Source: Planctomycetota bacterium
GTDB taxonomy: Bacteria > Planctomycetota > PLA2 > JAEUHO01
Assembly (NCBI GenBank): GCA_965223505.1
Contig: CBDCWP010000013.1
Coordinates: forward strand, 128,001 to 192,000
Direction of reading: 5' to 3'
DNA length: 64,000 nucleotides
Shown here: positions 1-64,000 of the stretch, piece after piece
Layout of the letters: the number at the start of each line of letters is the position of its first letter
Position numbering within the stretch: position 1 is the first letter of the stretch
Program-made: the position numbers and the translations under genes
Notes under the pieces: model-generated
The model's database searches: none
What the model saw: the letters and a program-made list of their open reading frames with translations, nothing else
What the model was told of the DNA's origin: nothing

Positions 1-461
1 CGCGCGTTGACGGGTTGGAGGGCATTCATATTCAGCCTGGGATGGGACGCTCGGAATCTGCAGTGCGCGCCGGGGAGCCGCCAAAGGCGCTCAGTCCGCT
101 GCAGCAGCCGCAGCGCCAGCCCGTGGTGCGCACGCATCCGGTGACCGGGAAGCGCGCCCTGTATATGTGCGAAGCTGGCCAGATGGACTGGGTGCAGGGG
201 CCATTTGCCGGCCTGGAGCCTGGGCCAGAGGGCGAAGGGGCGGAGCTGCTCTACACGCTCATGGCGCATTACACGCAGCCGCAATTTACCTACACCCATA
301 ACTGGGACGAGGGTGACCTGATCATTTATGATAATCGCACCCTGGTGCACGCCGCCACTTGGTTTGACGCCGAGAGTCACCCGCGGCTGATGTGGCGCAC
401 GACGGTCTTCGGCAATCCGGGCGAGGTTTATGCTGGCGAGACGAAAAGCTGGGTCGCGTGA
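1..461 (+). CDS. TauD/TfdA family 2-oxoglutarate-dependent dioxygenase, C-terminal part (5' end outside window)
   Basis: Motifs PVVRTHPVTGKRALY, W-x2-GDLIIYDNR-x3-H, RLMWRTT typical of the TauD C-terminus. Confidence 0.85.
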   Translation, partial: RVDGLEGIHIQPGMGRSESAVRAGEPPKALSPLQQPQRQPVVRTHPVTGKRALYMCEAGQMDWVQGPFAGLEPGPEGEGAELLYTLMAHYTQPQFTYTHNWDEGDLIIYDNRTLVHAATWFDAESHPRLMWRTTVFGNPGEVYAGETKSWVA

Positions 462-804
462 GGGCGCGCCTCATGCGTGATCAGACTGGGCGTCAGGAAT
501 GGAATCTATGTCAGTCCAAACCCTAATTTACGGGTTCCTCCTTTTATGGGGGGACCTTCTCTGCAACTCACTGCTGCTCATAACACCTTGGGATGCTTGT
601 CTTATTATGGCCCCAAAAGCCGCACCCGCTTAAAAGTCTATACGTTTCATGAGCCATACTTTGATCAACTAGCAGGCTGGACTGTCCAACCTCTACCTCG
701 CTATGGAGTCAAAAAGGTGGTGTCCCTTGGGACCGCATAGGTGATTGACCCCATGAGAAAGTATGGCAAAATAAAGTATCCCATTGAGATATACCTTTTA
801 TAAT

Positions 805-1107
805 TTATAGCAAACTTTTTGCGCCCTTTAACGTCAAAAAATAAATTGGCCCAGCACCTTGAGCTTTTAACAAACCATCTTCTTCCAGCTCCAAGGCTAT
901 ATTCATACTGCTAAGATCATCTATATTGCACTGACGCCCGATTTCGTAGATATCGATATTCAGAATTCGTGAATTTCTCGACTTAATAAAGCATTTCAAG
1001 AATTCTGCATGTTTTGGCGTCTTATAGTATCTATTTATCCTGACATACTTCATGCAATATAAGTATATAGCATAAAAGCATGACGACATGATATACAGTA
1101 TTAACAT
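805..1107 (-). CDS. Hypothetical AT-rich protein (N-terminal hydrophobic stretch, possible winged-helix-like C-terminus)
   Basis: 100-aa ORF in a low-GC patch; ends YFLTLKGAKSLL; no recognisable family. Confidence 0.4.
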   Translation of the reverse strand: MLILYIMSSCFYAIYLYCMKYVRINRYYKTPKHAEFLKCFIKSRNSRILNIDIYEIGRQCNIDDLSSMNIALELEEDGLLKAQGAGPIYFLTLKGAKSLL

Positions 1108-1193
1108 TTCTACACCTCTTTATTATACATTAACGACATGAAAATACATATCGTTTTTCATATATGATGTTTCCAATTATTCAGCCTCTTAGA

Positions 1194-1520
1194 TTATTTG
1201 ATTTCGATCTGATTGATAACCTCTTTAACGCCTGCAGTCTGTTTCGCCACATCGCTTGCCAGTTGGCGCTGTGACGCCGTTTCGACAAAGCCGTTCAATT
1301 GTATACGACCATTTGACGCCTCCACTTCGATGGCTGCAGCGCTCAACTTGGAAGTCTCGATGAGAGCTGCCTTAACCCTCATGGCCATGAGAATATCTTC
1401 TTGCGGCTTTTCTTCGACGCCTTCCATATCACTGAATAGACGAGCGCAGCCATTCAACGTGACGACAATCATTACTAAGGCGGCGCATAACAAAAATAGA
1501 TGTCGAGTATGCATCATCAT
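1194..1520 (-). CDS. BON-domain (OsmY-like) lipoprotein
   Basis: Lipobox LNGC; BON signature VKAAL...IEVEASNGRIQLNGFV...GVKEVINQI. Confidence 0.9.
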   Translation of the reverse strand: MMMHTRHLFLLCAALVMIVVTLNGCARLFSDMEGVEEKPQEDILMAMRVKAALIETSKLSAAAIEVEASNGRIQLNGFVETASQRQLASDVAKQTAGVKEVINQIEIK

Positions 1521-1527
1521 ACTTCTC

Positions 1528-4500
1528 TTAGCGTCCCTTGTTGATTGCAGCCATAAAATCAGAGCAATAGCGATTCTTGCTCTGATCCTTTGATGTGTCG
1601 GACTCCTCTGGATTGAGGAGTGGAATTAAGGCCGCGAGGGGGGCGACAGGCAACATCGCCAGTGAGGCAGCGCCGCGAATGAGAGCCGATGCTCCAGGAC
1701 GTATTCTGGGTTCGGCAAAGGTTCCTTGTATATGCAAAGGGGCGCGAGCGGAAAACAAACTCAAGTCCTTGGGTTTAGGATCGATGATCAGATCCATGCC
1801 TTCTTGAGTAAAATCGATGGCGCCATCACCCAGAAACAGGGTGTCGTCCGTATCGACCACAAACGTTTTCAGCTGTGCGACCCCTTGTTTGGCGTGTATA
1901 TCTGCAAAGGCGCAGTTGATGGCGAACTTTTCCTCTTGATCACCAAACAAGGCTGCCAGCGTCTCGCCGAGATCAAGGCCGGCAAGCTCGACCAGCAAAT
2001 CGTCGAAGCGGCCACCCGTCATCAGGAGTAAGAGGCCGCCATCTGCGGAAGCAAGCATGTCGGCGACAGAGTCGCCTTGGAGCCACATTTTGGCCTGTCC
2101 CCCAATGATGCCGGCGCTCTCGTCGGCGATGTCGAAATGGGCGACGATGTCCTTAAGGCTGACATGTCTGATCTCCACGTCGATATTCGCCTTAGGCGGT
2201 TGCGTTCGCGTGTCGAGTTCGATGCGCGAGCGCACCTTGCCGCTGGCAACGCCAAAGTCGAGAGGCTTAAGCGTCAGGCGACCTGCCTCAATGGTGATCT
2301 CGGTCGTGAGATTGTCCAGGGGCAAAACCGTTTTGATATGCTGGCTGCGCAGCTTGATGGCGGCGTCAAGGCGGCGCAGATTGTCGAAATTGATGGGCTT
2401 CTTGGGCAACACGGTGGGGCTGGCGTCTTCCTCGACTTGTTCGCGCTTTTGTTCAGCCGACGCCGTTTCGCCTCCTTCAGCCTCAGGCGCCTTACCGATG
2501 AGCGGGGCGAGATCGTCGAAATCAAGGCGGCGCGAATCCAGCTCCGCCTGCGCAAAAGGCCGCTCGCCGCCCAGCTTAATCCTCATGTCGCCCGACAGCT
2601 CGCTATCGCCCACCTGCCCTGTAAAATTCGACAACGTCCACATCTGCTCTTGATTGACGAGTTGCCCTCGTAACTTGTAGGGCGGTAAGGGAGGCAACGG
2701 CAATCCAAGCAGCGGAGATAGGCGTTTCGGATTGGGGCCGGCCATCGTGAGATGCATGTCCACGCGCGGCAGCGTCAGTGGATTGAATACCCGGCCCTTG
2801 GCGTGCGCCTCAGTCTGCGCGACGGTGATCGAAGCGTCCAATGCATAGGGCTTGTCCGTGTCGCGCAAGTTAAGCAGGGGATCGCCTTGAAAACGTAATG
2901 TAAAAGGTTCTTGTTGGTATGTCCCCTGAGCGTCAATGCGCACCGCCTGAGACTGGTTGTCCAGATTTGTCATCTCAATGCTGGCCTCAACATCGATATG
3001 GCGCGCTTGATCTCTATAAGCTAGCCGGCTTTTCTTGATGGCCAAACGACCTAGAAACGGCATGGCGATGTCAGGCGCAGCTTGCGTGTGGTCGACGCCA
3101 GTCGCCACCAGATTGAGGTCGCCGCTCAATACGCCAAAGGGATGATTTGTCTCAACAAACGGTTGCAGAACCTTCCCTAGGTCCAAACGTTTAATACGAC
3201 TTCGAACCGCGCCACGCCAGGGCTGATCCGTCGCGCCTGGCGCCAGCTCAGCCTGCATCTGAAGATCGACTCCGTCAGACAATACGGTCATTTGCTCGAC
3301 GTTCCAGGCATCCGATGCGCGCCGAAAAGTTCCCTTGAGTTGATAGTCAGAGAGGGGCGGCAGCCATGCCCCCAGGAGAGGCTTAAGAGTGGTTAGATCT
3401 TCCCCTTGAATATCCACCTGCGTCGCCAGGGATGGGTCGTCCAGGTTCGCGTGTAGCTGAATCTGGGCGCCCTGGAGCGCCACATCGGCTGACACCGTAT
3501 AATTGGACTCTGGATCAGGGACGAGGCGCGACAGCGAATCGGCTTCAGCATGAATGTCAATCTTCTCGCCTCGGTAGCGCCCCTGTCCTGTGATCTTGAT
3601 TACGGACTTGCCATTGGTGTGTTCCGGACGGATTGCCACCTCGATGTCCGCCTCTGCGGTAGGATCGCGATAGCGCAACTCGCTGCTTTCGACATGAAGG
3701 CGTCGCAGCAGTGATGAGGGCGTCAGGGGCGTTGCAGGAGCGTCGGTTGAGGCCAGAGCCAGGTTGAGCCTGCCGTCCAGCGCCCCGGCTTTCCCAATGC
3801 CCATCCCCAACAGGGTGAGCATTCGATCAACGCCCGCTTGCTCGAATTCCACCTTGAGTTCCCCTTGAATAGGGCCCGAACTCGCATCAAGCGTCGCCTG
3901 CGCTCGCATAACGCCATCGCCAATAGCGAGTCGTAAGGGGGCGATGCGCAACTGACCCGATTGAAGCGTCGCCTCGACCGCGATCTCATTGAGCGTCCCC
4001 GCTTGCAGAACAAGGCTCTGGATCTGCCATGAGACATTTGCGTCGAACGCGCGCAGCAGTTGCGTATCAAGAGGGGTCTCGGCCTCGCGCGAATGCGCAT
4101 CCAGGGCGGCATTCGTGCTGAGCGCGGCCTGTAATTGAGCCGCATGGAGCGTCTGCGACGCGAGGGACGCCTGCAGCATGGGACGCCCGTCTATGATGTC
4201 GAGCGTCGCCTGGCCGGTGAGATAGCTCTGGCCCAGAGACGCCTGGAGCTTCTTGAGGCGCCACTGGTTGTCGAGCCGTGAGAGTTGCGCCTGCACCTGG
4301 TGGGGCGGCAACGCGCCTACTCCTTCGCCCTGCGCCTCGATGGCGAGATCAAGGCCATTGAGCTGCAGCGGTTGCTCAATGGCGCCTTCGATCTTTACCG
4401 TGGTCGACGGCGCCTTGACCTGTATGGCGACGGGGTAAGGTTCGTCATGTTGCCGAAGCTCGAGGGCCGATCCGCTTTGCGCCTGAAAGTGAAGTGGCTT

Positions 4501-5085
4501 TCCCCCAACCGTCCCTTTCCCCTGCAGGTTCAGGGTGTCATGGCCAGCCCGGTCGCGGACGGTCGTTATGGTCGCCGTCATCTCGGTGGCGCTAGATAAA
4601 TCGCGGTAAACCACACGTCCTTCTTCAATCCGCAAGTGTTTGATCGTCGGCAGCTCTAAGCGCTCTTCCGGCGCCGCGGCTTCGTCCTCCGTGACCGGGT
4701 CGGCTCCAAACACCCAGTTGGGCCTACCTGCGGCGGAGATTTCCAAAACCACACGGGGTCGGGTGAGGCGCAATTCCGGAATGACGAGGCGACCTGTAAA
4801 TAGCGCTAGGAGGTCGAGGCGAATTTCGAGCGCCGCCAGTTCCAACATGTGCGCCTCCTGGCTCCAGGAGGCGTTGGCAAAACGTATCTGCTCAGCGCGG
4901 ATGCGAGGCTCTAAGGACCATTCGATATTTAAGTCGCCCGCGATCGCGAGGGAGCGACCGGTCATTTGACTCACCTGGCGCGCAGCGTAATCACGAACTA
5001 CGTTCCAATCAAGCAAAAAAAGCAGTAATACCAACAGAAGCAAGAGTGAGCCCAGCGCAATGCCTAGCCATTTAATCAGAGTCAT
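1528..5085 (-). CDS. AsmA-family (YhjG-like) protein, extended by internal repeats, ~1185 aa
   Basis: N-terminal TM plus DWN...TGR-x-LAIAGDL AsmA start; C-terminal INCAFAD...FVVDTDDT...PKPKDLSLFSARAPLHIQGTF; start set at MTLIKW. Confidence 0.88.
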   Translation of the reverse strand: MTLIKWLGIALGSLLLLLVLLLFLLDWNVVRDYAARQVSQMTGRSLAIAGDLNIEWSLEPRIRAEQIRFANASWSQEAHMLELAALEIRLDLLALFTGRLVIPELRLTRPRVVLEISAAGRPNWVFGADPVTEDEAAAPEERLELPTIKHLRIEEGRVVYRDLSSATEMTATITTVRDRAGHDTLNLQGKGTVGGKPLHFQAQSGSALELRQHDEPYPVAIQVKAPSTTVKIEGAIEQPLQLNGLDLAIEAQGEGVGALPPHQVQAQLSRLDNQWRLKKLQASLGQSYLTGQATLDIIDGRPMLQASLASQTLHAAQLQAALSTNAALDAHSREAETPLDTQLLRAFDANVSWQIQSLVLQAGTLNEIAVEATLQSGQLRIAPLRLAIGDGVMRAQATLDASSGPIQGELKVEFEQAGVDRMLTLLGMGIGKAGALDGRLNLALASTDAPATPLTPSSLLRRLHVESSELRYRDPTAEADIEVAIRPEHTNGKSVIKITGQGRYRGEKIDIHAEADSLSRLVPDPESNYTVSADVALQGAQIQLHANLDDPSLATQVDIQGEDLTTLKPLLGAWLPPLSDYQLKGTFRRASDAWNVEQMTVLSDGVDLQMQAELAPGATDQPWRGAVRSRIKRLDLGKVLQPFVETNHPFGVLSGDLNLVATGVDHTQAAPDIAMPFLGRLAIKKSRLAYRDQARHIDVEASIEMTNLDNQSQAVRIDAQGTYQQEPFTLRFQGDPLLNLRDTDKPYALDASITVAQTEAHAKGRVFNPLTLPRVDMHLTMAGPNPKRLSPLLGLPLPPLPPYKLRGQLVNQEQMWTLSNFTGQVGDSELSGDMRIKLGGERPFAQAELDSRRLDFDDLAPLIGKAPEAEGGETASAEQKREQVEEDASPTVLPKKPINFDNLRRLDAAIKLRSQHIKTVLPLDNLTTEITIEAGRLTLKPLDFGVASGKVRSRIELDTRTQPPKANIDVEIRHVSLKDIVAHFDIADESAGIIGGQAKMWLQGDSVADMLASADGGLLLLMTGGRFDDLLVELAGLDLGETLAALFGDQEEKFAINCAFADIHAKQGVAQLKTFVVDTDDTLFLGDGAIDFTQEGMDLIIDPKPKDLSLFSARAPLHIQGTFAEPRIRPGASALIRGAASLAMLPVAPLAALIPLLNPEESDTSKDQSKNRYCSDFMAAINKGR

Positions 5086-5211
5086 AGACAAATTTCCGCG
5101 AGAATAGAGGGGCTCGGTCTGCACATGATCTACAGAGATCGAAGACAAGGGCGCCGACTCACCGCCAGCTTCGACTTCCTCACGTTACTTTCGTGTTATC
5201 ACATAGCAATA

Positions 5212-5225
5212 GCAATTTTTATGCC
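5212..5225 (-). promoter_or_regulatory. sigma-54 -24/-12 promoter for asmA-BON
   Basis: Minus strand AGGCATAAAAATTGCT. Confidence 0.75.
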
Positions 5226-5280
5226 TAACCCTAATAAAACGATGGAATACGAAAATGAAGATCTTGAGCAGTTTAAATAC

Positions 5281-5314
5281 GCTCAAAACGAGATAGACTC
5301 CTCTCATTTTGAGA
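5281..5314. promoter_or_regulatory. Tandem palindromic putative enhancer (UAS) pair, 21-bp period
   Basis: GCTCAAAACGAGA (5281) and TCTCATTTTGAGA (5302), between divergent sigma-54 motifs. Confidence 0.7.
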
Positions 5315-5478
5315 GGAGTACTTCGGTTGAAAGCTCGACGTATGTCCTCCTCTCTCTCGAGATTAAAAAAGCTTAAGAGAAAGCGGCGCGCCTGTGGGAT
5401 GTTTCCAACAGACGTTGAGGCCCATCTCGCCCGCGCATTAGCCGGGGGCATTAATATACATGGGGATCTCGGCGTTTT

Positions 5479-5492
5479 GGCATGTTCTTTGC
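5479..5492 (+). promoter_or_regulatory. sigma-54 promoter for AI-2E transporter
   Basis: TTGGCATGTTCTTTGCC. Confidence 0.75.
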
Positions 5493-5578
5493 CTCGCAGC
5501 ACAGCCAAACGGCGCCATTGACGCCCATCATCACACAAGGGGCGCCTGAAGCTCCCCAGTACGCTTCGGAGGGAAAAG

Positions 5579-6673
5579 ATGCCCGACTTGTTCACCCAGG
5601 GGCTCCTACGGCTCGCCTCGATTTTCATTATTCTATGGGGCATCCGAGCTGCTCAGCCCATCGCCGCGCCTCTCATCTTTGCATTATTCTTGATGGGTGT
5701 TTGTTGGCCCCTCTATCGATGGGTTCAGCGTCTGGCGCCGCGAGTTGTGGCTGCGGCGATTGCCCTGCTCGTCTGTTTGATCGCGCTTGGAGGGATCGGC
5801 GGCGGTCTGTACTACAGCGGCGTTCAGATCGCGGGCGATTCCCAAAAGATGGCGCAACTGATCTCTTTGGAGGCCCTGCAACTGCGCTCCTTGGCCGAGG
5901 GGCTGGGGGTGCCGATTCCGCCCCCAGAGAAGGCCGCGTCTGCCGTCGGGACTTTTCTCAAGTACCTATCCTCGCAGGCGCTTTCAGCCAGCACAGGGCT
6001 TTTTCTGGCGCTCACTTTTTTGATGTTGGGTTTGCTCGAAGCGCCAGCCTTTCGCACGAAGCTCGTCGGCAATCGCGCCGATAGCGCTCTGCTTCACAGT
6101 CTGTCGGAAATCGCTTCAGATTTTCAGCGATATATCGCCGCCCGCACGTTTTTGGGGTTGTTGACCGGCCTCCTGAGCGGGCTCGGGGCCTGGGCCATTG
6201 GTCTCGACTATCCTTTTATCTGGGGTCTGACGAATTTTCTCCTCAACTATTTTCCAACCATTGGCTCGATTCTTGGCGTCATCCCATCCACGCTGTATGC
6301 GCTGGCCCAATCAGATGGCGGCGCAGGGTTGGCCCTGGCCGCGCTCGGCGTCATCGGCGGCGTCCAGCTCATCATGGGAAATTACATCGACCCGCTCGTG
6401 CAAGGGCGCGTCTTGTCGCTATCGCCTCTCATTGTGCTGTTATCAGTGGCGTTTTGGGGGTGGATGTGGGGTGTGGCGGGCGCGTTTATCGGCGTGCCGA
6501 TCACGATTGCGATCGTTTTGATCTGTCGACGTTTTGCGTCCACCCGGTGGATTGCCACGCTTCTGGCTGGGACCAACGATGACAACGCCACTCCGATTGT
6601 TTGCGATCTGCGCGTCACAAGGCGACAGCAAGAGGGCGATGTCCCGACATCAACAACGCTCGGCAATAAATAG
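5579..6673 (+). CDS. AI-2E (PerM/TqsA) family transporter
   Basis: Multi-TM; WGLTNFLLNYFPTIG, GNYIDP...LSPL...FWGWMWGVAGAFIGVP. Confidence 0.9.
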   Translation: MPDLFTQGLLRLASIFIILWGIRAAQPIAAPLIFALFLMGVCWPLYRWVQRLAPRVVAAAIALLVCLIALGGIGGGLYYSGVQIAGDSQKMAQLISLEALQLRSLAEGLGVPIPPPEKAASAVGTFLKYLSSQALSASTGLFLALTFLMLGLLEAPAFRTKLVGNRADSALLHSLSEIASDFQRYIAARTFLGLLTGLLSGLGAWAIGLDYPFIWGLTNFLLNYFPTIGSILGVIPSTLYALAQSDGGAGLALAALGVIGGVQLIMGNYIDPLVQGRVLSLSPLIVLLSVAFWGWMWGVAGAFIGVPITIAIVLICRRFASTRWIATLLAGTNDDNATPIVCDLRVTRRQQEGDVPTSTTLGNK

Positions 6674-8266
6674 AGAGGCGCAAGGCGAAGATGGGCCTTG
6701 GTGATAAACCAAGACAGCGTCCTCGATGTCCCGGTCAGCGACTGTAAACCGGTCGCGCTGTCTCAAGTATTCGCCCCAGGTTTCCACGATAAACGATTCG
6801 AGATAACGGCCAGTTTCAGCCGCATCAGCAAAAACGCCCCAGCGCAGGGCGCCGTCCCGGCGGCGTATCCTGCCGAGCTGACGGATGGCAAGAAAAAAAG
6901 CCTCACATTGATCTGGGTCAATCTGATAGTCGATGGTGACCAAAACCGGGCCTTTTTCATCATCGGGCTCTTCCTCTATGTCCGGCGTAGGCCAATGTCG
7001 GGAGGGGCTCGTGTCATAGTCGCTGCTGGTGACGAGTGGACAACGATGCGTCGCAGCCAGAGCAACCAGCGCGCCGCCCGCTGCGACCCACAGGGTTGCC
7101 CCAATGCCGATCCGGTCGGCCACCGCCCCCCAGAGGGCGCTGCCGCCGGCCATGCCCCCAAAAAACACGAGGATATAGGCGGCCAGGGCGCGGCCTCGCA
7201 CCCAGGTGGGCAAGGCCGCTTGGGCGCTGGCGCTGAACGACGTAAGCAAGATGAGCCAGGCGCTTCCGCCTAACAGCATGATCAGACAAAACAGGACTGA
7301 CGCCTTGACCAGCCCAGCGAGCGCGAGAACGAGGGCGAAGATCATGGTCGCTGTTGCAACGAGATGTTCCCGCGTGAAATGGGGTTGTAAACGCGGCAGG
7401 ACGAATGTGCTGAGGGACGCGCCAAGACCAAAGCAACCGAGCACGAGTCCATAGCCAGATGCGCCTTGCCCCAGGTGTTCGCGCACAACGAGCGGCAGCA
7501 TTGCCCAGAGGGCGCTGCCGCAGAGCATGAAGGCGCCGGCGCGCGCCATGACAGACCACATAGCCGGGGCGTGCCAAACGTAGCGGAGCCCAGCTTGCAT
7601 CGCGCCCCAAAAGTGTTCTGCCGGCAAGCGCGTTCGGCGTTGGGAACGCCGCCAGGTATAGAACACAACGATGACGCCCAAAAACGAGACGGCATTAAGT
7701 AGGAAGAGAACAGCCGGCCCCAATGCGGCCATGAGAAATCCGCCCAAAACGGGACCGAGCGCCCGCGCGACATTGACCGACGCCGTTTTGAGAGAAATGG
7801 CCCCTGACAGGTCTTCGCGCGGCACGAGTTCCGCCGTAACGGCGCGGCGAGCAGGCGAGTTGAAGGCCAGCCCAAGGCTCATCACCCCCGTTAAGCTCAG
7901 CAAGAGCCACGGGGTCATCACGCCGAGCCATACGGCGACGCCATAGCCCAGAGCGGTGAGACAGACCCAACTTTGCGTGATTAAGAGCAAGCGGCGTCGA
8001 TCGATCACGTCGGCCAACACGCCGGCCGGCAGCGCAAAGAGCACCATGGGGAGACTGGTCGCCACTTGCACCAGCGCCACCATGACAGGAGAAGGGGACA
8101 ACGTGGTCATCAGCCACGCCCCGCCGACGTCCTGCATCCAATTGCCAATATTGGATATGAAGGTTGCAATCCACAGCCACCGAAATACGGCGTGGCGCAG
8201 CGGACGCCAGGCGCTTGCCTGACGCTGCTCGTCTCCCTCGCCATGAGGCTTCGAACACGGCGCCAT
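6650..8266 (-). CDS. MFS transporter (MFS_3 type) with soluble C-terminal extension
   Basis: FRWLWIATFISNIGNWMQ, AGVLADVIDRRRLL, C-terminal GPVLVTIDY...RIRRRDGALRWG; RBS GGAGG before 8266. Confidence 0.9.
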   Translation of the reverse strand: MAPCSKPHGEGDEQRQASAWRPLRHAVFRWLWIATFISNIGNWMQDVGGAWLMTTLSPSPVMVALVQVATSLPMVLFALPAGVLADVIDRRRLLLITQSWVCLTALGYGVAVWLGVMTPWLLLSLTGVMSLGLAFNSPARRAVTAELVPREDLSGAISLKTASVNVARALGPVLGGFLMAALGPAVLFLLNAVSFLGVIVVFYTWRRSQRRTRLPAEHFWGAMQAGLRYVWHAPAMWSVMARAGAFMLCGSALWAMLPLVVREHLGQGASGYGLVLGCFGLGASLSTFVLPRLQPHFTREHLVATATMIFALVLALAGLVKASVLFCLIMLLGGSAWLILLTSFSASAQAALPTWVRGRALAAYILVFFGGMAGGSALWGAVADRIGIGATLWVAAGGALVALAATHRCPLVTSSDYDTSPSRHWPTPDIEEEPDDEKGPVLVTIDYQIDPDQCEAFFLAIRQLGRIRRRDGALRWGVFADAAETGRYLESFIVETWGEYLRQRDRFTVADRDIEDAVLVYHQGPSSPCASLFIAERC

Positions 8267-8307
8267 GATTTCCTCCTTTGCAAGACTCCAGTAGCCAAGG
8301 GGAGCTA

Positions 8308-8320
8308 TCCCATTTTGAGA
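8308..8320. promoter_or_regulatory. Single copy of the TCTCA-N3-TGAGA-like palindrome
   Basis: TCCCATTTTGAGA upstream of the MFS gene. Confidence 0.45.
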
Positions 8321-8354
8321 CAAGCCGCTCGTTACATGCCTGAGGCGGACCGGA

Positions 8355-8900
8355 ATGGCAGACCATTGGCGGGTGATTCACTTGCCGGAAACGCTGGTGC
8401 GGCTGTTGGGCCATGTCGCGAATTGGCATGAGGATTTTGCGGATCGTTGGTCCACCGGCGAGCATCGACGGGATCGCGACCAGTTTCTGGGCTGGATCGC
8501 CGAGCACCAACGGCGATACCCAATGCAACGCGTCGTGCTCTTAGGAGGCGACATCCATATCGGCTGTGTCCACGAGATCCGCTGGGCGCGGCAGGGACCT
8601 AAACTCTATCAGTTAATCTCAAGCGGCATTACGAACGATACGGGCGCGCTGACGCAATACCTCTCCACACTTATCATCCGCTTGAATCATGAGGCGAGCA
8701 CAGCCGATGGAGCGCTACGCGCCAAGGTGCGCTTGCTCAAAGGCGCGGGCCGACAACGCAGGAATCCCTATGGCGGCTTGAATGTCGGCGTCCTTGAAAT
8801 TGAGACCCCGACATCGGGAGACGCGCCAAACCTGCGCTTTTACCTTTACAGACACCGCGGAGAGGAGCCCGTCTGTGTCTACCGCTCAGTGCTGGTTTAA
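8355..8900 (+). pseudogene. PhoD-like metallophosphatase, C-terminal fragment
   Basis: D-x-W...VVLLGGDIHIG...YQLISSGI motifs; N-terminal catalytic half absent (MFS start lies 90 bp upstream on the opposite strand). Confidence 0.6.
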
Positions 8901-8906
8901 CCATGA

Positions 8907-9268
8907 TCAGGAGAGTGACTCTGGCGCGCCATTGGGCTCCGGCTCTTCGGGTTGAGCCAAGATGGCGTTGGTGACCGCGCTGATCGCCACACTCCGTATC
9001 GCACCGAATAGACTGGTCTGCACGAAAGACAACAGAGGCGATTTCGAACTCGGCTGATCGGTTGTCTTTCGGGACGGTAATAGGCCTGACGCCATGAACC
9101 CGGCTAGGACGCCGGCGCCCACTGATGGCCAAGGATGCGCCTGTGTCCACGCCTGCACGTCGGCGGCCGTTTTCGCCGTCTCACGCATCTCGGCAAAGGT
9201 CTGCTGCATAGCTTGCTTTGCCTCCTCGGCTTGTCGCCGTAAGAACGCGGCTTCATCGCGCTCGTCAT
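8907..9268 (-). CDS. DUF883/DUF3618-like membrane-anchored protein (start uncertain, possible 1-nt frameshift at start)
   Basis: Helical N-terminus then HPWPSVGAGVLAGF motif; an ATGA overlap with the upstream stop is one base out of frame. Confidence 0.6.
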
Positions 9269-9753
9269 GCCTCTGTATGGTTAGCGCGGCCGGCGGCGCT
9301 GCGCCCAAATTGTAAGTGCTGTTGTTGCTGTCGTTCGGCATAATCTTGAACTCTCTGGGCATGGGCTCGCCCCTGAATACGGGATTTGCCGATAAGCACC
9401 GCAATCCCAAACAAGATGAGGAGTCCGAGCCCTACGATAAGTTGACCTAACCACAAGACCCCGCCAACAGCCGCGCCCACGCCTGAGGACAATCCGGTCA
9501 AAAAGAGAATCACCGCCATGACAAGGGCGCTCACAGCGGCGATGGCGCCTAGAATGCCAACGACCGCCCATAGGGCGGCTTGACGTCCGGACATCTTGAG
9601 AAGATCGAGTTGGGCCCGGATATAATGTGAAAAATAGGCGTACAGTTCGACGCCTTGCTGTAACAGGGTATGCAAGGCTTCTTGCGCCTCTGAAGCGGCG
9701 GTGTTAGGCGCTTCCGCCTCAGAGGACATTGTGGGATCTGCGTGCTCGCTCAT
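9265..9753 (-). CDS. Two-TM holin-like (Phage_holin_3_6/YqjE-like) membrane protein
   Basis: Two long hydrophobic helices; lies in DUF883-BON operon context. Confidence 0.65.
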   Translation of the reverse strand: MSEHADPTMSSEAEAPNTAASEAQEALHTLLQQGVELYAYFSHYIRAQLDLLKMSGRQAALWAVVGILGAIAAVSALVMAVILFLTGLSSGVGAAVGGVLWLGQLIVGLGLLILFGIAVLIGKSRIQGRAHAQRVQDYAERQQQQHLQFGRSAAGRANHTEA

Positions 9754-9810
9754 ATCTGACTCATTGCGTTAGTTGGTCGCTCTGGCATCGCCGCCAGCGG
9801 GCGTCTTCAA

Positions 9811-9841
9811 GCCTGAAAGCGCTCCAACAACGCTTTCAGGC
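9811..9841. terminator. Intra-operon hairpin after BON gene
   Basis: GCCTGAAAGCG-9nt-CGCTTTCAGGC, 11-bp stem. Confidence 0.55.
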
Positions 9842-9858
9842 CGATGGCGACCCAACGG

Positions 9859-10173
9859 CTACTTGACAATCAGGTTGTTTTTGACCTCTTGAACGCCTCG
9901 CACACTCCGCGCAATTTGTTCCGCTTTCTTAGCCTGAGCCATGGTGTCGACGAAACCGCCGAGTTGCACCGTACCCTTAAAGGTCTCAACTTCAACCTGC
10001 AAACCCTTGACCTCCTCGTCTGCTAGCAGCGCCGTTTTGACCTTTGACGCAATGACGCCGTCATCAATCATTTCTCCAGCGCTTTTTTGAGTTCGAGTCC
10101 CAGCGCAACCCAGCATCGTCGCGACGATGCTGACCAAGAGCGCGAGCATAATAGAAGAGATTACTTTCCGCAT
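9859..10173 (-). CDS. BON-domain (OsmY-like) lipoprotein
   Basis: Lipobox LGC; GEMIDDGVIASKVKTALL...VETFKGTVQLGGFV...GVQEVKNNL; RBS GGAGG. Confidence 0.93.
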   Translation of the reverse strand: MRKVISSIMLALLVSIVATMLGCAGTRTQKSAGEMIDDGVIASKVKTALLADEEVKGLQVEVETFKGTVQLGGFVDTMAQAKKAEQIARSVRGVQEVKNNLIVK

Positions 10174-10283
10174 ACTTTATATCCTCCAAGCTAGCCAGTC
10201 AGTTAGTCTTGATACAAACGGCGCCGCCATTTGACATGGTCATCAACAATTCTGTCGAGGCCGAGCGCCAACGCCCGCATACA

Positions 10284-10610
10284 TTATCGACGGCACAGAA
10301 TGCCTAATAACAGCCCAATGCCGCCTGCGATCAGAAGGGATTGAATCGGCTTTTCACGAATTTGCCGCTCTAGCTGGCGCTCCCAATCAGCCGCTTGCTG
10401 GCGGCCTTGCTGATAATACTCAGAAGCAATGGCTTTACCTTGCTCGCCAAGGTGTTGCGCTTTTTCCGCAATATCTTCCCCAACTTGTTGAACTTTTTGG
10501 GCCACCTCTCTCCCGGCCTCCTGCGCCTGATCGCGCAGATGACCTATAGAATCTGGAGATGATGCCATTGTCGTCTCTTGAGGCGTCTCAGGATTGTACG
10601 GCGTTGTCAT
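10284..10610 (-). CDS. DUF883 (ElaB/YqjD) family protein
   Basis: Helical body plus C-terminal IREKPIQSLLIAGGIGLLLGILCRR tail anchor. Confidence 0.88.
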   Translation of the reverse strand: MTTPYNPETPQETTMASSPDSIGHLRDQAQEAGREVAQKVQQVGEDIAEKAQHLGEQGKAIASEYYQQGRQQAADWERQLERQIREKPIQSLLIAGGIGLLLGILCRR

Positions 10611-10634
10611 TGATATTCCTTTCACATAAAAAAG

Positions 10635-10680
10635 ATCTAGATGTCGGATTCTGGCAAGGGCCGTGAGCCGACATCTAGAT
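10635..10680. other. Intergenic inverted repeat
   Basis: ATCTAGATGTCGG-20nt-CCGACATCTAGAT, 13-bp arms. Confidence 0.6.
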
Positions 10681-10751
10681 TCTTAGATAGACAATGTCCC
10701 TAAGCCGATTTAGCCATCACATCGCGTGCGCGCCGAACGCAAGTCTAGCAG

Positions 10752-10937
10752 TTAGTTTTGAGTTTCTTTTTTAATTTTGTCTCCAGCCTTCTCAACTTCT
10801 TCACCCGTTTTTTCAATCATATTATCAATTTTTTTACCCGCCTGTTCCGCAGGCCCTTCTTGGGCTTTGCAGGCGATTACTATGTTAAGTAGAGAAAGAG
10901 CGCATAACAACATGAACATACGCTTGATTAGTGACAT
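10752..10937 (-). CDS. Small lipoprotein (EGPAEQAGKKID motif)
   Basis: Signal peptide ending IAC; acidic/basic amphipathic helix; RBS GAGG. Confidence 0.85.
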   Translation of the reverse strand: MSLIKRMFMLLCALSLLNIVIACKAQEGPAEQAGKKIDNMIEKTGEEVEKAGDKIKKETQN

Positions 10938-11021
10938 ATCTATTTTCCTCAAAAGTTGTCATACGCCATGCATGGCGTATAATCGTTATGTATGGCGAGC
11001 CCCATGTCCGTTATTGTGCGG

Positions 11022-11171
11022 TCACAATGCGCGACGTCCCTGTACGAGCCTGATGACGATCACGACAAGTGCGATTAACAGCAGGAGATGGAGAAGGCCG
11101 CCTAGGGTATAGGACGAGACCATCCCGAGTAACCACAAGATAAGCGCAATAATCACGATGGTCCATAACAT
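11022..11171 (-). CDS. lmo0937-family (DUF5670) small membrane protein
   Basis: MLWTIVIIALILWLLGMVSSYTLGGLLHLLLLIALVVIVIRLVQGRR; RBS AAGGAGA. Confidence 0.92.
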   Translation of the reverse strand: MLWTIVIIALILWLLGMVSSYTLGGLLHLLLLIALVVIVIRLVQGRRAL

Positions 11172-11285
11172 CGGCATTTCTCCTTTGCGAGGTCGTGTGG
11201 GCGAAACAGGACAATTCAACGTTTAGCCTACAAGGCTGCGCGCCTGCTCCCATGCCCAACGCAGGGTTTCAAACCTACTGAGTGA

Positions 11286-11299
11286 GCAAAAGGCGTGCC
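11286..11299 (-). promoter_or_regulatory. sigma-54 promoter for lmo0937-lipoprotein-DUF883-BON operon
   Basis: Minus strand TTGGCACGCCTTTTGCT, perfect consensus. Confidence 0.88.
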
Positions 11300-11410
11300 A
11301 AAGTCTTAATACCTATATTCTAGAGCGTAGCCTCTAGGCGCTAACCTGGCATAAAGGTCGTCCAATGCGGTTTGCAGGTAGTGAGAATAACGAAGAATAT
11401 CGAATTCATC

Positions 11411-11444
11411 TCTCGTTTTGCAATCATACCCTCTCATTTTGAGA
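11411..11444. promoter_or_regulatory. Tandem palindromic putative UAS pair, 21-bp period
   Basis: TCTCGTTTTGCAA (11411) and TCTCATTTTGAGA (11432). Confidence 0.72.
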
Positions 11445-11688
11445 GAGTAATCGTCGACTGGTGTTGACGCGCCGATGGTCATGGTTGTTGCCGGATGACA
11501 ATCCGTTACCCAACCACGCTGGCGATATCGATAAGCAAGTCGCTCTCGATCCATCCGTCTCGCGCTTGTTCGATGCCGTCCGATATCGTTGTGGCGGCGG
11601 CGTGGGCATGGCGCTTGGCCAGGCGCTTGGGGCGCGCATTCTAGCGCGTCCGCGGCTCCGTCATGGCGTCATCTGTCGCGATGCCGTT

Positions 11689-11702
11689 GGTATATTTTTT
11701 GC
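11689..11702 (+). promoter_or_regulatory. sigma-54 promoter towards zwf remnant/DAGK
   Basis: TTGGTATATTTTTTGCT. Confidence 0.65.
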
Positions 11703-11970
11703 TATCTACCGAGATAAACCGTTATCCCTCGATCAACTCCAAGCTGAAAGGACGCCACTTATGCAGACCTCTCATCTAAGAGCGAGTGGCGCGGGCATGG
11801 CGCTGAGCGCCCCACCCAGATCCGTGTATCATCGTAATTTATGGGGTTGCAGGCGACCTTGCCCGTCGCACGTTGATCCCTGCGCTTTGCGCCCTTTACC
11901 GCTGCCAGAGCCTGTCCGCGCCATTCGCCGTTATTGGAGGGGCGAGGCGCTCAGATTGGGTTTGTGCCAA

Positions 11971-12114
11971 GCTTGGTCGATCGTCGATCCACTGATCGCC
12001 AACTGGGAAGCGTTGCCGCCTCCCGACTTGCCGAACTATGCGGCGGGCTCTTGGGGCCCAGAGGCGGCCAACTCGCTGCTTGAGCAAGATGGACGAACAT
12101 GGTATATGGCCTAA
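11971..12114 (+). pseudogene. zwf: Glucose-6-phosphate dehydrogenase C-terminal remnant
   Basis: AWSIVDPLIANW...PNYAAGSWGPEAANSLLEQDGRTW matches the G6PD C-terminus; rest of gene absent. Confidence 0.8.
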
Positions 12115-12136
12115 GATGATGAGAGTGGAGCGTGTC

Positions 12137-13150
12137 ATGACATCCGAAGAAGCGCGAGAAGCGCGCGCGCGGGGCGGCGCCAATGCAATGGAATATTCCC
12201 TAACGCCTGAAAGTCCTCTGTTTATCGTCCTCAACGCCGGTTCGGGCAGGCGTGACGCCCAAGCCACGGAGGCCACCATCCGACGCGTGCTGGAACAAGC
12301 TGGCAGGCGTTACCACTTGGCCCTTGCCAGCCACCCCCGGCAGCTTCCTGCTCTCATCAAGCGCGCTGTCGAATCGGCGCAACAGCAACTGGGCGTCGTT
12401 GTCGCGGCCGGCGGCGACGGCACGCTCAATGCTGCCGCGCAGGCGGTGTTGGAGAGTGGGCGGCCCTTTGGGGTGCTGCCGCAGGGCACTTATAACTATT
12501 TTGGCCGCACTTATGGCATTCCTGAGGATACCGCCGAAGCGACGCGGGTATTGCTCGACGCGACCATTCGACCAGCGCAAGTGGGGTGGCTCAATGGGCG
12601 CCTGTTTCTCGTCAACGCTAGCCTGGGACTATACCCGCGTCTGTTTGAGGAACGCGAGGTCTACAAGCGCCAATTTGGCCGCAGCCGTTTTGTGTCCATA
12701 TGCGCGGGGATGATCACGTTATTGCGTCGGCATCGCCAGTTGGTATTGGACCTTGAGTGCGAAGGGCATCGCCGCACGATGCGCGCGCCGACGCTCGTGG
12801 CCGGGAACAATGCGCTGCAGCTCGAACAGATTGGCATCCCGCAAGCGCCTGCTGTCGAGCAAGGACAGCTCGTCGCCATCGCAGCGCGCTCCGTCGGCGC
12901 GCTAGCCCTGCTCGCTTTGTTGTACCGCGGCGCCTTGGGGCAAATTGGCGATGACGCCAATATTGAGAGCTTTGCGTTCGATAAGCTCACCGTACGCCCC
13001 CGGCGGCGACGGCGCGTTAAGGCGGCCATTGATGGCGAGGTCATTTGGCTGCGTACGCCTTTGGTGTTCGAGGTGGCGCCGCGTCCCTTGCCGCTATTGG
13101 TTCCGGCCCGCGCGCCGAGTGCTTCGCTTGCCGATTCGGGTGCGGCGTGA
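12137..13150 (+). CDS. Diacylglycerol/lipid kinase family protein (YegS/DAGKc)
   Basis: LNAGSG, VVAAGGDGT, GVLPQGTYN, IDGE motifs; start uncertain (12137 or 12188). Confidence 0.9.
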   Translation: MTSEEAREARARGGANAMEYSLTPESPLFIVLNAGSGRRDAQATEATIRRVLEQAGRRYHLALASHPRQLPALIKRAVESAQQQLGVVVAAGGDGTLNAAAQAVLESGRPFGVLPQGTYNYFGRTYGIPEDTAEATRVLLDATIRPAQVGWLNGRLFLVNASLGLYPRLFEEREVYKRQFGRSRFVSICAGMITLLRRHRQLVLDLECEGHRRTMRAPTLVAGNNALQLEQIGIPQAPAVEQGQLVAIAARSVGALALLALLYRGALGQIGDDANIESFAFDKLTVRPRRRRRVKAAIDGEVIWLRTPLVFEVAPRPLPLLVPARAPSASLADSGAA

Positions 13151-13233
13151 GCGGCGCGCTCTCTACCTCAGCGCATAAAAGCTTATCCAGGGTGCGGGTC
13201 GGTCGTGTTGACGATTGCGGTCTCACCACGGCG

Positions 13234-13575
13234 TTATTTCGGCGCGGTGTTATTGGCTGGGCAACGGGTATCGACGGCGCAGCGGCGCAGATGAGCGATG
13301 TCGCTTTGCTGTATAAAGGTGCGAAGCGAATCAGGAATACGCAGCTCTGCGGCCGCGTCTCTGCGAGTGAGGTCATCAGCCTGGAGAAATGTCTCTAACG
13401 TGGCAGGCGCTCGCAATTCGACGTCGATTCTTAGCGCCTCGGGTGAGGATGAGCTGTGTACATGCCGCTCTGACTCAGGCTCCCTGGATGAAGGCTCCGA
13501 CGCCGCAATGCCGGAATTGCCCAAGCAAATGCATACGCACAGGAAAATCACTGTGCGAATCGCATAAGAAGCCAT
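13234..13575 (-). CDS. Hypothetical secreted protein
   Basis: RBS GAGGA, signal-peptide-like N-terminus, sigma-54 motif 50 bp upstream. Confidence 0.6.
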   Translation of the reverse strand: MASYAIRTVIFLCVCICLGNSGIAASEPSSREPESERHVHSSSSPEALRIDVELRAPATLETFLQADDLTRRDAAAELRIPDSLRTFIQQSDIAHLRRCAVDTRCPANNTAPK

Positions 13576-13624
13576 ATGCGCTTTCCTCTCAACAAGGTTC
13601 ACTGGATCCTGATGTGCGGAAAGT

Positions 13625-13638
13625 GCAACTTTTATGCC
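13625..13638 (-). promoter_or_regulatory. sigma-54 promoter
   Basis: Minus strand GTGGCATAAAAGTTGCA. Confidence 0.78.
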
Positions 13639-13664
13639 ACGACAGCATCAATTCAGGAGGCGCT

Positions 13665-14675
13665 TCATGGAGCGCTAGATGGCTGGCGCAACGCGTTGAC
13701 AAACGCCAGTAGCGGGTCGATGCGCGTCACGTAGGTAAAGGCGGCGGCAGGATACATGGTGGCCGCGACTAGGCCAACCAGCACAGGTTGTTTTCCTTGT
13801 AGAGCCAATACGGGAGAGCCAGAATCCCCTGGCTGCACATCGACATCGGTCGTAAACATATTCACATTGAGTTTCGTCTGGGTCATGCTGTTGACGGCTA
13901 CCGGGGCCTTTGCCAAGACTTTGCCCACGGCGAGGCGACGGGAGCCCGTATCCTGGCGCTGGGCGTTGCGGACGGGCACGATGGCGGCCACGCAGTCCCC
14001 CGCTTTCAAGCCGCCGATAGGTTTGGCCGGATCGCCTACGCCATACGATAGCGCCGTGGGATAACGCAGCGGCTCTAAAGCGACGTGATCCGGCGTTTGC
14101 ACCAAAGCCAAATCGTATCGTTCATTCTTGTGGACAATGGCGGCTGCAATGCCGTTGGAGCCTCGATCACGATGCACCGTGAGGGTCATTTGCGAGACGC
14201 GCAACGGCGTAGTGGTCACGACGTCCTGCGACGTGACGCGCACATCAACGCTGTCGGGCGTCAAGGCGTGCGCGACTGTAGCCAGTAGATGGGGGGTCAA
14301 AACCACGGCGCTAGATTCCTGATGAAACGAGGCTTCCACCACCTCTCGCGGCGTGTGAGACGCTACCCCGAAAATCGCTTCAAGAGAAGGCTTCCCGACG
14401 ATTTCAGGCCGAGGGGCGCGCGTCGCCAATGCCGTCCCTTGAAGTGATAGCCGCGGCGCCGCAGTCCACGGCGACACAGACTGAGACTGGCTTCCAGCGT
14501 CGATTCCCCACATTTTATTTAGCGCCGGGTCTTGGGCGAACCCATCACACGCTTTCACAAATCCCTGTGGCGCCGCCTGCGCGCCCCCCCCTACACTCAC
14601 GACGATGAACACGGACAATACCGCTGACGCCATACCTAGGAGGCGGTCCCCCCAATAGCGGTTGCATGGGTTCAT
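13665..14675 (-). CDS. Secreted trypsin-like serine protease
   Basis: Catalytic triad motifs TVAHAL, YDLALV, PGDSGSP; hydrophobic signal; start uncertain. Confidence 0.8.
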   Translation of the reverse strand: MNPCNRYWGDRLLGMASAVLSVFIVVSVGGGAQAAPQGFVKACDGFAQDPALNKMWGIDAGSQSQSVSPWTAAPRLSLQGTALATRAPRPEIVGKPSLEAIFGVASHTPREVVEASFHQESSAVVLTPHLLATVAHALTPDSVDVRVTSQDVVTTTPLRVSQMTLTVHRDRGSNGIAAAIVHKNERYDLALVQTPDHVALEPLRYPTALSYGVGDPAKPIGGLKAGDCVAAIVPVRNAQRQDTGSRRLAVGKVLAKAPVAVNSMTQTKLNVNMFTTDVDVQPGDSGSPVLALQGKQPVLVGLVAATMYPAAAFTYVTRIDPLLAFVNALRQPSSAP

Positions 14676-15152
14676 CGCCTGCTTCGCAACCCCCCATTGA
14701 GCCCGGTATTTTAATGAGTTATCAGAAACGCTCACAATCGTGCTTCCGGAGCAATAGATTCTCATGGTAGGAAAGACGCAGCCTTCCGCCTCAAGCCCTT
14801 CATGCAAGCCTAACCTTGCGATGCGGCGCAAGTCAATGCCTAAGCACTCGTGTCATTTTGGGGGTTCGGTCGGCGCTGCAACACGCTCGCCGCCGGGTCC
14901 AAAACGCAGATGCGTAGCAATGATCCGGGGGAGGGGAGGGGAGACGTGCAAAACTCCAGACATATTCATTAATAGAGGAAGTGTTGAAAATGGACACGCT
15001 GGTCGAGGGGCGCTTCGAAAGCTGTCATATACAAACTGCAAGCGGCAAGGAAGGCAGAGAGAGTCAGGCCATGTAGCGGCGAAACAACTGAGCTTAGCAA
15101 CATGGCTCAACCCGACATGAAAGCAACTCTATCAGTGACTACAACTTGCTTA

Positions 15153-15407
15153 CTAATTCTGAATCGAATTTAGTTTGAGAAAATGTTGAATAAATTGTCC
15201 ACAGTCATCCTGATATATATCATGCACCACTCTCCATAGCTCGCTTCCTATAACATCTTGGGATTTCAGATTCTGTAGAATAAGATGGGATAGAGGACTT
15301 GATAATATGGCGCAAACAATCATACATGCTCCTGGATTACCGTCGATCACATCCAAGGCCAATTGCTCACTCTCTTGGTCCCACGTTGCACCGTTATAAG
15401 ACGCCAT
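15153..15407 (-). CDS. Hypothetical protein (84 aa)
   Basis: RBS AAGGA before MASYNGATW; sigma-54 motif upstream. Confidence 0.6.
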   Translation of the reverse strand: MASYNGATWDQESEQLALDVIDGNPGACMIVCAILSSPLSHLILQNLKSQDVIGSELWRVVHDIYQDDCGQFIQHFLKLNSIQN

Positions 15408-15490
15408 GTCTATCCTTACGCGTTGCTTAGAGTTAATTAGGGGCTTGCCTAGACGTCGCAGTGGCAAACACGCTTTAGTGAGTAAGCTCA

Positions 15491-15504
15491 GCAATAATAA
15501 TGCC
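15491..15504 (-). promoter_or_regulatory. sigma-54 promoter
   Basis: Minus strand TTGGCATTATTATTGCT. Confidence 0.78.
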
Positions 15505-15622
15505 AAATTGTCTTCGGCGTATCGAGCTACGATATATCTGCGGCGGCGACTAACCGTCTAAAGGGGATGTCTAACCGACATTTTCATCACCTCATGATAA
15601 AAACATAGATTATTGATGTGTT

Positions 15623-15636
15623 GGCATAAATTTTGC
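15623..15636 (+). promoter_or_regulatory. sigma-54 promoter for PRC-barrel gene
   Basis: TTGGCATAAATTTTGCG. Confidence 0.8.
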
Positions 15637-15788
15637 GCCTCCTAGTTTAAAAATGTTTGAGTCGTTGCATATCTTTCGGTTTAGATATCAATTCGCATGT
15701 AAACATAATGGAGGGATCGACATCGGGTCCGCCGCTTATCTCGATCTTCAATAAGCGGTGGAGCGTCAACCATCCTATGGGTGACGTC

Positions 15789-15822
15789 TCTCAAAACAAA
15801 ACTCAGCTCTCTCATTATGAGA
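15789..15822. promoter_or_regulatory. Tandem palindromic putative UAS pair, 21-bp period
   Basis: TCTCAAAACAAAA (15789) and TCTCATTATGAGA (15810). Confidence 0.68.
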
Positions 15823-15865
15823 GGGTTGAGTTGGGATCGACGTTTTCTGATCTGAAAGGAAAACC

Positions 15866-16594
15866 ATGCTGCGAAGTATTAAAGCCTTACACAGCTACGC
15901 CATCGAGGCGACGGATGGAGACCTCGGCGTGGTCTACGCGTTTTATTTTGATGATCTGTCCTGGACGATCCGCTACGTGGTCGTGGACACTGGGGCCTGG
16001 TTGCCCGGGCGCCGCGTTTTGATCTCGCCGACTGTCGTCGGGGAGCCGCGCTGGGAGATGCGGCAACTGCCGGTGAATCTCACCCAGGAGCAGGTTAAAA
16101 ATAGTCCGGATATGGATACGGACCAACCCGTTTCGCGCCAACATCAAATGGCGTTGCACGACTATTACGCCTGGCCGATGTACTGGACAGTGGCGCCCAT
16201 CGGCCCAGGGGCGGTGGCGATGCCGCCGGAGTTGGCGGAGGAGTACGCCTCGGAAACCGGCGATCCCCACCTGCGCAGCACCCAGGAAGTGATCGACTAT
16301 TACATCCATGCGAGCGATGGCGATCTTGGCCATGTGGAGGATTTCATTGTCGACGATGACGACTGGACGATTCGCTATATGGTCGTTGATACGCGCAACT
16401 GGCTGCCTGGCAAAAAAGTGCTGGTCGCGCCGGAATGGATTACGGAGGTGAATTGGGGCGAGTCAAAAGTGTATGTCAATCTGACCCAAGACGCGATCAA
16501 AGACAGCCCGGAATATGATCCGACCGAAACGGTGAATCGCTGGTATGAAGAACGCCTTTACGATTTTTACGGCCGGCCCAAGTATTGGAGCTAA
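15866..16594 (+). CDS. Tandem PRC-barrel domain protein
   Basis: Two repeats of I-x-A-x-DGDLG-x-V...DD-x2-WTIRY-x-VVDT-x2-WLPG-x2-VL...VNLT-x3-(V/I)K-x-SP. Confidence 0.92.
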   Translation: MLRSIKALHSYAIEATDGDLGVVYAFYFDDLSWTIRYVVVDTGAWLPGRRVLISPTVVGEPRWEMRQLPVNLTQEQVKNSPDMDTDQPVSRQHQMALHDYYAWPMYWTVAPIGPGAVAMPPELAEEYASETGDPHLRSTQEVIDYYIHASDGDLGHVEDFIVDDDDWTIRYMVVDTRNWLPGKKVLVAPEWITEVNWGESKVYVNLTQDAIKDSPEYDPTETVNRWYEERLYDFYGRPKYWS

Positions 16595-16610
16595 TTTAGC
16601 ATGCGCCTAA

Positions 16611-16655
16611 GCGTCGCCTGCGATGCGTGAAGCTGCCACGCATCGCAGGCGACGC
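16611..16655. terminator. Perfect 19-bp hairpin between convergent genes
   Basis: GCGTCGCCTGCGATGCGTG-7nt-CACGCATCGCAGGCGACGC. Confidence 0.7.
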
Positions 16656-16669
16656 AACGCTCTTGCGCG

Positions 16670-18037
16670 CTACGGCATATAGACGGTCTTGACGTTGACA
16701 AACTCTTTAATGCCGTAGTGCGACAGCTCCCGGCCATAGCCGCTGGTCTTGACGCCGCCGAAGGGCAACCTTGGGTCAGACTTGACAAATGCATTCACAA
16801 AGCAACAGCCGGCGTCGAGCGCTTCTGACGCCAAGCGTTCTCCCTTGGACAGATCTTGGGTAAAAATAGCAGCGCCAAGGCCAAACTCGGAATCGTTGGC
16901 GATCTCGATCGCGCTTTGTTCATCCGGCGCCGTAATAATCGTGGCGACCGGCCCGAAGAGTTCCTCGTGGTAGGCCAACATCCCCTTGCGCACGTTGGTC
17001 AACACGGTCGGGGGATAATAAGCCCCAGCGCCTGGCGGTATTTCCCCGCCAAGCAAACACTGCGCCCCCGCCGCAATGCTGGCCATGACTTGCCCGTGCA
17101 ACTCGTCTCGCAAATCGCGCCGGGCCATCGGGCCGAGAACGGTGTCTTCCTCCATCGGGTCGCCAGGCGATATGGCTTGCATTCGCGCCACCACGCGTTC
17201 GGTAAAGGGTTCCAGGACAGGCGCCTCGACGATAAAGCGTTTGGCCGCAATGCAGCTCTGGCCGCCATTGACCAAGCGTCCTGTGACGCACGCTTCGGCC
17301 GCCTGATCGAGATCGGCATCGGCCAAAACGATATAGGGATCGCTGCCGCCAAGTTCCAAAACCGTTTTTTTGATCAGCGAGCCGGCCCGCTTCGCCACGG
17401 CTTGCCCTGCCGGCGTGCTGCCCGTTAACGTGACAGCTCGCACCAAGGGATGCGAGATGACGGCCTCCATTTGGTCGCTGCCAATGAGGAGCGTGCGGAA
17501 GAGGTGTTCCGGAAAGGCCGCATGTCGAAAGAGGTCTTCAATGGCTAAAGCGCATCCCGGCACACTTGAGGCATGTTTTAACACCGCGGCATTGCCAGCC
17601 ATCAGAGCTGGGGCCGCAAAGCGAAACACTTGCCAAAACGGAAAATTCCAGGGCATGATGGCGCACACCACGCCAAGCGGTTGAAAGGCGACGTAGCTCT
17701 TGGCCGCCTCGGTTTCAATCGTTTCAGGCTGCAAAAAATGTTCGGCGCGCTCGGCATAGTATTCACACACCCAAGCGCATTTTTCAGCCTCCGCACGGCC
17801 GTCTTTGACGGGCTTGCCCATTTCCTCGGCCATTAACTGAGCTAACTCGTTGGCCTGCTCACGCAGCAGGGCCGCCGCTTGCCGCATGTGGTCCGCCCGC
17901 TGCGAAAACGCAATGCGACGCCAGCCCTGAAACGCGATGTGCGACTTTGAGATCGCATCTTCAACGGCATCCATGGACATGTCGTCATATGTTTTAATCA
18001 GTTCACCGGTTGCCGGATTAATGGATTGAATGGCCAT
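16670..18037 (-). CDS. NAD(P)-dependent succinate-semialdehyde dehydrogenase (Sad/GabD type)
   Basis: IMPWNFPFWQ, LTGS, LELGGSD, GQSCIAAKR, EELFGP, PFGGVKTSGYGRE. Confidence 0.92.
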   Translation of the reverse strand: MAIQSINPATGELIKTYDDMSMDAVEDAISKSHIAFQGWRRIAFSQRADHMRQAAALLREQANELAQLMAEEMGKPVKDGRAEAEKCAWVCEYYAERAEHFLQPETIETEAAKSYVAFQPLGVVCAIMPWNFPFWQVFRFAAPALMAGNAAVLKHASSVPGCALAIEDLFRHAAFPEHLFRTLLIGSDQMEAVISHPLVRAVTLTGSTPAGQAVAKRAGSLIKKTVLELGGSDPYIVLADADLDQAAEACVTGRLVNGGQSCIAAKRFIVEAPVLEPFTERVVARMQAISPGDPMEEDTVLGPMARRDLRDELHGQVMASIAAGAQCLLGGEIPPGAGAYYPPTVLTNVRKGMLAYHEELFGPVATIITAPDEQSAIEIANDSEFGLGAAIFTQDLSKGERLASEALDAGCCFVNAFVKSDPRLPFGGVKTSGYGRELSHYGIKEFVNVKTVYMP

Positions 18038-18112
18038 ATTGATCTCCTTTTACGCTGCTGTGGAATGCGCCGGCTCGCCTTCGACTCGCCTTGCGCCATT
18101 ACAAAAAAATGG

Positions 18113-18126
18113 GCAAAATCCGTGCC
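18113..18126 (-). promoter_or_regulatory. sigma-54 promoter for aldehyde dehydrogenase
   Basis: Minus strand ATGGCACGGATTTTGCC. Confidence 0.85.
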
Positions 18127-18199
18127 ATGTCATGCGATGCCTGCCGTGCAATAACGCATCCCATCTCGGGGCGGCCTTGTCGCCTGTCGGCGGCGCGAT

Positions 18200-18213
18200 G
18201 GCATAAGGCTTGC
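18200..18213 (+). promoter_or_regulatory. sigma-54 promoter for transglutaminase operon
   Basis: ATGGCATAAGGCTTGCA. Confidence 0.8.
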
Positions 18214-18360
18214 ACTCAAAACTTGCCGAACCGTTAGCCTGTCATCACCTGAGGCGACCAGAGCCGCGGCGCCGCGCGCAACCAGTGGGCCAACGCCTGG
18301 TCTTCGCCTCATATCATTTGCGTTTTGACCAACTTGTCTAACTGAGAGACCACACGCCCT

Positions 18361-19281
18361 ATGCGACAGATACGCATCCACCACACGACGACATACACCT
18401 ATGACAGTCCCGTAACCTTTGGCCCACACGCCTTGCTTTTGCGCCCTCGCGAGGGTCATGATTTACGCATCTCATCCTCTCAGCTCAATATCGCGCCTGC
18501 GCATACAGTCCGCTGGCGCCGTGACGCCAGCGACAATAGCGTCGCCATTGTCAGCTTCCAAGAACCGTCTACCGTTTTGAGTGTTGAGAGCGAAGTCGTT
18601 GTCCAACATTTCGATGAAGCGCCGCTTGACTTCATCGTAGAGGAGGAGGCGCTGCACTTTCCCTTTCACTATGATCCGCTCGAGCGCATCGATCTTCTCC
18701 CCTATGTGACGTCCGTGTTTCCAGAGGACAGTCAGGCGCTGCATGACTGGGTTCAGCAGTTTTGGCAACACGGCAAAGTCATCGAAACCTATGTCTTGCT
18801 CGACCAGATGAACGCCGCCATTGCGACCCAGATGACTTATATGATGCGCGAAGCGCCGGGCGTACAGGCGCCAGGCGTCACGTTGGCGCAACAAAATGGC
18901 TCGTGCCGGGATTTCGCCACCCTTTTTATGGAAGCGTGCCGCTTAATCGGCTTAGCCGCTCGCTTTGTCAGCGGCTATCTGCATTGTCCGGCAACGGAAG
19001 TCGGTCATGGCGCGACGCATGCCTGGACCGAGGTCTATCTGCCGGGGGCAGGGTGGAAAGGGTTTGACCCCACGAGCGGCAACGTGGTTGGCGCGGATCA
19101 TATTCCGGTCGCTGTGCATCGCCATCCAGAGACCATCCCTCCGGTTGCGGGTTCGTTTGTCGGACAGCTTAGCCAACCGCCCTCGTTGTGCGTCGATGTG
19201 CAGGTTCACACCTTGACTCACGAGGCAGGGGATGACGAAGTAGAAAATGTCGAGGAGCGCGCGGGGCTCCGCTCGGCGTGA
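18361..19281 (+). CDS. Transglutaminase family protein
   Basis: N-terminal I-x-H-x-TTY-x-Y...LRPR; GSCRDFA, ARFVSGYL, HAWTEVYLPGAGWKGFDPT. Confidence 0.93.
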   Translation: MRQIRIHHTTTYTYDSPVTFGPHALLLRPREGHDLRISSSQLNIAPAHTVRWRRDASDNSVAIVSFQEPSTVLSVESEVVVQHFDEAPLDFIVEEEALHFPFHYDPLERIDLLPYVTSVFPEDSQALHDWVQQFWQHGKVIETYVLLDQMNAAIATQMTYMMREAPGVQAPGVTLAQQNGSCRDFATLFMEACRLIGLAARFVSGYLHCPATEVGHGATHAWTEVYLPGAGWKGFDPTSGNVVGADHIPVAVHRHPETIPPVAGSFVGQLSQPPSLCVDVQVHTLTHEAGDDEVENVEERAGLRSA

Positions 19282-20786
19282 GGGGGGTGGCGATGAGACG
19301 ATGTCAGGACCATGAACGTGACATCGCATTTGGGCCGTTGAAGCATGGACGAACGGAGCGCCAGCAGTGGAAGGGTGTCTTGCTGTGCGGTTTTGTCGTG
19401 GTCATCGCGCTTGTGGGCGCCCCAGCTTGGGCGCAATCTGATCCCAACCCGCCTGCGGCGCGCAGTGAAGACGAACAACCTGGCGAGGAGCCGCAAGCGC
19501 CGAAGGAAGTCGACGTGCAACCCGTGGCGCGAGATGAGGAGATCCGCGATCGCTTACGCCACATTTTAGAAGCGACTGCATGGTTTCAAGAGCCGCAAGT
19601 TGAGGTGCGAGAAGGCGTCGTGTTTTTGGACGGGCGCACCGGCTCCAAGGAGTACAAAACCTGGGCCAAAGAGCTCGCCAGCCGCACCCAAGATGTGGTT
19701 GCAGTCGTCAATCGCATCGCCATTGCCGAGCGCTCGCCCTGGGACTTTTCGCCCGCCTGGCAAGGGCTCCGGCAATTGTGGCGCGACATCGTGCAGATGT
19801 TGCCTTTTGCCGGATTTGCGCTCGTCGTTTTAATCGTCACCTGGTGGGCGGCGAAATTGGCAAGTCGATGCGCTCGACGGTTTTTTCAGCGTCGCATCGC
19901 CAGCGCCTTGCTGCGCGATGTGGTCGCCAAAGCGGTGAGCCTGCCTGTCTTTTTAATTGGGGTCTACATCGTGTTGCACGTCGCCGGCTTAACCCGCTTG
20001 GCCCTCACCGTGGTGGGCAGCACCGGGGTCGCCGGTTTGGTGATCGGTATTGCCTTTCGAGATATCATGGAAAACTTTTTGGCCAGTCTTCTCATTAGTA
20101 TGCAGCGGCCCTTTCAGCTTCAAGATCTCATTGCAGTGGATGGGCATCTGGGTTTGGTGCAGAGTATGACCACGCGCGGCACGGTGTTGATGTCACTCGA
20201 AGGCAACCACATTCAGATTCCGAACGCCACGATTTATAAAAATACGATTCAAAACTATACCGCCAACCCCAACCGGCGAGGAGATTTTGTCGTTGGCATT
20301 GGCTACGATGACGCCATTCCAATGGCCCAGGAGGTGGTCATGCAGGTCTTGGCCGACCATCCAGCAATCTTGCGAGACCCCCCGCCCGCCGTGCTGGTGG
20401 ATGCGTTGGGGGCGGCAACCGTGAACTTGCGGGTGTTATTCTGGCTCGATGGCAAACAGCATGATTATTTCAAAACCAAGTCTTCAGTCATTCGCATGGT
20501 GAAACGAACCCTGCAAGACGCGAGCATATCCATGCCGGATGAATTGCGCGAAGTGATCTTTCCCGATGGCGTGCCGGTGCGGCTCCTGGAGGAGCGCTTG
20601 GATCGGCCTCGCGATGGAGGACGGCCAGGTCCGCCGCCGTCATCCGACGCGCCGGATCCGGTGTCCACAGCGGCGGAAGGCGACCTGGAGAGCGAGACGC
20701 CGCGCCTGCAAGATCAGGCGCGGCGGGCGCGTCTGCCAGAAGAGGGAAAGAACTTATTGGAGGACTCTGGAAATTCTCCCCGTTAA
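19278..20786 (+). CDS. BON-domain plus MscS small-conductance mechanosensitive channel
   Basis: Signal peptide, BON-like VEVREGVVFLDG...VVAVVNRI, MscS IGIAFRDIMENF...GNHIQIPN. Confidence 0.9.
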   Translation: MRGVAMRRCQDHERDIAFGPLKHGRTERQQWKGVLLCGFVVVIALVGAPAWAQSDPNPPAARSEDEQPGEEPQAPKEVDVQPVARDEEIRDRLRHILEATAWFQEPQVEVREGVVFLDGRTGSKEYKTWAKELASRTQDVVAVVNRIAIAERSPWDFSPAWQGLRQLWRDIVQMLPFAGFALVVLIVTWWAAKLASRCARRFFQRRIASALLRDVVAKAVSLPVFLIGVYIVLHVAGLTRLALTVVGSTGVAGLVIGIAFRDIMENFLASLLISMQRPFQLQDLIAVDGHLGLVQSMTTRGTVLMSLEGNHIQIPNATIYKNTIQNYTANPNRRGDFVVGIGYDDAIPMAQEVVMQVLADHPAILRDPPPAVLVDALGAATVNLRVLFWLDGKQHDYFKTKSSVIRMVKRTLQDASISMPDELREVIFPDGVPVRLLEERLDRPRDGGRPGPPPSSDAPDPVSTAAEGDLESETPRLQDQARRARLPEEGKNLLEDSGNSPR

Positions 20787-20842
20787 TCGATGACACAGGC
20801 GTGTCGTTGGACAACAAACCATCATGCATGAGGAGCATATCA

Positions 20843-21094
20843 ATGATCGACATTAATCAAGCCATGTCGAATCCGTCTGCCGTTTTTGCTTCGCCACACG
20901 AGGTGCTGCATCATCAGGCGTTATCTCACCAGCAAAAAATAGAGATATTGCGCCAGTGGGCGCAGGATGCGCAAGCTTTACAAGTCGCGGAAGACGAAAG
21001 CATGACAGCGCCGCAAACTCAACCTTCCAGCCGCTTAGACGACGTCATGCAGGCCCTGCATGAACTCGGTGAGGAGCGGGATCCCGCATCCTGA
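20843..21094 (+). CDS. Conserved hypothetical protein
   Basis: RBS GAGGAG; PSAVFASPHEVL...KIEILRQW...VAEDESM. Confidence 0.75.
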   Translation: MIDINQAMSNPSAVFASPHEVLHHQALSHQQKIEILRQWAQDAQALQVAEDESMTAPQTQPSSRLDDVMQALHELGEERDPAS

Positions 21095-21125
21095 AAACCC
21101 TAGACTCTATCATAGTGAGGAAACC

Positions 21126-22493
21126 ATGATCATCATCAATCGCGCGTCTGAAATTGACCGTAGCGAAGCTTATAAAACGTACGCTGAGAGATTCGCCAGC
21201 GGTCAAATCATCATCCCTCCTTTATTGTTGTCCAAACACGAGCGCCGTTTACACGTGCGCCGCACGCTGCGCGAAGATCACCAACAACGCATCCACAATC
21301 GGCCCGAAGGAGCGCAAGAGAAATTTGAAAAACTCGCCGACTCGGCGTTTTCATTTTTCCGCGGCACGGCGCTGCTTTACTATCGCGACTACGCCGGTTC
21401 TGATGCGCATTTGCCGCTCGTCTTCACCATCGGCGATGTGCATCCCGAAAACTTTGGCGTCATGCCCAATGAGGACGGCGCGCCCTTTTTCGGCGTCAAC
21501 GATTTTGACGAAGCCTGGGTGGCGCCCTTTTCTTACGATATCAAACGCGGCGCGGTCGGCTTTTATATCACGGCAAAAGAACAAGGGTTCAAAAAAAAGC
21601 GCCGCCGCCACGTGGTGCGCGCGTTTGTCGGCGGCTATCTCAAGGCTCTGGAAGAATTCGCCCGCGACGATCGCGAAACGACGTTCCAGTTTCGCATTGA
21701 CAACAGTCCGAAAATGATCAGAAAGCTTTTGCAAGGGGCGGTGACCACCCGTAAGGCGTTTCTTGAAGAGTTGATCGATTTAGACAAGGGGCAGTTCATC
21801 CCTACGGATGAAATCGTGCCGCACTCCGGCCAGATCGAGAAATTTCAACGCGTCGTCAATAAGTACAAGGCCGAAACGGACATCGGCGGCCGGACCAAAC
21901 CCAAAACCTTTTTCAAGGTCAAAGACGTCGCGATCAAAACGGGCAGCGGCACCGCTAGTTTGGGTCTTGACCGCTATTTCGTGTTGGTCGAAGGCTGGAG
22001 TAAGGACATCAGCGATTGCGTCGTGTTGGAGATGAAGCAGGCGCGGCGCTCGGCGCTTTACGGACTCGTGCCCGCCAACGATTTTGAAGAGGCCGAGAAG
22101 GCCGAACAGATCGTCATGGCGCACCAAATTCACTTAGCTGGCGGCGACCCCTTTTATGGTCGAGCGGTCATCGATAACGAGAGCTTTCTGGTTCGCGAGC
22201 GCAGTCCCTTCAAGGACGATATCGACGTTGACGACTTGAGCGCAAGCGAACTCAAGACCTACGCGGCGATTTGCGGCCGCGCCTTGGCGCAGCCGCACGC
22301 CCGCTCAGACGAAGATACGGGCTTCATGCAAGGCGACGCTGAAAAGCGGATTCTTCAGTCGATTCAAGCTGACGTCTTCTGCGATGATGTCATCGATTTT
22401 GCCGAGCACGCGAGTAAGCGTATCTATGCGGATTACGCCTTGTTTCGGCGAGACCACGCCCTCGGGGTGTTCAAGTTCTTGCACGACGATTAG
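21126..22493 (+). CDS. DUF2252 family (kinase-like) protein
   Basis: FSFFRGTA, GDVHPENFG, NDFDEA, GSGTASLG, ALAQPHARS. Confidence 0.88.
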   Translation: MIIINRASEIDRSEAYKTYAERFASGQIIIPPLLLSKHERRLHVRRTLREDHQQRIHNRPEGAQEKFEKLADSAFSFFRGTALLYYRDYAGSDAHLPLVFTIGDVHPENFGVMPNEDGAPFFGVNDFDEAWVAPFSYDIKRGAVGFYITAKEQGFKKKRRRHVVRAFVGGYLKALEEFARDDRETTFQFRIDNSPKMIRKLLQGAVTTRKAFLEELIDLDKGQFIPTDEIVPHSGQIEKFQRVVNKYKAETDIGGRTKPKTFFKVKDVAIKTGSGTASLGLDRYFVLVEGWSKDISDCVVLEMKQARRSALYGLVPANDFEEAEKAEQIVMAHQIHLAGGDPFYGRAVIDNESFLVRERSPFKDDIDVDDLSASELKTYAAICGRALAQPHARSDEDTGFMQGDAEKRILQSIQADVFCDDVIDFAEHASKRIYADYALFRRDHALGVFKFLHDD

Positions 22494-22666
22494 CGCGCGT
22501 CAGGGTTTTTCATTCTCGGTCTCTCACAAATTGCAAATTCGTGATAATATCTCCTCTCAGGCCATCGGCATGTCGCCCCAGACAGCTCCCCGGCCAAGCC
22601 GACGCAGCGCCACGGCGTTAGGGGCGGCATAGCTATCCACGCTTATGCCAAAGAGGGACGGGAGAT

Positions 22667-23954
22667 ATGAACGATAATCGCGCCACCATCGTCGCTTCTG
22701 ATTATTTAGAGCAAAACGCCGAGGCGCTTGTCACCAGTTGGATTGAGTGGGTCAGAGGGCGAGTGCAGACGACCGTTATCAATGCGTTGCCGCACCGCGC
22801 GCTTCGAAATCACGTGCCGCCCGTGTTGCGGAGCTTGGCGAAATTTCTGCGCAATCCAATCGAACTCGCGCGCCAGGACCTCTGCAACCATTTGCGCCTA
22901 CACGGCCAGATACGCCGCGATCAAGGCTATTCGCTCGAAGAGGTCTTAGCTGAGTTTGAAGGCCTCGCCGATGTGGTGACGCGCGGCGTGAGCCAAGCGA
23001 TTCAGGAACATGCGAGCGACGCCGAATCTCACGATGTGCTCGAAGTCGCCAACCGGCTGGCGTCAGGCCTGCGCTCTGTCAGTTACATTGCAATGGGAAC
23101 CTATATTAGAGCCGATCAAGACAGAGAGCAATTGATGGCTGCAAGCCTTGAAGAGTTTTCTCGCGCCATCGCCCATGAGCTACGCAATCCTCTCAACACG
23201 CTAACTTTAAACCTGCAAGTCCTTCAAGAAGAATTGGCTGATCACGAAGACCTGGTGCACTTATATCGAAGCGATGGATGTGGCTGTTAATCGGTCGACG
23301 TATCTGCTCGACACTATTCGCATCTTGACGATTGCCGAAAGCGCCCGAGCAGGACAACGCTTAGTCACTTTAGAAGAAGCTCTCAATCGCATTCAGAAGG
23401 AGTTCAATGACGAAATTTTTCATTTAGGGCTGGAGTTTCGAGTCGAGTCGCCTCTCCCCGAGGTGAGCATGGAGGCAACCGTCCTGTATCTCGTGTTAGT
23501 CAATCTTGTTGGAAACTCGATCAAGTATTGTGATTGCGACAAAAGCGAGAGATGGGTTGCCGTTAGCGCCACAATCATTGAGGAGGAAAATGATTCGGGT
23601 TTCTGTGAAATCCAAGTTGAAGATAATGGCCTTGGCATTGGAGAGGAATATCTGTCACGGGTTTTCCAAAAAGGGTTTCGAGCCCACCCAGAGCACGCCC
23701 AGGGCACTGGGTCGGGGCTTTTCATCGTCCAACAAGCGCTCAATTCCCGAGGGGCAAGCATCTCTATCGAAAGCCATGAAGGCGAAGGCACAGCGGTAAA
23801 GGTGCGACTGCGTTGTCTCCACCCGGAAGCCGCGGTCTTGTCTGCCGATCAATTCCGTGTCGAAAGCCTCATGGGAGAGTTTATCTGGAATGAGCTAACC
23901 GCTGCCCCGGGGCTTCCGGATAATGAGAGACAAACAGAGGCCGAAGAGAGTTAG
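22667..23954 (+). pseudogene. Sensor histidine kinase (RsbRD_N-like globin + HisKA + HATPase), frameshifted near 23262
   Basis: ORF1 has HG-x2-R-x2-QGYSLEEV and IAHELRNPL; ORF2 has NLVGNSIKY, DNGLGI, GTGSGL; frames join at HL|IEAMDVAV. Confidence 0.8.
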
Positions 23955-24016
23955 CGTCGGCGTCAAACGTGGATCAGAGACGGCGACTCAGCTGTCAACC
24001 GTCATCGTTGACGTGG

Positions 24017-24319
24017 TTAACGGAGTTGTTTTTGAAAAGTCTTTTGCACGATTTCCTGGACGCCGCTCGAAAGACGACCGCCCAACAAATGTCCTAAGAC
24101 AGGTATATCTCCCGTTACATGCACTAAGACGTCGTCCACTGACATCTCAATCCAAAAGCCTCTGCCGTCAAGTCGCACTTCGCTTTGGTCAGACGACCAC
24201 ACCGTTTGTCGAATCAGCATCCCAAGGAGATCGTGGACTTGCTGGACAACCGACTTCAGATCCCCACGCGCTTCTTCTAGAGTCTTATCGTGTTTTAACG
24301 ATAGGGCAATCAGAGACAT
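24017..24319 (-). CDS. Polyhydroxyalkanoic acid system family protein (PHA_gran_rgn-like)
   Basis: I-x3-KH-x2-TLEEAR...W...V-x-VTG-x-IP...L pattern, 100 aa. Confidence 0.6.
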   Translation of the reverse strand: MSLIALSLKHDKTLEEARGDLKSVVQQVHDLLGMLIRQTVWSSDQSEVRLDGRGFWIEMSVDDVLVHVTGDIPVLGHLLGGRLSSGVQEIVQKTFQKQLR

Positions 24320-24489
24320 ATTTCTTGCCTTTCTATCCTATGATAAGCGATATACATAATCTCATGAGACAAAGCCTCATTTTATCAAAGTTCTCGTGCA
24401 AAAACCATGCGCGCCAATGAGGCGGTGTAGGCCATTTTCACCCCTCGGCTCTATTTGCCCTTTCTTACAATCCGGTGCAAACAAAATAA

Positions 24490-24503
24490 GGCATAGAAAT
24501 TGC
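24490..24503 (+). promoter_or_regulatory. sigma-54 promoter upstream of 26-aa smORF
   Basis: AGGCATAGAAATTGCA. Confidence 0.68.
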
Positions 24504-24674
24504 AGATATTCATTATATGATTTCTGCTCTATGCATGAATCATTTTGTATAGAGGTGAGTGGTGAATTCATATTGGCCGCAATTGCATGATGTGTTGCTC
24601 GTAGTGCGCCAAGTAGAAAATCCATCTACCCACCTAGTGGTGAAATCTAAACTTATACGTTAGGAGAAAGATCA

Positions 24675-24755
24675 ATGAGAGGTGGAACGCTTACGACAGT
24701 CGTTCTCATATTGGTTGGTATCGCTGCGGTCATTTTCATTGCCCGAGCGATCTAA
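24675..24755 (+). CDS. 26-aa single-TM micropeptide (not in ORF track)
   Basis: RBS TAGGAGA; MRGGTLTTVVLILVGIAAVIFIARAI*. Confidence 0.65.
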   Translation: MRGGTLTTVVLILVGIAAVIFIARAI

Positions 24756-24905
24756 ACAGAGTTTGTGACTCGCACAACATCCGGGCGGCGCATTGATGTT
24801 GCCTGGGATGTGATCTGAGACGCATAAGTTTTGGCAATGCGTCTCAGAATAAATCTCTCAAAAACCACCACGACATATACCGCTCGTCGGAACCAACGAG
24901 CTGCC

Positions 24906-25751
24906 CTATGCTGCAATACGCCGGTAGCGCGCCTGCGAGAAGCAATAAACGCCATAGGCGACAAGACCGAGCGCCACGATCCCTAGGAGCCACGGACCAT
25001 AAGGCTGGCGGGCCAGCGTGTCGAGCGCCCCGGAGAGGCCTTTGGCCTGACTCGGATCCGCCTGAAGGGCCGCGATTATAAAAAAACCGCCAATGATCGA
25101 AAACGTGACGCCGCGCGCCGAAAGGCCGAATTGGCCGATACGCTTGGCCCAGCGACGCTCCGTGGCCGACATCTCACCGGACTTGTAACGCTCCATGAAT
25201 TTTGCTTTGTAGGCTCGGTAGAAGTGATAGATGCCCACGCCGATCACAATTGCGCCGACAGCACCAACGAGCCACAGACCAAAGGGCTGGGACATGAGCT
25301 TCGCGGTCAATTCCTGCTTGGAGCTGTCGCCGCTACCGCCGCTACTGCCGCCGCTTATAGCCATGCGGCCAGCAAGAAACGCAAGGCCCGCATAGGTAAC
25401 GCCACTGACGGCATAGCCGATGCGAGCGATAATCCCCTTGGCGTCGGAGCCCTTGCCTTCCGGATCTTTAAAAGCCTGAACAAACCGCCAGATGACATAG
25501 CCAATGAGCCCCAGCGCCGTCAATGCAACCAGAATGCGGCCGAAGGGTTGTTGGGCAATCGTCTCAATCGCGCCTTTTGAACCCTCTGTGGAACCGCCCG
25601 CGCCAACGGCCGTCATCACGGCAAGCACGCCGACGATAACATAGACCACGCCTTTGGTGGCATAGCCAAACCGCGCCAAGGTTTCCACCTTATCGCCCGC
25701 AGCTTGAGTGGCCTGCTGCACCGCTCCGCTTGTAGAAGATACGTCCCTCAT
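24906..25751 (-). CDS. DUF1206 domain membrane protein
   Basis: ARFGYATKGVVY, three QPFG/QPYG repeats; RBS GGAG before 25751. Confidence 0.92.
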   Translation of the reverse strand: MRDVSSTSGAVQQATQAAGDKVETLARFGYATKGVVYVIVGVLAVMTAVGAGGSTEGSKGAIETIAQQPFGRILVALTALGLIGYVIWRFVQAFKDPEGKGSDAKGIIARIGYAVSGVTYAGLAFLAGRMAISGGSSGGSGDSSKQELTAKLMSQPFGLWLVGAVGAIVIGVGIYHFYRAYKAKFMERYKSGEMSATERRWAKRIGQFGLSARGVTFSIIGGFFIIAALQADPSQAKGLSGALDTLARQPYGPWLLGIVALGLVAYGVYCFSQARYRRIAA

Positions 25752-25821
25752 GATTAAATCTCCATCATGTTTCCCCGGAATCCATGCCAAACAACTTTTA
25801 AACTGATGATGCTTGTATGTC

Positions 25822-25835
25822 GCAAATATTGTGCC
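25822..25835 (-). promoter_or_regulatory. sigma-54 promoter for DUF1206
   Basis: Minus strand GTGGCACAATATTTGCG. Confidence 0.82.
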
Positions 25836-25906
25836 ACGCTGCAGAACCGCAACTAATATTTGTGGAGCCTGCGTGATATTCTGATGAAATTGCTGCAATT
25901 GATGTA

Positions 25907-25940
25907 TGCCATTTTGAAACATCTTTGCATCATTTTGAGA
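25907..25940. promoter_or_regulatory. Tandem palindromic putative UAS pair, 21-bp period
   Basis: TGCCATTTTGAAA (25907) and CATCATTTTGAGA (25928). Confidence 0.65.
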
Positions 25941-26005
25941 GAGTCGCACGGGAAAATACATCTTATGACGCCGCTTTTATTCTCCACTTTTTAGGCTGGG
26001 CGTTT

Positions 26006-26019
26006 GGTATGTTTTTTGC
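26006..26019 (+). promoter_or_regulatory. sigma-54 promoter for metallothionein/DUF4112
   Basis: TTGGTATGTTTTTTGCT. Confidence 0.72.
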
Positions 26020-26180
26020 TTTGTATCGCATCCTGAGGCTGGTTGTGTATTTATACCTTACCGTCCGCAGGCCCCTAAAGGAAATTAGCGTCAAGGCTTC
26101 ATCTCGTGACCTGTCAAGCAGTGATCTGATGAGCTGGTCTGCATGATGGTCTATTTCACTCAAACAACAAGGAAATCAAG

Positions 26181-26327
26181 ATGAAATGCGCTTGCCAACG
26201 TCAATGTATGTGCGAGGTAACCCCTGCTCAGAGTCTTGAACGAAACGGACACCTGTATTGCAGTGAAGCTTGCGCCAATGGCCACACCCGAGGAGAAGGT
26301 TGCGGTCACAGCGACTGTCGTTGTTAG
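26181..26327 (+). CDS. smtA: Bacterial metallothionein (SmtA/BmtA family), 48 aa (not in ORF track)
   Basis: MKCACQRQCMCEVTPAQSLERNGHLYCSEACANGHTRGEGCGHSDCRC; KCAC, YCSEACA-x-GH and GCGH-x2-C-x-C motifs; RBS AAGGA. Confidence 0.93.
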   Translation: MKCACQRQCMCEVTPAQSLERNGHLYCSEACANGHTRGEGCGHSDCRC

Positions 26328-26354
26328 GGCGGATGAACAACTTTATGTCTAGCT

Positions 26355-26385
26355 GTCCGCCACCGCCTTCCAGGCGGTGGCGGAC
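26355..26385. terminator. GC-rich hairpin downstream of metallothionein
   Basis: GTCCGCCACCGCCT-TCC-AGGCGGTGGCGGAC, 14-bp stem. Confidence 0.6.
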
Positions 26386-26593
26386 GATATCGTTGTCGAT
26401 TCGCCGGACAACACGAGAGAATGTCCACATGCTAGCTCGATACCGACAGGCGCGGCTTTATCACCTCTGAGGCCATCTCTGATGTGCGTGTAGAGATGAC
26501 CAAAGCATCTTCAGGCCGCTAGGGGTCCAGGGCTAGAGGGGAGGCGGCGGTTCAATCCTAGTCGCCATAAAACCTTTTTGAAATGGAAAACAT

Positions 26594-27004
26594 ATGACTC
26601 AACCATGGCAGTCATCTCGCCCGGAAAAATGGCGGGACACCAAGTCAGTTCACGAAGTTAGCTCAAGATTAAACCGAGTTCGCAAGTTGACCCATCTACT
26701 CGATTCGAGCTTTGGTATACCAGGGACATCAGTTCGCTTTGGGCTCGATAGCCTTTTGGGTCTGGTCCCTGGCGTTGGCGACATCGTCGGCGCCCTATTG
26801 TCAGGCTATATTGTCTATGAGGCGCTGCGGCTTCGCGCCCCCAAGCGCCTTCTAGCGCGCATGATCGGCAACATTGCCATTGATACGGCAATCGGCGCGA
26901 TACCGATTGCCGGCGACCTATTCGACATTGTGTGGAAAGCCAACAGAAGGAATCTGAGGCTATTAAATTGGCATGTCAAGCAGAACGCAAACGACATTGA
27001 CTGA
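26594..27004 (+). CDS. DUF4112 domain protein
   Basis: LLDSSFGIPGT-x2-RFGLD-x-LLGLVPGVGD...GAIPIAGDLFD-x2-WKAN-x-RN. Confidence 0.92.
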   Translation: MTQPWQSSRPEKWRDTKSVHEVSSRLNRVRKLTHLLDSSFGIPGTSVRFGLDSLLGLVPGVGDIVGALLSGYIVYEALRLRAPKRLLARMIGNIAIDTAIGAIPIAGDLFDIVWKANRRNLRLLNWHVKQNANDID

Positions 27005-27006
27005 TA

Positions 27007-27180
27007 TCAATATTTCAAGATGACATACAAAGCGTGGACAATTCCTGGAATAAAGCCAAATAGAGTAAGCAAGATATTGAGCCAAAAGTGACCTTTGAAG
27101 CCTACTTCAAAAAAAACGCCTAAGGGAGGCAACAAAATCGCAAACACGATTTTGATCGGGTCGGTAATGGTAACAGCCAT
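27007..27180 (-). CDS. yqaE: YqaE/Pmp3 family membrane proteolipid, 57 aa (not in ORF track)
   Basis: AILLPPLGVFFEVG-x3-HFWLNILLTLFGFIPGIVHALYVI; RBS AGGAG. Confidence 0.95.
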   Translation of the reverse strand: MAVTITDPIKIVFAILLPPLGVFFEVGFKGHFWLNILLTLFGFIPGIVHALYVILKY

Positions 27181-27256
27181 GCGCATCTCCTGTACTCAAG
27201 ATAAGGGAATAGTAAAGGCTTTACAGATTTACTCCGTCTTGCCTTATGATCAAGGA

Positions 27257-27270
27257 GCAAATCTTATGCC
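27257..27270 (-). promoter_or_regulatory. sigma-54 promoter for yqaE
   Basis: Minus strand TTGGCATAAGATTTGCT. Confidence 0.82.
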
Positions 27271-27331
27271 AAGATGTCGCAAGTCGGAGGCAATCCGCCA
27301 AAGGCTGACTGCTTAAATCCCTCAGCGACCC

Positions 27332-27365
27332 TCTCAAAATAAAAACGAAGTCTCTCAAATTAATA
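27332..27365. promoter_or_regulatory. Tandem putative UAS pair, 21-bp period
   Basis: TCTCAAAATAAAA (27332) and TCTCAAATTAATA (27353). Confidence 0.62.
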
Positions 27366-27450
27366 GATGCGGTCAAGACCACGTTGAGGCAAAATACAAA
27401 TGGCGCGAGCGGCGCGAGCGAGCTATGAGGCGTTCGGCTGCATCGAATAT

Positions 27451-27464
27451 GGCATGGAACTTGC
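27451..27464 (+). promoter_or_regulatory. sigma-54 promoter for AI-2E/cytochrome c oxidase operon
   Basis: ATGGCATGGAACTTGCT. Confidence 0.82.
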
Positions 27465-27570
27465 TCTCCTTGAAAAATTTGGATTCGCTGTGACGCATAG
27501 GTGTTACAATAGCTTAAATCCTGCATAGACATGTGGAACCCAGCTCAAATTTTATACAAACGAGATTCGC

Positions 27571-28704
27571 ATGGAAAAAGATCATGCCTTCGAGGAATCA
27601 ATCTCTGCGCCACAGCAATCTCTGAGCATGGCCGAATTGGCGCGTTTGTTACGCGGCCCTCTCGATATCCGCTCTTTCGCTCTGAGTGTTTTGATGATTT
27701 TAGCACTTGGCGCAATGTTCTACGTCGCTCGCGCTGTGCTTCTTCCCATTCTATTGGCTCTGTTGTTGAGCTTTCTCTTGTCTCCAATGGTGCGAAAATT
27801 GGCTCGCCTGGGCATACCCGAAGCAGCGGGAGCAGCACTACTGCTTATCGCTATTGTAAGCCTGCTTGTTTTCGGCGTCTATCAACTCTGGGTGCCTGCC
27901 ACTCAATGGGTACAGCGACTGCCTTCCAGCATATCTCAGATTGAAGCTAAGATACGACCGGTCAAGCAATCCGTCAAGGAGATCAACGAAGCGACCAAAC
28001 AGGTTGAAAAAGTGACGACGATGAAGAAGGAGGCGGCGCCATCAACGGTTAAAGTTGAAGTGCAACGCCCTAGTCTCATCGGCGTCGCGCTTAATCAGAC
28101 CCTAAACTTATTGGCGACGGTGGGCGCGATGACGATTTTGTTGTATTTTTTACTCGCTTCAGGCGATCTGTTCCTCCTCAAACTCGTTCGCATTCTGCCG
28201 CGCTTTGAAGATAAAAAGCTTGCCGTCACCATCGTGCACGCCGTGCGACACGACATTTCGCACTATTTGTTAACGATTACCTTGATCAATGCCGGACTCG
28301 GCGCCGCGGTGGGCGTCGCCATGTTTGGGCTCGGCATGCCGAACCCTTGGTTATGGGGGGTCATGGCCGCCGTTTTCAACTTCATCCCCTATTTGGGCGC
28401 TGTAGCCAGCGGCGGCATTCTCACCATCGTGGCGCTCCTCACCTTTGACACCCTCGGTCAGGCCATGCTTGTACCTGGCGTCTTTCTTGGCCTAACGGGG
28501 CTGGAAGGGTTCTTGGTCACCCCCACCATTGTCGGACGTCGGCTCACGCTCAACCCGGTGGCGATTTTTATCTGGCTGGCATTTTGGGGCTGGCTGTGGG
28601 GGGTGCCGGGCATGTTACTCGCCGTACCTTTGTTAGCTGCCTTAAAAATCGTCTGCGATCATATAACGCCCCTCAATGCGGTTGGAGAATTTTTAGGGGA
28701 TTAA
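27571..28704 (+). CDS. AI-2E family transporter
   Basis: LLPILLALLLSFLLSP, NFIPYLG, LNPVAIF...FWGWLWGVPGMLLAVP. Confidence 0.92.
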   Translation: MEKDHAFEESISAPQQSLSMAELARLLRGPLDIRSFALSVLMILALGAMFYVARAVLLPILLALLLSFLLSPMVRKLARLGIPEAAGAALLLIAIVSLLVFGVYQLWVPATQWVQRLPSSISQIEAKIRPVKQSVKEINEATKQVEKVTTMKKEAAPSTVKVEVQRPSLIGVALNQTLNLLATVGAMTILLYFLLASGDLFLLKLVRILPRFEDKKLAVTIVHAVRHDISHYLLTITLINAGLGAAVGVAMFGLGMPNPWLWGVMAAVFNFIPYLGAVASGGILTIVALLTFDTLGQAMLVPGVFLGLTGLEGFLVTPTIVGRRLTLNPVAIFIWLAFWGWLWGVPGMLLAVPLLAALKIVCDHITPLNAVGEFLGD

Positions 28705-28707
28705 AGG

Positions 28708-29799
28708 GTGATCGCCACACGGATGTCTACATGCGCCGCGGCGTCAAGCCCACTGGGAAAAGGATTAATATTGTTACGTCTTTGGGGGTTACGTCTTTGG
28801 GGGTTGCGCCTTTGGGGCCGATGGCCCGGTTTATGGATAGGACTATGGCTAGCGGGCTGTCGCGGGCCTCAATCGGCTTTGGCGCCAGCTGGACGCGCGG
28901 CTGAGCGCATCGCCGATCTCTTTTGGGCGATGACGGCTGGGGCAGCCGTCATCTGGATCGTGGTGGTGAGCCTGGCCATTTACGTCATGCGCGCTCGCCC
29001 CGAGTCGCATGGCCAACGTTTTGCGCCATGGCTCATTATTGGCGGCGGCGTCGTTTTGCCAACCCTGACGCTAGCGGCGCTGCTCGCCTACGGTTTGGCG
29101 ATGATGCCGGACCTCCTGGCGCCGCCGTCGGGAGAACATGTCAAGATTGCGGTTTCGGGTGAGCAGTGGTGGTGGCGTGTGCGCTATTTGCCGCCTAGCG
29201 GCGACATGGGCGATCCTATCGAACTCGCTAATGAAGTGCGGCTCCCCGTCGGAACGCCGGTGATGTTTGAAGTGGAGAGCCCCGATGTGGTGCACGCCTT
29301 CTGGATTCCGTCGCTCGGCGGCAAAATTGATATGATTCCGGGGCGCGTCAATCGGCTGACCCTGGAGCCCACCCGAACCGGGGTGTTTCGCGGCGTCTGC
29401 GCCGAGTATTGCGGCGCGTCTCACGCCTTGATGGCCCTGGATGTCGTGGTTTTAGAAAAAGAGGCGTACACCGCTTGGCTGCAGCGCCAGCGAGAACCAG
29501 CGCAGGCGCCTGCGCAAGCTGAGACGCGGCGTGGACAAGAGGTGTTTATCGCCAATGGCTGCGGCGCTTGTCATACCATTCGCGGCGCTTCGGCCGACGG
29601 CGTGCTGGGTCCAGACCTCACCCATGTCGGCAGCCGCTTGAGCCTTGGCGCCGGCACGTTGCCCAACGACATCGAATCGCTCGTACAGTGGCTGGCCCAC
29701 ACGGACACCGTGAAACCGGGTGCGCATATGCCGGCCTTTGGCATGCTGCCGCCCGAGGACCTGAGGGCCCTAGCCGTTTATCTGGACGGACTGAAATGA
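28708..29799 (+). CDS. coxB: Cytochrome c oxidase subunit II with fused cytochrome c
   Basis: QWWW, DVVHAFWIPSLGGKIDMIPG, CuA CAEYCGASHALM, heme CGACH; lipobox LAGC. Confidence 0.95.
   Translation: MIATRMSTCAAASSPLGKGLILLRLWGLRLWGLRLWGRWPGLWIGLWLAGCRGPQSALAPAGRAAERIADLFWAMTAGAAVIWIVVVSLAIYVMRARPESHGQRFAPWLIIGGGVVLPTLTLAALLAYGLAMMPDLLAPPSGEHVKIAVSGEQWWWRVRYLPPSGDMGDPIELANEVRLPVGTPVMFEVESPDVVHAFWIPSLGGKIDMIPGRVNRLTLEPTRTGVFRGVCAEYCGASHALMALDVVVLEKEAYTAWLQRQREPAQAPAQAETRRGQEVFIANGCGACHTIRGASADGVLGPDLTHVGSRLSLGAGTLPNDIESLVQWLAHTDTVKPGAHMPAFGMLPPEDLRALAVYLDGLK
28774..28818 (+). repeat. 15-bp tandem repeat x3 encoding LRLWG in the coxB leader
   Basis: TTACGTCTTTGGGGG x2 plus TTGCGCCTTTGGGGC. Confidence 0.85.
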
Positions 29800-32327
29800 A
29801 ACAAGATCCCGAACCGCTTCCCCATGCGCCGCCTGAGGCTGTGCAGCGCGCGCAACAAGAGCGTCTGTTAGAGGCGTGGAAAACGCCGGTGGGCTGGCGC
29901 TATTGGTCGGCCGTGAACAACTCCGAAGTCGGACTCTGGTACACCACGACGGCGTTTGTCTTTTTTCTCTTTGGCGGTTTGCTGGCGTTGCTGATGCGCA
30001 CGCAGCTTGCCGTCCCAGGAAACACCTTTCTCTCCGCCGATTTGTATAACCAGATCTTTACCTTGCACGGCTCGGTCATGATGTTTTTATTCGCCATCCC
30101 GATCTTTGAAGCCTTTTCCATCATGGTGCTGCCGGAAATGCTTGGCGCTCGCGATCTCCCTTTTCCGCGCCTTTCCGCCTTCGGATTTTGGAGCTTTCTG
30201 CTTGGCGGCATTTTTGTCTGCGGCTCGATTTTCTTTAACGCTGCGCCCAAAGGCGGCTGGTTTATGTATCCGCCGCTCACCACCACGTATCAGCCCGGCG
30301 TCGGCGCCGACATCTGGCTCCTTGGCCTGTCCTTTATCGAAGTGGCCTCGATTGCCGCAGCGGTCGAACTCATCGTCGGGGTGCTCAAATGCCGGCCTCC
30401 GGGTATGCGAATCAATCTCATTCCGCTCTATTCCTGGTACATCTTAGTGACCGCCGGCATGATCTTGTTCGCCTTCCCACCGCTCATCGCCGGCGATATT
30501 TTGCTCGAACTTGAACGCCTGCTGCACTGGCCTTTTTTCGACCCGGCCCGAGGCGGCGACCCGCTGCTCTGGCAGCATCTCTTTTGGATCTTTGGCCATC
30601 CCGAGGTCTACATTATCTTTTTGCCCTCCGTCGCTTTGATCGCGATGATCGTGCCCACCTTCGCCCGCACCCCCATCGTGGGGTATGGATGGATTGTCCT
30701 GGCCGCCGTCGGCACCGGCTTTTTGAGCTTTGGCCTGTGGGTGCACCACATGTTCACCACGGGTTTGCCCGGCGTTTCGCTCGGCTTTTTTTCCGCCGCT
30801 TCCGAGGCTGTAGCCATTCCCACAGGCGTGCAGTTTTTCTGCTTCTTGGCCACGTTACTGGTGGGTAATGTCACTCACTCCGTGCCCATGCGCTTTGTCT
30901 TCGCCGGCCTAGCCACGTTTGTGCTCGGCGGCCTCACTGGCGTCATGGTCGCTCTGGCGCCGTTTGATTTTCAGGCCCACGACACCTATTTCGTGGTGGG
31001 CCACTTGCACTACGTGCTGATGGGCGGCACGATTTTTCCGGTGGTGGCCGGGCTGTATTACTTTTTTCCCCTTATTGGCGGTAAAAAGCTGTCGGACAAG
31101 CTCGGCCGCATCGTCTTCTGGCTCCTGTTCATTGGATTCAATGTGACGTTTTTGCCCATGCATCTCACCGGTTTGATTGGCATGACGCGGCGCGTATTTA
31201 CCTATCCCGCGGGGCTTGGCTTTGATCTCTTAAATCTCGCGTCGAGCCTGGGCGCGTTCATCTTGGCCGCCGGTTTCGCTGTGCTCGTCTGGGATATCTT
31301 CCGGCCCAAAAACAAGCAACCTTACGCCGAACGCAATCCCTGGGGGGCGGGCACGCTGGAATGGCTAGCGGAGGTTCCGGACAAACCGTGGGGCGTGCGC
31401 TCGATTCCGGAAATCGACGCCCGCTATCCGCTATGGGATCAGCCCAATTTTGTAAGAGACGTGGACGAAGGGCGCTTTTATTTGCCTGACGCCGAAGAGG
31501 GCAAACGCGAAACCTTGGTGACCACCGCCATCGACGCGCAGCCCATTCAATGTCTACGGGTGCCCGGCCCGACCTTTCTCACATTTGTCGCGGCCATGTT
31601 CACCGGCGGGGTGTTCATTTTTTCCACGTATCACTGGTGGACATTGGCCGCCATCAGCGGCGGTTTTGCGCTTGTGGCCATTCTCATCTGGCTGTGGACC
31701 GGCACCGCCTTGATGCCGGAAAAAGAGTCGAAGGACGTCGGGCTTGGCCTCACCTTGCCCCTTTACGCCTCAGGGTCGGCTTCGGTGGGTTGGTGGGCCA
31801 TGCTGATCACCATGCTTGGCGATATGACCGCCTTTATCGCGCTCGTCTTCGGCTACTTTTTTTACTGGACGGTCAACGACAATTTTCCGCCCGATTCCTC
31901 TGTCGGGCCGGGCGTCCTTTGGCCCATTGCGAGCGGCGTCTTGCTATTGGGCGCGTGGGGGCTGACGGTGTTCGCCCGGCGCTGGAACCAAAGCGATCAA
32001 GCCATATCTTTTTATGTGGGGTTACTGGGCGCCGCGCTTCTCGCGGTAGCGGGCGCCGGCGCGCTCTTGGCCGGTCCCTGGACCTCTGGACTCGACCCCA
32101 CCAGCCACGTCTACCCGGCCACCGTGTGGGTGCTGGCGCTGTGGACCGCGATACACGTGGCAGTTGGGGTGATCATGCAGCTATACTGCCTGGCCCGTCG
32201 CCTGGCGGGGCGCATGACGGCGCGCTACGATATCGACATCACCAACGTGGCGCTCTACTGGCACTTCATCGCCATCACGGCAGCGATCACCATCGCCGTG
32301 ATCGCCGGTTTTCCGCTGGTTGCATAA
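29796..32327 (+). CDS. ctaD: Cytochrome c oxidase subunit I fused to a subunit III-like domain (A1 type)
   Basis: FTLHG, WIFGHPEVY, WVHHMF, HDTYFVVGHLHYV; ~843 aa with COX3-like C-terminus (ALYWHF); ATGA overlap with coxB. Confidence 0.95.
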   Translation: MKQDPEPLPHAPPEAVQRAQQERLLEAWKTPVGWRYWSAVNNSEVGLWYTTTAFVFFLFGGLLALLMRTQLAVPGNTFLSADLYNQIFTLHGSVMMFLFAIPIFEAFSIMVLPEMLGARDLPFPRLSAFGFWSFLLGGIFVCGSIFFNAAPKGGWFMYPPLTTTYQPGVGADIWLLGLSFIEVASIAAAVELIVGVLKCRPPGMRINLIPLYSWYILVTAGMILFAFPPLIAGDILLELERLLHWPFFDPARGGDPLLWQHLFWIFGHPEVYIIFLPSVALIAMIVPTFARTPIVGYGWIVLAAVGTGFLSFGLWVHHMFTTGLPGVSLGFFSAASEAVAIPTGVQFFCFLATLLVGNVTHSVPMRFVFAGLATFVLGGLTGVMVALAPFDFQAHDTYFVVGHLHYVLMGGTIFPVVAGLYYFFPLIGGKKLSDKLGRIVFWLLFIGFNVTFLPMHLTGLIGMTRRVFTYPAGLGFDLLNLASSLGAFILAAGFAVLVWDIFRPKNKQPYAERNPWGAGTLEWLAEVPDKPWGVRSIPEIDARYPLWDQPNFVRDVDEGRFYLPDAEEGKRETLVTTAIDAQPIQCLRVPGPTFLTFVAAMFTGGVFIFSTYHWWTLAAISGGFALVAILIWLWTGTALMPEKESKDVGLGLTLPLYASGSASVGWWAMLITMLGDMTAFIALVFGYFFYWTVNDNFPPDSSVGPGVLWPIASGVLLLGAWGLTVFARRWNQSDQAISFYVGLLGAALLAVAGAGALLAGPWTSGLDPTSHVYPATVWVLALWTAIHVAVGVIMQLYCLARRLAGRMTARYDIDITNVALYWHFIAITAAITIAVIAGFPLVA

Positions 32328-32337
32328 GGATGGCGCG

Positions 32338-32715
32338 ATGAACGATTTACCAGAACAAGATGAGAGTTTGTGGATACTCACCATCTCGCCGACGATTTGG
32401 GCGGCGCATTTTCTGCTAAGCTACATGAGCGCCGCGGTCTGGTGCGAGAAAGTTGTGGGTCGCGATGGCGGCCTGGAACCCATTCGGCTGGCGATGACCA
32501 TCTACACCGGGCTCGCGCTCGTCGGCATTGTCATCATCGGTTGGCGCGGCTTCAGCCGCCACCGCTTCGGCAGCACCACAGGCCCTCACGACTTTGACTC
32601 GCCGGAGAGCCGCCACCGTTTTTTGGGCTTCGCCACGCTGCTGCTATCGGCTTTGAGCTTCGTGGCCATCCTTTTCGTGACGCTTGTCGTCGTTTTTATT
32701 CGGAGCTGCCACTAA
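32338..32715 (+). CDS. Cox-operon membrane protein
   Basis: Three TM; PTIWAAHFLLSY motif; operon position. Confidence 0.8.
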   Translation: MNDLPEQDESLWILTISPTIWAAHFLLSYMSAAVWCEKVVGRDGGLEPIRLAMTIYTGLALVGIVIIGWRGFSRHRFGSTTGPHDFDSPESRHRFLGFATLLLSALSFVAILFVTLVVVFIRSCH

Positions 32716-33341
32716 TGCGCGGCGTCTTTTGCATGGCAGGTTGTCTGATCCTCGCGGCCTTGTGGCTAGGGCCTTTGCCGGCGCTGGCGCCGCGCGCCTT
32801 CGTCGCCCACATGGTCATGCATATGGGGGTTGTGGCGGTGGCGACGCCGCTACTGGCTCTGGGCCTGGCGGGCGGACCGTATGATCCCACGTACAGAGCG
32901 TCCAAGTGGTTTGCCCCGATTCCGGCGTCTGTGGTCGAGCTTGTCGTGGTGTGGGCCTGGCATGCGCCCGCGCTGCATCGCGAAGCCAGGCACTGCGTCA
33001 CGGGGCTGGTAGCCGAGCAAGGCATGTTTTTTCTCGTCGGTCTCTGGCTGTGGCTGTCGGCTTTGGGCGGCCATGTCCAGGGCAATGGCAACCGAGCGGC
33101 GGCCGGCATTGTGGGCCTTCTACTGACGTCCATGCACATGACGCTGTTAGGGGCGCTGCTTGGCCTCGCCCCGCGCTCCCTCTACGCGCATGCCGACAGT
33201 GTCTCCGGACTTACGGCTCTAGAGGATCAGCATTTGGGAGGGGCGGTGATGCTGCTCGTCGGCGGCATCGCCTATCTGGCCGGCGGCCTTGGGCTGACCG
33301 CAAGGCTGCTGCGCGCGCCGGCCATTGCATCGAGGGGGTAG
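32715..33341 (+). CDS. Cytochrome c oxidase assembly protein (CtaG/Caa3_CtaG-like)
   Basis: HM-x2-HM...WAWHAP...MTLLGALL...LEDQHLGG-x-VM. Confidence 0.85.
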   Translation: MRGVFCMAGCLILAALWLGPLPALAPRAFVAHMVMHMGVVAVATPLLALGLAGGPYDPTYRASKWFAPIPASVVELVVVWAWHAPALHREARHCVTGLVAEQGMFFLVGLWLWLSALGGHVQGNGNRAAAGIVGLLLTSMHMTLLGALLGLAPRSLYAHADSVSGLTALEDQHLGGAVMLLVGGIAYLAGGLGLTARLLRAPAIASRG

Positions 33342-33343
33342 GC

Positions 33344-34453
33344 ATGAAACGCCGGTGGATCAAAATAGGGGGAGCGCTCGCGGCGCTTGGCGTGGGCGGA
33401 TTCCTTTTTGCGGCGGCAGGGCTAGCGCCGATCAAAGCCAGCTCCGGCCACTGGCCGATCACGGCATGGTTGTTAAAATTCACCATGCGCCGCTCGCTTG
33501 CCACCCAATCATTAGGCCTCAAGCCGCCCAAACTGGATACCCCCGATCTCGTGCTACAAGGCGCGGGGCACTACGAAACGGGCTGCCGTTCTTGTCACGG
33601 CAGCCCCGGCGAGCCTGTGCCGCGGGTGTCGCAGCAGATGACGCCACATCCGCCCGGCCTGTCATCGCCAGCCACCGAGTTGACCCCCGACGAACTCTTT
33701 TACGTCGTCAAGCACGGCGTCAAATTTACCGGTATGCCGGCTTGGCCAACACAGCAGCGTGATGATGAGGTCTGGGCGATGGTGGCCTTTCTCCTCAAAT
33801 TTCCACAACTCGATGCGGCGTCGTATCGACAGCTCATTCACGGCGAAGAGCCAGCAGCCGTTGAAGCCATCTCGCTACTCGCCTTATCACCCGTGCGCAA
33901 TGTCGCCGAGGCCGCCGCGATCCATTGCGATCGATGCCATAGCCGAGGCGAGGGCATCTTTCCTCGGCTTGGCGGCCAGCGATCGGCGTACCTCGTCGCC
34001 GCCTTGCAAGCCTATGCCCGAGGTGATCGCCATAGCGGCGTGATGTCATTGGTGGCGGCCGCGTTGCGACCTGAGGACATGCAAAAATTCGCAGATTATT
34101 ACAGTCGTTTGGAGGCGCCGGTTCCCGCGCCCCGCGCTAGCTCTGAGGCGTCATCCATTGAGCGAGGCAAAGCCATTGCTCATCGAGGCATTCCTCGCCA
34201 GCGCGTGCCCTCTTGCGTCGACTGCCATGGCCCTGGCGACATGCCCCGCAACCCGGTTTTTCCCATTCTCGCGGGACAGTATACTGACTACCTTGTCTCA
34301 CAACTTAAGCTCTTTCAATCGCAACACCGCGGCGGCTCCCCCTACGCCCATCTGATGCGCCCCATGGCGGCTTGGCTGACTTCGGCGGATATGCGCGACG
34401 TGGCTCTATACTATGCCTCGCTCACGACCGCCTCGGATCATTTGAAGCCTTAA
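33344..34453 (+). CDS. Triheme c-type cytochrome (c4/c553-like)
   Basis: CRSCH, CDRCH, CVDCH; GVKFTGMPAW; P-x-LAGQ. Confidence 0.9.
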   Translation: MKRRWIKIGGALAALGVGGFLFAAAGLAPIKASSGHWPITAWLLKFTMRRSLATQSLGLKPPKLDTPDLVLQGAGHYETGCRSCHGSPGEPVPRVSQQMTPHPPGLSSPATELTPDELFYVVKHGVKFTGMPAWPTQQRDDEVWAMVAFLLKFPQLDAASYRQLIHGEEPAAVEAISLLALSPVRNVAEAAAIHCDRCHSRGEGIFPRLGGQRSAYLVAALQAYARGDRHSGVMSLVAAALRPEDMQKFADYYSRLEAPVPAPRASSEASSIERGKAIAHRGIPRQRVPSCVDCHGPGDMPRNPVFPILAGQYTDYLVSQLKLFQSQHRGGSPYAHLMRPMAAWLTSADMRDVALYYASLTTASDHLKP

Positions 34454-35372
34454 TCACGCCCTCTAGCGGCTCATCGTCGTCCAGCAATGCCTTTTCTCCC
34501 AGGTCTTTACCAAAGCGGGCGGCGTGCTCGATTTCAGCATTGATGGAGCCTCCAACGAGGATCACAAATCCCATCAAGTACATCCAGGTCATCAAGACAA
34601 TAAACGTGCCAATGCTGCCATAGATCTTGTTGTAAGAACCAAAATGGCTTACATAATACGAAAACCCCAAAGATACTGCAATCCAAGCCAAAATGGCGAA
34701 AATTGATCCCGGAGTAATCCATTTCCATTTTTGCTCAACATCGGGCGCGAAGTAGTAAATATTAGCCATTGCAAAGATGAGAAATACAACAATGACAAGC
34801 CAGCGCGCAAGCGCCCAGACGACCTCAAAGGCCTGCCCAAGGCCAATTTGCTCAGCGAATACGCCGCCGAGTTGAGGGCCAAAGATCAGAAGCGCGATAG
34901 ACGCCATCAAGAGGACCAAAAGTTCCAGCACCAGTGCGAGCGCGATTCCCCAAACTTTCCAGATTGGACGCCCTTCTGGCACGCCATAGGCGCGATTGAG
35001 ATTGTCTATGATGGCGGCGACGGCGCTCGATGAGGTCCAAAGGGCCGTCAAAATCCCAAAGGACAACAGTTCGCCACGCTGCCGGACAACGAGGTCGCGC
35101 ACATTCTCTTGCACCAGTGAAACGACCTCGCCCGGCATCAGGTCGGCGAGAAGGCCCATGATTTCATCCCTCGCCAGCGGTAAAAAACCAAGCAAAGTGG
35201 TGAGAAACAAGAGAAATGGAAACAAAGCAAAAAGAAAGTAGTAGGCCAATTGCGCAGCTTGACCAATTGCATTATCTTCATATACACTTTTGACTACTCG
35301 TCTGCCTAACTCAATCACGCTCAAGCCGCCTAACCGGGCGACTTCCTTAATCTCTTCGGACTCATGCCTCAT
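34422..35372 (-). CDS. YihY/virulence factor BrkB family protein
   Basis: AAQLAYYFLFALFP, LNRAYGV-x-E-x-R, YNKIYGSIG...WMYL...GGSINA. Confidence 0.93.
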   Translation of the reverse strand: MRHESEEIKEVARLGGLSVIELGRRVVKSVYEDNAIGQAAQLAYYFLFALFPFLLFLTTLLGFLPLARDEIMGLLADLMPGEVVSLVQENVRDLVVRQRGELLSFGILTALWTSSSAVAAIIDNLNRAYGVPEGRPIWKVWGIALALVLELLVLLMASIALLIFGPQLGGVFAEQIGLGQAFEVVWALARWLVIVVFLIFAMANIYYFAPDVEQKWKWITPGSIFAILAWIAVSLGFSYYVSHFGSYNKIYGSIGTFIVLMTWMYLMGFVILVGGSINAEIEHAARFGKDLGEKALLDDDEPLEGVIKASNDPRRS

Positions 35373-35511
35373 ATCAAAGCCTTCTTTCTTGCTGAGAAAT
35401 TAATATGCGTCATCACTTTGGATAGTATCAGTTTAAATTTAGCATACAAAGGGAACAGGATTGCATACATTAACATAACATAAAGGCAACAAAAGATCTC
35501 AACAGATATAA

Positions 35512-35551
35512 AGCAAGGGGTGACGCGCTTGACGACGCGTCACCCCTTGCT
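35512..35551 (-). terminator. Probable intrinsic terminator after PRC-barrel gene
   Basis: 16-bp stem AGCAAGGGGTGACGCG/CGCGTCACCCCTTGCT followed by T-rich run on minus strand. Confidence 0.7.
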
Positions 35552-35667
35552 AGGCTAGATACCGGGCGGATAAAGGATTACCAGTGTTTAGTCCTTAGAC
35601 TCTGATCCTAGCTTTTTATTTTTATTTTTCTACCTTGAGTCGTGACCCGTTTGAGTCTGTTACGTTT

Positions 35668-36426
35668 TTATTTCTTGATGTTTACCTCAACTCGGTCTCC
35701 AGCTTGCAGATCTTGCATCATGCTCTCAGGCACTTGAAGCTCAACCGTGTTGCCGCGGACCTGTTGAACCGTTGCAGAGATTTGCTCCTCTGTTTGCGTG
35801 GTTGCTGAGCCCGAAGCGTCATCTTGACTCATTTTATGATCGCCTTGGTTCGCGGCCTGACGCCGCGCCCACTGATCTTGTTGATCGTAATACGAGTGAA
35901 CCGTTTCCCCCCACTGGGTATCGGCCATGTTGGGCCAATTGTCGTTGTCAAAACCAGGCGCAGTTTGCATCCGGTCTTTGTCCACGTCCAGGATCAACCT
36001 GTCAAGTTCGCCTCTGTCATCGTCGTCCGCTACAGTTTGGAAAGCGCCCCAGGGAATAGCGAAAAGCTTTTCGCCCAATCCTAAGAAGCCGCCCGCCTCC
36101 ACCACTGCATAAACGATAGAGCCGTCCTTTGGATCGACCACCACATCATTAATCTCACCCAAATTGCTGCCTTGGGTGTTTTCGACTGTCATCCCGATAA
36201 TTTTTCGTATTTTCAGAATGTCAGTCGCCGGCTGCATCTGGGTTGTGACGCGTTCTTGGTCGGGCGCTGGAGTCGACGCAGCGGGTTGACGCTTCTCTAT
36301 AGTCGGCTCCGTCGACTTGATTGATTTACCCTCTTTTTCCGCTGCAAGAGCGGTTGAGGACATGATCAGCGCTGACGCTGCTAGCGTGATGATCATCGAT
36401 TTTGATAGTACCGAGAAATTCATCAT
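35668..36426 (-). CDS. Secreted PRC-barrel domain protein
   Basis: Signal peptide (ALA); IIGMTVEN-x2-G-x-NLGEI-x-DVVVD...YAVVEAGGFLGLGEKLFAIPW; RBS AAGGAG. Confidence 0.92.
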   Translation of the reverse strand: MMNFSVLSKSMIITLAASALIMSSTALAAEKEGKSIKSTEPTIEKRQPAASTPAPDQERVTTQMQPATDILKIRKIIGMTVENTQGSNLGEINDVVVDPKDGSIVYAVVEAGGFLGLGEKLFAIPWGAFQTVADDDDRGELDRLILDVDKDRMQTAPGFDNDNWPNMADTQWGETVHSYYDQQDQWARRQAANQGDHKMSQDDASGSATTQTEEQISATVQQVRGNTVELQVPESMMQDLQAGDRVEVNIKK

Positions 36427-36481
36427 ATTCTCCTTATTAAGGTTTTCCCATATCCGCCTGTTGCGAACACTTATAATTAGA

Positions 36482-36495
36482 GCAATTTCTGTGCC
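36482..36495 (-). promoter_or_regulatory. sigma-54 promoter for PRC-barrel gene
   Basis: Minus strand TTGGCACAGAAATTGCT. Confidence 0.87.
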
Positions 36496-36582
36496 AATAG
36501 TGAAAATTGTAACATTTTTGGAAAAAGACAAAGATTTGACAGGATATCTATTAAGGAGATATTGGCGATATCTAACATTGAC

Positions 36583-36617
36583 TCTCAAATTGAGCCAGTA
36601 TATTAGTCAAAATAAAA
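36583..36617. promoter_or_regulatory. Putative UAS pair (22-bp period)
   Basis: TCTCAAATTGAGC (36583) and AGTCAAAATAAAA (36605). Confidence 0.58.
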
Positions 36618-36731
36618 GGGATGAGGCCAATTGAATGAGGCGGGCGCCGTCAAGAGCTGATTTACAAAACACCGTTATTAAGGATATCTAAAATTCTCTA
36701 GGGCCAACGCCATCACGCCGCTGGTATCAGG

Positions 36732-37790
36732 TCATGGTTCCCGATGGCCTCGCTCAATTTTCTCTTCGACTTCACGTCGCTCATCTGCTTTGAGACTGGG
36801 TTCCTCTTGCTGCGTTTCGGCTTGTAAACTCAAATTGAGAGACACGTAGACAGGAAAGTGATCGGAGCCAAAGGCCGGAAGACGTTTCAAGGCAATGAGA
36901 CCAAAGTCATCGGAGTGAAAAACGTGGTCGAGCGGCCAGCGCAGAAGGGGCATTTTAGCGCTAAAACTATTGTACAGACCTCGACCTATGCGGGGATCGA
37001 GCATTTTGCTGGTCTTTTGAAATAGCGCCGTGGTGCGCGACCACGCCACATCATTGAGATCGCCCGCTACAATCACCGGTTGCGTTAACGACCGCGCTTC
37101 GCGCCCGACCATAAGCAATTCCGCGTCGCGTTTTGTCGTCTTCTCACTCTCACTTGGAGCAGGCGGTTTTGGGTGCAGCGCATAGAGCCAAATATTCCGA
37201 CCAGATGCTAGGGTGAGTTGAGTTCGAATAGATGGAATCTCATTGTCGAGAAGAAAGCGCACCTCCGGCGCGATGAGGGGCAATCGTGAGTAAAGGAGCA
37301 TGCCGTACGTATTCGGCAATGGTTTCTTGACCGTATTCGCGTAATCTGTCTCTAATGGCGCGAGTTGTTTCTCCCACCAGGCGTCCGCTTCTAAGATCAG
37401 CACCACATCGGGCGATGCGTCGCGTACGATACGGAGAAACTTGGCGGCCTGCCGATTCTCCATCAACACATTTGAGACCACAATGGCGATACGGTCATGA
37501 CGTGAACCGTCGCTGGTCATGACGACTTCTGAAGCCGCTAAGGGAGTATAGGGATAGATGGTATACACTTGATAAACGAGACAAACGATGAGGACGCCAA
37601 CCGTGCAATACTCAAGTGGGAACGCAAGAGGGCGCATGAACCAAAAAGCGATGGCGACGCCGCATCCCAAGCCTAAGATTTGCAGGCGAGGAAAATCAAA
37701 GGCGCGAATCCACCAGGCGTCGGCCCGTATTACCGGAATCACTGTGGCAAGGATGAGCAACCAGGCTAAGACAGAGAGTGCAATTTTCAT
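36732..37790 (-). CDS. Endonuclease/exonuclease/phosphatase family protein with N-terminal TM
   Basis: WWIRAFDFPRLQ, NVLMEN, AGDLNDVAWS, PLDHVF, GSDHFP. Confidence 0.92.
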   Translation of the reverse strand: MKIALSVLAWLLILATVIPVIRADAWWIRAFDFPRLQILGLGCGVAIAFWFMRPLAFPLEYCTVGVLIVCLVYQVYTIYPYTPLAASEVVMTSDGSRHDRIAIVVSNVLMENRQAAKFLRIVRDASPDVVLILEADAWWEKQLAPLETDYANTVKKPLPNTYGMLLYSRLPLIAPEVRFLLDNEIPSIRTQLTLASGRNIWLYALHPKPPAPSESEKTTKRDAELLMVGREARSLTQPVIVAGDLNDVAWSRTTALFQKTSKMLDPRIGRGLYNSFSAKMPLLRWPLDHVFHSDDFGLIALKRLPAFGSDHFPVYVSLNLSLQAETQQEEPSLKADERREVEEKIERGHREP

Positions 37791-37862
37791 CTACGCCATC
37801 CCGAGCGGGTAAAAAGAAAGAGGCAATCTATGCGGCCTTACGCGCGCGAGTCGTCGTCTGGC

Positions 37863-39221
37863 TTAATGGAGCTGATATTCTTTGAGTTTGCGATACAACG
37901 TCGCAGGAGCAATGGCGAGCTGTCGCGCCGTAGCCTGACGATTTCCAGCATGGTGTCGCAGGGCTTGAAGAATGGCCTCCCGTTCCACTGTCGCGAGGTC
38001 TGAATGAACAGGGAGCATAAGATAGTCCTCTTCATCCATCAGATGACCGAGGCGTTGATGGCTCAAGTCCAAGTCGTTAATCGTAATGGATGTTGACTGG
38101 CAAAGCACAACAGCTCGTTCGATCACATTTTCCAACTCGCGAACATTTCCTGGCCAGTCGTACGACTTCATCGCTTCTAATGCTTCAGATTGAATAGACG
38201 CGACTTCTTTGTGGTTCATCTCGGCGTATCGACGGATAAAATGAGAGGCTAATAAAGGAATGTCGGAGCGCCGCTCTCGCAAGGCCGGCAGGTGTATGGC
38301 AATGACATTGAGGCGGTAATAAAGATCCTCGCGAAAACGCCGCATCCTCACCTCTTCCGCGAGGTTTTTATTGGTGGCCGTAATCAGTCGCACATCCGCA
38401 CGGAGGTCTTGCCTGCCGCCAAGCCGCCTAAACGCGCCGTCTTGTAGAACACGCAACAGTTTAGCCTGGATCTCCATGGGCATGTCGCCAACTTCATCTA
38501 AAAACAACGTGCCCCCATCAGCCAACTCAAAATGTCCGGGTTTGCGTTCGTAAGCCCCAGTAAACGCGCCTTTCTCGTAGCCAAACAATTCCGCCTCTAA
38601 TAAGGCCGGAGGTAAGGCGGCAGCGTTAAGGACGATAAAAGGTTGCGATGCGCGGGTGCTCAAGCGATGCGCCATCGTAGCGATCACTTCTTTACCAGTG
38701 CCGCTTTCGCCAGTCACGAGCAGCGTCGCTCGCGAGGGCGCGACGTGACTAACCAGCTCGCGGATGTGACGCCAAGCTTGGCTGGAACCGATCACCTCGG
38801 ACTGAGAAAATTGGTCGCGAACTTGTTTCTTGAGTATCCGATTTTCAACGATGAGCGCCTGCACGGCGCTCGCTTTTTGTAACGTGATGACGGTGCGTTC
38901 GCGGCTCATCGGTTTAACCAAATAGTCAAAAGCGCCTTCTTTCATGGCTTCAACCGCAACCTCGATATCCTGGCCGCCAGACATGATAATGACGCAGATG
39001 CCCGGATGCTCAGCCTTCACCTGCCGAAGCAGGTCGAGGCCACTCATGCCACCCATCTTGACATCGGTCAAGAGCAGATCGATATCATGCTGCCCAAGCA
39101 GTGATAAGGCCTCTTCGCCGGATGTCGTCGTGGTGACAGTATAACCCTCCTGAGTCAACATAACCTCTAGCGCTCTCAGCGTGCTCGCGACATCGTCAAC
39201 GACCAAGACGTGCGGCATCAT
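37863..39221 (-). CDS. sigma-54-dependent response regulator (NtrC/AtoC-type bEBP: REC-AAA+-Fis HTH)
   Basis: VVDD/TDVKM REC; GESGTGKE, intact GAFTGA, LFLDEVG, WPGNVRELEN; HTH IAPATLYRKL. Confidence 0.96.
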   Translation of the reverse strand: MMPHVLVVDDVASTLRALEVMLTQEGYTVTTTTSGEEALSLLGQHDIDLLLTDVKMGGMSGLDLLRQVKAEHPGICVIIMSGGQDIEVAVEAMKEGAFDYLVKPMSRERTVITLQKASAVQALIVENRILKKQVRDQFSQSEVIGSSQAWRHIRELVSHVAPSRATLLVTGESGTGKEVIATMAHRLSTRASQPFIVLNAAALPPALLEAELFGYEKGAFTGAYERKPGHFELADGGTLFLDEVGDMPMEIQAKLLRVLQDGAFRRLGGRQDLRADVRLITATNKNLAEEVRMRRFREDLYYRLNVIAIHLPALRERRSDIPLLASHFIRRYAEMNHKEVASIQSEALEAMKSYDWPGNVRELENVIERAVVLCQSTSITINDLDLSHQRLGHLMDEEDYLMLPVHSDLATVEREAILQALRHHAGNRQATARQLAIAPATLYRKLKEYQLH

Positions 39222-39308
39222 TTTTGTCCCCTGGTAAGACGAAACGTTTGGCGGGTAGTCGACTGCGCCTGCGCCCGCGAAAACGCTGAGGCGCGGCTCG
39301 CAGGACCG

Positions 39309-39476
39309 TCAAATTCTTCGACGCGTGGCATTCATGATCAACGAGATCACGAAAATCACTAAAAAGATAAAAAATAGAATCTTAGCAATGCCGGCCGCCG
39401 CCCCGGCCACGCCGCCAAACCCAAGCACGGCGGCGATTAGCGCGATTACCAAAAACACTAACGCCCAGCTCAGCAT
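39309..39476 (-). CDS. ytjA: DUF1328 (UPF0391/YtjA) small membrane protein, 55 aa (not in ORF track)
   Basis: [55 protein letters not shown]. Confidence 0.95.
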
Positions 39477-39590
39477 TTTCTCTCTCCTCCTACGTAATTT
39501 TCTAAAGAGTGGCAGAGTGAATGGCCCACCAAAAGATATTTTTCATGCTTTCCGGGAGCGGCCCGGCTTCATGGCGACTCTCAAAGGTTA

Positions 39591-39616
39591 GCGTCACGTC
39601 TGTGCAGACGTGACGC
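39591..39616. other. Hairpin between csbD and DUF1328
   Basis: GCGTCACGTCTG-TG-CAGACGTGACGC. Confidence 0.6.
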
Positions 39617-39623
39617 GTATCGA

Positions 39624-39839
39624 TTAAGGCGCCGTTCGCTCGTAGTCGTTGAGACGGCGCGTCACCTCAGCTCTAGCCTCTTCCTTCGTCCACCCATAGC
39701 GCTCTTGCATTTTGCCGACGAGTTTGTCCTGATCGCCGTCAATTTGGTCGAGTTCGTCATCGGTTAACTCCCCCCACCACTTTTTTGCTTCGCCTCGAAT
39801 CTGTTTCCATTTTCCCTTTAATACATCTGTGTTCATCAC
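39624..39839 (-). CDS. csbD: CsbD family stress protein (YjbJ-like)
   Basis: N-x-D-x2-KGKWKQ-x-RG-x2-K-x2-WGELTDD-x-LD-x-I-x-G...G-x2-QERYG-x2-KE-x-A. Confidence 0.95.
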   Translation of the reverse strand: MMNTDVLKGKWKQIRGEAKKWWGELTDDELDQIDGDQDKLVGKMQERYGWTKEEARAEVTRRLNDYERTAP

Positions 39840-39865
39840 GCTCTCCCTACGCTATTCTAGAGGCG

Positions 39866-39895
39866 CGACGCACCTGTGAGGCCACAGGTGCGTCG
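39866..39895. other. Hairpin in the csbD 5' UTR
   Basis: CGACGCACCTGTG-AGGC-CACAGGTGCGTCG, 13-bp stem. Confidence 0.6.
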
Positions 39896-39947
39896 TGTGA
39901 AGATAGGCTCCTGACGGCCTGCTAAGGCGCGTCCTGATATAGATAGA

Positions 39948-39961
39948 GCAATGATCGTGCC
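39948..39961 (-). promoter_or_regulatory. sigma-54 promoter for csbD-DUF1328-bEBP-EEP
   Basis: Minus strand TTGGCACGATCATTGCT, perfect consensus. Confidence 0.88.
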
Positions 39962-40035
39962 AATCCGCTCATCGGCAATCGGCTTGAGAAAAGGGGCGTT
40001 AAGCTGAGAGATTGAGAAACGAGTGTCAGCATGTG

Positions 40036-40068
40036 TTTAATTTTGAGAATATTACTTTCATTTTAAGA
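40036..40068. promoter_or_regulatory. Putative UAS pair (20-bp period)
   Basis: TTTAATTTTGAGA (40036) and TTTCATTTTAAGA (40056). Confidence 0.58.
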
Positions 40069-40161
40069 GTATGCACGCTTGGCTGCTCCGTCTCAACAGC
40101 GCTGGAGCCCAGTGACCCCAGATCGTTTGGGAAAACAGCCGTAGCGACAATTTGTGGCGAT

Positions 40162-40175
40162 GGTACAAGGCTTGC
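40162..40175 (+). promoter_or_regulatory. sigma-54 promoter for pssA-histidine kinase
   Basis: ATGGTACAAGGCTTGCA. Confidence 0.75.
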
Positions 40176-40249
40176 AACAATTAGCAGCGATAGCGGCAGC
40201 GCTGTGATGGCGCCAAAAAACTTTTGACACACGTTTGGGAGAAAGCGTC

Positions 40250-40882
40250 ATGATCCCCTCTGACCGAACCCATTTGACGATGTTGCGTTCGTTTCGGCCT
40301 CCCGATGTTCTGACATTCGCCAACGCCAGCTGCGGCATGCTCGCCATTTTTCTCTGTCTAAGCTACCTCGACAGTGGACAGCATCCTACCTTTGGCATCG
40401 TTTTTTTACTACTGCCATTAGCTCTGGTATTTGATTTGCTCGACGGGGTTGTGGCGCGCTGGTTGAAGCGCACGTCGGTGCTTGGCGCTGACCTCGACTC
40501 CCTGGCCGATAGTCTCTCTTTTGGCGTCGCGCCGGCCGTGCTCGGCTATACCCTTGGCCTGCGCGGCGGCTGGGATGTCTGCATCCTGACTTATTTTGTC
40601 GCCTGCGGGCTGAGCCGCTTGGCGCGCTATAACGTCACGGCGGTCACGCTATCTGATATCGAAGGCAAAGTTCGCTATTATGAAGGGGTCCCCATACCGG
40701 CCAATGTGCTTTTGGTGTTGCTGTTGGGCCTCGCGTTCGCCCTCGGGCGCGTCGGCCCCAATATGTGGCTTGGCGCCTATGCCGTTGGCCCGGCGGTCTT
40801 GCATCCCATAGCCCTCCTTTATGGCGTCAGCGGGAGTTTGATGATCAGCCGCACCATTCGCATCCCCAAACCTGGGTGGTAA
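40250..40882 (+). CDS. pssA: CDP-alcohol phosphatidyltransferase (phosphatidylserine synthase type)
   Basis: D-x2-DG-x2-AR...G-x3-DSLAD-x2-SFGVAP; RLARYN. Confidence 0.85.
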   Translation: MIPSDRTHLTMLRSFRPPDVLTFANASCGMLAIFLCLSYLDSGQHPTFGIVFLLLPLALVFDLLDGVVARWLKRTSVLGADLDSLADSLSFGVAPAVLGYTLGLRGGWDVCILTYFVACGLSRLARYNVTAVTLSDIEGKVRYYEGVPIPANVLLVLLLGLAFALGRVGPNMWLGAYAVGPAVLHPIALLYGVSGSLMISRTIRIPKPGW

Positions 40883-41023
40883 AGGGCGCGCGCCATCACT
40901 CGGCCGCTCGCAACGGCGTCGGGCTTTTTACCAATCCGGATTTATGTTACGCTTTCGCCCATTTCGAAGAAGGCCACACATTTAGTTTGCGTAGAAATCA
41001 TATCAGTAGGGACAAAACATCTA

Positions 41024-42151
41024 ATGTCATCCACATCGCTGAGTCAAGGATCGACGGGTAGGACATGGCCAGGCAATGCCGCAAACCAATCTGGCGATCA
41101 ACGCCAGGGGGCGGAAGTTGCTGGACGATTATCCGAACTGGCGGCGGGTGTCGCCATTTTGGGACCGGACGCGACGGTGTCTTCCTGGAGCGCCTCAGCT
41201 GCGGCGATGACGGGCTATACCCTTGATCAGGTGCGTCAAATCGGGCTCGCCGCCATCTTTGAACCGGCAGAGGTGATGCGGCATATGCTATACAAAGGCG
41301 GCGCTGGAGTCCCAACCCCTAGTGAGTATCTCCAACTGCGACACGGGGATGGCCATCTGATCCCGGTGCTGGCCCAGTGCGCTCCCCAGCGCCGCCAGCG
41401 ACAACACCCGTGTCCTTTAGCCTTGGTGTTTCGCCCCATTGATGTCCATCTTGAAAACTTGCGCCAAGATGAACACTGGATGGTCATGGGGCGGTTTTCC
41501 AGCTCGTTGTCACACGACATTCGCAATCAACTCAACGCGGTGATGTTGCACACGGATGTCCTAAGCGACGCCTTGGACGACGCGCCCTCTGAGACGCGCG
41601 TCGCCATGACCGAATCCGTGGAGGATATCCGGCGCGAAATCAACCGCCTACACGAGCTGCTCGATCAAATGCTCTCTCTGGGCCGTTTGACCCGGCTAAA
41701 TCTTGAGCCGGTGATGCTCGCCACATTGATAGAGGCATTAGGAGAAGAAATCGAACCGCTGCTTTCGTCACACGGCATTCGGCTGCATCAGCGCCTGAGC
41801 GCAGAGCTTGGCGAGGTTGGCTTACACGCCAATACCTTTCGCTATCTATGGCTCAATCTGGTTCGCAACGCCATTGAGGCGATGCCGGACGGGGGCGAAC
41901 TCACCATCTGCGCTGAGTGCTCGGACGATGAAGCGCGTTTGACCATCACCGATACGGGCGCAGGCGTTGCCATGGACCAAATCCCCTTGCTCTTTGCCCC
42001 GTTTCAGACCACAAAACCAGATGGCGCTGGCCTTGGGCTTTACATCGCGCAGGAAATTGCCGAGGCTCACCAGGGGCGTATTGAAGTCTCTAATGAAGGA
42101 GGCTTGGGCGCGTCTGTCACCGTGACGCTGCCAATATTGAAACCGGTCTAG
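41024..42151 (+). CDS. Cytoplasmic PAS-domain sensor histidine kinase
   Basis: PAS-like W-x3-A-x2-MTGY; HDIRNQL; NLVRNAIEA, DTGAG, PFQTTK, GAGLGL. Confidence 0.9.
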   Translation: MSSTSLSQGSTGRTWPGNAANQSGDQRQGAEVAGRLSELAAGVAILGPDATVSSWSASAAAMTGYTLDQVRQIGLAAIFEPAEVMRHMLYKGGAGVPTPSEYLQLRHGDGHLIPVLAQCAPQRRQRQHPCPLALVFRPIDVHLENLRQDEHWMVMGRFSSSLSHDIRNQLNAVMLHTDVLSDALDDAPSETRVAMTESVEDIRREINRLHELLDQMLSLGRLTRLNLEPVMLATLIEALGEEIEPLLSSHGIRLHQRLSAELGEVGLHANTFRYLWLNLVRNAIEAMPDGGELTICAECSDDEARLTITDTGAGVAMDQIPLLFAPFQTTKPDGAGLGLYIAQEIAEAHQGRIEVSNEGGLGASVTVTLPILKPV

Positions 42152-42182
42152 AGCGTCCCTGAGCTGGCGTAAAGGGCTGCGC

Positions 42183-43076
42183 CTAAGATGCAGGTTGGCG
42201 ATCGTTATCGTGGCTCGCCTGCTCGCGTTTGGCCAGTTCGAACGGTTCCTTAAAGGTTAATGTCCGATAGGGAAATGGTATCTCGATGCCGGCGTCGTCA
42301 AGGGCTCGCTTGACGGCTGCGACCACTTGATCTCGCGAACTACGGATGTCGACAGGTTGGGAGCCGGTCCACCAGGCGACTTCGAAATCGATGCTGCTTG
42401 GACCAAATGCCTGAGCAAAGATCTGCACCTCGTGATCGTTGTCGACGCTCTCTAGCGTCGTCACGGCTTGGCGGATCACGTCGCGGGCGTGATCGACATC
42501 TTCGCCATAGGCGACCCCGCAAATGATCGTCACGCGCCGATGATCGAGATCCGTCCGCACGGTAACGGGGTTTTTAAACAGCTGCGCGTTTGGTATCACC
42601 ACGCGTTGCCCGTCGGTTTGACGCAGGTGGGTATCGCGAATGGTAATCTGTTCCACCCGTCCCTCAATGTTTCCGGTTTCGATGAAATCTTTAATGGCAA
42701 ACGGCTCTCGAAGCAAAATTAAAACACCGGCAAAGAAGTTTTCAAAAATATCCTTAAAGGCGAAGCCGATGGCGATCGACCCGAGCCCGAGCGTGGTCAA
42801 CACTCTGGCCGGCGTGAGGGTGGGAAACACAATGAGGGCGGCGGCGAGAAGCCCGATGGTCCACAGGGTGGATGCGATCAACTTTTGACCCAATTCAACG
42901 AGTGAGGCGCGGAACCGGAAGCGCGACAGAAGCGCAGCGGCTAGAGGACGGATGATGCGGTTGAGTAGCCATGTGGCGGCTAAAACCAATAGGCCAAAGC
43001 CAAGCTGCGGTAAGTGCGCGAGAAAAGCCTGACTCATGCCGCGCAATTGCTCCGAGATAATCTGAAGGGCTTCCAT
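42183..43076 (-). CDS. MscS small-conductance mechanosensitive channel
   Basis: LGLGSIAIGFAFKDIFENF, DGQRVVIPN, GIEIPFP. Confidence 0.93.
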   Translation of the reverse strand: MEALQIISEQLRGMSQAFLAHLPQLGFGLLVLAATWLLNRIIRPLAAALLSRFRFRASLVELGQKLIASTLWTIGLLAAALIVFPTLTPARVLTTLGLGSIAIGFAFKDIFENFFAGVLILLREPFAIKDFIETGNIEGRVEQITIRDTHLRQTDGQRVVIPNAQLFKNPVTVRTDLDHRRVTIICGVAYGEDVDHARDVIRQAVTTLESVDNDHEVQIFAQAFGPSSIDFEVAWWTGSQPVDIRSSRDQVVAAVKRALDDAGIEIPFPYRTLTFKEPFELAKREQASHDNDRQPAS

Positions 43077-43181
43077 GCGTGTCGTGCTCCTGTGTATGGT
43101 CCTAAAACGACGCGGAGTAACGCCTTGCCACCAGGTATGTCGCCTGCGCTTACCCCGCGTTCCTTCATCAGCTATCTAGCC

Positions 43182-43195
43182 GCAAATGTTATGCC
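43182..43195 (-). promoter_or_regulatory. sigma-54 promoter for MscS
   Basis: Minus strand ATGGCATAACATTTGCG. Confidence 0.8.
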
Positions 43196-43253
43196 ATGTG
43201 AAGACCACCCAAGGCGCGCATCAAACCCATTTTGGCCTGTTTAGCCCGCACGT

Positions 43254-43267
43254 GGCACAAATTTTGC
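43254..43267 (+). promoter_or_regulatory. sigma-54 promoter for coiled-coil lipoprotein
   Basis: GTGGCACAAATTTTGCT. Confidence 0.87.
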
Positions 43268-43337
43268 TGATATTAAGGGCGCAGGAGAGTTAACGGCTAA
43301 TGTGTCAACCCGACTTGAGCATCGTAAAGGAGATCGT

Positions 43338-43787
43338 ATGCCTATCATGAAGTGGATCATGGTAATCGCGTCAATATTCGCCGTGATGGCTTGCGGCCAA
43401 CAAGAAACGACGCAATCTGCTACGGAGGACGTTAAGTCTTCCGCCGCAGAACTAAAACGCGAGAGCAAAGAATTGTTGGGCGCCATCCGTGATTTTACCA
43501 TGGATCAGAAAGAAATTTTGCAACAAAAAGTCCGTCAACAATTATCGACTTTTGACGATAAGATCGACCATTTACAAGCTAAAGCAGAAAATGCTAACGA
43601 CGAGGCTAAAGCTCAATGGGATGCCCTGTCTATTGATATGAAGAAAAAGCTTGAGGTGGCTGAGCAACGTGCAGAACGTCTAAAAGACGTTAGCGCCGAC
43701 AAGTGGGATGACGTTAAAGCCAGTTTATCTGCCGCTTTGGAAGATATTGAAGAGGCCTACAATAGGGCTGTTGCGCGTTTGCAATAA
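43338..43787 (+). CDS. Coiled-coil lipoprotein
   Basis: RBS AAGGAG; lipobox VMAC; helical C-terminus S-x2-KWDDVK. Confidence 0.82.
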   Translation: MPIMKWIMVIASIFAVMACGQQETTQSATEDVKSSAAELKRESKELLGAIRDFTMDQKEILQQKVRQQLSTFDDKIDHLQAKAENANDEAKAQWDALSIDMKKKLEVAEQRAERLKDVSADKWDDVKASLSAALEDIEEAYNRAVARLQ

Positions 43788-43981
43788 GTTCGTGTGGACT
43801 CGGTCTCGGAGCTCCGGGCTGATGGCGATATGGTAGTCCAGCGAGTCCACCCACAGATGGCCTTTCCCTGTTCAGGCTGTAAACGCAGTTTGTTTCCTGC
43901 CATTGTCGACATCATTATCCTAGATGACAACGGGATGCGCACCTAATACTACTTTGTCATTTTGCCAACATGTGAGCAGCC

Positions 43982-44590
43982 CTCGTGATTGAGGATACGG
44001 GCCTAGGCATCCCTGAGGCGCTACAGGAGCGAGTGTTTGAACCCTTTTTTTCCCACCAAGCCGGTGGGGGAAGGCGCGGGTCTTCGGTTCTCATTTTGCA
44101 AAGGCATTATCGAAAACCACGACGGCCGTCTAGCCGTTGAGAACGCGCCCCAACGCGGCGCCGCGGTTCGCGTCGAGTTGCCCATTAGGCCGGCCGCCAA
44201 GGCAAACGCATTCTAATCATTGATGATGAAGATAGTATTCGACGCGCCTTGTCACGACTTCTCAGTCCTGATGGCTATCGCGTGGAGACGGCGGCCAATG
44301 GGCGCTTAGCGCTCGAACAAATCGCATTGACCGCCTACAATCTTCTCATTTTCGACTGGCGCATGCCCGAACTCGACGGCCAGGGCTTTTATCAAGCGTT
44401 ACAGGAGAACAACCCCGAACTTTGCCGCCGCGTGATCTTTTTGACCGGCGATGTGTTGAGCCCTGATCTCGAAGCTTGTATTGACCAGAGCCCGACGGCT
44501 CGGTTGCATAAACCGTTTAGCGCCGCTGCTTGTCGCCGGATTGTTCATCAGACGTTGCAGCGCCTTGAAGCATCGGGCGACTCCCCTTGA
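43982..44590 (+). pseudogene. Hybrid histidine kinase remnant (HATPase + REC), frameshifted and 5'-deleted
   Basis: LVIEDTGLGIP...VFEPFF|PTKPVGEG-x-GL...GIIENHDG then ILIIDDE...DWRMPELDG...FLTGD...KPF; resembles C-terminus of the 61249 kinase. Confidence 0.8.
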
Positions 44591-44789
44591 GGGCATGATA
44601 AATCAACGCGCCGCCGCCAGCGACGAGAGCCAGGTGACCGAGCGAACGGCGCAAACCATAGCACGCGAGAGCGGCGCCGCCTACAAAAGACGCCAGCCGC
44701 TCGGCGTTGCTCATCGAGGTCGGAACAGGACATTCAGGAACGGGTCGGGGATCGCCAGGCGAGGCCTGGGCTGTCGTTGTTTGTGTCAT
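44517..44789 (-). pseudogene. DUF2892-like N-terminus of an SRPBCC/cyclase family gene, truncated
   Basis: MSNAERLASFVGGAAL-x2-YGL...GGALIY; runs into the convergent REC remnant with no SRPBCC domain. Confidence 0.55.
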
Positions 44790-45316
44790 TATTGCTTCAC
44801 CGCCTCTTCTCTTGTTGACTCCGCTTCAACACCCATCATGGTGACTTCGCGCTTTCGTTCATACCGCTCATCGGTGGACGCATTAGGGGTCTCCGTGGCT
44901 GGCTGAAACCAATCGCCCAGACCATCCCAGACGCCGCACATCCAGTCGCAAACCGATTGCAACAGGCCCGGGCTAGCTAATGCGCCTGACGGCGAGGCCT
45001 CTTGGCGCGAGCGCGCCAGCCATGCGTAAGCGGCGCTCAGACCCACGACGCCCAAAATGAGCAAGACGACATCAAAACCCTTGTGCGGACGCCGCTGCTT
45101 CAACAGCGACAGACGTTGCGCTCGACGCCACTTGGGGAGATGCAGAGGGCGCAAATCAGAAGAGGCATCCTCTAGCAAGTCCCCGACGCGATGCGAAGCA
45201 GACAAGAGCTGCGCCCGTGTGCGAGCGCGACGCTGCCGCCCGCGAGCAGGATCCATCCAGTACATCATGCCCGCTCCAAGCCCAATGCTGCCGAGTAAAA
45301 ACCATTCTCGTTTCAT
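44789..45316 (-). CDS. Hypothetical membrane protein with GLGAGMMYWMDP-x2-GR-x-RRA N-terminus
   Basis: N-terminal motif seen in YtxH/BON-associated stress proteins; RBS GGAAGG. Confidence 0.65.
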   Translation of the reverse strand: MKREWFLLGSIGLGAGMMYWMDPARGRQRRARTRAQLLSASHRVGDLLEDASSDLRPLHLPKWRRAQRLSLLKQRRPHKGFDVVLLILGVVGLSAAYAWLARSRQEASPSGALASPGLLQSVCDWMCGVWDGLGDWFQPATETPNASTDERYERKREVTMMGVEAESTREEAVKQ

Positions 45317-45373
45317 AGGTGAACCTTCCTTTCAGGTCACTACCGCCGTAAAGTCGACATTTTCTTGCAAACT

Positions 45374-45772
45374 TTAGACGTTAGATGGATAAACTTCAAA
45401 CCCGCCTATGGATTGCCTGATCCAATCCAACAAGCCGCGCCATTCATCGAGATCAAATGGCTTCTTCATGGTCTCTTTAGCGCCGAGGTCATGAGCCAAG
45501 GACAGCTTTTCGCGGTTTGCTGACATCGCGATGATGATGGCTGCTGGGTCATCACGGTGAATGGCTTTGATTAACTCCAAGCCGTTCATTTCCGGCATAT
45601 AAATATCCGATATCACAGCATCGATTGCTAACTCTTGATAGCGTTGAAGCCCCTCGCGACCATTTTGCGCCTCGACCACTACGCAATCTAAGCTCTCCAA
45701 AAATGTACGTAGGAGCTCTCGGATCTCGGCTTCATCTTCAACGAGAAGAATCTTTACTTGTGTGGGACGCAT
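45374..45772 (-). CDS. Single-domain response regulator
   Basis: ILLVEDE, SDIYMPEMNG, AMSA, KPF. Confidence 0.9.
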   Translation of the reverse strand: MRPTQVKILLVEDEAEIRELLRTFLESLDCVVVEAQNGREGLQRYQELAIDAVISDIYMPEMNGLELIKAIHRDDPAAIIIAMSANREKLSLAHDLGAKETMKKPFDLDEWRGLLDWIRQSIGGFEVYPSNV

Positions 45773-45996
45773 CGTATTTCCCCCATCTCTTGACATCGAT
45801 CGTAATGACCTGGCTCGGAGCCGACTCAGGCGTTGCGGAGAAAACATGTCGCCATCCGGTTGAGCGCTACTCAACTGCTAGTTACAGCGTATCGACCAAA
45901 GCCGATGGCGCCAGATGCTTGGGCGGTTCAGCGCCCACAGCTAGGCTCAATGCCAAGGCGAGCCTACGCATTTCAATCTGTCTCAGGCAGGAAAAC

Positions 45997-46010
45997 GCAA
46001 GATTTATGCC
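45997..46010 (-). promoter_or_regulatory. sigma-54 promoter for response regulator operon
   Basis: Minus strand TTGGCATAAATCTTGCG. Confidence 0.8.
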
Positions 46011-46155
46011 AACATACCAGTGCGTCCACGTTTTCCTTAAGGCGAGACGCGACTTCTCGAGGCAGTTTCACTTCATCCGTATGCGCCCAGCTCTTTGGGC
46101 CTACCAAATCCCCATTGTCCGCACGAGGGAAGACGTCACACTCAGCCTGTCGGTG

Positions 46156-46189
46156 TCTCGTTTTAAAAATCACCCCTCTCAAATTGAGA
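46156..46189. promoter_or_regulatory. Tandem palindromic putative UAS pair, 21-bp period
   Basis: TCTCGTTTTAAAA (46156) and TCTCAAATTGAGA (46177). Confidence 0.72.
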
Positions 46190-46302
46190 GACCGAGACTC
46201 CTATGGTAACCCACACCCGCAGGCCATGTGCGGTTGGCGCCAAGGCGAAAGATGCCGTTTATATGACAATACTTGAATCCAACGCTTGCTGTTGATTGCA
46301 AT

Positions 46303-46316
46303 GGCACAAAACTTGC
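46303..46316 (+). promoter_or_regulatory. sigma-54 promoter for Cys-rich remnant-USP-PRC unit
   Basis: ATGGCACAAAACTTGCC. Confidence 0.83.
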
Positions 46317-46423
46317 CCTGATGACATGATGCCGCGCCGCAGAGCCCGGATCATCATCGAGCAAGGTGGCAAGGGTTTCGGTGGGTAAGCCGGTGTTAAT
46401 GTAATTGGCAAGAGGATTGTTCT

Positions 46424-46896
46424 ATGCGCAAAGGAGGGACTTTCGCCTGGCCCAGGCGAAAGCAAGCCCTGGCGGCATGGCCCGCGGTCGTGACAATTTG
46501 GGCGCTGCTGACAACCTCTGGGGCAGTTTATGCCGCAAACCAAACGGTTCGGTGATTCAAAATGCCGCCCCGGTCTTGTGAAGGTCAACCGTCGCTGCCT
46601 GCGGGTCCCCGACGTGTGACTGCGGAGCGCTGCGCCTGGTGTCGAAAACCCATGATCCCTGTGAGGCGACGGTGGCCGCAGGCGGGTGTCGGCAGGGCAG
46701 CGGGATGTGTTGCGTCTGCGAGGGCCTTCACACCTCGGCGGCGTGTGGAGAAGATTCATGCGCATGTGGCGCAACGCAAGCACCGGTAGAGATCAATGCC
46801 CCGTACGAGTTGGTGTCTCCGGCGGGCTCCTGCCGCTTGAGTAGTGGCGCCGCGCGCACATACTTGGATTTTAACATAGGAGTAGGGGATGGATAA
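46424..46896 (+). pseudogene. Secreted cysteine-rich repeat protein, multiply frameshifted
   Basis: RBS AGAGGA plus signal-like MRKGG...VYA; duplicated unit CEG...AACG-x3-C-x-CGA spread over different frames. Confidence 0.5.
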
Positions 46897-47362
46897 TATC
46901 AAAGCTATTCAGCACATCCTGACGCCGATTGATTTTGGCAAGGCCTCCGATCATGCCTTAACAATGGCTATACAGCTTGGACAGGTTCTGAAAGCTCGGC
47001 TAACTCTGATGCATGTCGTGCAGACGCCTTCGATAGTCGGATTCGATCCTGGCATGGGTGTCGCGCAGTATATGGATGAGATAACTGTGCAAGCGAAACA
47101 ATCATTGGCGCAATACGCACAGCGCGTGCAAGAAGCTGGACTCGTTTGCGAGACCGTGACGGAGATCGGGTCGCCATTTCAGTTGATTGTCGACTACGCC
47201 GAGACGCAACAAGTCGATATGATTGTCATGGGAACTCATGGCCACACGGGCTTGCAGCATATGTTACTTGGCAGTGTAGCGGAGCGAGTGGTGCGTCTGT
47301 CGAAGTGCCCAGTGCTAGTCACTCCAGGAGCTCAGGAAGAGTCCGCAACTGATGAAAACTAG
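46889..47362 (+). CDS. Universal stress protein (UspA family)
   Basis: ILTPIDF, DMIVMGTHGHTG-x4-LLGSVAERVVR-x3-CPVL. Confidence 0.95.
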   Translation: MDNIKAIQHILTPIDFGKASDHALTMAIQLGQVLKARLTLMHVVQTPSIVGFDPGMGVAQYMDEITVQAKQSLAQYAQRVQEAGLVCETVTEIGSPFQLIVDYAETQQVDMIVMGTHGHTGLQHMLLGSVAERVVRLSKCPVLVTPGAQEESATDEN

Positions 47363-47472
47363 AAATAAAAGTTATCTGACAGCGGGCGGCGCTATTCATG
47401 GGTCGGCTGAGATAAAGGCAAGGTTGATAGAAACATAGACCACGAACTACTACAGTAAAGGGAGATAGCATT

Positions 47473-47988
47473 ATGAAGCGAATCGTTATATGGAGTAGCG
47501 CTATCATGTTGACGATGGCGATTGCAGGGATAAATATATACGCCCAGCAACAAAATCCATCACCTCAAGAAAAAACTGAAGAAAAAGTAGACGAAAAAAC
47601 AGAGGAAAAAATCGAGGAGAAGAATCTCTCGAAGCAGGAAGCGCAAACTGATTCTTCAGATAGTTCAAGCGTCTCCACAGAACAAGAGACGCCACGTCAT
47701 CCCTCAGCTGAGACGGCCTCAACCGTACAGGGCGTTATGCTGGCGTCCGACACAATTATAGGCGCAAAGGTTAGAAATGAGGAAGGTGACGCGGTCGGCG
47801 AGATACAGCGGTTGCTCATCAGCCCGCGATACGGCACGGTTTTGTATGCGGAGTTGGGAGTGGGCGGTTTCTTAGGTATGGGAGAAAAAACGATTATGGT
47901 GCCGTGGAAAGCCATTGAAATCGCACGCAATGGTGATTCATTGGTGCTCAACACGTCAAAGCAGTTGCTTCAAAAAAAAGCTGAGTAA
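47473..47988 (+). CDS. Secreted PRC-barrel domain protein
   Basis: Signal peptide; ASDTIIGAKVRN-x2-G-x2-VGEI...GGFLGMGEK-x3-VPW. Confidence 0.9.
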   Translation: MKRIVIWSSAIMLTMAIAGINIYAQQQNPSPQEKTEEKVDEKTEEKIEEKNLSKQEAQTDSSDSSSVSTEQETPRHPSAETASTVQGVMLASDTIIGAKVRNEEGDAVGEIQRLLISPRYGTVLYAELGVGGFLGMGEKTIMVPWKAIEIARNGDSLVLNTSKQLLQKKAE

Positions 47989-48019
47989 ATTCTCGCAGAC
48001 CGCATTCCCGATAATCTAT

Positions 48020-48058
48020 AGGTTTTCGGCAAAAGCTGACAGGTTTTGCCGAAAACCT
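48020..48058. terminator. Hairpin between convergent genes
   Basis: AGGTTTTCGGCAAAA-9nt-TTTTGCCGAAAACCT, 15-bp stem. Confidence 0.68.
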
Positions 48059-48067
48059 TGTCAGGCT

Positions 48068-48940
48068 TTATTTAGATTCCCCAACTTCAATTGTTAATCC
48101 CTCAAAAGCGGCGGTGCAACAAGCCTCTGGATGCCGTTGCTGCAGCCACAGGTGAGTTTCTTCTTGAATAGCATCGAGTTCGTCATCCGCGCGTTCCGGG
48201 TCGTGGTGAAATAGGACGAGATGTTTTACCTCAGCCGCTGCCGCGAGCTCTCGAACCTGGCTGACGAGGCTATGTCCCCAACCGTGCTTATGAGGCATAT
48301 CGCTTTCGAGGTACTGGGCGTCGTGGATGAGCACATCGGCCTGACGACAAAACTCGACAAAGGACTCAAACGAAGTCGTTTTTGTATAGGGCGGTTCGAG
48401 TTCGTTATCGGTTAGATAGACCACGACATGTCCTTCATGCTCAATGCGATACCCTGAACTGCGACCGGGATGATTCGTCTCGATCTCCGAAATGCCGAAC
48501 CCTTGATGGTTCAGAAACTTCATCACGTCGTGGACAACACATTGCGTTTGCGAAGGCAGATTGCCTGCTTGGACCGGAAAATGGGCCCCATCCATTTGCT
48601 CTAGAGCAGTACACCATAAGGTTTCCCCAGAGGGGGTCGGAAAAATATAAATCCGCCGATCCGCTTGATAGAGGGGTTGAAAGAAAGGCAACCCCTGGAT
48701 GTGATCCCAATGGGGATGGGATAATAGAATGAATAAATCGCTATCGTCACTGGCCAGAACCTGTCCGAGTTGACGAATGCCGGTCCCTGCGTCGAGTATT
48801 AACCGCTGGCCTGTCGATAGCTCTACGCTGACACAAGACGTATTGCCGCCATACCGCATGGTCGAAGCGCCTGGGCTCGGAATGGAACCACGCACGCCCC
48901 AAAATTGAATGGTGATTGAGGCGGGTGAGGAAGTCATCAT
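48068..48940 (-). CDS. MBL-fold metallohydrolase
   Basis: FWGVRGSIP, YGGNTSC, DAGTG, HPHWDHIQG, HDAQY, WGHS, LFHHDP. Confidence 0.92.
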   Translation of the reverse strand: MMTSSPASITIQFWGVRGSIPSPGASTMRYGGNTSCVSVELSTGQRLILDAGTGIRQLGQVLASDDSDLFILLSHPHWDHIQGLPFFQPLYQADRRIYIFPTPSGETLWCTALEQMDGAHFPVQAGNLPSQTQCVVHDVMKFLNHQGFGISEIETNHPGRSSGYRIEHEGHVVVYLTDNELEPPYTKTTSFESFVEFCRQADVLIHDAQYLESDMPHKHGWGHSLVSQVRELAAAAEVKHLVLFHHDPERADDELDAIQEETHLWLQQRHPEACCTAAFEGLTIEVGESK

Positions 48941-49466
48941 CGTCTCCTTGTCTTTCAAGTTGCTTAAGCAAGTGGCGTAGCCAAGTTGCACAGATTCATC
49001 CGCCATCATAGATACTCTTTGACGCTGCTGAACTCATGAAGCCCAAAGCGATAATGCAACCTGACAGCGTTCTAATAAAACGTTTAAGGCATCTTTCTTG
49101 AAGAATTTTATGTCTTCGCTGTTGCCTGTGACATCAAACCTCACAGCTCCTGAGAGCACACTCTATACCAAATATAATAAAACAACTCTTAACATTGTGC
49201 AACGCACCAGTGAAGGACCATCGCAATGTATCTATGAGAGGAGCGCCGTCGCTCGTCCGCATCTATTGATCAAAATCCCCGAGGCGGACGCAGGCGCGCT
49301 GGCGATAGAAATGGCTCACGATTCAGTCGCCTGGCAACGTCGCTACGAAGGAGTTCAAAAATTTATCGGTCCGCTCGACACGCTCATGCAGACTCTGGCG
49401 GACAAGATCGATGACCAGCAATCGTTTCTGGCCAATTCGATGTCGGCTCTGCGACTTGTTGATTCA

Positions 49467-49500
49467 TTTCATTTTGAAATACCTAGGTTTTATATTGAGA
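49467..49500. promoter_or_regulatory. Tandem putative UAS pair, 21-bp period
   Basis: TTTCATTTTGAAA (49467) and TTTTATATTGAGA (49488). Confidence 0.65.
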
Positions 49501-49556
49501 GGTGATGGGTCCAAAAACTGACCGACAGGGGTGAAATTTAGATGAGTTATAGAATC

Positions 49557-49570
49557 GGCATAAAAATTGC
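49557..49570 (+). promoter_or_regulatory. sigma-54 promoter for catalase
   Basis: CGGCATAAAAATTGCC. Confidence 0.75.
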
Positions 49571-49651
49571 CCATTCCATGACAAGATGACTCATAGGGTT
49601 GGTTTGTTGTCGAGGCAACCGACCGCGTCACAATTAATAAGGAGGTTCACC

Positions 49652-51160
49652 ATGGCGCAGGAAGATCAAAAGCTTACCACAGCGGCGGGGATACCCGTGC
49701 CGAATAATCAGGAATCCCTCACAGCGGGCCCACGCGGTCCCGTTCTCATGCAAGATTATCACCTCTTTGAAAAGTTGGCCCGCTTCAACCGGGAGCGCAT
49801 TCCGGAACGGGTGGTGCATGCCAAGGGCTATGGCGCCTATGGCGCGTTTACCGTGACGCAGGATATCACTCGCTACACGAGGGCCAATATCTTTGCAGAG
49901 GTAGGCAAAGCAACGGAATGCTTTTGCCGTTTCTCCACCGTTGGAGGAGAGGCGGGATCGGCGGATACGGCTCGCGACCCGCGCGGCTTCGCCATGAAGT
50001 TTTACACGGAGGAAGGCAACTGGGATCTGGCTGGCAATAACACGCCCATCTTTTTTGTGCGCGATCCGATAAAGTTCCCCGATTTCATCCACACGCAGAA
50101 ACGCGAACCTCGCTCGCACCTCAAGCCGAATTGGATGAAGTGGGATTTCTGGTCGCTGTCGCCGGAATCCCTGCACCAAGTTCTCATCCTCTTCAGCGAC
50201 CGCGGCACGCCGAAATCCGCTCGTTTTATGAATGGCTACGGTAGCCATACCTTTAGTTTCATCAACCACCAAGACGAGCGCTTCTGGGTGAAGTTCCATG
50301 TCAAGACGAGGCAAGGCATCGAGAATTTTACCGAGGCCGAAGCGATGCGAATGGCCGGTGAAGCGCCCGATTATTCCACTCGCGATTTGTTCGAAGCGAT
50401 CGAACGCGGCGACTATCCCCAATGGACGATGTACGTCCAGATCATGCCGGAAGAAGAGGCCGAGACCTATCGGATTCACCCCTTTGACCTGACCAAGGTG
50501 TGGTATCACAGCGATTACCCACTGATTGAAGTCGGCGTCATGGAGCTCAACCGCAATCCGGAGAACTATTTCGCCGAGGTGGAGCAAGCGGTGTTCGAGC
50601 CCAACAATGTTGTTCCCGGCATTGGTTTTTCTCCTGATAAAATGTTGCAAAATCGCGTCATTTCCTATCAGGACGCGCATCGCTATCGGCTCGGCGTCAA
50701 CTATGACCAAATACCTGTCAACCAGGCTAAGCACGCTAACGTGAATACCTATCATCGCGATGGCGTGATGCGTGTGGACGGCAATGATGGTCGGCAAGTA
50801 AATTACGAACCCAACAGCTTTGGGGGGCCAGCCGAAGCGCCGGAATACCGCGAACCGCCGCTGCGCATCGACGGGAACGCCGACCGCTACAACAGCTACC
50901 CGTGCGACGACGACGACTATTACGAGCAGCCAGGGCGGTTCTACCGCCAGGCGCTCGACGACACGGGGCGTCAGCATCTGGTGGAGAATCTCATAGGCAG
51001 CTTGCAAGATGTTCCTAACGAGATTCTGTTGCGGCAGCTCTATCACTTTCATAAGGCGGATGAGGAACTCGGCGAGCGCGTGGCGCAGGGACTTAAAGTC
51101 GCCATGGAGGAAGCCCTGAGCCGCGCTACGGCGGAAAACGGCGCGGCTGCGAAGCGCTAA
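49652..51160 (+). CDS. katA: Monofunctional heme catalase (small subunit)
   Basis: [27 protein letters not shown], proximal [22 protein letters not shown]. Confidence 0.96.
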
Positions 51161-51208
51161 AGACATAGAGAGGGGGAGGGCGCATCGCCTTTCCCCTGCG
51201 CCGATGAA

Positions 51209-51326
51209 CCGGTGATAGTGCGCTTGAGCGATTTTGAGACGAATGAGGACGACGAACTCATTGGCGGCAAAGCCTTAGAGCCTAAAGAAAAAAATCCCAT
51301 GCTCGGCTTCCGCGGCTCGGCGCAGA
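51209..51326 (+). pseudogene. ppsA: Phosphoenolpyruvate synthase internal fragment
   Basis: PVIVRLSDFETNE...LIGG-x3-EPKEKNPMLGFRG. Confidence 0.8.
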
Positions 51327-51342
51327 CTCGGCAATGAAGACT

Positions 51343-51430
51343 CCCCGCAGCAAGCTACGGGGTTTCAAAAGGAAGATTCCTCTGAACCTACTCGAAGCAA
51401 GCTTCGGGGAATCGCACCCAAAGAGATTAA
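51343..51430. mobile_element. Short non-autonomous twin-hairpin (REP/PATE-like) element
   Basis: CCCCGCAGCAAGCTACGGGG and CTCGAAGCAAGCTTCGGGG share the AGCAAGCT apex; located between two gene fragments. Confidence 0.5.
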
Positions 51431-51481
51431 AATTGATTGCGCCGGCATTTTAGTCACGGATCGTTACGCCGTGGCGATCAG

Positions 51482-51670
51482 CTAGCCTGGGGTCGTATCG
51501 AGAATGCGCGGCATGAGTTCAACACCAATCACCGCGATGGCGATGCCCATCGCAGTATGAAGCGCCCCGCCAATAACCCACGGCGTGCGTGCGCACGCTT
51601 TCAGCAAGGAAACCACCAATAATATTATCGCTAGCTGGCAGCAGCGATGCATACAACTAACAAAACTCAT
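51482..51670 (-). pseudogene. ZIP-family metal transporter N-terminal remnant
   Basis: LLPASDNIIGGFLAESVRT | WVIGGALHTAMGIAIAVIGVELMPRIL in two frames. Confidence 0.55.
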
Positions 51671-51785
51671 TCATAAGGATTCTTAGTAACTCTCTGCGCT
51701 ATATCAAATATGAGCACTCGATTATCATGTCTTCCCCGTTGCCTGAGAGAATCTCTCAATCTTTAGTCTCGGCTTTCTACAAGGC

Positions 51786-53414
51786 TCATGGGAGTAGGCG
51801 TAACCAGCGATATCCATACGCTTCCAGATTGATGGTATAGGCATTACTTTGAATTGGCAAGGCTTGACAGTCGCCAAACAAGTCGAGAATATGCTGATTG
51901 TTGTAGTCTCGAAGATCGAGTTTAATCTCACGAGACTTCGATGACAAATTGTGTACAGCAATGATGGTGCGATCTTGCCACTGGCAGCTATGGGCAAACA
52001 CCACCGGATCATCAGTGTCGAGGATGCGCCAGTCTCCCCTGCCAAACTCAGGATGCTCCTTGCGCAATCGAATGGCCCGCTCAATCCAGTTGAGAAGCGA
52101 ATTCGGGTCGCGGCGCTGAGCCGCCACGTTCACTTTTGGGTATTGAAACGGTCCCTTGTCAATGACAGGGCGAATTAAGTCTTCTGGAGAGGCGGTGGAA
52201 AAACCGCCGTTGCTCGCCTCCGACCATTGCATAGGCGTCCGAACGCTATCGCGCTCGTTAAGCGATAAATCCTCACCCATGCCAATTTCATCACCGCACC
52301 AGAGCACCGGCGTGCCGGGGAGGCTGAACAGCAAGCTATAAGCCTGTTCGAGGCGGCGCGGATCGCCTTTGAGCATGGGCGCCAGGCGTCGTCGGATGCC
52401 GCGGTCGTAGAGCTGCATCGTCTCCTTGGGCGCGAACGCCTGAAAGACGTGATCGCGCTGCGCCTCGCTCAACCCTCCGAGATTTAACTCGTCGTGATTG
52501 CGGAGGAAATTGGCCCATTGTCCAGCCTCGGGGATCGAAGGCAACTTATACAATCCTTCGATCAGCGGCAACGCCTGCTGGCGGGCGAGAGCTAGAATGA
52601 GGTGCTGATTGGCCATGAAGTTAAATAACATATGCAACTTGTTGCCATCGCCAAAATATTCGGGCACCTTCTCCATAGCGACATTGGCTTCAGCGAGTAA
52701 AATGGCGTTGCCTCGACGCCACGAGAGAAAATCGCGGAATTCTCGTAGATACTGATACGGATCCGTTACATCGGGGTTGTCAATGCCGCGCAGTTCGATG
52801 AGAAACGGAGCCGCATCAACTCGGAACCCCGAGACGCCCAGGGCAAGCCAGAACCCCATAATTTTACGTATCTCTTCGCGCACCGCCGGATTGGCGATAT
52901 TCAAATCTGGCTGATGTTTATAGAAGCGATGAAAATAATAGGCGCGCGCCTTACGATCGTATGACCACACCGCTTCTTGCACGCCTGGAAAGAGCACGCC
53001 CTCTTCCGCATCCGCAGGTTTGGTGTCGGACCACACGTAATAATCATGGTATGGCGACGAGGGGTCGGACCGCGCCGCTTGAAACCATGGATGGCGATCG
53101 GAAGTATGATTCACCACGAGATCGATGATGACCCTTATGCCGCGATCGTGCGCCTGCTGCATAAATTCGGTGAAATCGCCAAGCGTGCCGAGACGAGGGT
53201 CAACGCCGTAATAATCCATAATGTCATAGCCATTATCGCGGTCGGGCGTGGGGTAAAACGGCAACAGCCATAAGCAATTGACGCCTAACCCTTCAAGATA
53301 CGCCAGTCGCTCTGTCAGCCCCTGAAAATCGCCAATGCCGTCGCCATTCGCATCCTGAAAGCTATCCACATCGAGACAGTAAATAATGGCGTCTTTGTAC
53401 CAAAGATCGTGCAT
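51786..53414 (-). CDS. GH13 alpha-amylase family, trehalose synthase (TreS)-like
   Basis: WYKDAIIY, DANGDGIGDF, DLVVNHTS, GFRVDAAP, LAEAN, FLRNHDEL, RGIRRRLAP. Confidence 0.9.
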   Translation of the reverse strand: MHDLWYKDAIIYCLDVDSFQDANGDGIGDFQGLTERLAYLEGLGVNCLWLLPFYPTPDRDNGYDIMDYYGVDPRLGTLGDFTEFMQQAHDRGIRVIIDLVVNHTSDRHPWFQAARSDPSSPYHDYYVWSDTKPADAEEGVLFPGVQEAVWSYDRKARAYYFHRFYKHQPDLNIANPAVREEIRKIMGFWLALGVSGFRVDAAPFLIELRGIDNPDVTDPYQYLREFRDFLSWRRGNAILLAEANVAMEKVPEYFGDGNKLHMLFNFMANQHLILALARQQALPLIEGLYKLPSIPEAGQWANFLRNHDELNLGGLSEAQRDHVFQAFAPKETMQLYDRGIRRRLAPMLKGDPRRLEQAYSLLFSLPGTPVLWCGDEIGMGEDLSLNERDSVRTPMQWSEASNGGFSTASPEDLIRPVIDKGPFQYPKVNVAAQRRDPNSLLNWIERAIRLRKEHPEFGRGDWRILDTDDPVVFAHSCQWQDRTIIAVHNLSSKSREIKLDLRDYNNQHILDLFGDCQALPIQSNAYTINLEAYGYRWLRLLP

Positions 53415-53472
53415 GTGCTACCTCCTGAAATAATCGTGTCTAGATCTACACGCAGCCGGCGTATACAGGGTC

Positions 53473-54456
53473 TTAGTCGCGGCGTCTGCGTCTGAAGAGA
53501 AAAAGCGCAGCGCCGGCCAGAAATAACCAGTGGCGATTTTTGGTCACCCAGAGCTGCGCGCTCTGCGATTGCGAACGATGATCAAACATACCATGCGCGC
53601 CGTGGTCGCCTTGGACGGGCGCAAACAGATTATCCGCCCGGTTTGCGGGTAGATAGGCGGGTGTTTGTTGAGCGTCATAGCCGGTGCGGGCGAGGTATCG
53701 ATCCAGAAAGCCTGGGATAAATTTCTGTCCCCAAATCGCTTTGACCGTCGGCAAGCCCACGTGGACTTCTCGCCGTTTATGATAAGCGGCCCAGACAATG
53801 GCGTCTGCAGCGACTTCCGGTTGAAAGATAGGCGGCACGGGCTGGGGCTGACGCGGCATGCGGGTTTTGCTCCAGGAAAACTGAGGCGTATTGAGCGCCG
53901 GGAGTTGCACCATGGTCAGGTGGATATGACTGCCATCGTGCAAAAGCTCTGTGCGCAACGAGTCGGTGAAGCCTTTGAGCCCGTGTTTGGCGCCGCAATA
54001 AGCGGCCTGTAATGGAATCGATCGGTAGACCAGCGCCGAGCCCACCTGCACAATGCTGCCTGCATCACGCGGCAGCATACGCTTGAGCGCCGCCATGGTG
54101 CCGTAGACTGCGCCCAGATAGGTCACCTCCGTGGCCCGTTTGAATTCTTTCGGGGACGTCTCTTTTACGGGCGCAAAGACAGTGGCCATCGCATTGTTCA
54201 CCCAGACTCGAATGGGGCCGAGTTCTTGTTCGACCTGCGCCGCTGCTGTTTCAACTTGGTCGGCATCGGCGACATCCGTGGGGATGGCCAGCGCTGTTCC
54301 GCCTAGGGCGCGCACCTCCCGGCAGGTAGCGTCGAGCCCCTCCTGACCACGGGCCAGTAATCCAATGCGGGCGCCTTGTTTGGCGAACGCCCACGCCGTG
54401 GCGCGACCCACTCCGGCCGAGGCGCCTGTAATGACAACGACATCGGAAGTATGCAT
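53473..54456 (-). CDS. SDR family oxidoreductase
   Basis: TGASAGVG, NNA, YCGAK. Confidence 0.93.
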   Translation of the reverse strand: MHTSDVVVITGASAGVGRATAWAFAKQGARIGLLARGQEGLDATCREVRALGGTALAIPTDVADADQVETAAAQVEQELGPIRVWVNNAMATVFAPVKETSPKEFKRATEVTYLGAVYGTMAALKRMLPRDAGSIVQVGSALVYRSIPLQAAYCGAKHGLKGFTDSLRTELLHDGSHIHLTMVQLPALNTPQFSWSKTRMPRQPQPVPPIFQPEVAADAIVWAAYHKRREVHVGLPTVKAIWGQKFIPGFLDRYLARTGYDAQQTPAYLPANRADNLFAPVQGDHGAHGMFDHRSQSQSAQLWVTKNRHWLFLAGAALFLFRRRRRD

Positions 54457-54499
54457 GAATTTTTTCCTTCTCCTGATGAGCATTTCGCTCTGAGATTTG

Positions 54500-54934
54500 T
54501 TAGTTGCCTTCCTGCCAAAAATCTTTCATAGCAGTATAGCCGAAAGAGGCTGACCAGGTAATCAGTAAAAATCCCGCCAGAGCCTCCAGTCCTGCAATGA
54601 TTTTCAAGGCGCCAGTTGGCTGAAAGCTACTTAGCCCTAAAGTACTATAGCTTACTATTGAAAAATAAAAATAATTTAACGGTGTTGGAGTGAATGTGTC
54701 AGTGAATCCGCCAAAGTGCAACAATTGATCAAAAATATAGTATGCGCACGCAAAGAGGCCGATTTCTACAACATGTCCGATGAAAACGAAAAATATTATT
54801 ACAGCAATCCATAAGCGATGGGGAATGGGCAAGAAAGGGAGATAGCGAGAGATTAATTGGAGCGTTTCAAAGTGTATTAAAATAACACAAAAGAGTAGAA
54901 ATATACTTGCGCCAAGTGAAGCGATGATTGTCAT
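54500..54934 (-). CDS. Ion-channel-like (Ion_trans_2) small membrane protein
   Basis: YFYFSIVSYSTLG pore-helix-like motif, GLEALAGFLLITWSASF. Confidence 0.75.
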   Translation of the reverse strand: MTIIASLGASIFLLFCVILIHFETLQLISRYLPFLPIPHRLWIAVIIFFVFIGHVVEIGLFACAYYIFDQLLHFGGFTDTFTPTPLNYFYFSIVSYSTLGLSSFQPTGALKIIAGLEALAGFLLITWSASFGYTAMKDFWQEGN

Positions 54935-55179
54935 TCGAGACCTTCCTAAGTCACCAAGATATGACAAATTTACCATCAATACACATGAATGCCTCTCAAC
55001 TAATGAGATGGTAATTTGACATAGGACATGCTCTTGATAGTATGAAGGCATGTATTTGCTACAGCCGCCAAAACTAAGAAAGAGCATGTCCTGTGGGGTA
55101 TTCAATATCTTGAAATGTATGTCAGTCACACGCGTCACGACTATATTGGTAAGGTATGGCGCGTGTGATCGGGAGCGCG

Positions 55180-56259
55180 TTATGACCGAGGGGTCGGATG
55201 AGTCGATTCCGCTGGCTGCTCTGTCTGATTCGCCTCTTTCTTCGCCGCCTCGATGGAAGCGCTGGCGACCCGTTCAAGCTTCTCTGTCGTTTGACGCAAC
55301 GTCTGATCCGCGCGTTCTTGCGTCAAGCCTTCTCGATTAGCTTGCTCCATCGCGGCGCCGCTGGCGGCGCTGGCAACGTGTTTTGCTCTCTCAAGTTGCT
55401 CTTCGCCGAGTTCCTCAGCGCGGCGCACCAGTTGATCTCGGGTTTCACCCATCAGTTCATCTTCGCGCTCGGTCGGCGGCAAACCCGCGCCCAAAGCCGC
55501 GCCCAAAGCGAACCCTAAAGCGCCGAGCACCAACGGCTGCTCATCGCGTAAATAGTTAAATGTCTCTTTAGTTTTGCCCCCCTGCTGACGGGCTTGATAA
55601 CGGAGTCGGTCAGTAGTATGACCGGCATGCTCACGCGCGCTAGCGGCCATGCCGCTGACGCGTTCTCGGGCGCCGGCGGCGGCATGGCTCACGCCCTCTC
55701 GAGCGCTGGCGGCGGCATGGCTGACGCCCTCTCGAGCGCTAGCAGCGGCATGGCTCACGCCCTGGCCCGCTGCCCTAACGCGTTCTTGAACGCCGGAGGC
55801 CATCTGACCCGCACGCTCCCTGAGGCCATCCGAACGCTCCTGCGCCCCGCGCGCATCCGAAACCGGCGCATTATAGGCGTCATAAACCGTTACGTCACGA
55901 TCATCATGCGCACTGCCAATATAATAGGGATCATGGGCGCGCGTGCGCGGACTAGGACTTGACGTGCGACTCGAGCCCCCCAGCATCAGCCAAGCAAGCC
56001 CGGCGCCGATGAGCGCAACTGGAACCGGATTTTGCTTGATCGACTCGCCCACACTGCTCGCCCATTGGCTCGCCGTTTCCCCCATCCCTTGCTGGTTGTC
56101 ATTGCTGTTGCTTTTGAAATAATTCAAGGCTTGATCGAGAAGCTCGCCAGGCGAGAGCTTGTCGCGAATCGCATCCAACGTCTCACTCATTTCGGCGCGT
56201 GTTTGTTGAATGTCGCGTTGAATCTGTTCGGGACTTCTTGTATCTTGATGTTCACTCAT
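55180..56259 (-). CDS. DUF3618 domain protein with LEA-like repeats
   Basis: SPEQIQRDIQQTRAEMSETLDAI, NPVPVALIGAGLAWL, LPPTEREDELMGE. Confidence 0.88.
   Translation of the reverse strand: MSEHQDTRSPEQIQRDIQQTRAEMSETLDAIRDKLSPGELLDQALNYFKSNSNDNQQGMGETASQWASSVGESIKQNPVPVALIGAGLAWLMLGGSSRTSSPSPRTRAHDPYYIGSAHDDRDVTVYDAYNAPVSDARGAQERSDGLRERAGQMASGVQERVRAAGQGVSHAAASAREGVSHAAASAREGVSHAAAGARERVSGMAASAREHAGHTTDRLRYQARQQGGKTKETFNYLRDEQPLVLGALGFALGAALGAGLPPTEREDELMGETRDQLVRRAEELGEEQLERAKHVASAASGAAMEQANREGLTQERADQTLRQTTEKLERVASASIEAAKKEANQTEQPAESTHPTPRS
55665..55763 (-). repeat. 33-bp tandem repeat x3 (11-mer GVSHAAASARE)
   Basis: Units such as GGCATGGCTCACGCCCTCTCGAGCGCTGGCGGC on + strand. Confidence 0.88.
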
Positions 56260-56684
56260 TATATATGCTCCTTTACCATCTCTTTGTCACGTTGCAGGGA
56301 GGTCGCAGTGCGTTCTGGCGTCAACGTGGTGGTTTTAATCTCATTGCGCCCATTTTGCAGCATGATGTAACCAATTACCGCCAGGACGACACCGACAATC
56401 AGCGCCCCCAACCAGGGGCTTAAAGTTGGGGGCAACAACTCCCCCAATCCATAGATGGCGAAATCGATCAGCGCTAAGAGACCGCCTAACAAGATGACTG
56501 CCCCAATAGCCAGGGTCGACGCGCCTCGACCAACTTGGGAAACCTTTTCTGACATTTCAGCTTTGGCTAACGCGACTTCCTGTTGCACCAATGTCGTGGT
56601 GTCTTGAGCCAGCTCTGAAATTAACACGCCGAGAGAACGATCGTCTTGCGGCGTGCGAGTATGCGAGTTTTGCGGTGACGCCAT
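56259..56684 (-). CDS. Phage_holin_3_6 family membrane protein
   Basis: RSLG-x-LI-x-EL...LVQQEVALAKAEM, two TM, P-x-RT-x2-SL-x2-D. Confidence 0.88.
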   Translation of the reverse strand: MASPQNSHTRTPQDDRSLGVLISELAQDTTTLVQQEVALAKAEMSEKVSQVGRGASTLAIGAVILLGGLLALIDFAIYGLGELLPPTLSPWLGALIVGVVLAVIGYIMLQNGRNEIKTTTLTPERTATSLQRDKEMVKEHI

Positions 56685-56685
56685 C

Positions 56686-57393
56686 TTAATGGTCTCCTCT
56701 GGGCGAAATAGACTCGGGGGTCACGACATCTGAACTCGTTGCGCCAGGGGCGCTTGCAGGGGGCGTCATGGGAGGCGTTGTCGTCTGCGGCGTTGGGACA
56801 TGATTGCCTCTGGGCGAAATGGGCCGAGGCGTCACGACATCCGCACTCGTTGCGCCAGGGGCGCTTCGAGGCGGTGTAGGCTGTCCGGGATGCGAGTATG
56901 ACGCCTGCGTATGCGCAGAGGGCGTGTCGTGACGCTCGGCTGAACTTTTGAGAAATCGAGCAGCCATAAACCCCAGTAAAGCAGCGCTGCCAATAAAGGC
57001 GCCGGGTTGGTTGCGGGCAAAGCTTTCAACCTGTCCCATCAGCGCGCCCATATCGCGATCTTTTAGGGTCTGCGAGAACCGCTCGATCCCCTCCGCTGCT
57101 TGCTGCGTGTACTGCGCCATGGCGCTTTGATTCTGCGTCTGGAGTTCATCGGCCGTGCGGTGTAAAGCCGTTGCTAAACCATTGACCTGTGCGGCCACGG
57201 CGTCTTTTTGATCCTGAAATAGCGCCTCGCCTTGGGCTTTGGCTTCTTGGGTCAGCCGTTGGGCCTCGTGTTGGATGCGGTCGCCAATTTCTTGCGCTTT
57301 CGCTGTCGTCTCTGGGGCCCTTTGTTCAGCGGTGTTAACCGCCGATGTTGTGGTTGACAACGTTGGGTTTTGATAGGGTTGATGTTCACTCAT
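56686..57393 (-). CDS. Stress-associated hypothetical protein (first gene of the DUF3618 trio)
   Basis: VESFARNQPGAFIGSAALLGFMAARFLKSS; RBS GAGGAG. Confidence 0.82.
   Translation of the reverse strand: MSEHQPYQNPTLSTTTSAVNTAEQRAPETTAKAQEIGDRIQHEAQRLTQEAKAQGEALFQDQKDAVAAQVNGLATALHRTADELQTQNQSAMAQYTQQAAEGIERFSQTLKDRDMGALMGQVESFARNQPGAFIGSAALLGFMAARFLKSSAERHDTPSAHTQASYSHPGQPTPPRSAPGATSADVVTPRPISPRGNHVPTPQTTTPPMTPPASAPGATSSDVVTPESISPRGDH
56696..56866 (-). repeat. 60-bp direct repeat x2 (SAPGATS-x-DVVTP-x2-ISPRG)
   Basis: Copies at 56696-56755 and 56807-56866. Confidence 0.8.
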
Positions 57394-57489
57394 ACGTTTT
57401 TCTCCTCGCAAAAGTTTTTGTCCCCCTGACATCCATGCAGATTTCTAAAATATGACCATACAAGGATGAGGCGATTCTCTGCTCAATAA

Positions 57490-57503
57490 GCAAGTTCCAT
57501 GCC
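57490..57503 (-). promoter_or_regulatory. sigma-54 promoter for DUF3618 operon
   Basis: Minus strand CTGGCATGGAACTTGCT (same core as 27451). Confidence 0.83.
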
Positions 57504-57588
57504 AGCATTTAAAATCGCGCATTATGGCCTTTATATTCATATAGTCATGTTGTTACGAGTAAAACACTATCCCACTGAAGCGTATTTT

Positions 57589-57622
57589 TTTTGTTTTGAG
57601 AATAAAATCGTTCAATTCGAGA
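57589..57622. promoter_or_regulatory. Tandem putative UAS pair, 21-bp period
   Basis: TTTTGTTTTGAGA (57589) and GTTCAATTCGAGA (57610). Confidence 0.62.
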
Positions 57623-57703
57623 GACTCCACCTCTGAGGATTTAATAGCCAACTATCGCCAGGATATTTCAATGATATTGTGAAACAATACGAGAGGGCAC
57701 AAT

Positions 57704-57717
57704 GGTATAAAACTTGC
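57704..57717 (+). promoter_or_regulatory. sigma-54 promoter for DUF533-YihY
   Basis: ATGGTATAAAACTTGCT. Confidence 0.75.
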
Positions 57718-57906
57718 TCGGTTTCAGTTTGAAATTTTATCCACTGCGTGAAGATGCTCTCGATATCTTCAACACCCAATCTGGAACCCTGGCGTTTGTC
57801 ATGGTAGTCGTCGGACGCCGAACGGTGATGGACATCAGGACATCACATGAGTGAATTCATAAACCGAGAACCACATGTCCTGACCATTAAAGAAGGGAAA
57901 AACCGC

Positions 57907-58491
57907 ATGTTTGATGCTAAACGGTTGCTATTTAGTCTCTTGCGCAGCAGCATGACCGGCTCGCGGTCCCACCGTGCTCGCCATGGATTTGGCCGATCGA
58001 GTATGGGTAGTATGGCCGGAGGGTTGCTCGGCAGCCTTGCGATGACCGCTGTGCAAAGCTATATGAACCGGCAGCAGTCGTCCTCGAGTCCTGCGCCGAC
58101 TGAACAACCCGTCGAATCTGCATCCACAGAGGAAAATGAGGCGGCGCAAGCCCTCGTGCAGGTGATGATCGCGGCGGCGAAAGCAGATGGCGAGGTCTCC
58201 TCTGAGGAACGGCGGCGCATTCTCGATGAAGTCGCGCAAGCTGGCGCTGATGAAGAAGAGCGCGCTTTTCTGCAACGCGAGTTAGACCAGCCAATCGAGC
58301 TTGACGCCGTGCTCAATCGCGTCCGCGACTTGAAGATAGAGGAAGAAGCTTACACGGCTTCATTGCTCGCCATTGAGGTCGACACCCCGGCAGAACAGCA
58401 ATACCTTGCCTACCTGGCGACGCGGCTCAACCTGCCTGCCGAGACGGTGGCGCAGCTTCACGAACGCTTTGACGCCCCACAGCCGCTTTAA
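57907..58491 (+). CDS. DUF533 (YebE/TerB-like) protein
   Basis: MIAAAKADG-x-V-x3-ER-x2-I...Y-x-ASLLAI-x-VDT-x-AE-x2-YL-x2-LA-x2-L. Confidence 0.9.
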   Translation: MFDAKRLLFSLLRSSMTGSRSHRARHGFGRSSMGSMAGGLLGSLAMTAVQSYMNRQQSSSSPAPTEQPVESASTEENEAAQALVQVMIAAAKADGEVSSEERRRILDEVAQAGADEEERAFLQRELDQPIELDAVLNRVRDLKIEEEAYTASLLAIEVDTPAEQQYLAYLATRLNLPAETVAQLHERFDAPQPL

Positions 58492-58570
58492 TCGCGTCTG
58501 GCAAGCAATCCATAAAAAAGTGACACCAACCGGTTGCGCGTATCCGACGCGCAGCCTCACAAGGAGGAAT

Positions 58571-59551
58571 ATGATGGCGGACGCAGCTCACCAGGTAGAA
58601 AACCGAGAGAACGGGCGTGGCCGCGGCGCGGTCGCACCAAGCGAGATTCCACGTTCAGGGTGGCGTGATATCGCCCTGCGAGTCAAAAATGAAATCAGTA
58701 AAGACAACATTGATATGGTCGCGGCCGGGGTGGCGTTGTATGCCCTGATGGCTATTTTCCCAGCCCTCATCGCGCTAATTTCTCTATATGGTTGGTTCGC
58801 GGATCCGATGCAGGTGGAGCAACATCTATCCACATTCACAAGCGTCATGCCGCAAAACGTGCAATCTCTGTTGGCGACGCAAATGGAAAACATCGCCAGC
58901 GGCGCAGAGAGTTCACTGGGGATTGGGGCGATTGCGGGATTTCTGTTCACCCTTTGGAGCGCCTCCAAAGGGATGAAAGCGCTATTTGCGGCCATGAATA
59001 TCGCCTATGATGAGAGAGAAAAGCGCGGTTTTATTACCCTCAATGCGCTCGCGCTTCTTTTCACCCTGGGAGCGCTCATCTTCGGCATCGTCGCCCTGTT
59101 GCTCATCGCGATTCTCCCGGCCTTGCTGGGTCATTTAGGACTTGAGTCGATTGCGCGCGTGGCCGTTTCATTACTGCGCTGGCCGCTGCTAGCCGTCGCT
59201 GTCATAGTGGCCCTGGGCGTGTTGTATCGCTATGGCCCCAGCCGCAGCAACCCACAATGGACCTGGGTGAGTTGGGGCGCGGTCATCGCCACCGTTTTGT
59301 GGCTCATGACGTCGATTCTGTTTTCCGTCTATGTGGCTAACTTCGGCAGCTATAATGAAACCTATGGCTCGCTCGGCGCGGTGGTGGTGTTCCTCATGTG
59401 GCTCTATCTCTCGGCCTATATCGTTTTGATAGGCGCCGAATTCAATTCGGAGATGGAGCATCAGACCCTACAGGATACGACGAGCGGCGAAGAACAGCCG
59501 ATGGGACAACGCGGCGCCCAAAAAGCGGATACGATCGGAGAAATTCCTTAA
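58571..59551 (+). CDS. YihY/virulence factor BrkB family protein
   Basis: GRGA-x2-PSEIP-x2-GW; AAGVALY; NFGSYNETYGSLG; GAEFNSE; RBS AAGGAGG. Confidence 0.94.
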   Translation: MMADAAHQVENRENGRGRGAVAPSEIPRSGWRDIALRVKNEISKDNIDMVAAGVALYALMAIFPALIALISLYGWFADPMQVEQHLSTFTSVMPQNVQSLLATQMENIASGAESSLGIGAIAGFLFTLWSASKGMKALFAAMNIAYDEREKRGFITLNALALLFTLGALIFGIVALLLIAILPALLGHLGLESIARVAVSLLRWPLLAVAVIVALGVLYRYGPSRSNPQWTWVSWGAVIATVLWLMTSILFSVYVANFGSYNETYGSLGAVVVFLMWLYLSAYIVLIGAEFNSEMEHQTLQDTTSGEEQPMGQRGAQKADTIGEIP

Positions 59552-59561
59552 GGAAACAGTT

Positions 59562-59575
59562 GGCACGCTTTTTGC
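59562..59575 (+). promoter_or_regulatory. sigma-54 promoter for sigma-70-family factor
   Basis: TTGGCACGCTTTTTGCT, perfect consensus. Confidence 0.88.
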
Positions 59576-59618
59576 TTATTATGCCAAGAAGCGAGTTAGC
59601 TCGCATGAAAAGGGCCTT

Positions 59619-61157
59619 ATGCGTCGGCGCTTCTATTGCAAAAGGAAACACCGCGTATCAGTTTGTTCCACATGGAGGTTGGAGGCGCTCGTGTTGTCTT
59701 TATCTCATCGCATCGTTGAAGATGAACCATTCCTCGGGTCTTGGCGAACAGCTCCCCCCGCTGTCGCTCAGGCAGATCATTCTCAGTGGACAGCCGCTCA
59801 CGCCGGTGTTGGAGCCGAGGCGCATCGTCCCTCAGGGTCGGCGGGGTTCGAGGCGAAGGATCACCGCACGAACGAAATGCTTGCCCGCTATCTGGAAGAC
59901 GTTAGCCAATACCCTCTGCTAAGCTCGGCGGAGGAACAAGCTGTATGGCGGCGGGTGACGCACTGGCAAGAGCGTTGGCGACGCGCCATCTTCCTTTCGC
60001 CGGTTGCGTTGCCAACGCTAATCACGCTGTGGCGTCAGGCGCAACGCGGCGACATACCACTCGAACGTCTTCTTCAATTGTCCCCATCCGCCTCGTCTCA
60101 ACCAGATGGGGACATCAATCAGCTCGACGCGTGCGTGTCGCATTTGCGCGCCCTCTCGACCCGTCTGCAGGGCCTGACCCGCCAGGGTCAGACAGGCATC
60201 GGTTCGCCTTGCGAGCAACATGAGAGCCGGAGACGCCGTCGACAACTCTGGCGCGAATGGCTGGCGTTCTGGAATGACATGCCACTTGCCTCTGAGGCGC
60301 TCGACACGATGGCCCAAGCCCTCCAGAACGCCGTGCGCAGACAGTCTGAATGCCCGGCTCTACGCGCAGCTCACTGCGCGTTGGTACGCGCCGACCGGGA
60401 AACCGAGCAAGCCAAAACGCAAATGCTTTTGTCCAACCTGCGTTTGGTCGTCTATATGGCTAAGCGGCGCCGCAGTTCCCATCTCGCCTTGCTTGACCTG
60501 ATCCAAGAGGGCAACGCTGGGCTCATGCGGGCGCTAAAGCGTTTTGATCCTCATCGCGGCGCGAAGTTTTCGACCTATGCGTGTTGGTGGATTCGCCAAG
60601 CGATCGACCGAGCCTTGGTGAACCAAGATGAGACGATCCGCGTGCCTAATCATGTGATCGAACGCAAAAAAAAGTTGCAGGCCGCGGTCGCCGCATTTCG
60701 CCAGCGGCATCGGCGTGCGCCCACCGATCAGGAATTGAGCGCGGCGCTCGCCTGGCCGCTGCATGTGGTCGAACGAACCCACCAGACGCAGCATCCTGTC
60801 CGCTGGTTACACGAAGGTAATGACGATGGCGATCTCAGGTTCGACGATATCGCGCCAGATGCCCAACGTTTACCGCCCGACGAAGAAATCGCTCGTCTCC
60901 AGTTGCAACAATGCCTTGAGACCTCCCTTGACGCCTTGCCGAAGCGCGATGCGCAAGTCCTGCGGTTGCGCTTTGGGTTAGAGACCGACTGCGCGTACAC
61001 TTTAAAAGAGATCGGTGAGCAAATGGGGCTCAGTCGTGAGCGCATCCGCCAAATTGAAAAAGGCGCTCTCCAGAAGTTGCGGCGTTCGGCAGTAGGCGCC
61101 TCACTCGCTGAGGCGGCGGGTCTTGCTAAGACATATGGATCGATGTCCGAAACCTAG
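59619..61157 (+). CDS. RpoD/RpoS-family sigma-70 factor lacking region 1.1 (start possibly GTG 59691)
   Basis: Region 1.2 YLEDVSQYPLLS; region 2 NLRLVV...DLIQEGN-x-GLMRA...RG-x-KFSTYA-x-WWIRQAI; region 4 TLKEIG-x4-LSRERIRQIE. Confidence 0.9.
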   Translation: MRRRFYCKRKHRVSVCSTWRLEALVLSLSHRIVEDEPFLGSWRTAPPAVAQADHSQWTAAHAGVGAEAHRPSGSAGFEAKDHRTNEMLARYLEDVSQYPLLSSAEEQAVWRRVTHWQERWRRAIFLSPVALPTLITLWRQAQRGDIPLERLLQLSPSASSQPDGDINQLDACVSHLRALSTRLQGLTRQGQTGIGSPCEQHESRRRRRQLWREWLAFWNDMPLASEALDTMAQALQNAVRRQSECPALRAAHCALVRADRETEQAKTQMLLSNLRLVVYMAKRRRSSHLALLDLIQEGNAGLMRALKRFDPHRGAKFSTYACWWIRQAIDRALVNQDETIRVPNHVIERKKKLQAAVAAFRQRHRRAPTDQELSAALAWPLHVVERTHQTQHPVRWLHEGNDDGDLRFDDIAPDAQRLPPDEEIARLQLQQCLETSLDALPKRDAQVLRLRFGLETDCAYTLKEIGEQMGLSRERIRQIEKGALQKLRRSAVGASLAEAAGLAKTYGSMSET

Positions 61158-61248
61158 CGTGAGATACTGTCAACATTTCCCAAAAGCCTCAGACTATTGT
61201 CGAGGCGATTAAACGCGAAACCCCTGGCTTAGAATTAGCATTTGCTTC

Positions 61249-63999
61249 TCATGACAGACGCTGTAACGTTTGCTGAACAAGCCCCCGGATATCGGCTGCC
61301 CGAAACGGCTTGGCCAGATAGGGCGCACGACACTCATCGAGAAACGTTTTTGCCTCTGGACTCATGGTGTCGCCAGTCAAAAAGATAAAGTGTTGTTGTA
61401 GATGCGGATGTTCGCAGGCTAAGGTCCGGTAGAGAGTAGGGCCATCAAGCTCCGGCATTCGGAGGTCGCACAAGATGAGATCATAAGAACGCGCCCGTAG
61501 CTTGTCGAGGGCCTCACGGCCATTCGAGGCCGTATCGAGGGTGTGGCCGTCGCGTTGAAACACGCGAACTAACGCTTTGGTCGTACCGACTTCATCATCG
61601 ACGATGAGAAGGTCTTTGCCGCTAATTGGCGAGTCGATGTCGGGCGCCGTCGCCTCGACCGTGGCGGCGGGGATCTCCGTGACGGGAAGCTCGACGCGAA
61701 AAACGGCGCCCTGTTCCGTTTCGCTCTCGACATGCAGTTGACCGCCGTGGCTCTCGATAATTCCCTGACACAGCGGGAGGCCTAAGCCGGTGCCGACGCC
61801 AGGCGGCTTGGTCGTGAAAAACGGTTCGAGGATCCGTTCCAGCACCTCGGGGGGGATCCCTGGACCATTGTCGGCTACCTCGACAATCACCTGATCGGGA
61901 GTCGCCTCGAACCGGGTTGTCATCGTGATCCGGCGCGGCGGCGGGCTGTCGTGTAGGGCTTGCAGCGCATTGGTGATCAGATTGATAACGACCTGATGGA
62001 GTTGATGCGGGTCGGCCCAAAGCAAAGGAAGGTCGGCGCACAGCTTGCGTTCCACCTCAATATCATCGAGCTGCAGGGTGTACGTCAGCACCTGCATCGC
62101 GTCTTCAATAATCTCGTTGATGTTGACCGCCGTCTTCTCCGGTAGGTCTTGCCGCGCGAGGGTGAGAAAATGACGCACCAGCCGCACACAACGCGCTGCG
62201 GCCTGGCTAATGTCCGCGACAAGACCCGAGAGTTCCTCGTCAACGCTTTCTTCATGTAATAGATCCGCCTGCACCGTGATGGCGGTAAGGGGGTTGTTGA
62301 GTTCGTGCGCCACGTTAGCCAGCAAACCACTCATGGCCGCCAGTTTTTCGCTTTGATACAAGGCTTCCTGTTGGCGCCTCAGAGTTTCTTCCGCTCGCTG
62401 GCGTTCGCGGATTTCCTCATGCAACGCCGTGTTACTCTGAAGCAATAACACCGATTGACGTTGCCGCTCTGCAATGTATTGCGCATTGACGATCGCGATA
62501 GTCGCCTGACTGGCAAAGAGGGCAAGCAACTGGCTGTCCGCCTCACTAAACATGTGATGATGGGGCGGGCTGTCAAGAAGAATGACGCCTACCAAGCGAC
62601 TTTTGTAGAGCAGCGGTTCGGCGATCAAAGCCCTCGCGCCAAGGTATTTGAGAAAGGCGTGGGTCATGTACGGCGAATGCCGATAATCGTCAACCCGAAG
62701 TCCCTTCCGGCGTTGGGCGACCACTCCGGCCGCGCCTTCTCCCAGCGCCAGGTTGACGTTTTGCATCCAGGGGCCTCGTCCGCGCCAGACTCTTGGCGCG
62801 AGCCGCTCCGTCTCTTCGTCCCACTGGAAGATGACTCCCGACTGCGCTTCGGGCAGCACTTCCATCGCCCGTTCGATCATTAAGGGCAACAAGGTGGGCA
62901 GGTCGAGTTCGCGCGTCAGTTCGGCGCCCATGGCGCGGAGAACCTCCAGTTGCTCAAGCCGGCGCGATAGGCTGGCTTCAGCGTGCTCGCGCTCCGTGAT
63001 TTCATGGGTTAAAGCCTGATTGGCGGCGCTGAGCTGAATGGCTCGTTGCTGCGTGGTTTGCACAAAGTAGGCCAGCGACGCGAGGAGGAGGGCGGTCGCA
63101 AGGCCGATGAGCAATATCAGGGCAGGCAATGCTGACAGCGTTTCCTTCAACAACTCCGGCGCCGGCCAGATACGCATGCGCCATGTGACGCCAGGCGGCT
63201 CCAGGCTAACGTTCCGCCCCCATGCGCTGCGAAATAGCGTTTGGTTATCGCGATAGCCATAGAGCGTCTCATCCCCGTCTGAGAGGGACCAGGCCAAGTC
63301 AGGCGCATGGATGGTTGCGACCTGGTGCAGAAGGGATTGTATTTGATACCAACTGATGAGAAAGCCGCCAAAACCGGCTTGTCGCATAAGGGGGACAATG
63401 ATCTGGAGTCCACCGGGCTGTATGCCTGCAAGCGCGTGCGCGACCGTGACTTCGCCGCTGTGGCGCGCCGAGTCGAGGATACGGCGCTGTCGGGGCGTGG
63501 CGGCAAGGGATTGGCCTTCGACGCCTTGGTCCTCTTCGCGAGTTTGGAGCCAACGAATGCGCCACTCAGGATCGACCCACAGGATCGCTTGTAGATAGGG
63601 GTCACGCTGCTGATAACGCATCACATCTTTTTCCCAGACGTCCCCATATGGCGATTCTATCGATTCCCAGAGGGCCGTTAGGTACACCAGTTCCTGGATG
63701 CGAGAATTGACCTGCGCGACGATTTCTGCTTGTAACTTGGTTGCGCCCTGGTCAACTGTTTTGCGAATGATCGCGTGCTCGTTCGCCAACAGCGCCTGCC
63801 AGAGACACAGGGTGAGGGCGATGACGCCGACGCCCGCGATGACGGGAAGGCGAGGCGCGGTCGCCGTTGCCTCAGCGCGATACCGGCGCCAGATATACGC
63901 GATGACGCCGAGGCTTAAAACGATAAACCCGACCGCGGTATGGACCGCCATATCGGTAAACAGCTGCCAACTGTAAGCGGACTGCCAACCTGTTAAATA
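61249..63999 (-). CDS. Membrane hybrid sensor kinase (periplasmic sensor-GAF-HisKA-HATPase-REC), 5' end beyond window
   Basis: [38 protein letters not shown]...DLRMP; frame open to window end. Confidence 0.93.
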
Positions 64000-64000
64000 G

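Follow-up and report, generated by a model that had tools for sequence, protein, structure and literature searches.

Can a general stress response be run from sigma-54 and its activators instead of a stress sigma factor? This question is raised by a stretch of 64,000 nucleotides from the genome of an uncultured Planctomycetota bacterium (contig CBDCWP010000013.1, positions 128,001 to 192,000; hereafter the window), in which 25 sigma-54-type -24/-12 promoters had been predicted within a single gene cluster. The explanation that we favour, and regard as likely from the sequence, is that the window represents the core of a self-contained sigma-54 stress regulon carried on an acquired low-GC island.

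The coordinates and strands of all 25 predicted GG-N10-GC sites proved correct when checked in the window. Twenty-two of them show the strict form TGGYAY-N5-TTGC, and the exceptions start with AGG (5212(-) and 24490(+)) or CGG (49557(+)). The strict form has 23 matches in the window, the unlisted one (40425(+)) lying within the coding sequence of a CDP-alcohol phosphatidyltransferase, whereas 100 dinucleotide-preserving shuffles of the window averaged 0.71 and never exceeded 3, as anticipated by the earlier estimate of at most one chance match per 64 kb. As a control, the reversed motif was searched for, which gave 0 matches in the window and 29 in the genome. Because bare GG-N10-GC is not enriched in the window (905 seen versus 835 expected), the signal resides in the extended consensus, and TGGCAY-N5-TTGC matches the textbook sigma-54 consensus. 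In a comparison of the window with the rest of the 5.15-Mb genome, 23 of the 38 strict matches are located in the window, which makes up 1.2% of the DNA, with 6 in the rest of the same contig and 9 in the other 43 contigs. The remaining low-GC part of the contig (133 kb, 60-61% GC) contains only 5 strict matches; therefore, low GC content alone is an insufficient explanation. The density of strict sites is 3.6 per 10 kb here versus 0.2 around 160 distant activator homologues (43 in 1.98 Mb).

All 25 sites are intergenic, with no overlap with the coding sequence of any of 68 curated genes (84.6% coding). The accompanying claim that every site faces a gene holds for 24 of them, where a same-strand gene start is found 43-245 nt past the -12 GC, although these distances are slightly circular because some start codons were picked with the site positions known. 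An AGGAG-type ribosome site is present at many of these gene starts. The exception is the AGG site at 24490..24503(+), a position match with no gene behind it; a search there for a gene, an Rfam family or a terminator found none. The number of near-consensus promoters is at least 25, and probably 28 with the candidates at 49156(-), 64044(-) and 68216(-) included.

Many of these promoters share a putative activator-binding enhancer composed of two 17-bp palindromes (TCTCTCA-N3-TGAGAGA) spaced 21 bp, or two helical turns, apart. It lies 72-302 bp upstream of 17 of the 25 listed promoters, and the window contains ten paired sites. When paired sites were searched for with up to 4 mismatches and a 21-bp offset, all seven matches in the genome were on this contig, six in the window and one at window position 68456. 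Likewise, all five perfect 13-mers of the dyad in the genome are on this contig, and 11 of the 21 genomic copies of TTTGAGAG fall in the window. A perfect 15-mer dyad never occurred more than once in 400 other genomes of the phylum.

Approximately 64 of the 68 curated genes belong to units headed by a sigma-54 site, unit membership being assumed from strand and spacing. The predicted AGGCAT-N5-TTGC promoter at 5212..5225(-) heads a unit for an AsmA/DUF748-like protein, a BON protein and a 100-aa unknown (805..5148(-)), and that at 5479..5492(+) precedes an AI-2E/PerM transporter gene; the enhancer at 5281..5314, two TCTCA-N3-TGAGA palindromes 21 bp apart, is centred 72 and 182 bp upstream of them, respectively. 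The next enhancer (11411..11444; 21-bp spacing) is 128 bp upstream of the site at 11286..11299(-), which heads a unit for DUF5670, a secreted 61-aa protein, DUF883 (ElaB-like), BON, YqjE-like and tail-anchored 167-aa proteins (8907..11177(-)), and 262 bp upstream of the site at 11689..11702(+), which is followed by a G6PD_C fragment and a DAGK/YegS lipid kinase gene. The site at 13625..13638(-), in front of a gene for a 113-aa secreted unknown, has no detected enhancer. The pair at 15789..15822 (21 bp) is 302 bp upstream of the promoter for small unknowns and a trypsin-like protease (15491..15504(-)), and 182 bp downstream of that for a PRC-barrel protein (15623..15636(+)), within the leader. 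No enhancer was detected at 18113..18126(-), which precedes an SSADH-like aldehyde dehydrogenase gene, or at 18200..18213(+), which heads a unit (18361..24420(+)) for a transglutaminase-like protein, a BON-MscS protein, a 97-aa protein, DUF2252, a split kinase and a 165-aa protein.

In the middle of the window, the enhancer at 25907..25940 (21 bp) is 88 bp upstream of the site for a DUF1206 protein (25822..25835(-)) and 82 bp upstream of that for metallothionein and DUF4112 (26006..26019(+)). The pair at 27332..27365 (21 bp) is 78 bp upstream of the Pmp3/YqaE site (27257..27270(-)) and 102 bp upstream of the site (27451..27464(+)) for a unit encoding an AI-2E transporter and an aa3-type cytochrome c oxidase (COX2-cyt c, 919-aa COX1, CtaG and cytochrome c; 27571..34453(+)). 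PRC-barrel and BrkB/YihY genes follow the site at 36482..36495(-), 105 bp from an enhancer with 22-bp spacing (36583..36617). A pair with 20-bp spacing (40036..40068) separates the activator and kinase units: 91 bp downstream of it is the site at 39948..39961(-), heading a unit for CsbD, DUF1328 (YtjA), activator 1 and an EEP-family nuclease/phosphatase (36732..39836(-)), and 110 bp away on the other side is that at 40162..40175(+), preceding genes for a CDP-alcohol phosphatidyltransferase and a PAS histidine kinase. The sites for an MscS channel (43182..43195(-)) and an sll1863-family stress protein (43254..43267(+)) lack a detected enhancer.

Further along, the enhancer at 46156..46189 (21 bp) is 162 bp upstream of the site for a stand-alone receiver and a 175-aa unknown (45997..46010(-)) and 130 bp upstream of that (46303..46316(+)) for a unit of small ORF(s), Usp and PRC-barrel genes (46562..47988(+)). 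The pair at 49467..49500 (21 bp) is 74 bp upstream of the CGG site (49557..49570(+)) of the catalase gene (49652..51160(+)) and 314 bp upstream of an extra candidate absent from the earlier list, GGTATAGAGTGTGC at 49156..49169(-), which has a PWM score of 15.2 and precedes a gene for a metallo-beta-lactamase-fold hydrolase. The last pair in the window (57589..57622; 21 bp) is 102 bp upstream of the site at 57490..57503(-), which heads a six-gene unit for a 235-aa helical protein, a YqjE-like protein, DUF3618, a K+ channel, an SDR protein and, last, the trehalose synthase TreS (51786..57393(-)), and 98 bp upstream of the site for DUF533/TerB-like and BrkB/YihY genes (57704..57717(+)). The site at 59562..59575(+), in front of an RpoD/RpoS-like sigma-70 gene, has a sole weak, single enhancer-like site at 59419, and a strict site at 64044(-), just beyond the window end, precedes the gene for a membrane hybrid kinase.

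The stress effector families named in the original prediction were confirmed by Pfam and NCBIfam. Some 60 stress-protection genes are present on the island, and their families include CsbD, YtjA, BON, ElaB-like, Pmp3, catalase, TreS, MscS, Usp and metallothionein. By these annotations, which leave approximately 20 of the 68 genes without a family, the gene set is of the general-stress type.

Two paralogous NtrC-type activators (66% identity) with near-identical HTH regions are encoded in the region, and GAFTGA and the receiver Asp are intact in both. Activator 1 (P0001; 37863..39221(-)) has a receiver-AAA+-HTH_8 organization with GAFTGA and D53, which, together with K103, are invariant among 16 aligned members of its family, and it falls below the cut-offs of NtrC, AtoC, ZraR and other named equivalogs. 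Relatives 62-94% identical form at least 119 clusters in metagenome data (120 were listed, one being the window's own paralogue), and a search of 400 genomes sampled from the phylum detected no member of the family. A single dyad overlaps what seems to be a sigma-70-type promoter in front of the gene for activator 2. Sigma-54 promoters precede most of the regulator genes, which also encode a cytoplasmic PAS-type histidine kinase (41024..42151(+)), likely the partner of activator 1 judging only by adjacency, a membrane hybrid kinase with CHASE-like, GAF, HisKA, HATPase and receiver domains (61249..63951(-)), a stand-alone receiver protein (45374..45847(-)), and an RsbRD_N-HisKA/HATPase kinase present as two overlapping ORFs (22667..23954(+)) through either a frameshift or an assembly error. 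The sigma-70 family factor (P0002; 59619..61157(+)) contains regions 2-4, is RpoD/RpoS-like, and is below every NCBIfam cut-off. Sigma54_activat has 33 matches in the genome, 23 of them at ≥172 bits. The domains of RpoN are encoded in the genome, in a single copy; the gene is spread over three frames in the assembly, reflecting either an assembly error or a broken gene.

Whether these promoters belong to one response can be questioned. They may be real sigma-54 promoters of a patchwork of small units that answer to different activators and signals, so that the term "general stress response" would be overstated; we consider this improbable, but it deserves the most weight among the alternatives. 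An upstream enhancer is missing at 8 of the 25 promoters (13625(-), 18113(-), 18200(+), 24490(+), 43182(-), 43254(+), 59562(+) and 15623(+), where it is downstream), and a search for a substitute motif common to them found none, suggesting that one activator type may not run the whole set. The presence of two activators in the region and approximately 23 in the genome, of at least three local kinases with differing sensor domains, and of mixed gene content (respiration, lipid enzymes and a protease) points in the same direction. However, a single enhancer with a fixed 21-bp geometry occurs at the other 17 promoters and nowhere else in the genome, the recognition helices of both local activators are near-identical, and the enhancer-bearing units already cover osmotic, oxidative, membrane and respiratory functions.

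The regulon region spans approximately 70 kb, from window position ∼0.8 to 70.2 kb, thus extending 6 kb beyond the window end. Its GC content is 55% (49-63% in 2-kb windows) versus 68% for the genome, and its GC3 is 0.65 versus 0.78. The flanks contain metabolic genes and no stress genes. This low-GC island was apparently acquired. Among the matches listed for 30 genomes related at the family and order level, no comparable cluster was found, and strict-motif counts in these relatives are close to those of their controls. The regulon is thus not a lineage trait, and the original claim that would make RpoN control of this effector set a property of the lineage is not supported; the wiring of a general-stress gene set to RpoN and an enhancer-binding protein is nevertheless strongly supported by the promoters, the enhancer at 17 of 25 sites, the two activators and the gene families. 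Eight island genes have fragmentary counterparts (90-98% identical) in contigs of one run from a second study.

An acquired island may also be silent in, or foreign to, this genome, as a decaying relic, in a host without functional rpoN, or as mis-joined or mis-binned DNA, and its link to the rpoN-bearing genome is via one MAG contig. The three-frame rpoN, the strongly differing base composition, the activator family missing from the sampled genomes, and the split or fragmentary island genes (the kinase at 22667-23954, fragments at 44037-44590, and the G6PD_C fragment) would fit this view, which we nevertheless hold to be quite unlikely. Single-base indels separate the window from contigs of what is likely its source sample. 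Together with the split genes, these point to an error-prone assembly or a decaying island, and the indels themselves indicate assembly error as the origin of the frame breaks. Moreover, near-consensus promoters and enhancers and mostly intact long ORFs are unexpected for a decaying relic, the ∼23 activator genes make a loss of sigma-54 unlikely, and the GC content drops stepwise over >30 kb with no sharp junction.

It is very improbable that TGGCAY-N5-TTGC, known from pattern matching alone, instead binds a different protein or belongs to a dispersed repeat, because the motif is asymmetric and gene-directed with exactly 10 nt from GG to GC, matches the textbook sigma-54 consensus, is conserved only from -27 to -9 and not in its flanks, unlike copies of a repeat, is accompanied by a paired dyad at a typical activator distance and by sigma-54 activator genes, and has no reversed counterpart in the window.

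In the sigma-54 regulon that we propose, nearly all genes lie behind sigma-54 promoters, and most are near a common activator-binding site, so that the probable switch is an activator driven by ATP and not a stress sigma factor. Stress would be sensed by the island kinases, with the cytoplasmic PAS kinase, the membrane CHASE-like/GAF hybrid kinase and the RsbR-N-type kinase as candidate sensors, which would phosphorylate the activators. The activators would then bind the paired dyads, oligomerize and open sigma-54 closed complexes with ATP. Activator 1 may be positively autoregulated from its own sigma-54 promoter at 39948(-), and the divergence of its unit and the PAS kinase unit from one enhancer suggests positive feedback. 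For activator 2, the single dyad over its promoter suggests autorepression. The RpoD/RpoS-like sigma factor, predicted to be expressed from one sigma-54 promoter, may form a second tier. The predicted output would protect against osmotic, desiccation and oxidative stress and in stationary phase, and comprises trehalose synthase, MscS channels, a K+ channel, BON/OsmY-like, CsbD, YtjA, ElaB/YqjD-like and Pmp3 proteins, catalase, metallothionein, Usp, PRC-barrel proteins and an alternative cytochrome oxidase. With such an output, the regulon would work like those of RpoS, SigB or EcfG, though run by sigma-54 and an activator.

In keeping with the original statement that this architecture is not recognizable as a described general stress response, we found no published account of it in the literature searched. 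Its gene content resembles that of RpoS/SigB-type regulons, whereas control here, as read from the sequence, would lie with sigma-54 and an ATP-driven activator. The closest published systems found are those of Myxococcus NmpR and PexR, both of which are narrower sigma-54 stress regulons, and the Rrp2-RpoN-RpoS system of Borrelia.

All 25 GG-N10-GC sites proposed as -24/-12 promoters are present at the predicted positions and on the predicted strands. The strict motif, TGGYAY-N5-TTGC, fits 22 of them, and the other three deviate only at the first T, starting with AGG or CGG. The GG/GC spacing is exactly 10 nt in every site, and the extended consensus reads TGGCAC-N5-TTGCW. The strict motif occurs 23 times in the window, whereas 100 dinucleotide-preserving shuffles averaged 0.71 matches and never exceeded 3. 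The same pattern read backwards, used as a control, has no match in the window, compared with 29 across the whole genome; a chance origin of the motifs was therefore rejected. The bare GG-N10-GC pattern is not enriched in the window. The one strict match additional to the 22 predicted sites, 40425(+), lies within a CDS. This match (40425-40439(+), TGGTAT-N5-TTGC) is located inside a CDP-alcohol phosphatidyltransferase CDS, approximately 585 nt before the gene for a PAS-type kinase, and could represent an internal promoter or a chance occurrence.

The same concentration is seen when the whole host assembly (G000) is considered. Its 38 strict matches comprise 23 in the window, 6 in the rest of the same contig (C13) and 9 on other contigs, and a scan with a sigma-54 weight matrix, which was derived from the 25 sites and is hence biased towards them, found 28 places scoring at least 16 bits, 27 of which are on C13. 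A dispersed repeat as the origin of the sites was rejected because conservation around them is restricted to positions -27 to -9. Low GC content was likewise considered as the source of the motif density, but the remaining 133 kb of low-GC sequence on C13 contain only five forward strict matches, which argues against this explanation. Outside C13, the strict motif is rarer than its backwards control (9 versus 28 matches), despite the presence of about 23 activator genes in the genome; the host's own sigma-54 promoters must therefore deviate from the consensus found here or be few in number.

The sites were predicted to be intergenic and to point into genes, and this holds with a single exception. 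When 68 curated genes (84.6% coding) were used as the reference, none of the 25 was located within a CDS, and 24 are followed 43-245 nt downstream by a start codon on the same strand, in many cases accompanied by an AGGAG-like ribosome site. The exception, 24490(+), is an orphan site, with no gene, Rfam family or terminator found after it. Two back-to-back site pairs (18113-18213 and 43182-43267), in which the -24 elements are approximately 60-75 bp apart, have no detectable enhancer.

A recurring dyad emerged from a reading of the regions upstream of the promoters, and this shared enhancer is new relative to the original prediction. It consists of paired TCTCA-N3-TGAGA 13-mers (full consensus, TCTCTCAWWWTGAGAGA), with dyad centres 21 bp apart within a pair, or 20 or 22 bp in two cases. 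The pairs start at window positions 5281, 11411, 15789, 25907, 27332, 36583, 40036, 46156, 49467 and 57589. Perfect 13-mers occur five times in the genome, all on C13, and all seven genomic matches to a pair at the 21-bp offset with up to 4 mismatches are also on C13; only this strict threshold is informative, as other offsets match on C13 too when up to 6 mismatches are allowed. Among 400 other genomes of the phylum, a perfect 15-mer was never found more than once per genome and was present in 8 genomes, similar to the reversed control. At 17 of the 25 promoters, a pair is centred 72-302 bp upstream, mostly in a position common to two divergent promoters. The remaining eight promoters have no upstream pair. 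One of these, 15623(+), has a pair 182 bp downstream, and no enhancer was found at the other seven, namely 13625(-), 18113(-), 18200(+), 24490(+), 43182(-), 43254(+) and 59562(+), the last of which has one weak single enhancer-like site. A search for a second type of enhancer at these eight promoters yielded no common palindrome, no common 9-mer other than a ribosome-site string and no weak dyads. A single strong dyad (8308-8320, 15.7 bits) is located in the 31-bp gap between divergent genes for an MFS_3 transporter and a 181-residue protein, neither of which is behind a sigma-54 site; this may represent a repressor-type use of the activator.

Two genes encode candidate activators of these promoters, both with a receiver, a sigma-54-interaction AAA+ domain and an HTH_8 domain. 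The gene for activator 1 (P0001, 37863-39221(-)) comes after csbD and a DUF1328/YtjA gene, and promoter 39948(-) precedes all three. Promoter 40162(+), which diverges from it across the same enhancer, leads into the CDP-alcohol phosphatidyltransferase gene and then the gene for the cytoplasmic PAS-type histidine kinase. Because the activator 1 and PAS kinase units diverge from one enhancer, this layout would create a positive feedback. Activator 2 is encoded just beyond the window end (window 68746-70101, corresponding to 6746-8101 of L162, the locus that runs past the end) and shows 66% identity to activator 1 across 450 residues, and the C-terminal helix-turn-helix motifs of the two are almost identical. 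GAFTGA (G218-A223), D53, D9/D10 and K103 are invariant in 16 aligned sequences of the activator family. The top NCBIfam models for P0001 are NtrC, AtoC and ZraR, and the best named relative is ZraR at approximately 45-46% identity. P0001 falls below the cut-offs of every named equivalog (NtrC, AtoC, ZraR, GlrR, LuxO and others), the best scores being 438.8, 430.1 and 412.8 bits against cut-offs of 558.6, 714 and 760, respectively. The region upstream of the activator 2 gene contains one perfect dyad together with a -10 element resembling TGnTAGAAT, and no -24/-12 site was found there; speculatively, its promoter may be of the sigma-70 type and under autorepression.

Other regulatory genes are also associated with the promoters. 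A strict site at window position 68216(-), for which a separate dyad pair is present at 68456, precedes genes for a small membrane protein and for vWA, PP2C phosphatase and kinase-like proteins. These genes, the first encoding a membrane peptide of 41 residues, occupy L162:2657-6102 (given as window about 66657-70102), and the trio that follows the peptide resembles the TerY-phosphatase-kinase triad of tellurite-type stress loci. A strict site at 64044(-) belongs to the gene for a hybrid kinase (61249-63951), a membrane protein in which CHASE-like and GAF domains were identified. The region also contains an RsbRD_N-type kinase read as two ORFs (RsbRD_N-HisKA and HATPase; 22667-23954) and a stand-alone receiver (45374-45847). 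Promoter 59562(+) is located 43 nt before a gene for a 512-residue sigma-70-family protein with regions 2-4, which scores best against the RpoD and RpoS models but remains under every cut-off (214.7 versus 378.7 bits for RpoS). A second non-ECF sigma-70-family gene was detected 45 kb past the window in the low-GC part of C13 (G000:C13:236729-236953; a region 3 match in a 447-residue frame). The shared enhancer, together with the putatively autoregulated activator and kinase genes, strengthens the proposed sigma-54/activator wiring. A single enhancer type and a single activator family appear to govern 17 or more sigma-54 promoters, possibly as many as 28, and with them about 60 stress genes.

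The effectors named in the original prediction as typical of general stress regulons were recovered by Pfam and NCBIfam searches: CsbD, DUF1328, BON, Pmp3, catalase and, with a weak match (E = 7e-4), the ElaB/YqjD-like DUF883; TreS, MscS, Usp and PRC were found as well. Small stress or envelope proteins include CsbD, DUF1328 (YtjA), DUF3618, DUF5670, Pmp3/YqaE, an sll1863-family protein and Usp, in addition to three BON proteins (one fused to MscS), two YqjE-like proteins and three PRC-barrel proteins. Osmotic and ion functions are represented by the trehalose synthase TreS, a second MscS channel and a K+ channel, and oxidative and metal protection by a catalase and a prokaryotic metallothionein. 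Metabolic and lipid enzymes comprise an SSADH-like dehydrogenase, a DAGK/YegS-type lipid kinase and a transglutaminase-like protein. Membrane and transport proteins comprise two AI-2E/PerM and two BrkB/YihY proteins and AsmA-like, DUF533/TerB-like, DUF1206, DUF4112 and DUF2252 proteins. An aa3-type cytochrome c oxidase operon is also present. Its subunit I ORF (29568-32327) encodes 919 residues, of which only residues 121-565 match the COX1 domain, and overlaps the subunit II ORF by 230 nt; a fusion of subunits I and III or a wrongly placed start could account for this. Most of these families also belong to the regulons of RpoS, SigB and EcfG. About 20 of the 68 curated genes have no family assignment.

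When transcription units were read by strand and spacing, approximately 64 of the 68 genes were behind a sigma-54 site; the others encode TauD (at the left edge), an 87-residue ORF, the MFS_3 transporter and the 181-residue ORF. The flanking regions (C13 108-128 kb and 198-210 kb) carry MFS transporters, monooxygenases, amidases and TauD and no stress genes, and thus bound the regulon at about 0.8-70.2 kb of the window. Judged from sequence, the wiring of a stress-type gene set to sigma-54 and an activator is well supported, and this block, hereafter called the island, would comprise about 60 genes served by 25-28 promoters, together with two activators and a second-tier sigma factor, making it the largest of its kind known to us.

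The genome contains one putative rpoN (L001; G000:C37:19043-20484), in which the AID, CBD and DBD domains were each matched once, and 33 Sigma54_activat matches, of which 23 score at least 172 bits. In this assembly, the rpoN sequence is spread over three frames, which contain the activator-interacting domain, the first part of the core-binding domain, and the remainder with the DNA-binding domain, respectively. The gene could be broken. However, contigs of sequencing run X1, which is probably from the source sample, show single-base insertions relative to the window at 46545, 46653 and 49088, making an assembly error (two frameshifts) the likelier cause of the frame breaks. The insertion at 46653 fuses two small ORFs into a 111-residue ORF abutting the Usp gene. 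Some of the apparent gene remnants in the window may similarly be assembly errors or strain variants. Broken-looking genes are present at 22667-23954 (the split kinase), at 44037-44590 (stand-alone HATPase and receiver fragments) and at 11761-12114, where the match of a 117-residue ORF to glucose-6-phosphate dehydrogenase is confined to the final 45 residues of that enzyme.

The original prediction attributed the sigma-54 wiring of stress genes to this lineage, and this was not borne out. In 30 relatives of the same family and order, strict-motif counts are similar to those of reversed controls, and no motif cluster is present among the matches listed for these genomes. The stress set is an island, and its attribution to the lineage is therefore not supported. 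The host assembly (5.15 Mb in 44 contigs, 92% complete) has a GC content of 67-70% in most contigs. It encodes a PSD1-domain protein, of a family without a match in any of 14 control genomes, which fits a planctomycete host but does not prove it. On C13, the first 65 kb have 68% GC, followed by a stepwise drop to 52-63% up to the contig end at 267 kb. The window (G000:C13:128001-192000) is the lowest-GC part of this contig (49-63% in 2-kb steps), and the GC3 of its long ORFs is 0.65, compared with 0.78-0.79 in host-like contigs. None of the 17 tyrosine-integrase matches of the genome is on C13, and no conjugation genes were seen. There is no ordinary tRNA on C13, and no tRNA or Rfam family was found in the window. 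The only tRNA call on this 267-kb contig, made by ARAGORN at G000:C13:102042-102132, is a tRNA-like sequence of undetermined type with a four-letter anticodon (catc).

At E ≤ 1e-140, the activator family was found in none of 400 other genomes of the host phylum, nor in any of the genomes from the phyla of the Bryobacteraceae MAG (0 of 201), the Polyangia MAG (0 of 201), the Methylomirabilis MAG (0 of 87) and a further MAG (0 of 201), all of these searches being samples in which 4 to 19 first-look candidates were scored per genome. A word-indexed search of 5.8 billion proteins identified at least 119 clusters of activator relatives with identities of 62-94%, almost all of them 451 residues long. 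These clusters stem from JGI, ENA and Logan data, and one (P0031, 64%) is labelled Candidatus Tectomicrobia. Others are P0003 (94%, on a 94-kb contig), P0021 (76%, 97 kb), P0034 (65%, 170 kb), P0089 (65%, 266 kb) and P0094 (115 kb). In addition, contigs of a run from a second study contain pieces 90-98% identical to eight island genes. These relatives and pieces indicate that the system exists elsewhere. At least 160 loci of P0001 relatives with identities up to 50%, used as a control, are without promoter or enhancer clustering. A plasmid database search gave no match of 60% or more, and a search for a donor by the catalase was diffuse, with Methylobacterium, Aggregatilineales, Gammaproteobacteria and Planctomycetaceae at 64-69%. 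We read the island as foreign to the host genome, and the stress set looks like a compact, horizontally acquired block.

A sigma-54 promoter stays silent unless its own activator is present, and sigma-54 itself is conserved across phyla. An island carrying its own enhancer, two activators, kinases and a second-tier sigma factor could thus enter an unrelated host without leaky expression. It is conceivable, although we consider it rather doubtful, that the island constitutes a general stress response in portable, plug-in form and that sigma-54 wiring lets such islands spread between unrelated hosts. Such an island would have no need of host regulators and would fit a block of about 55% GC in a planctomycete-like genome of 68% GC; if true, this reading would also explain why the activator family is common in metagenomes but was not found in approximately 1,100 sampled reference genomes. 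If the wiring is confirmed, a general stress programme can run on an ATP-gated, zero-background switch and can be mobile, and its DNA parts, a 17-bp dyad pair and a -24/-12 core, are defined and directly testable in a surrogate host. The island may exemplify a widespread and as yet undescribed mode of regulation among uncultured bacteria.

Sigma-54 is usually described with small, separate regulons for nitrogen, flagella and envelope functions. In a term search of a 2011 comparative survey of sigma-54 functions, osmotic, catalase, trehalose and universal stress terms were absent, and 'general stress' appeared only in connection with SigB and RpoS. The architecture had not been recognised as a described one, and this agrees with our search of the literature, largely outside subscription journals, in which no report of a sigma-54-run regulon of the general-stress type turned up. 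The nearest systems are NmpR and PexR of Myxococcus. NmpR, of the NmpRSTU system of Myxococcus xanthus, is an NtrC-like response regulator that acts on paired dyads upstream of sigma-54 promoters, autoregulates its own and its kinases' operons, and drives a universal stress protein and an alternative (cbb3) oxidase (PMC11841059). Its regulon, which has an oxygen-use theme, covers 23 genes and 7 promoters at scattered genomic positions, and its site is GCGCA-N5-TGCGC with mostly 14-15 bp between sites (PMC11841059). The island shares with NmpR the NtrC-like response regulator, the paired dyads upstream of sigma-54 promoters, Usp, an alternative cytochrome oxidase and, probably, autoregulation of the activator and kinase units. 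However, it has at least 25 promoters and about 60 genes in one block, an osmotic, desiccation and oxidative gene set, and a different site, TCTCTCA-N3-TGAGAGA, with a 21-bp centre spacing.

PexR of M. xanthus is a GAF-domain H2O2 sensor and sigma-54 activator that binds dyad repeats, turns on catalase under stress, represses a sigma-A promoter and controls two sigma-54-dependent genes, ahpC and katB (PMC12754779). This repression resembles the autorepression suggested for activator 2, whereas the island activators carry a two-component receiver instead of a GAF-type sensor.

In the Hk2-Rrp2-RpoN-RpoS cascade of Borrelia burgdorferi, a response-regulator activator and sigma-54 transcribe the gene for an RpoS-like sigma factor, which in turn controls stress or adaptation genes, and sigma-54 has essentially that one target. 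The island site 59562(+), 43 nt before the sigma-70-family gene, is similar in arrangement. Unlike in Borrelia, most island effectors are wired directly to sigma-54, and the island sigma gene is below the RpoS cut-off. The island activators also share their architecture with Escherichia coli NtrBC (glnAp2) and ZraSR-zraP. In NtrC and the zra region, 17-bp dyad sites occur in pairs, with divergent sigma-54 promoters flanking a single enhancer; the island shares this geometry but differs from both systems in site sequence, regulon size and content.

The transmissible locus of stress tolerance, or locus of heat resistance, of Enterobacteria and Pseudomonas is a horizontally moving locus of approximately 15-19 kb for heat and chaperone functions and, to our knowledge, is not driven by sigma-54. 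The island is similarly made up of stress-protection genes but differs in that no integrase or conjugation genes were seen in it. The closest counterparts in effector content are the regulons of RpoS in Enterobacteria, SigB in Bacillus and EcfG in Alphaproteobacteria, which include CsbD/YjbJ, OsmY/BON, ElaB/YqjD/YgaM (DUF883), YtjA, YqaE/Pmp3, KatE-type catalase, trehalose synthesis, GabD-like SSADH, MscS and PRC-barrel proteins. What defines these regulons is a sigma-70-family factor dedicated to them, with its promoter motif, whereas the island promoters are of the -24/-12 type that needs an ATPase activator, and the sigma-70-family gene of the island is itself a candidate target of this control.

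Follow-up and report, generated by a model that had tools for sequence, protein, structure and literature searches.

A tandem palindrome as the putative upstream activator site of two paralogous NtrC-type activators in a sigma-54 promoter island of a Planctomycetota bacterium

The tandem palindrome TCTCA-N3-TGAGA that recurs in the 64,000-nucleotide stretch of Planctomycetota DNA analysed here (hereafter, the window) quite probably represents the putative upstream activator site of EBP1 and EBP2, two paralogous response-regulator activators of the NtrC type. Through it, the two activators would most likely switch on some twenty sigma-54 promoters that serve stress-protection genes in this low-GC island. 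This is an ordinary kind of gene switch, of which the island is an unusually large and clean example. The sites, promoter motifs and genes concerned are collected in Table 1.

Table 1. Palindromic sites, selected sigma-54 motifs and regulatory genes in the window (strand of a motif in brackets; midpoints in bp from the start deduced from the respective motif)
Feature	Position	Strand	Sigma-54 motifs	Midpoint	Genes and remarks
Tandem site, 21 bp	5281..5314		between 5212(-) and 5478(+)	-97.5, -206.5	weak 5281, perfect 5302
Single site, 1 mismatch	8308..8320		none near
Tandem site, 21 bp	11411..11444		between 11286(-) and 11688(+, 1 mismatch)	-153.5, -286.5	weak + perfect
Tandem site, 21 bp	15789..15822		15622(+), 15491(-)	+157 (downstream), -326	weak + perfect; directly precedes PRC-barrel gene 15866-16594
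Back-to-back strict motifs	18113..18213		18113(-)/18199(+)		no detectable site
Tandem site, 21 bp	25907..25940		between 25822(-) and 26005(+)	-113.5, -107.5	two degenerate copies; 25822(-) to DUF1206 gene, 26005(+) to metallothionein 26181-26327
Tandem site, 21 bp	27332..27365		between 27257(-) and 27450(+)	-103.5, -127.5	27257(-) to Pmp3 gene 27007-27186; 27450(+) to AI-2E transporter, then aa3-type oxidase genes
Strong site + very weak partner, 22 bp	36583..36617		upstream of 36482(-)	-130	36482(-) to PRC-barrel gene
Single strong site, 1 mismatch	36828..36840		364 bp upstream of 36482(-) start		within 3' part of gene 36732-37790
Putative operon	37863..39839	-	39948(-)		by gene order only: CsbD-like 39624-39839, DUF1328 39309-39476, EBP1 37863-39221
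Tandem site, 20 bp	40036..40068		between 39948(-) and 40161(+, 1 mismatch)	-116, -135
Histidine kinase	41024..42151	+			HisKA + HATPase_c
Back-to-back strict motifs	43182..43267		43182(-)/43253(+)		no detectable site; 43182(-) to MscS-type channel, 43253(+) to sll1863-family stress protein
Tandem site, 21 bp	46156..46189		between 45997(-) and 46302(+)	-187.5, -155.5	weak + perfect; 45997(-) to receiver-domain gene 45374-45874
Tandem site, 21 bp	49467..49500		upstream of 49556(+, 1 mismatch)	-98.5	before catalase gene 49586-51160
Tandem site, 21 bp	57589..57622		between 57490(-) and 57703(+, 1 mismatch)	-127.5, -123.5	both copies 3 mismatches, weakest pair; 57703(+) to DUF533 gene
Strict motif and sigma-70 family gene	59561..61157	+	59561		motif immediately precedes RpoD/RpoS-like gene 59619-61157, 512 aa
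GAF hybrid histidine kinase	61249..63951	-			with receiver domain

The repeat described in the earlier note is present, every listed 13-mer being found where it had been placed. As counted by eye, four copies match the consensus perfectly (5302, 11432, 15810 and 46177), two have one mismatch (8308 and 36583) and the remaining listed 13-mers have 2-4, the worst being 36605 (4 of 10); several partner copies are weak, with 3-4 mismatches of 10. Further sites, absent from the earlier list, were found inside the window at 36828, 44089 and, weakly, 59419, and just beyond it at window-equivalent positions 68143, 68456/68477 (21 bp apart) and 70182. The window contains 4 perfect palindromes against 0.04 expected and 7 with at most one mismatch against 1.56 expected, numbers that were not reached in any of 100 shuffles. 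Genome-wide (5.15 Mb), there are five perfect palindromes, all of them inside one 65-kb span. The region C13:128-200 kb, on the contig that carries the window, holds all five, together with 13 of the 19 matrix matches of at least 12 bits and 7 of the 7 genome-wide pairs. An unbiased count of k-mers in the DNA preceding 20 strict promoter motifs ranked CTCTCAAA and TCTCAAA highest, and 7 of the 12 island copies of CTCTCAAA fall within this 4.1-kb upstream set (16-fold enrichment). The extended consensus is C-TCTCA-WWW-TGAGA-G, its 5-W3-5 palindrome being a dyad that fits a dimeric HTH.

It could be argued that the repeats have no regulatory role at all, being either what is left of a short mobile or recombination element or products of chance in AT-rich intergenic DNA. 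The intergenic DNA is indeed AT-richer (50.8% GC) than the remainder of the window, and the degeneracy of several copies would fit such an origin. However, 10.4 kb of intergenic DNA contains 12 matrix matches of at least 8 bits, whereas 200 dinucleotide shuffles gave a mean of 1.15 and a maximum of 4; overall, the excess over shuffles of the same intergenic DNA is 10- to 50-fold. Moreover, similarity among the 14 intergenic regions compared is no longer than the motif, which argues that the sites have been kept independently and are not duplicated cassettes, and the 21-bp register is exact. These three observations contradict an origin as remnants or by chance, and the motif is also found in other organisms, next to an HTH of the same class (see below). 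We consider this explanation extremely improbable.

The 21-bp register deserves closer attention. A consensus-only test covered every spacing from 14 to 40 bp and allowed at most 3 mismatches per 13-mer and at most 5 in sum. In the window, it yielded 7 pairs at 21 bp, whereas the 26 remaining spacings had 0-2 pairs each; in the other 5.08 Mb of the genome, where the background is flat at 0-6, 3 pairs are 21 bp apart. With a matrix trained on the 9 strong sites only, five of them have a partner above 3 bits at exactly +/-21 bp (background 0.00086 per position), one more has a partner at +22 bp and three have none. Pairs 57589/57610 (3+3 mismatches) and 36583/36605 fail the pair thresholds by themselves. 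The register pointed out earlier stands out from the other spacings. Its interpretation as a spacing that keeps two dimers on the same DNA face holds inside the island but not as a rule for the activator family, as relatives display spacings of 18, 20-22 and 29-31 bp as well as single sites, and the 18-bp spacing, found in one class, is at odds with the same-face idea.

How are the sites placed with respect to promoters? Strict sigma-54 motifs (-24/-12 elements of the TGGCAY-N5-TTGC type, from which transcription starts were deduced) number 18 in the window against 0.58 expected, and the genome has one rpoN, with a single Sigma54_DBD gene on contig C37. Seven pairs lie between divergent sigma-54 motifs, just as the earlier note had it, and the gaps between pairs and motifs (54-163 bp) agree well with its estimate of about 55-170 bp upstream. 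The more general claim that pairs are located upstream of promoters applies to nine of the ten, each with its midpoint between -97 and -207 relative to at least one deduced start, but not to pair 15789/15810, which is downstream of the nearest plus-strand promoter. In addition, in the case of motif 59561, the weak site 59419 is found 162 bp upstream. Collectively, these positions support the view that the palindromes act like upstream activator sites for sigma-54 promoters. In four promoter regions, namely 13625(-), 15491(-)/15622(+), 18113(-)/18199(+) and 43182(-)/43253(+), no site could be detected. Conversely, two of the three solitary strong sites (8308 and the one before EBP2) have no promoter motif near.

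Some of these positions bring to mind a different outcome of binding. The activators might bind the palindromes, but with repression or insulation as the main effect at some sites (autorepression of EBP2, or a block of read-through), the 21-bp rule reflecting cooperative occupancy only. Two findings would suit such a role: a perfect single palindrome precedes the EBP2 start by 81 bp without an intervening sigma-54 motif, and pair 15789 is located within a probable 5' leader. Nine of the ten pairs, however, are at classical activating distances from sigma-54 motifs, and we regard predominant repression as quite improbable. Activation thus remains the preferred reading.

The best candidates for the proteins that would bind the sites are EBP1 and EBP2. 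EBP1 (37863-39221), earlier singled out as an activator with an HTH, is indeed a complete REC-AAA+-HTH_8 protein (Pfam Response_reg, Sigma54_activat, AAA_lid_14 and HTH_8) with both GAFTGA and GESGTGKE in its translation. This is the architecture of NtrC-type response-regulator activators, and the closest solved chains are Aquifex NtrC-family proteins. EBP2 (C13:196746-198101), located beyond the window, also carries an HTH_8 domain and is 66% identical to EBP1. The two paralogues have near-identical HTH segments (common segment RQLAIAPATLYRKLKEYQ), and IAPATLYRK occurs in these two genes only in the entire genome. We also considered whether EBP1 might be an NtrC, AtoC, ZraR or LuxO equivalog, but its scores are below the NCBIfam cut-offs (438.8 vs 558.6 bits for ntrC, 430.1 vs 714 for AtoC, 412.8 vs 760 for ZraR and 380.8 vs 800 for LuxO), and EBP2 is likewise under all of them. 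The earlier proposal that one activator controls the whole cluster has to be modified: there are two paralogous activators, and because four promoter regions are without a site, control of the whole cluster is too wide a claim. Since the putative operon read from 39948(-) includes EBP1, EBP1 would be self-activating. As to its partner, the histidine kinase at 41024 is a candidate, judged by proximity only; a kinase similar to the GAF hybrid kinase of the window adjoins the activator in a related locus, L131.

The link between these activators and the palindrome extends to other organisms. At E up to 1e-120, the family counts 969 relatives, and it is common in soil metagenomes. The HTH class of the activators was not found in the 400 other Planctomycetota genomes sampled. 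In 80 metagenome loci chosen solely by the back-translated I[AG]PATLYRK pattern, there are 44 perfect palindromes in 512 kb, compared to 3 in 1.2 Mb for 80 loci of other activators (~34-fold), although many metagenome loci are near-copies of each other (41 of 120 in one class), so that the counts considerably overstate the effective sample. With the largest HTH class removed, there are still 27 strong sites in 322 kb versus 6 in 1.2 Mb of control. In 109 control loci, we found no palindromes with an A/T spacer, and the HTH shared by EBP1 and EBP2 was also absent from all of them. Of the HTH classes, 21 are represented by at least 3 kb of sequence; 11 of these have a strong site and 10 have none. 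The motif and the HTH co-occur in activators with differing sensors (REC, XylR_N/V4R and a Kdp-linked type). In other words, the comparison of sequences supports the idea that the HTH class of EBP1 goes with the palindrome in unrelated metagenome contigs.

These data also bear on the possibility that the palindrome is the operator of another protein (a repressor, a nucleoid-associated bending protein or a factor encoded elsewhere) and is near sigma-54 promoters by happenstance, the activators binding elsewhere or acting from solution. In relatives, an outward sigma-54 match is found within 30-300 bp of only 26 of the 81 strong sites, versus 11.7% of random positions; the four promoter regions in the island, if functional, manage without a site, and the single sites at 8308 and before EBP2 are not near a sigma-54 motif. 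All this would be expected of an unrelated operator. Yet the site follows the HTH peptide through contigs of differing gene content and sensor domains, and its dyad form and position at about -100 to -200 fit activator sites. Furthermore, Pfam results for the larger ORFs of the window include no HTH-type DNA-binding domain other than the HTH_8 of EBP1, the other promoter-recognition domains there being sigma-70 regions 2 and 4 only. On balance, binding by another protein seems unlikely, if somewhat less so than predominant repression, and we favor the two activators.

If EBP1 and EBP2 do act through the palindromes, one HTH_8 dimer would bind each 13-bp dyad, and dyads 21 bp apart, that is, two helical turns, would place two dimers on one DNA face. 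Upon a signal leading to receiver phosphorylation, the dimers would seed an AAA+ ring, which would loop to the sigma-54 holoenzyme some 100-200 bp away and open the promoter. A single site set between divergent promoters might serve both. Such tandem dyads, integral helical turns apart and ~100-150 bp upstream of a -24/-12 promoter, are a feature of NtrC at glnAp2 and of DctD, ZraR and AtoC; NtrC-type tandem sites seed the AAA+ ring, which contacts sigma-54 by looping. The layout in the island is alike, but the sequence motif differs, and many promoters, often divergent pairs, are found in one island.

Going by site sequence, the closest published sites appear to be the SypG and LuxO enhancers, as they are quoted in PMC10162802. 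The SypG enhancer (SE) of the Vibrio fischeri syp locus has the motif TTCTCANNNTGMDWN (from Ray et al. 2013, quoted in PMC10162802), which agrees with the island site from the left half (TCTCA) through the spacer of three bases to the next TG; according to the same source, SypG, too, is a single response-regulator activator that serves a large gene cluster with several sigma-54 promoters. In contrast, the island site has a right half (TGAGA) that truly mirrors the left, the island sites form 21-bp tandems and the island regulon consists of stress genes, whereas that of SypG consists of polysaccharide genes. At qrr promoters, the LuxO sites (TTGCAWWWTGCAA, again as given in PMC10162802) share with the island the 13-bp length, the 5-W3-5 dyad with an A/T spacer, two sites per promoter and an NtrC-type response regulator. 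However, the half-site is TTGCA for LuxO and TCTCA for the island, in addition to the LuxO score of EBP1 given above. Within the same phylum, sigma-54 promoters have been predicted before MscS and UspA genes of Planctomycetia (PMC12316311), similar to the sigma-54 motifs before mechanosensitive-channel and universal-stress genes in the island; the available passages of that source give promoter predictions only and name no activator site, whereas the island has a putative one.

The putative regulon comprises typical general-stress genes, namely those for CsbD, DUF1328, BON, DUF883, Pmp3, Usp, catalase, a TreS-like enzyme, MscS channels, metallothionein, PRC-barrel proteins and an aa3-type oxidase, and its presumed function is in stress. 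EBP1 itself would be a member, and the sigma-70-family factor probably is too. It is tempting to go further and view the island as a self-contained, horizontally acquired, sigma-54-run general stress response that would replace RpoS, SigB or EcfG. Two self-regulated activators with their kinases, a downstream sigma-70-family factor and about twenty promoters that depend on enhancers would then plug into the single rpoN of the host. The recognition helix PATLYRK would read TCTCA-W3-TGAGA, and the activators would represent an undescribed HTH_8 specificity class, used by activators with very different sensors in several soil lineages. We give this combination as a whole somewhat less than an even chance.

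The mechanism itself is textbook. What the island provides for this uncharacterised family of activators is a concrete putative operator, along with a regulon of about 20 promoters that lends itself to testing. It suggests that the usual general-stress genes (CsbD, BON, Usp, catalase, trehalose synthase, MscS) may be sigma-54-driven in some bacteria, and that such a regulon can occupy a low-GC island, with an activator type not seen in the other genomes sampled from the phylum. It also ties a single HTH peptide to a single DNA word in activators whose sensor domains differ, a link that helps to predict enhancer sites from sequence.

The recurrent paired palindrome TCTCA-N3-TGAGA, described in an earlier note as the putative enhancer of sigma-54 promoters, is confirmed, and all 21 of the 13-mers assigned to it are present at the stated positions. 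Perfect copies number four in the window where 0.04 would be expected, and copies with at most one mismatch number seven against an expected 1.56; none of 100 shuffles reached either count. Genome-wide there are five perfect palindromes, every one of them on contig C13 between 133,302 and 198,182, and 9 of the 29 matches with at most one mismatch fall in C13:128-200 kb, a low-GC stretch that includes the window and is referred to here as the island. In good copies the spacer consists of A/T only, and with its flanks the dyad reads C-TCTCA-WWW-TGAGA-G. The note had named a lack of enrichment over an AT-rich intergenic background as one result that would undo its proposal. We compared 40 intergenic stretches (10.4 kb, 50.8% GC) with 200 dinucleotide-preserving shuffles of the same stretches and found 12 matches of at least 8 bits, compared to a shuffle mean of 1.15 and a maximum of 4, and 8 matches of at least 12 bits compared to 0.22; crude gene calls were used in this control, and a few sites tallied as coding are actually upstream of genes. 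Similarity among 14 intergenic regions is confined to the motif length, the longest stretches aligned being 37 bp at 81% and 43 bp at 72%; this argues that the sites have been kept individually and did not arise by duplication of a cassette. K-mer enrichment and consensus tests were used in place of a home-made EM motif finder, which gave low-information motifs; exact half-site spacing was too sparse for use. Another candidate from the k-mer list, AGATATC, was rejected as a further motif, being not enriched in the window (8 occurrences compared to 4.5 expected).

The 21-bp period attributed to the pairs stands out in three tests that are independent of the initial site list. With a matrix derived from the nine best sites only, five of the nine have a partner of more than 3 bits at exactly +/-21 bp (background 0.00086 per position), one has its partner at +22 bp and three have none. 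A consensus-only count, admitting 13-mers with at most three mismatches each and at most five summed per pair, gave, for the window, seven pairs at 21 bp compared to 0-2 at each of 26 other spacings between 14 and 40 bp, and three pairs at 21 bp over a flat background in the other 5.08 Mb. Across the genome, seven pairs of sites scoring at least 6 bits occur at spacings of 16-32 bp, and all are inside the island: one at 20 bp, the other six at 21 bp. Two pairs, 57589/57610 and 36583/36605, are so degenerate that they fail the spacing tests when taken alone.

The palindrome is also linked to sigma-54 promoter motifs. Strict TGGCAY-N5-TTGC matches number 18 in the window compared to 0.58 expected, and 31 genome-wide; the genome has one rpoN, on a contig other than C13, and 33 matches to the sigma-54 activator domain, 23 of them strong (E <1e-50). 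A k-mer count that made no use of the palindrome, over 4.1 kb of sequence at 20-250 bp upstream of 20 strict promoter motifs, put CTCTCAAA and TCTCAAA at the top. In 9 of 10 pairs the midpoint lies at -97 to -207 with respect to one inferred start or more, the gaps to the nearest motif (54-163 bp) agree with the distances in the note, and its seven pairs between divergent sigma-54 motifs were counted again as seven. The exception is pair 15789/15810, which sits at +157, downstream of promoter 15622(+). The single site 8308 has no promoter motif close by, and four promoter regions have no site; the coordinates of the latter are listed in the table together with those of the other features.

Features of the window, of contig C13 and of related loci (window coordinates unless a contig or locus is named)
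Feature	Coordinates	Content
EBP1, candidate activator gene	37863-39221	REC, AAA+ with GAFTGA, HTH_8
EBP2, paralogue outside the window	C13:196746-198101	66% identical to EBP1; HTH segment RQLAIAPATLYRKLKEYQ common to both
Another activator	G000:C8:92475-93703	related HTH, IGVATLYRR
Promoter region without site	13625(-)	
Promoter region without site	15491(-)/15622(+)	
Promoter region without site	18113(-)/18199(+)	
Promoter region without site	43182(-)/43253(+)	
Back-to-back strict sigma-54 motif pairs	18113-18213 and 43182-43267	71-86 bp apart, no adjacent palindrome
Sigma-54 motif with the sigma factor gene behind it	59561-61157	512 aa, RpoD/RpoS-like
Cytochrome oxidase cluster	28708-34453	aa3-type: COX2 with cytochrome c domain, long COX1, extra cytochrome c
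Split histidine kinase, first ORF	22667-23290	RsbRD_N + HisKA
Split histidine kinase, second ORF	23274-23954	HATPase_c
117-aa ORF behind 11688(+) motif	11761-12114	match to the G6PD C-terminal domain limited to its final ~45 positions
tRNA-like gene (ARAGORN)	C13:102042-102132	odd, type undetermined, four-letter anticodon string
Genes behind promoter motifs		CsbD, DUF1328, three BON-domain proteins, DUF883-like protein
Genes behind promoter motifs		Pmp3, metallothionein
Genes behind promoter motifs		Usp, catalase
Genes behind promoter motifs		TreS-like enzyme (642.6 bits, slightly under the cut-off of 678)
Genes behind promoter motifs		two MscS-type channels, PRC-barrel proteins
Genes behind promoter motifs		DUF1206, DUF4112, DUF3618/holin-X proteins
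Genes behind promoter motifs		sll1863-family stress protein
Genes behind promoter motifs		AI-2E transporters, aa3-type oxidase cluster

Among the larger ORFs of the window, Pfam places an HTH-type DNA-binding domain in EBP1 only and other promoter-recognition domains in one sigma-70 family factor only. The idea that one activator controls the whole cluster holds in so far as EBP1, with its HTH_8 domain, is a candidate; however, there is the paralogue EBP2, and the four promoter regions without a site also speak against it. Among all genes of the genome, the peptide IAPATLYRK is found in EBP1 and EBP2 only. Both proteins score under every curated equivalog cut-off, including those of NtrC, AtoC, ZraR and LuxO, and are therefore filed as NtrC-type by architecture only. 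The order behind promoter 39948(-) is a CsbD-like gene, a DUF1328 gene and then EBP1, and since pair 40036/40056 lies upstream of this promoter, EBP1 is probably self-activating, with the operon deduced from gene order only. Near EBP2 (L001:4100-6200, that is C13:196100-198200) a strict sigma-54 motif is preceded by a 21-bp pair. In addition, EBP2 itself is preceded, at 81 bp from its start, by a perfect single palindrome; the interval has no sigma-54 motif, and this site may signify autorepression. Overall, the interpretation of the palindrome as an enhancer, with putative binding of such an activator, is partly supported. About 1 kb downstream of the other activator, on contig C8, are two weak sites resembling the palindrome, TATCAAAATGAGA and TCTCAACTTGAAT; they lie 41 bp apart and are the strongest of this type outside the island.

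In whole-protein searches with EBP1, the matches listed for the species genomes include no orthologue above 49% identity, and 400 sampled Planctomycetota gave none above 48%; the loci from the former search (relatives of at most 49% identity among the matches listed) were kept as a negative control. In a large protein collection there are 969 relatives at E <=1e-120, the best 120 of which are 62-94% identical, one of these being labelled Candidatus Tectomicrobia. The HTH tails of the relatives have I[AG]PATLYRK in common, and scanning metagenome contigs with this pattern, back-translated, gave at least 120 loci. Among these, 80 HTH-peptide loci with flanks (512 kb) contain 44 perfect palindromes, compared to 3 in 1.2 Mb at 80 other-activator loci and 1 in 118 kb at 29 planctomycete activator loci; none of these 109 control loci has an A/T-spacer palindrome or the HTH peptide. 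The metagenome loci are not independent, as 41 of the 120 listed belong to one HTH class that accounts for 55 of the 82 strong sites, and with this class left out the listed loci retain 27 strong sites in 322 kb compared to 6 in the 1.2-Mb control. In the listed loci, 14 of 46 HTH classes have a strong site; when only the 21 classes represented by 3 kb or more are considered, 11 have one and 10 have none. The HTH and the motif co-occur in response-regulator, XylR_N/V4R and Kdp-linked activators, the last type having a single site before kdpA. Around strong sites in related loci, sigma-54 matches show a modest enrichment (an outward match at 30-300 bp for 26 of 81 sites compared to 190 of 1620 random positions). 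Related loci resemble the window in carrying BON/YtxH genes, an AI-2E transporter and a GAF hybrid kinase. In six related loci with the same recognition helix (L150, L163, L164, L180, L190 and L199), a TCTCATTTTGAAA-type site closely follows the activator gene, and in L150, L163 and L164 a response-regulator activator with this helix adjoins the kdpABC genes. This suggests that Kdp might be under sigma-54 control in the organisms of the Kdp-linked loci.

Partners of strong sites in the relatives are distributed over several spacings: 41 at 18 bp, 6 at 20 bp, 8 at 21 bp, 4 at 22 bp and 14 at 29-31 bp, a pair with two strong members being counted twice. By eye, the 18-bp pair precedes the activator gene in one large class (L131, L174 and L140, where the gene was placed) and is therefore taken as one evolutionary case. 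Spacings of 20-22 and 29-31 bp approximate two and three helical turns, whereas 18 bp does not. Consequently, the proposed arrangement of two dimers two turns apart on the same DNA face is a good reading for the island, but not a rule for the family.

The proposed mechanism is the textbook scheme for NtrC-type activators. A search of an open-access library of papers gave no match to the palindrome, and the text of a Desulfovibrio regulome paper contains no TCTCA-type motif. Among published sites, the closest are that of SypG, an enhancer with the motif TTCTCANNNTGMDWN, and that of LuxO, TTGCAWWWTGCAA, both as quoted in passages of one paper (PMC10162802). In a 2025 survey, MscS and UspA genes of Planctomycetia were predicted to have sigma-54 promoters; its passages on these promoters name no activator site (PMC12316311). 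The palindrome is a new motif, and the island is a large and clean instance of paired dyads at a sigma-54 stress regulon.

The window (C13:128001-192000) has 55.3% GC compared to 67.4% in the whole 5.15-Mb genome. Along C13 the GC content shifts gradually from ~68% to 58-65% at ~68 kb and ~55% across 128-200 kb, and the right part of the contig (68-267 kb) is all at 55-65% with gradual borders. A search of C13 for a sharp border or a flanking tRNA revealed no border element and no ordinary tRNA, and no integration site is claimed; the contig has one tRNA-like gene. The HTH peptide pattern of the activators occurs twice in the present genome, and a sample of 400 other Planctomycetota genomes contains no copy. 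Both this and the low GC content suggest that the source lay outside the phylum. The right part of C13 looks like a large acquired region.

The gene families found behind the promoter motifs occur in RpoS, SigB or EcfG regulons elsewhere. The oxidase cluster, downstream of an AI-2E transporter and behind promoter 27450(+), may be a stress-induced terminal oxidase. The two ORFs of the split histidine kinase overlap in different frames and could reflect a frameshift, a sequencing error or a broken gene, and the 117-aa ORF looks like a gene remnant. The RpoD/RpoS-like sigma factor gene has a strict sigma-54 motif 43 bases before it, and in a distant relative a 31-bp pair precedes a homologous sigma factor, 30% identical (L157:3780-5330). 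These observations hint at a putative cascade from sigma-54 to a sigma-70-family factor.
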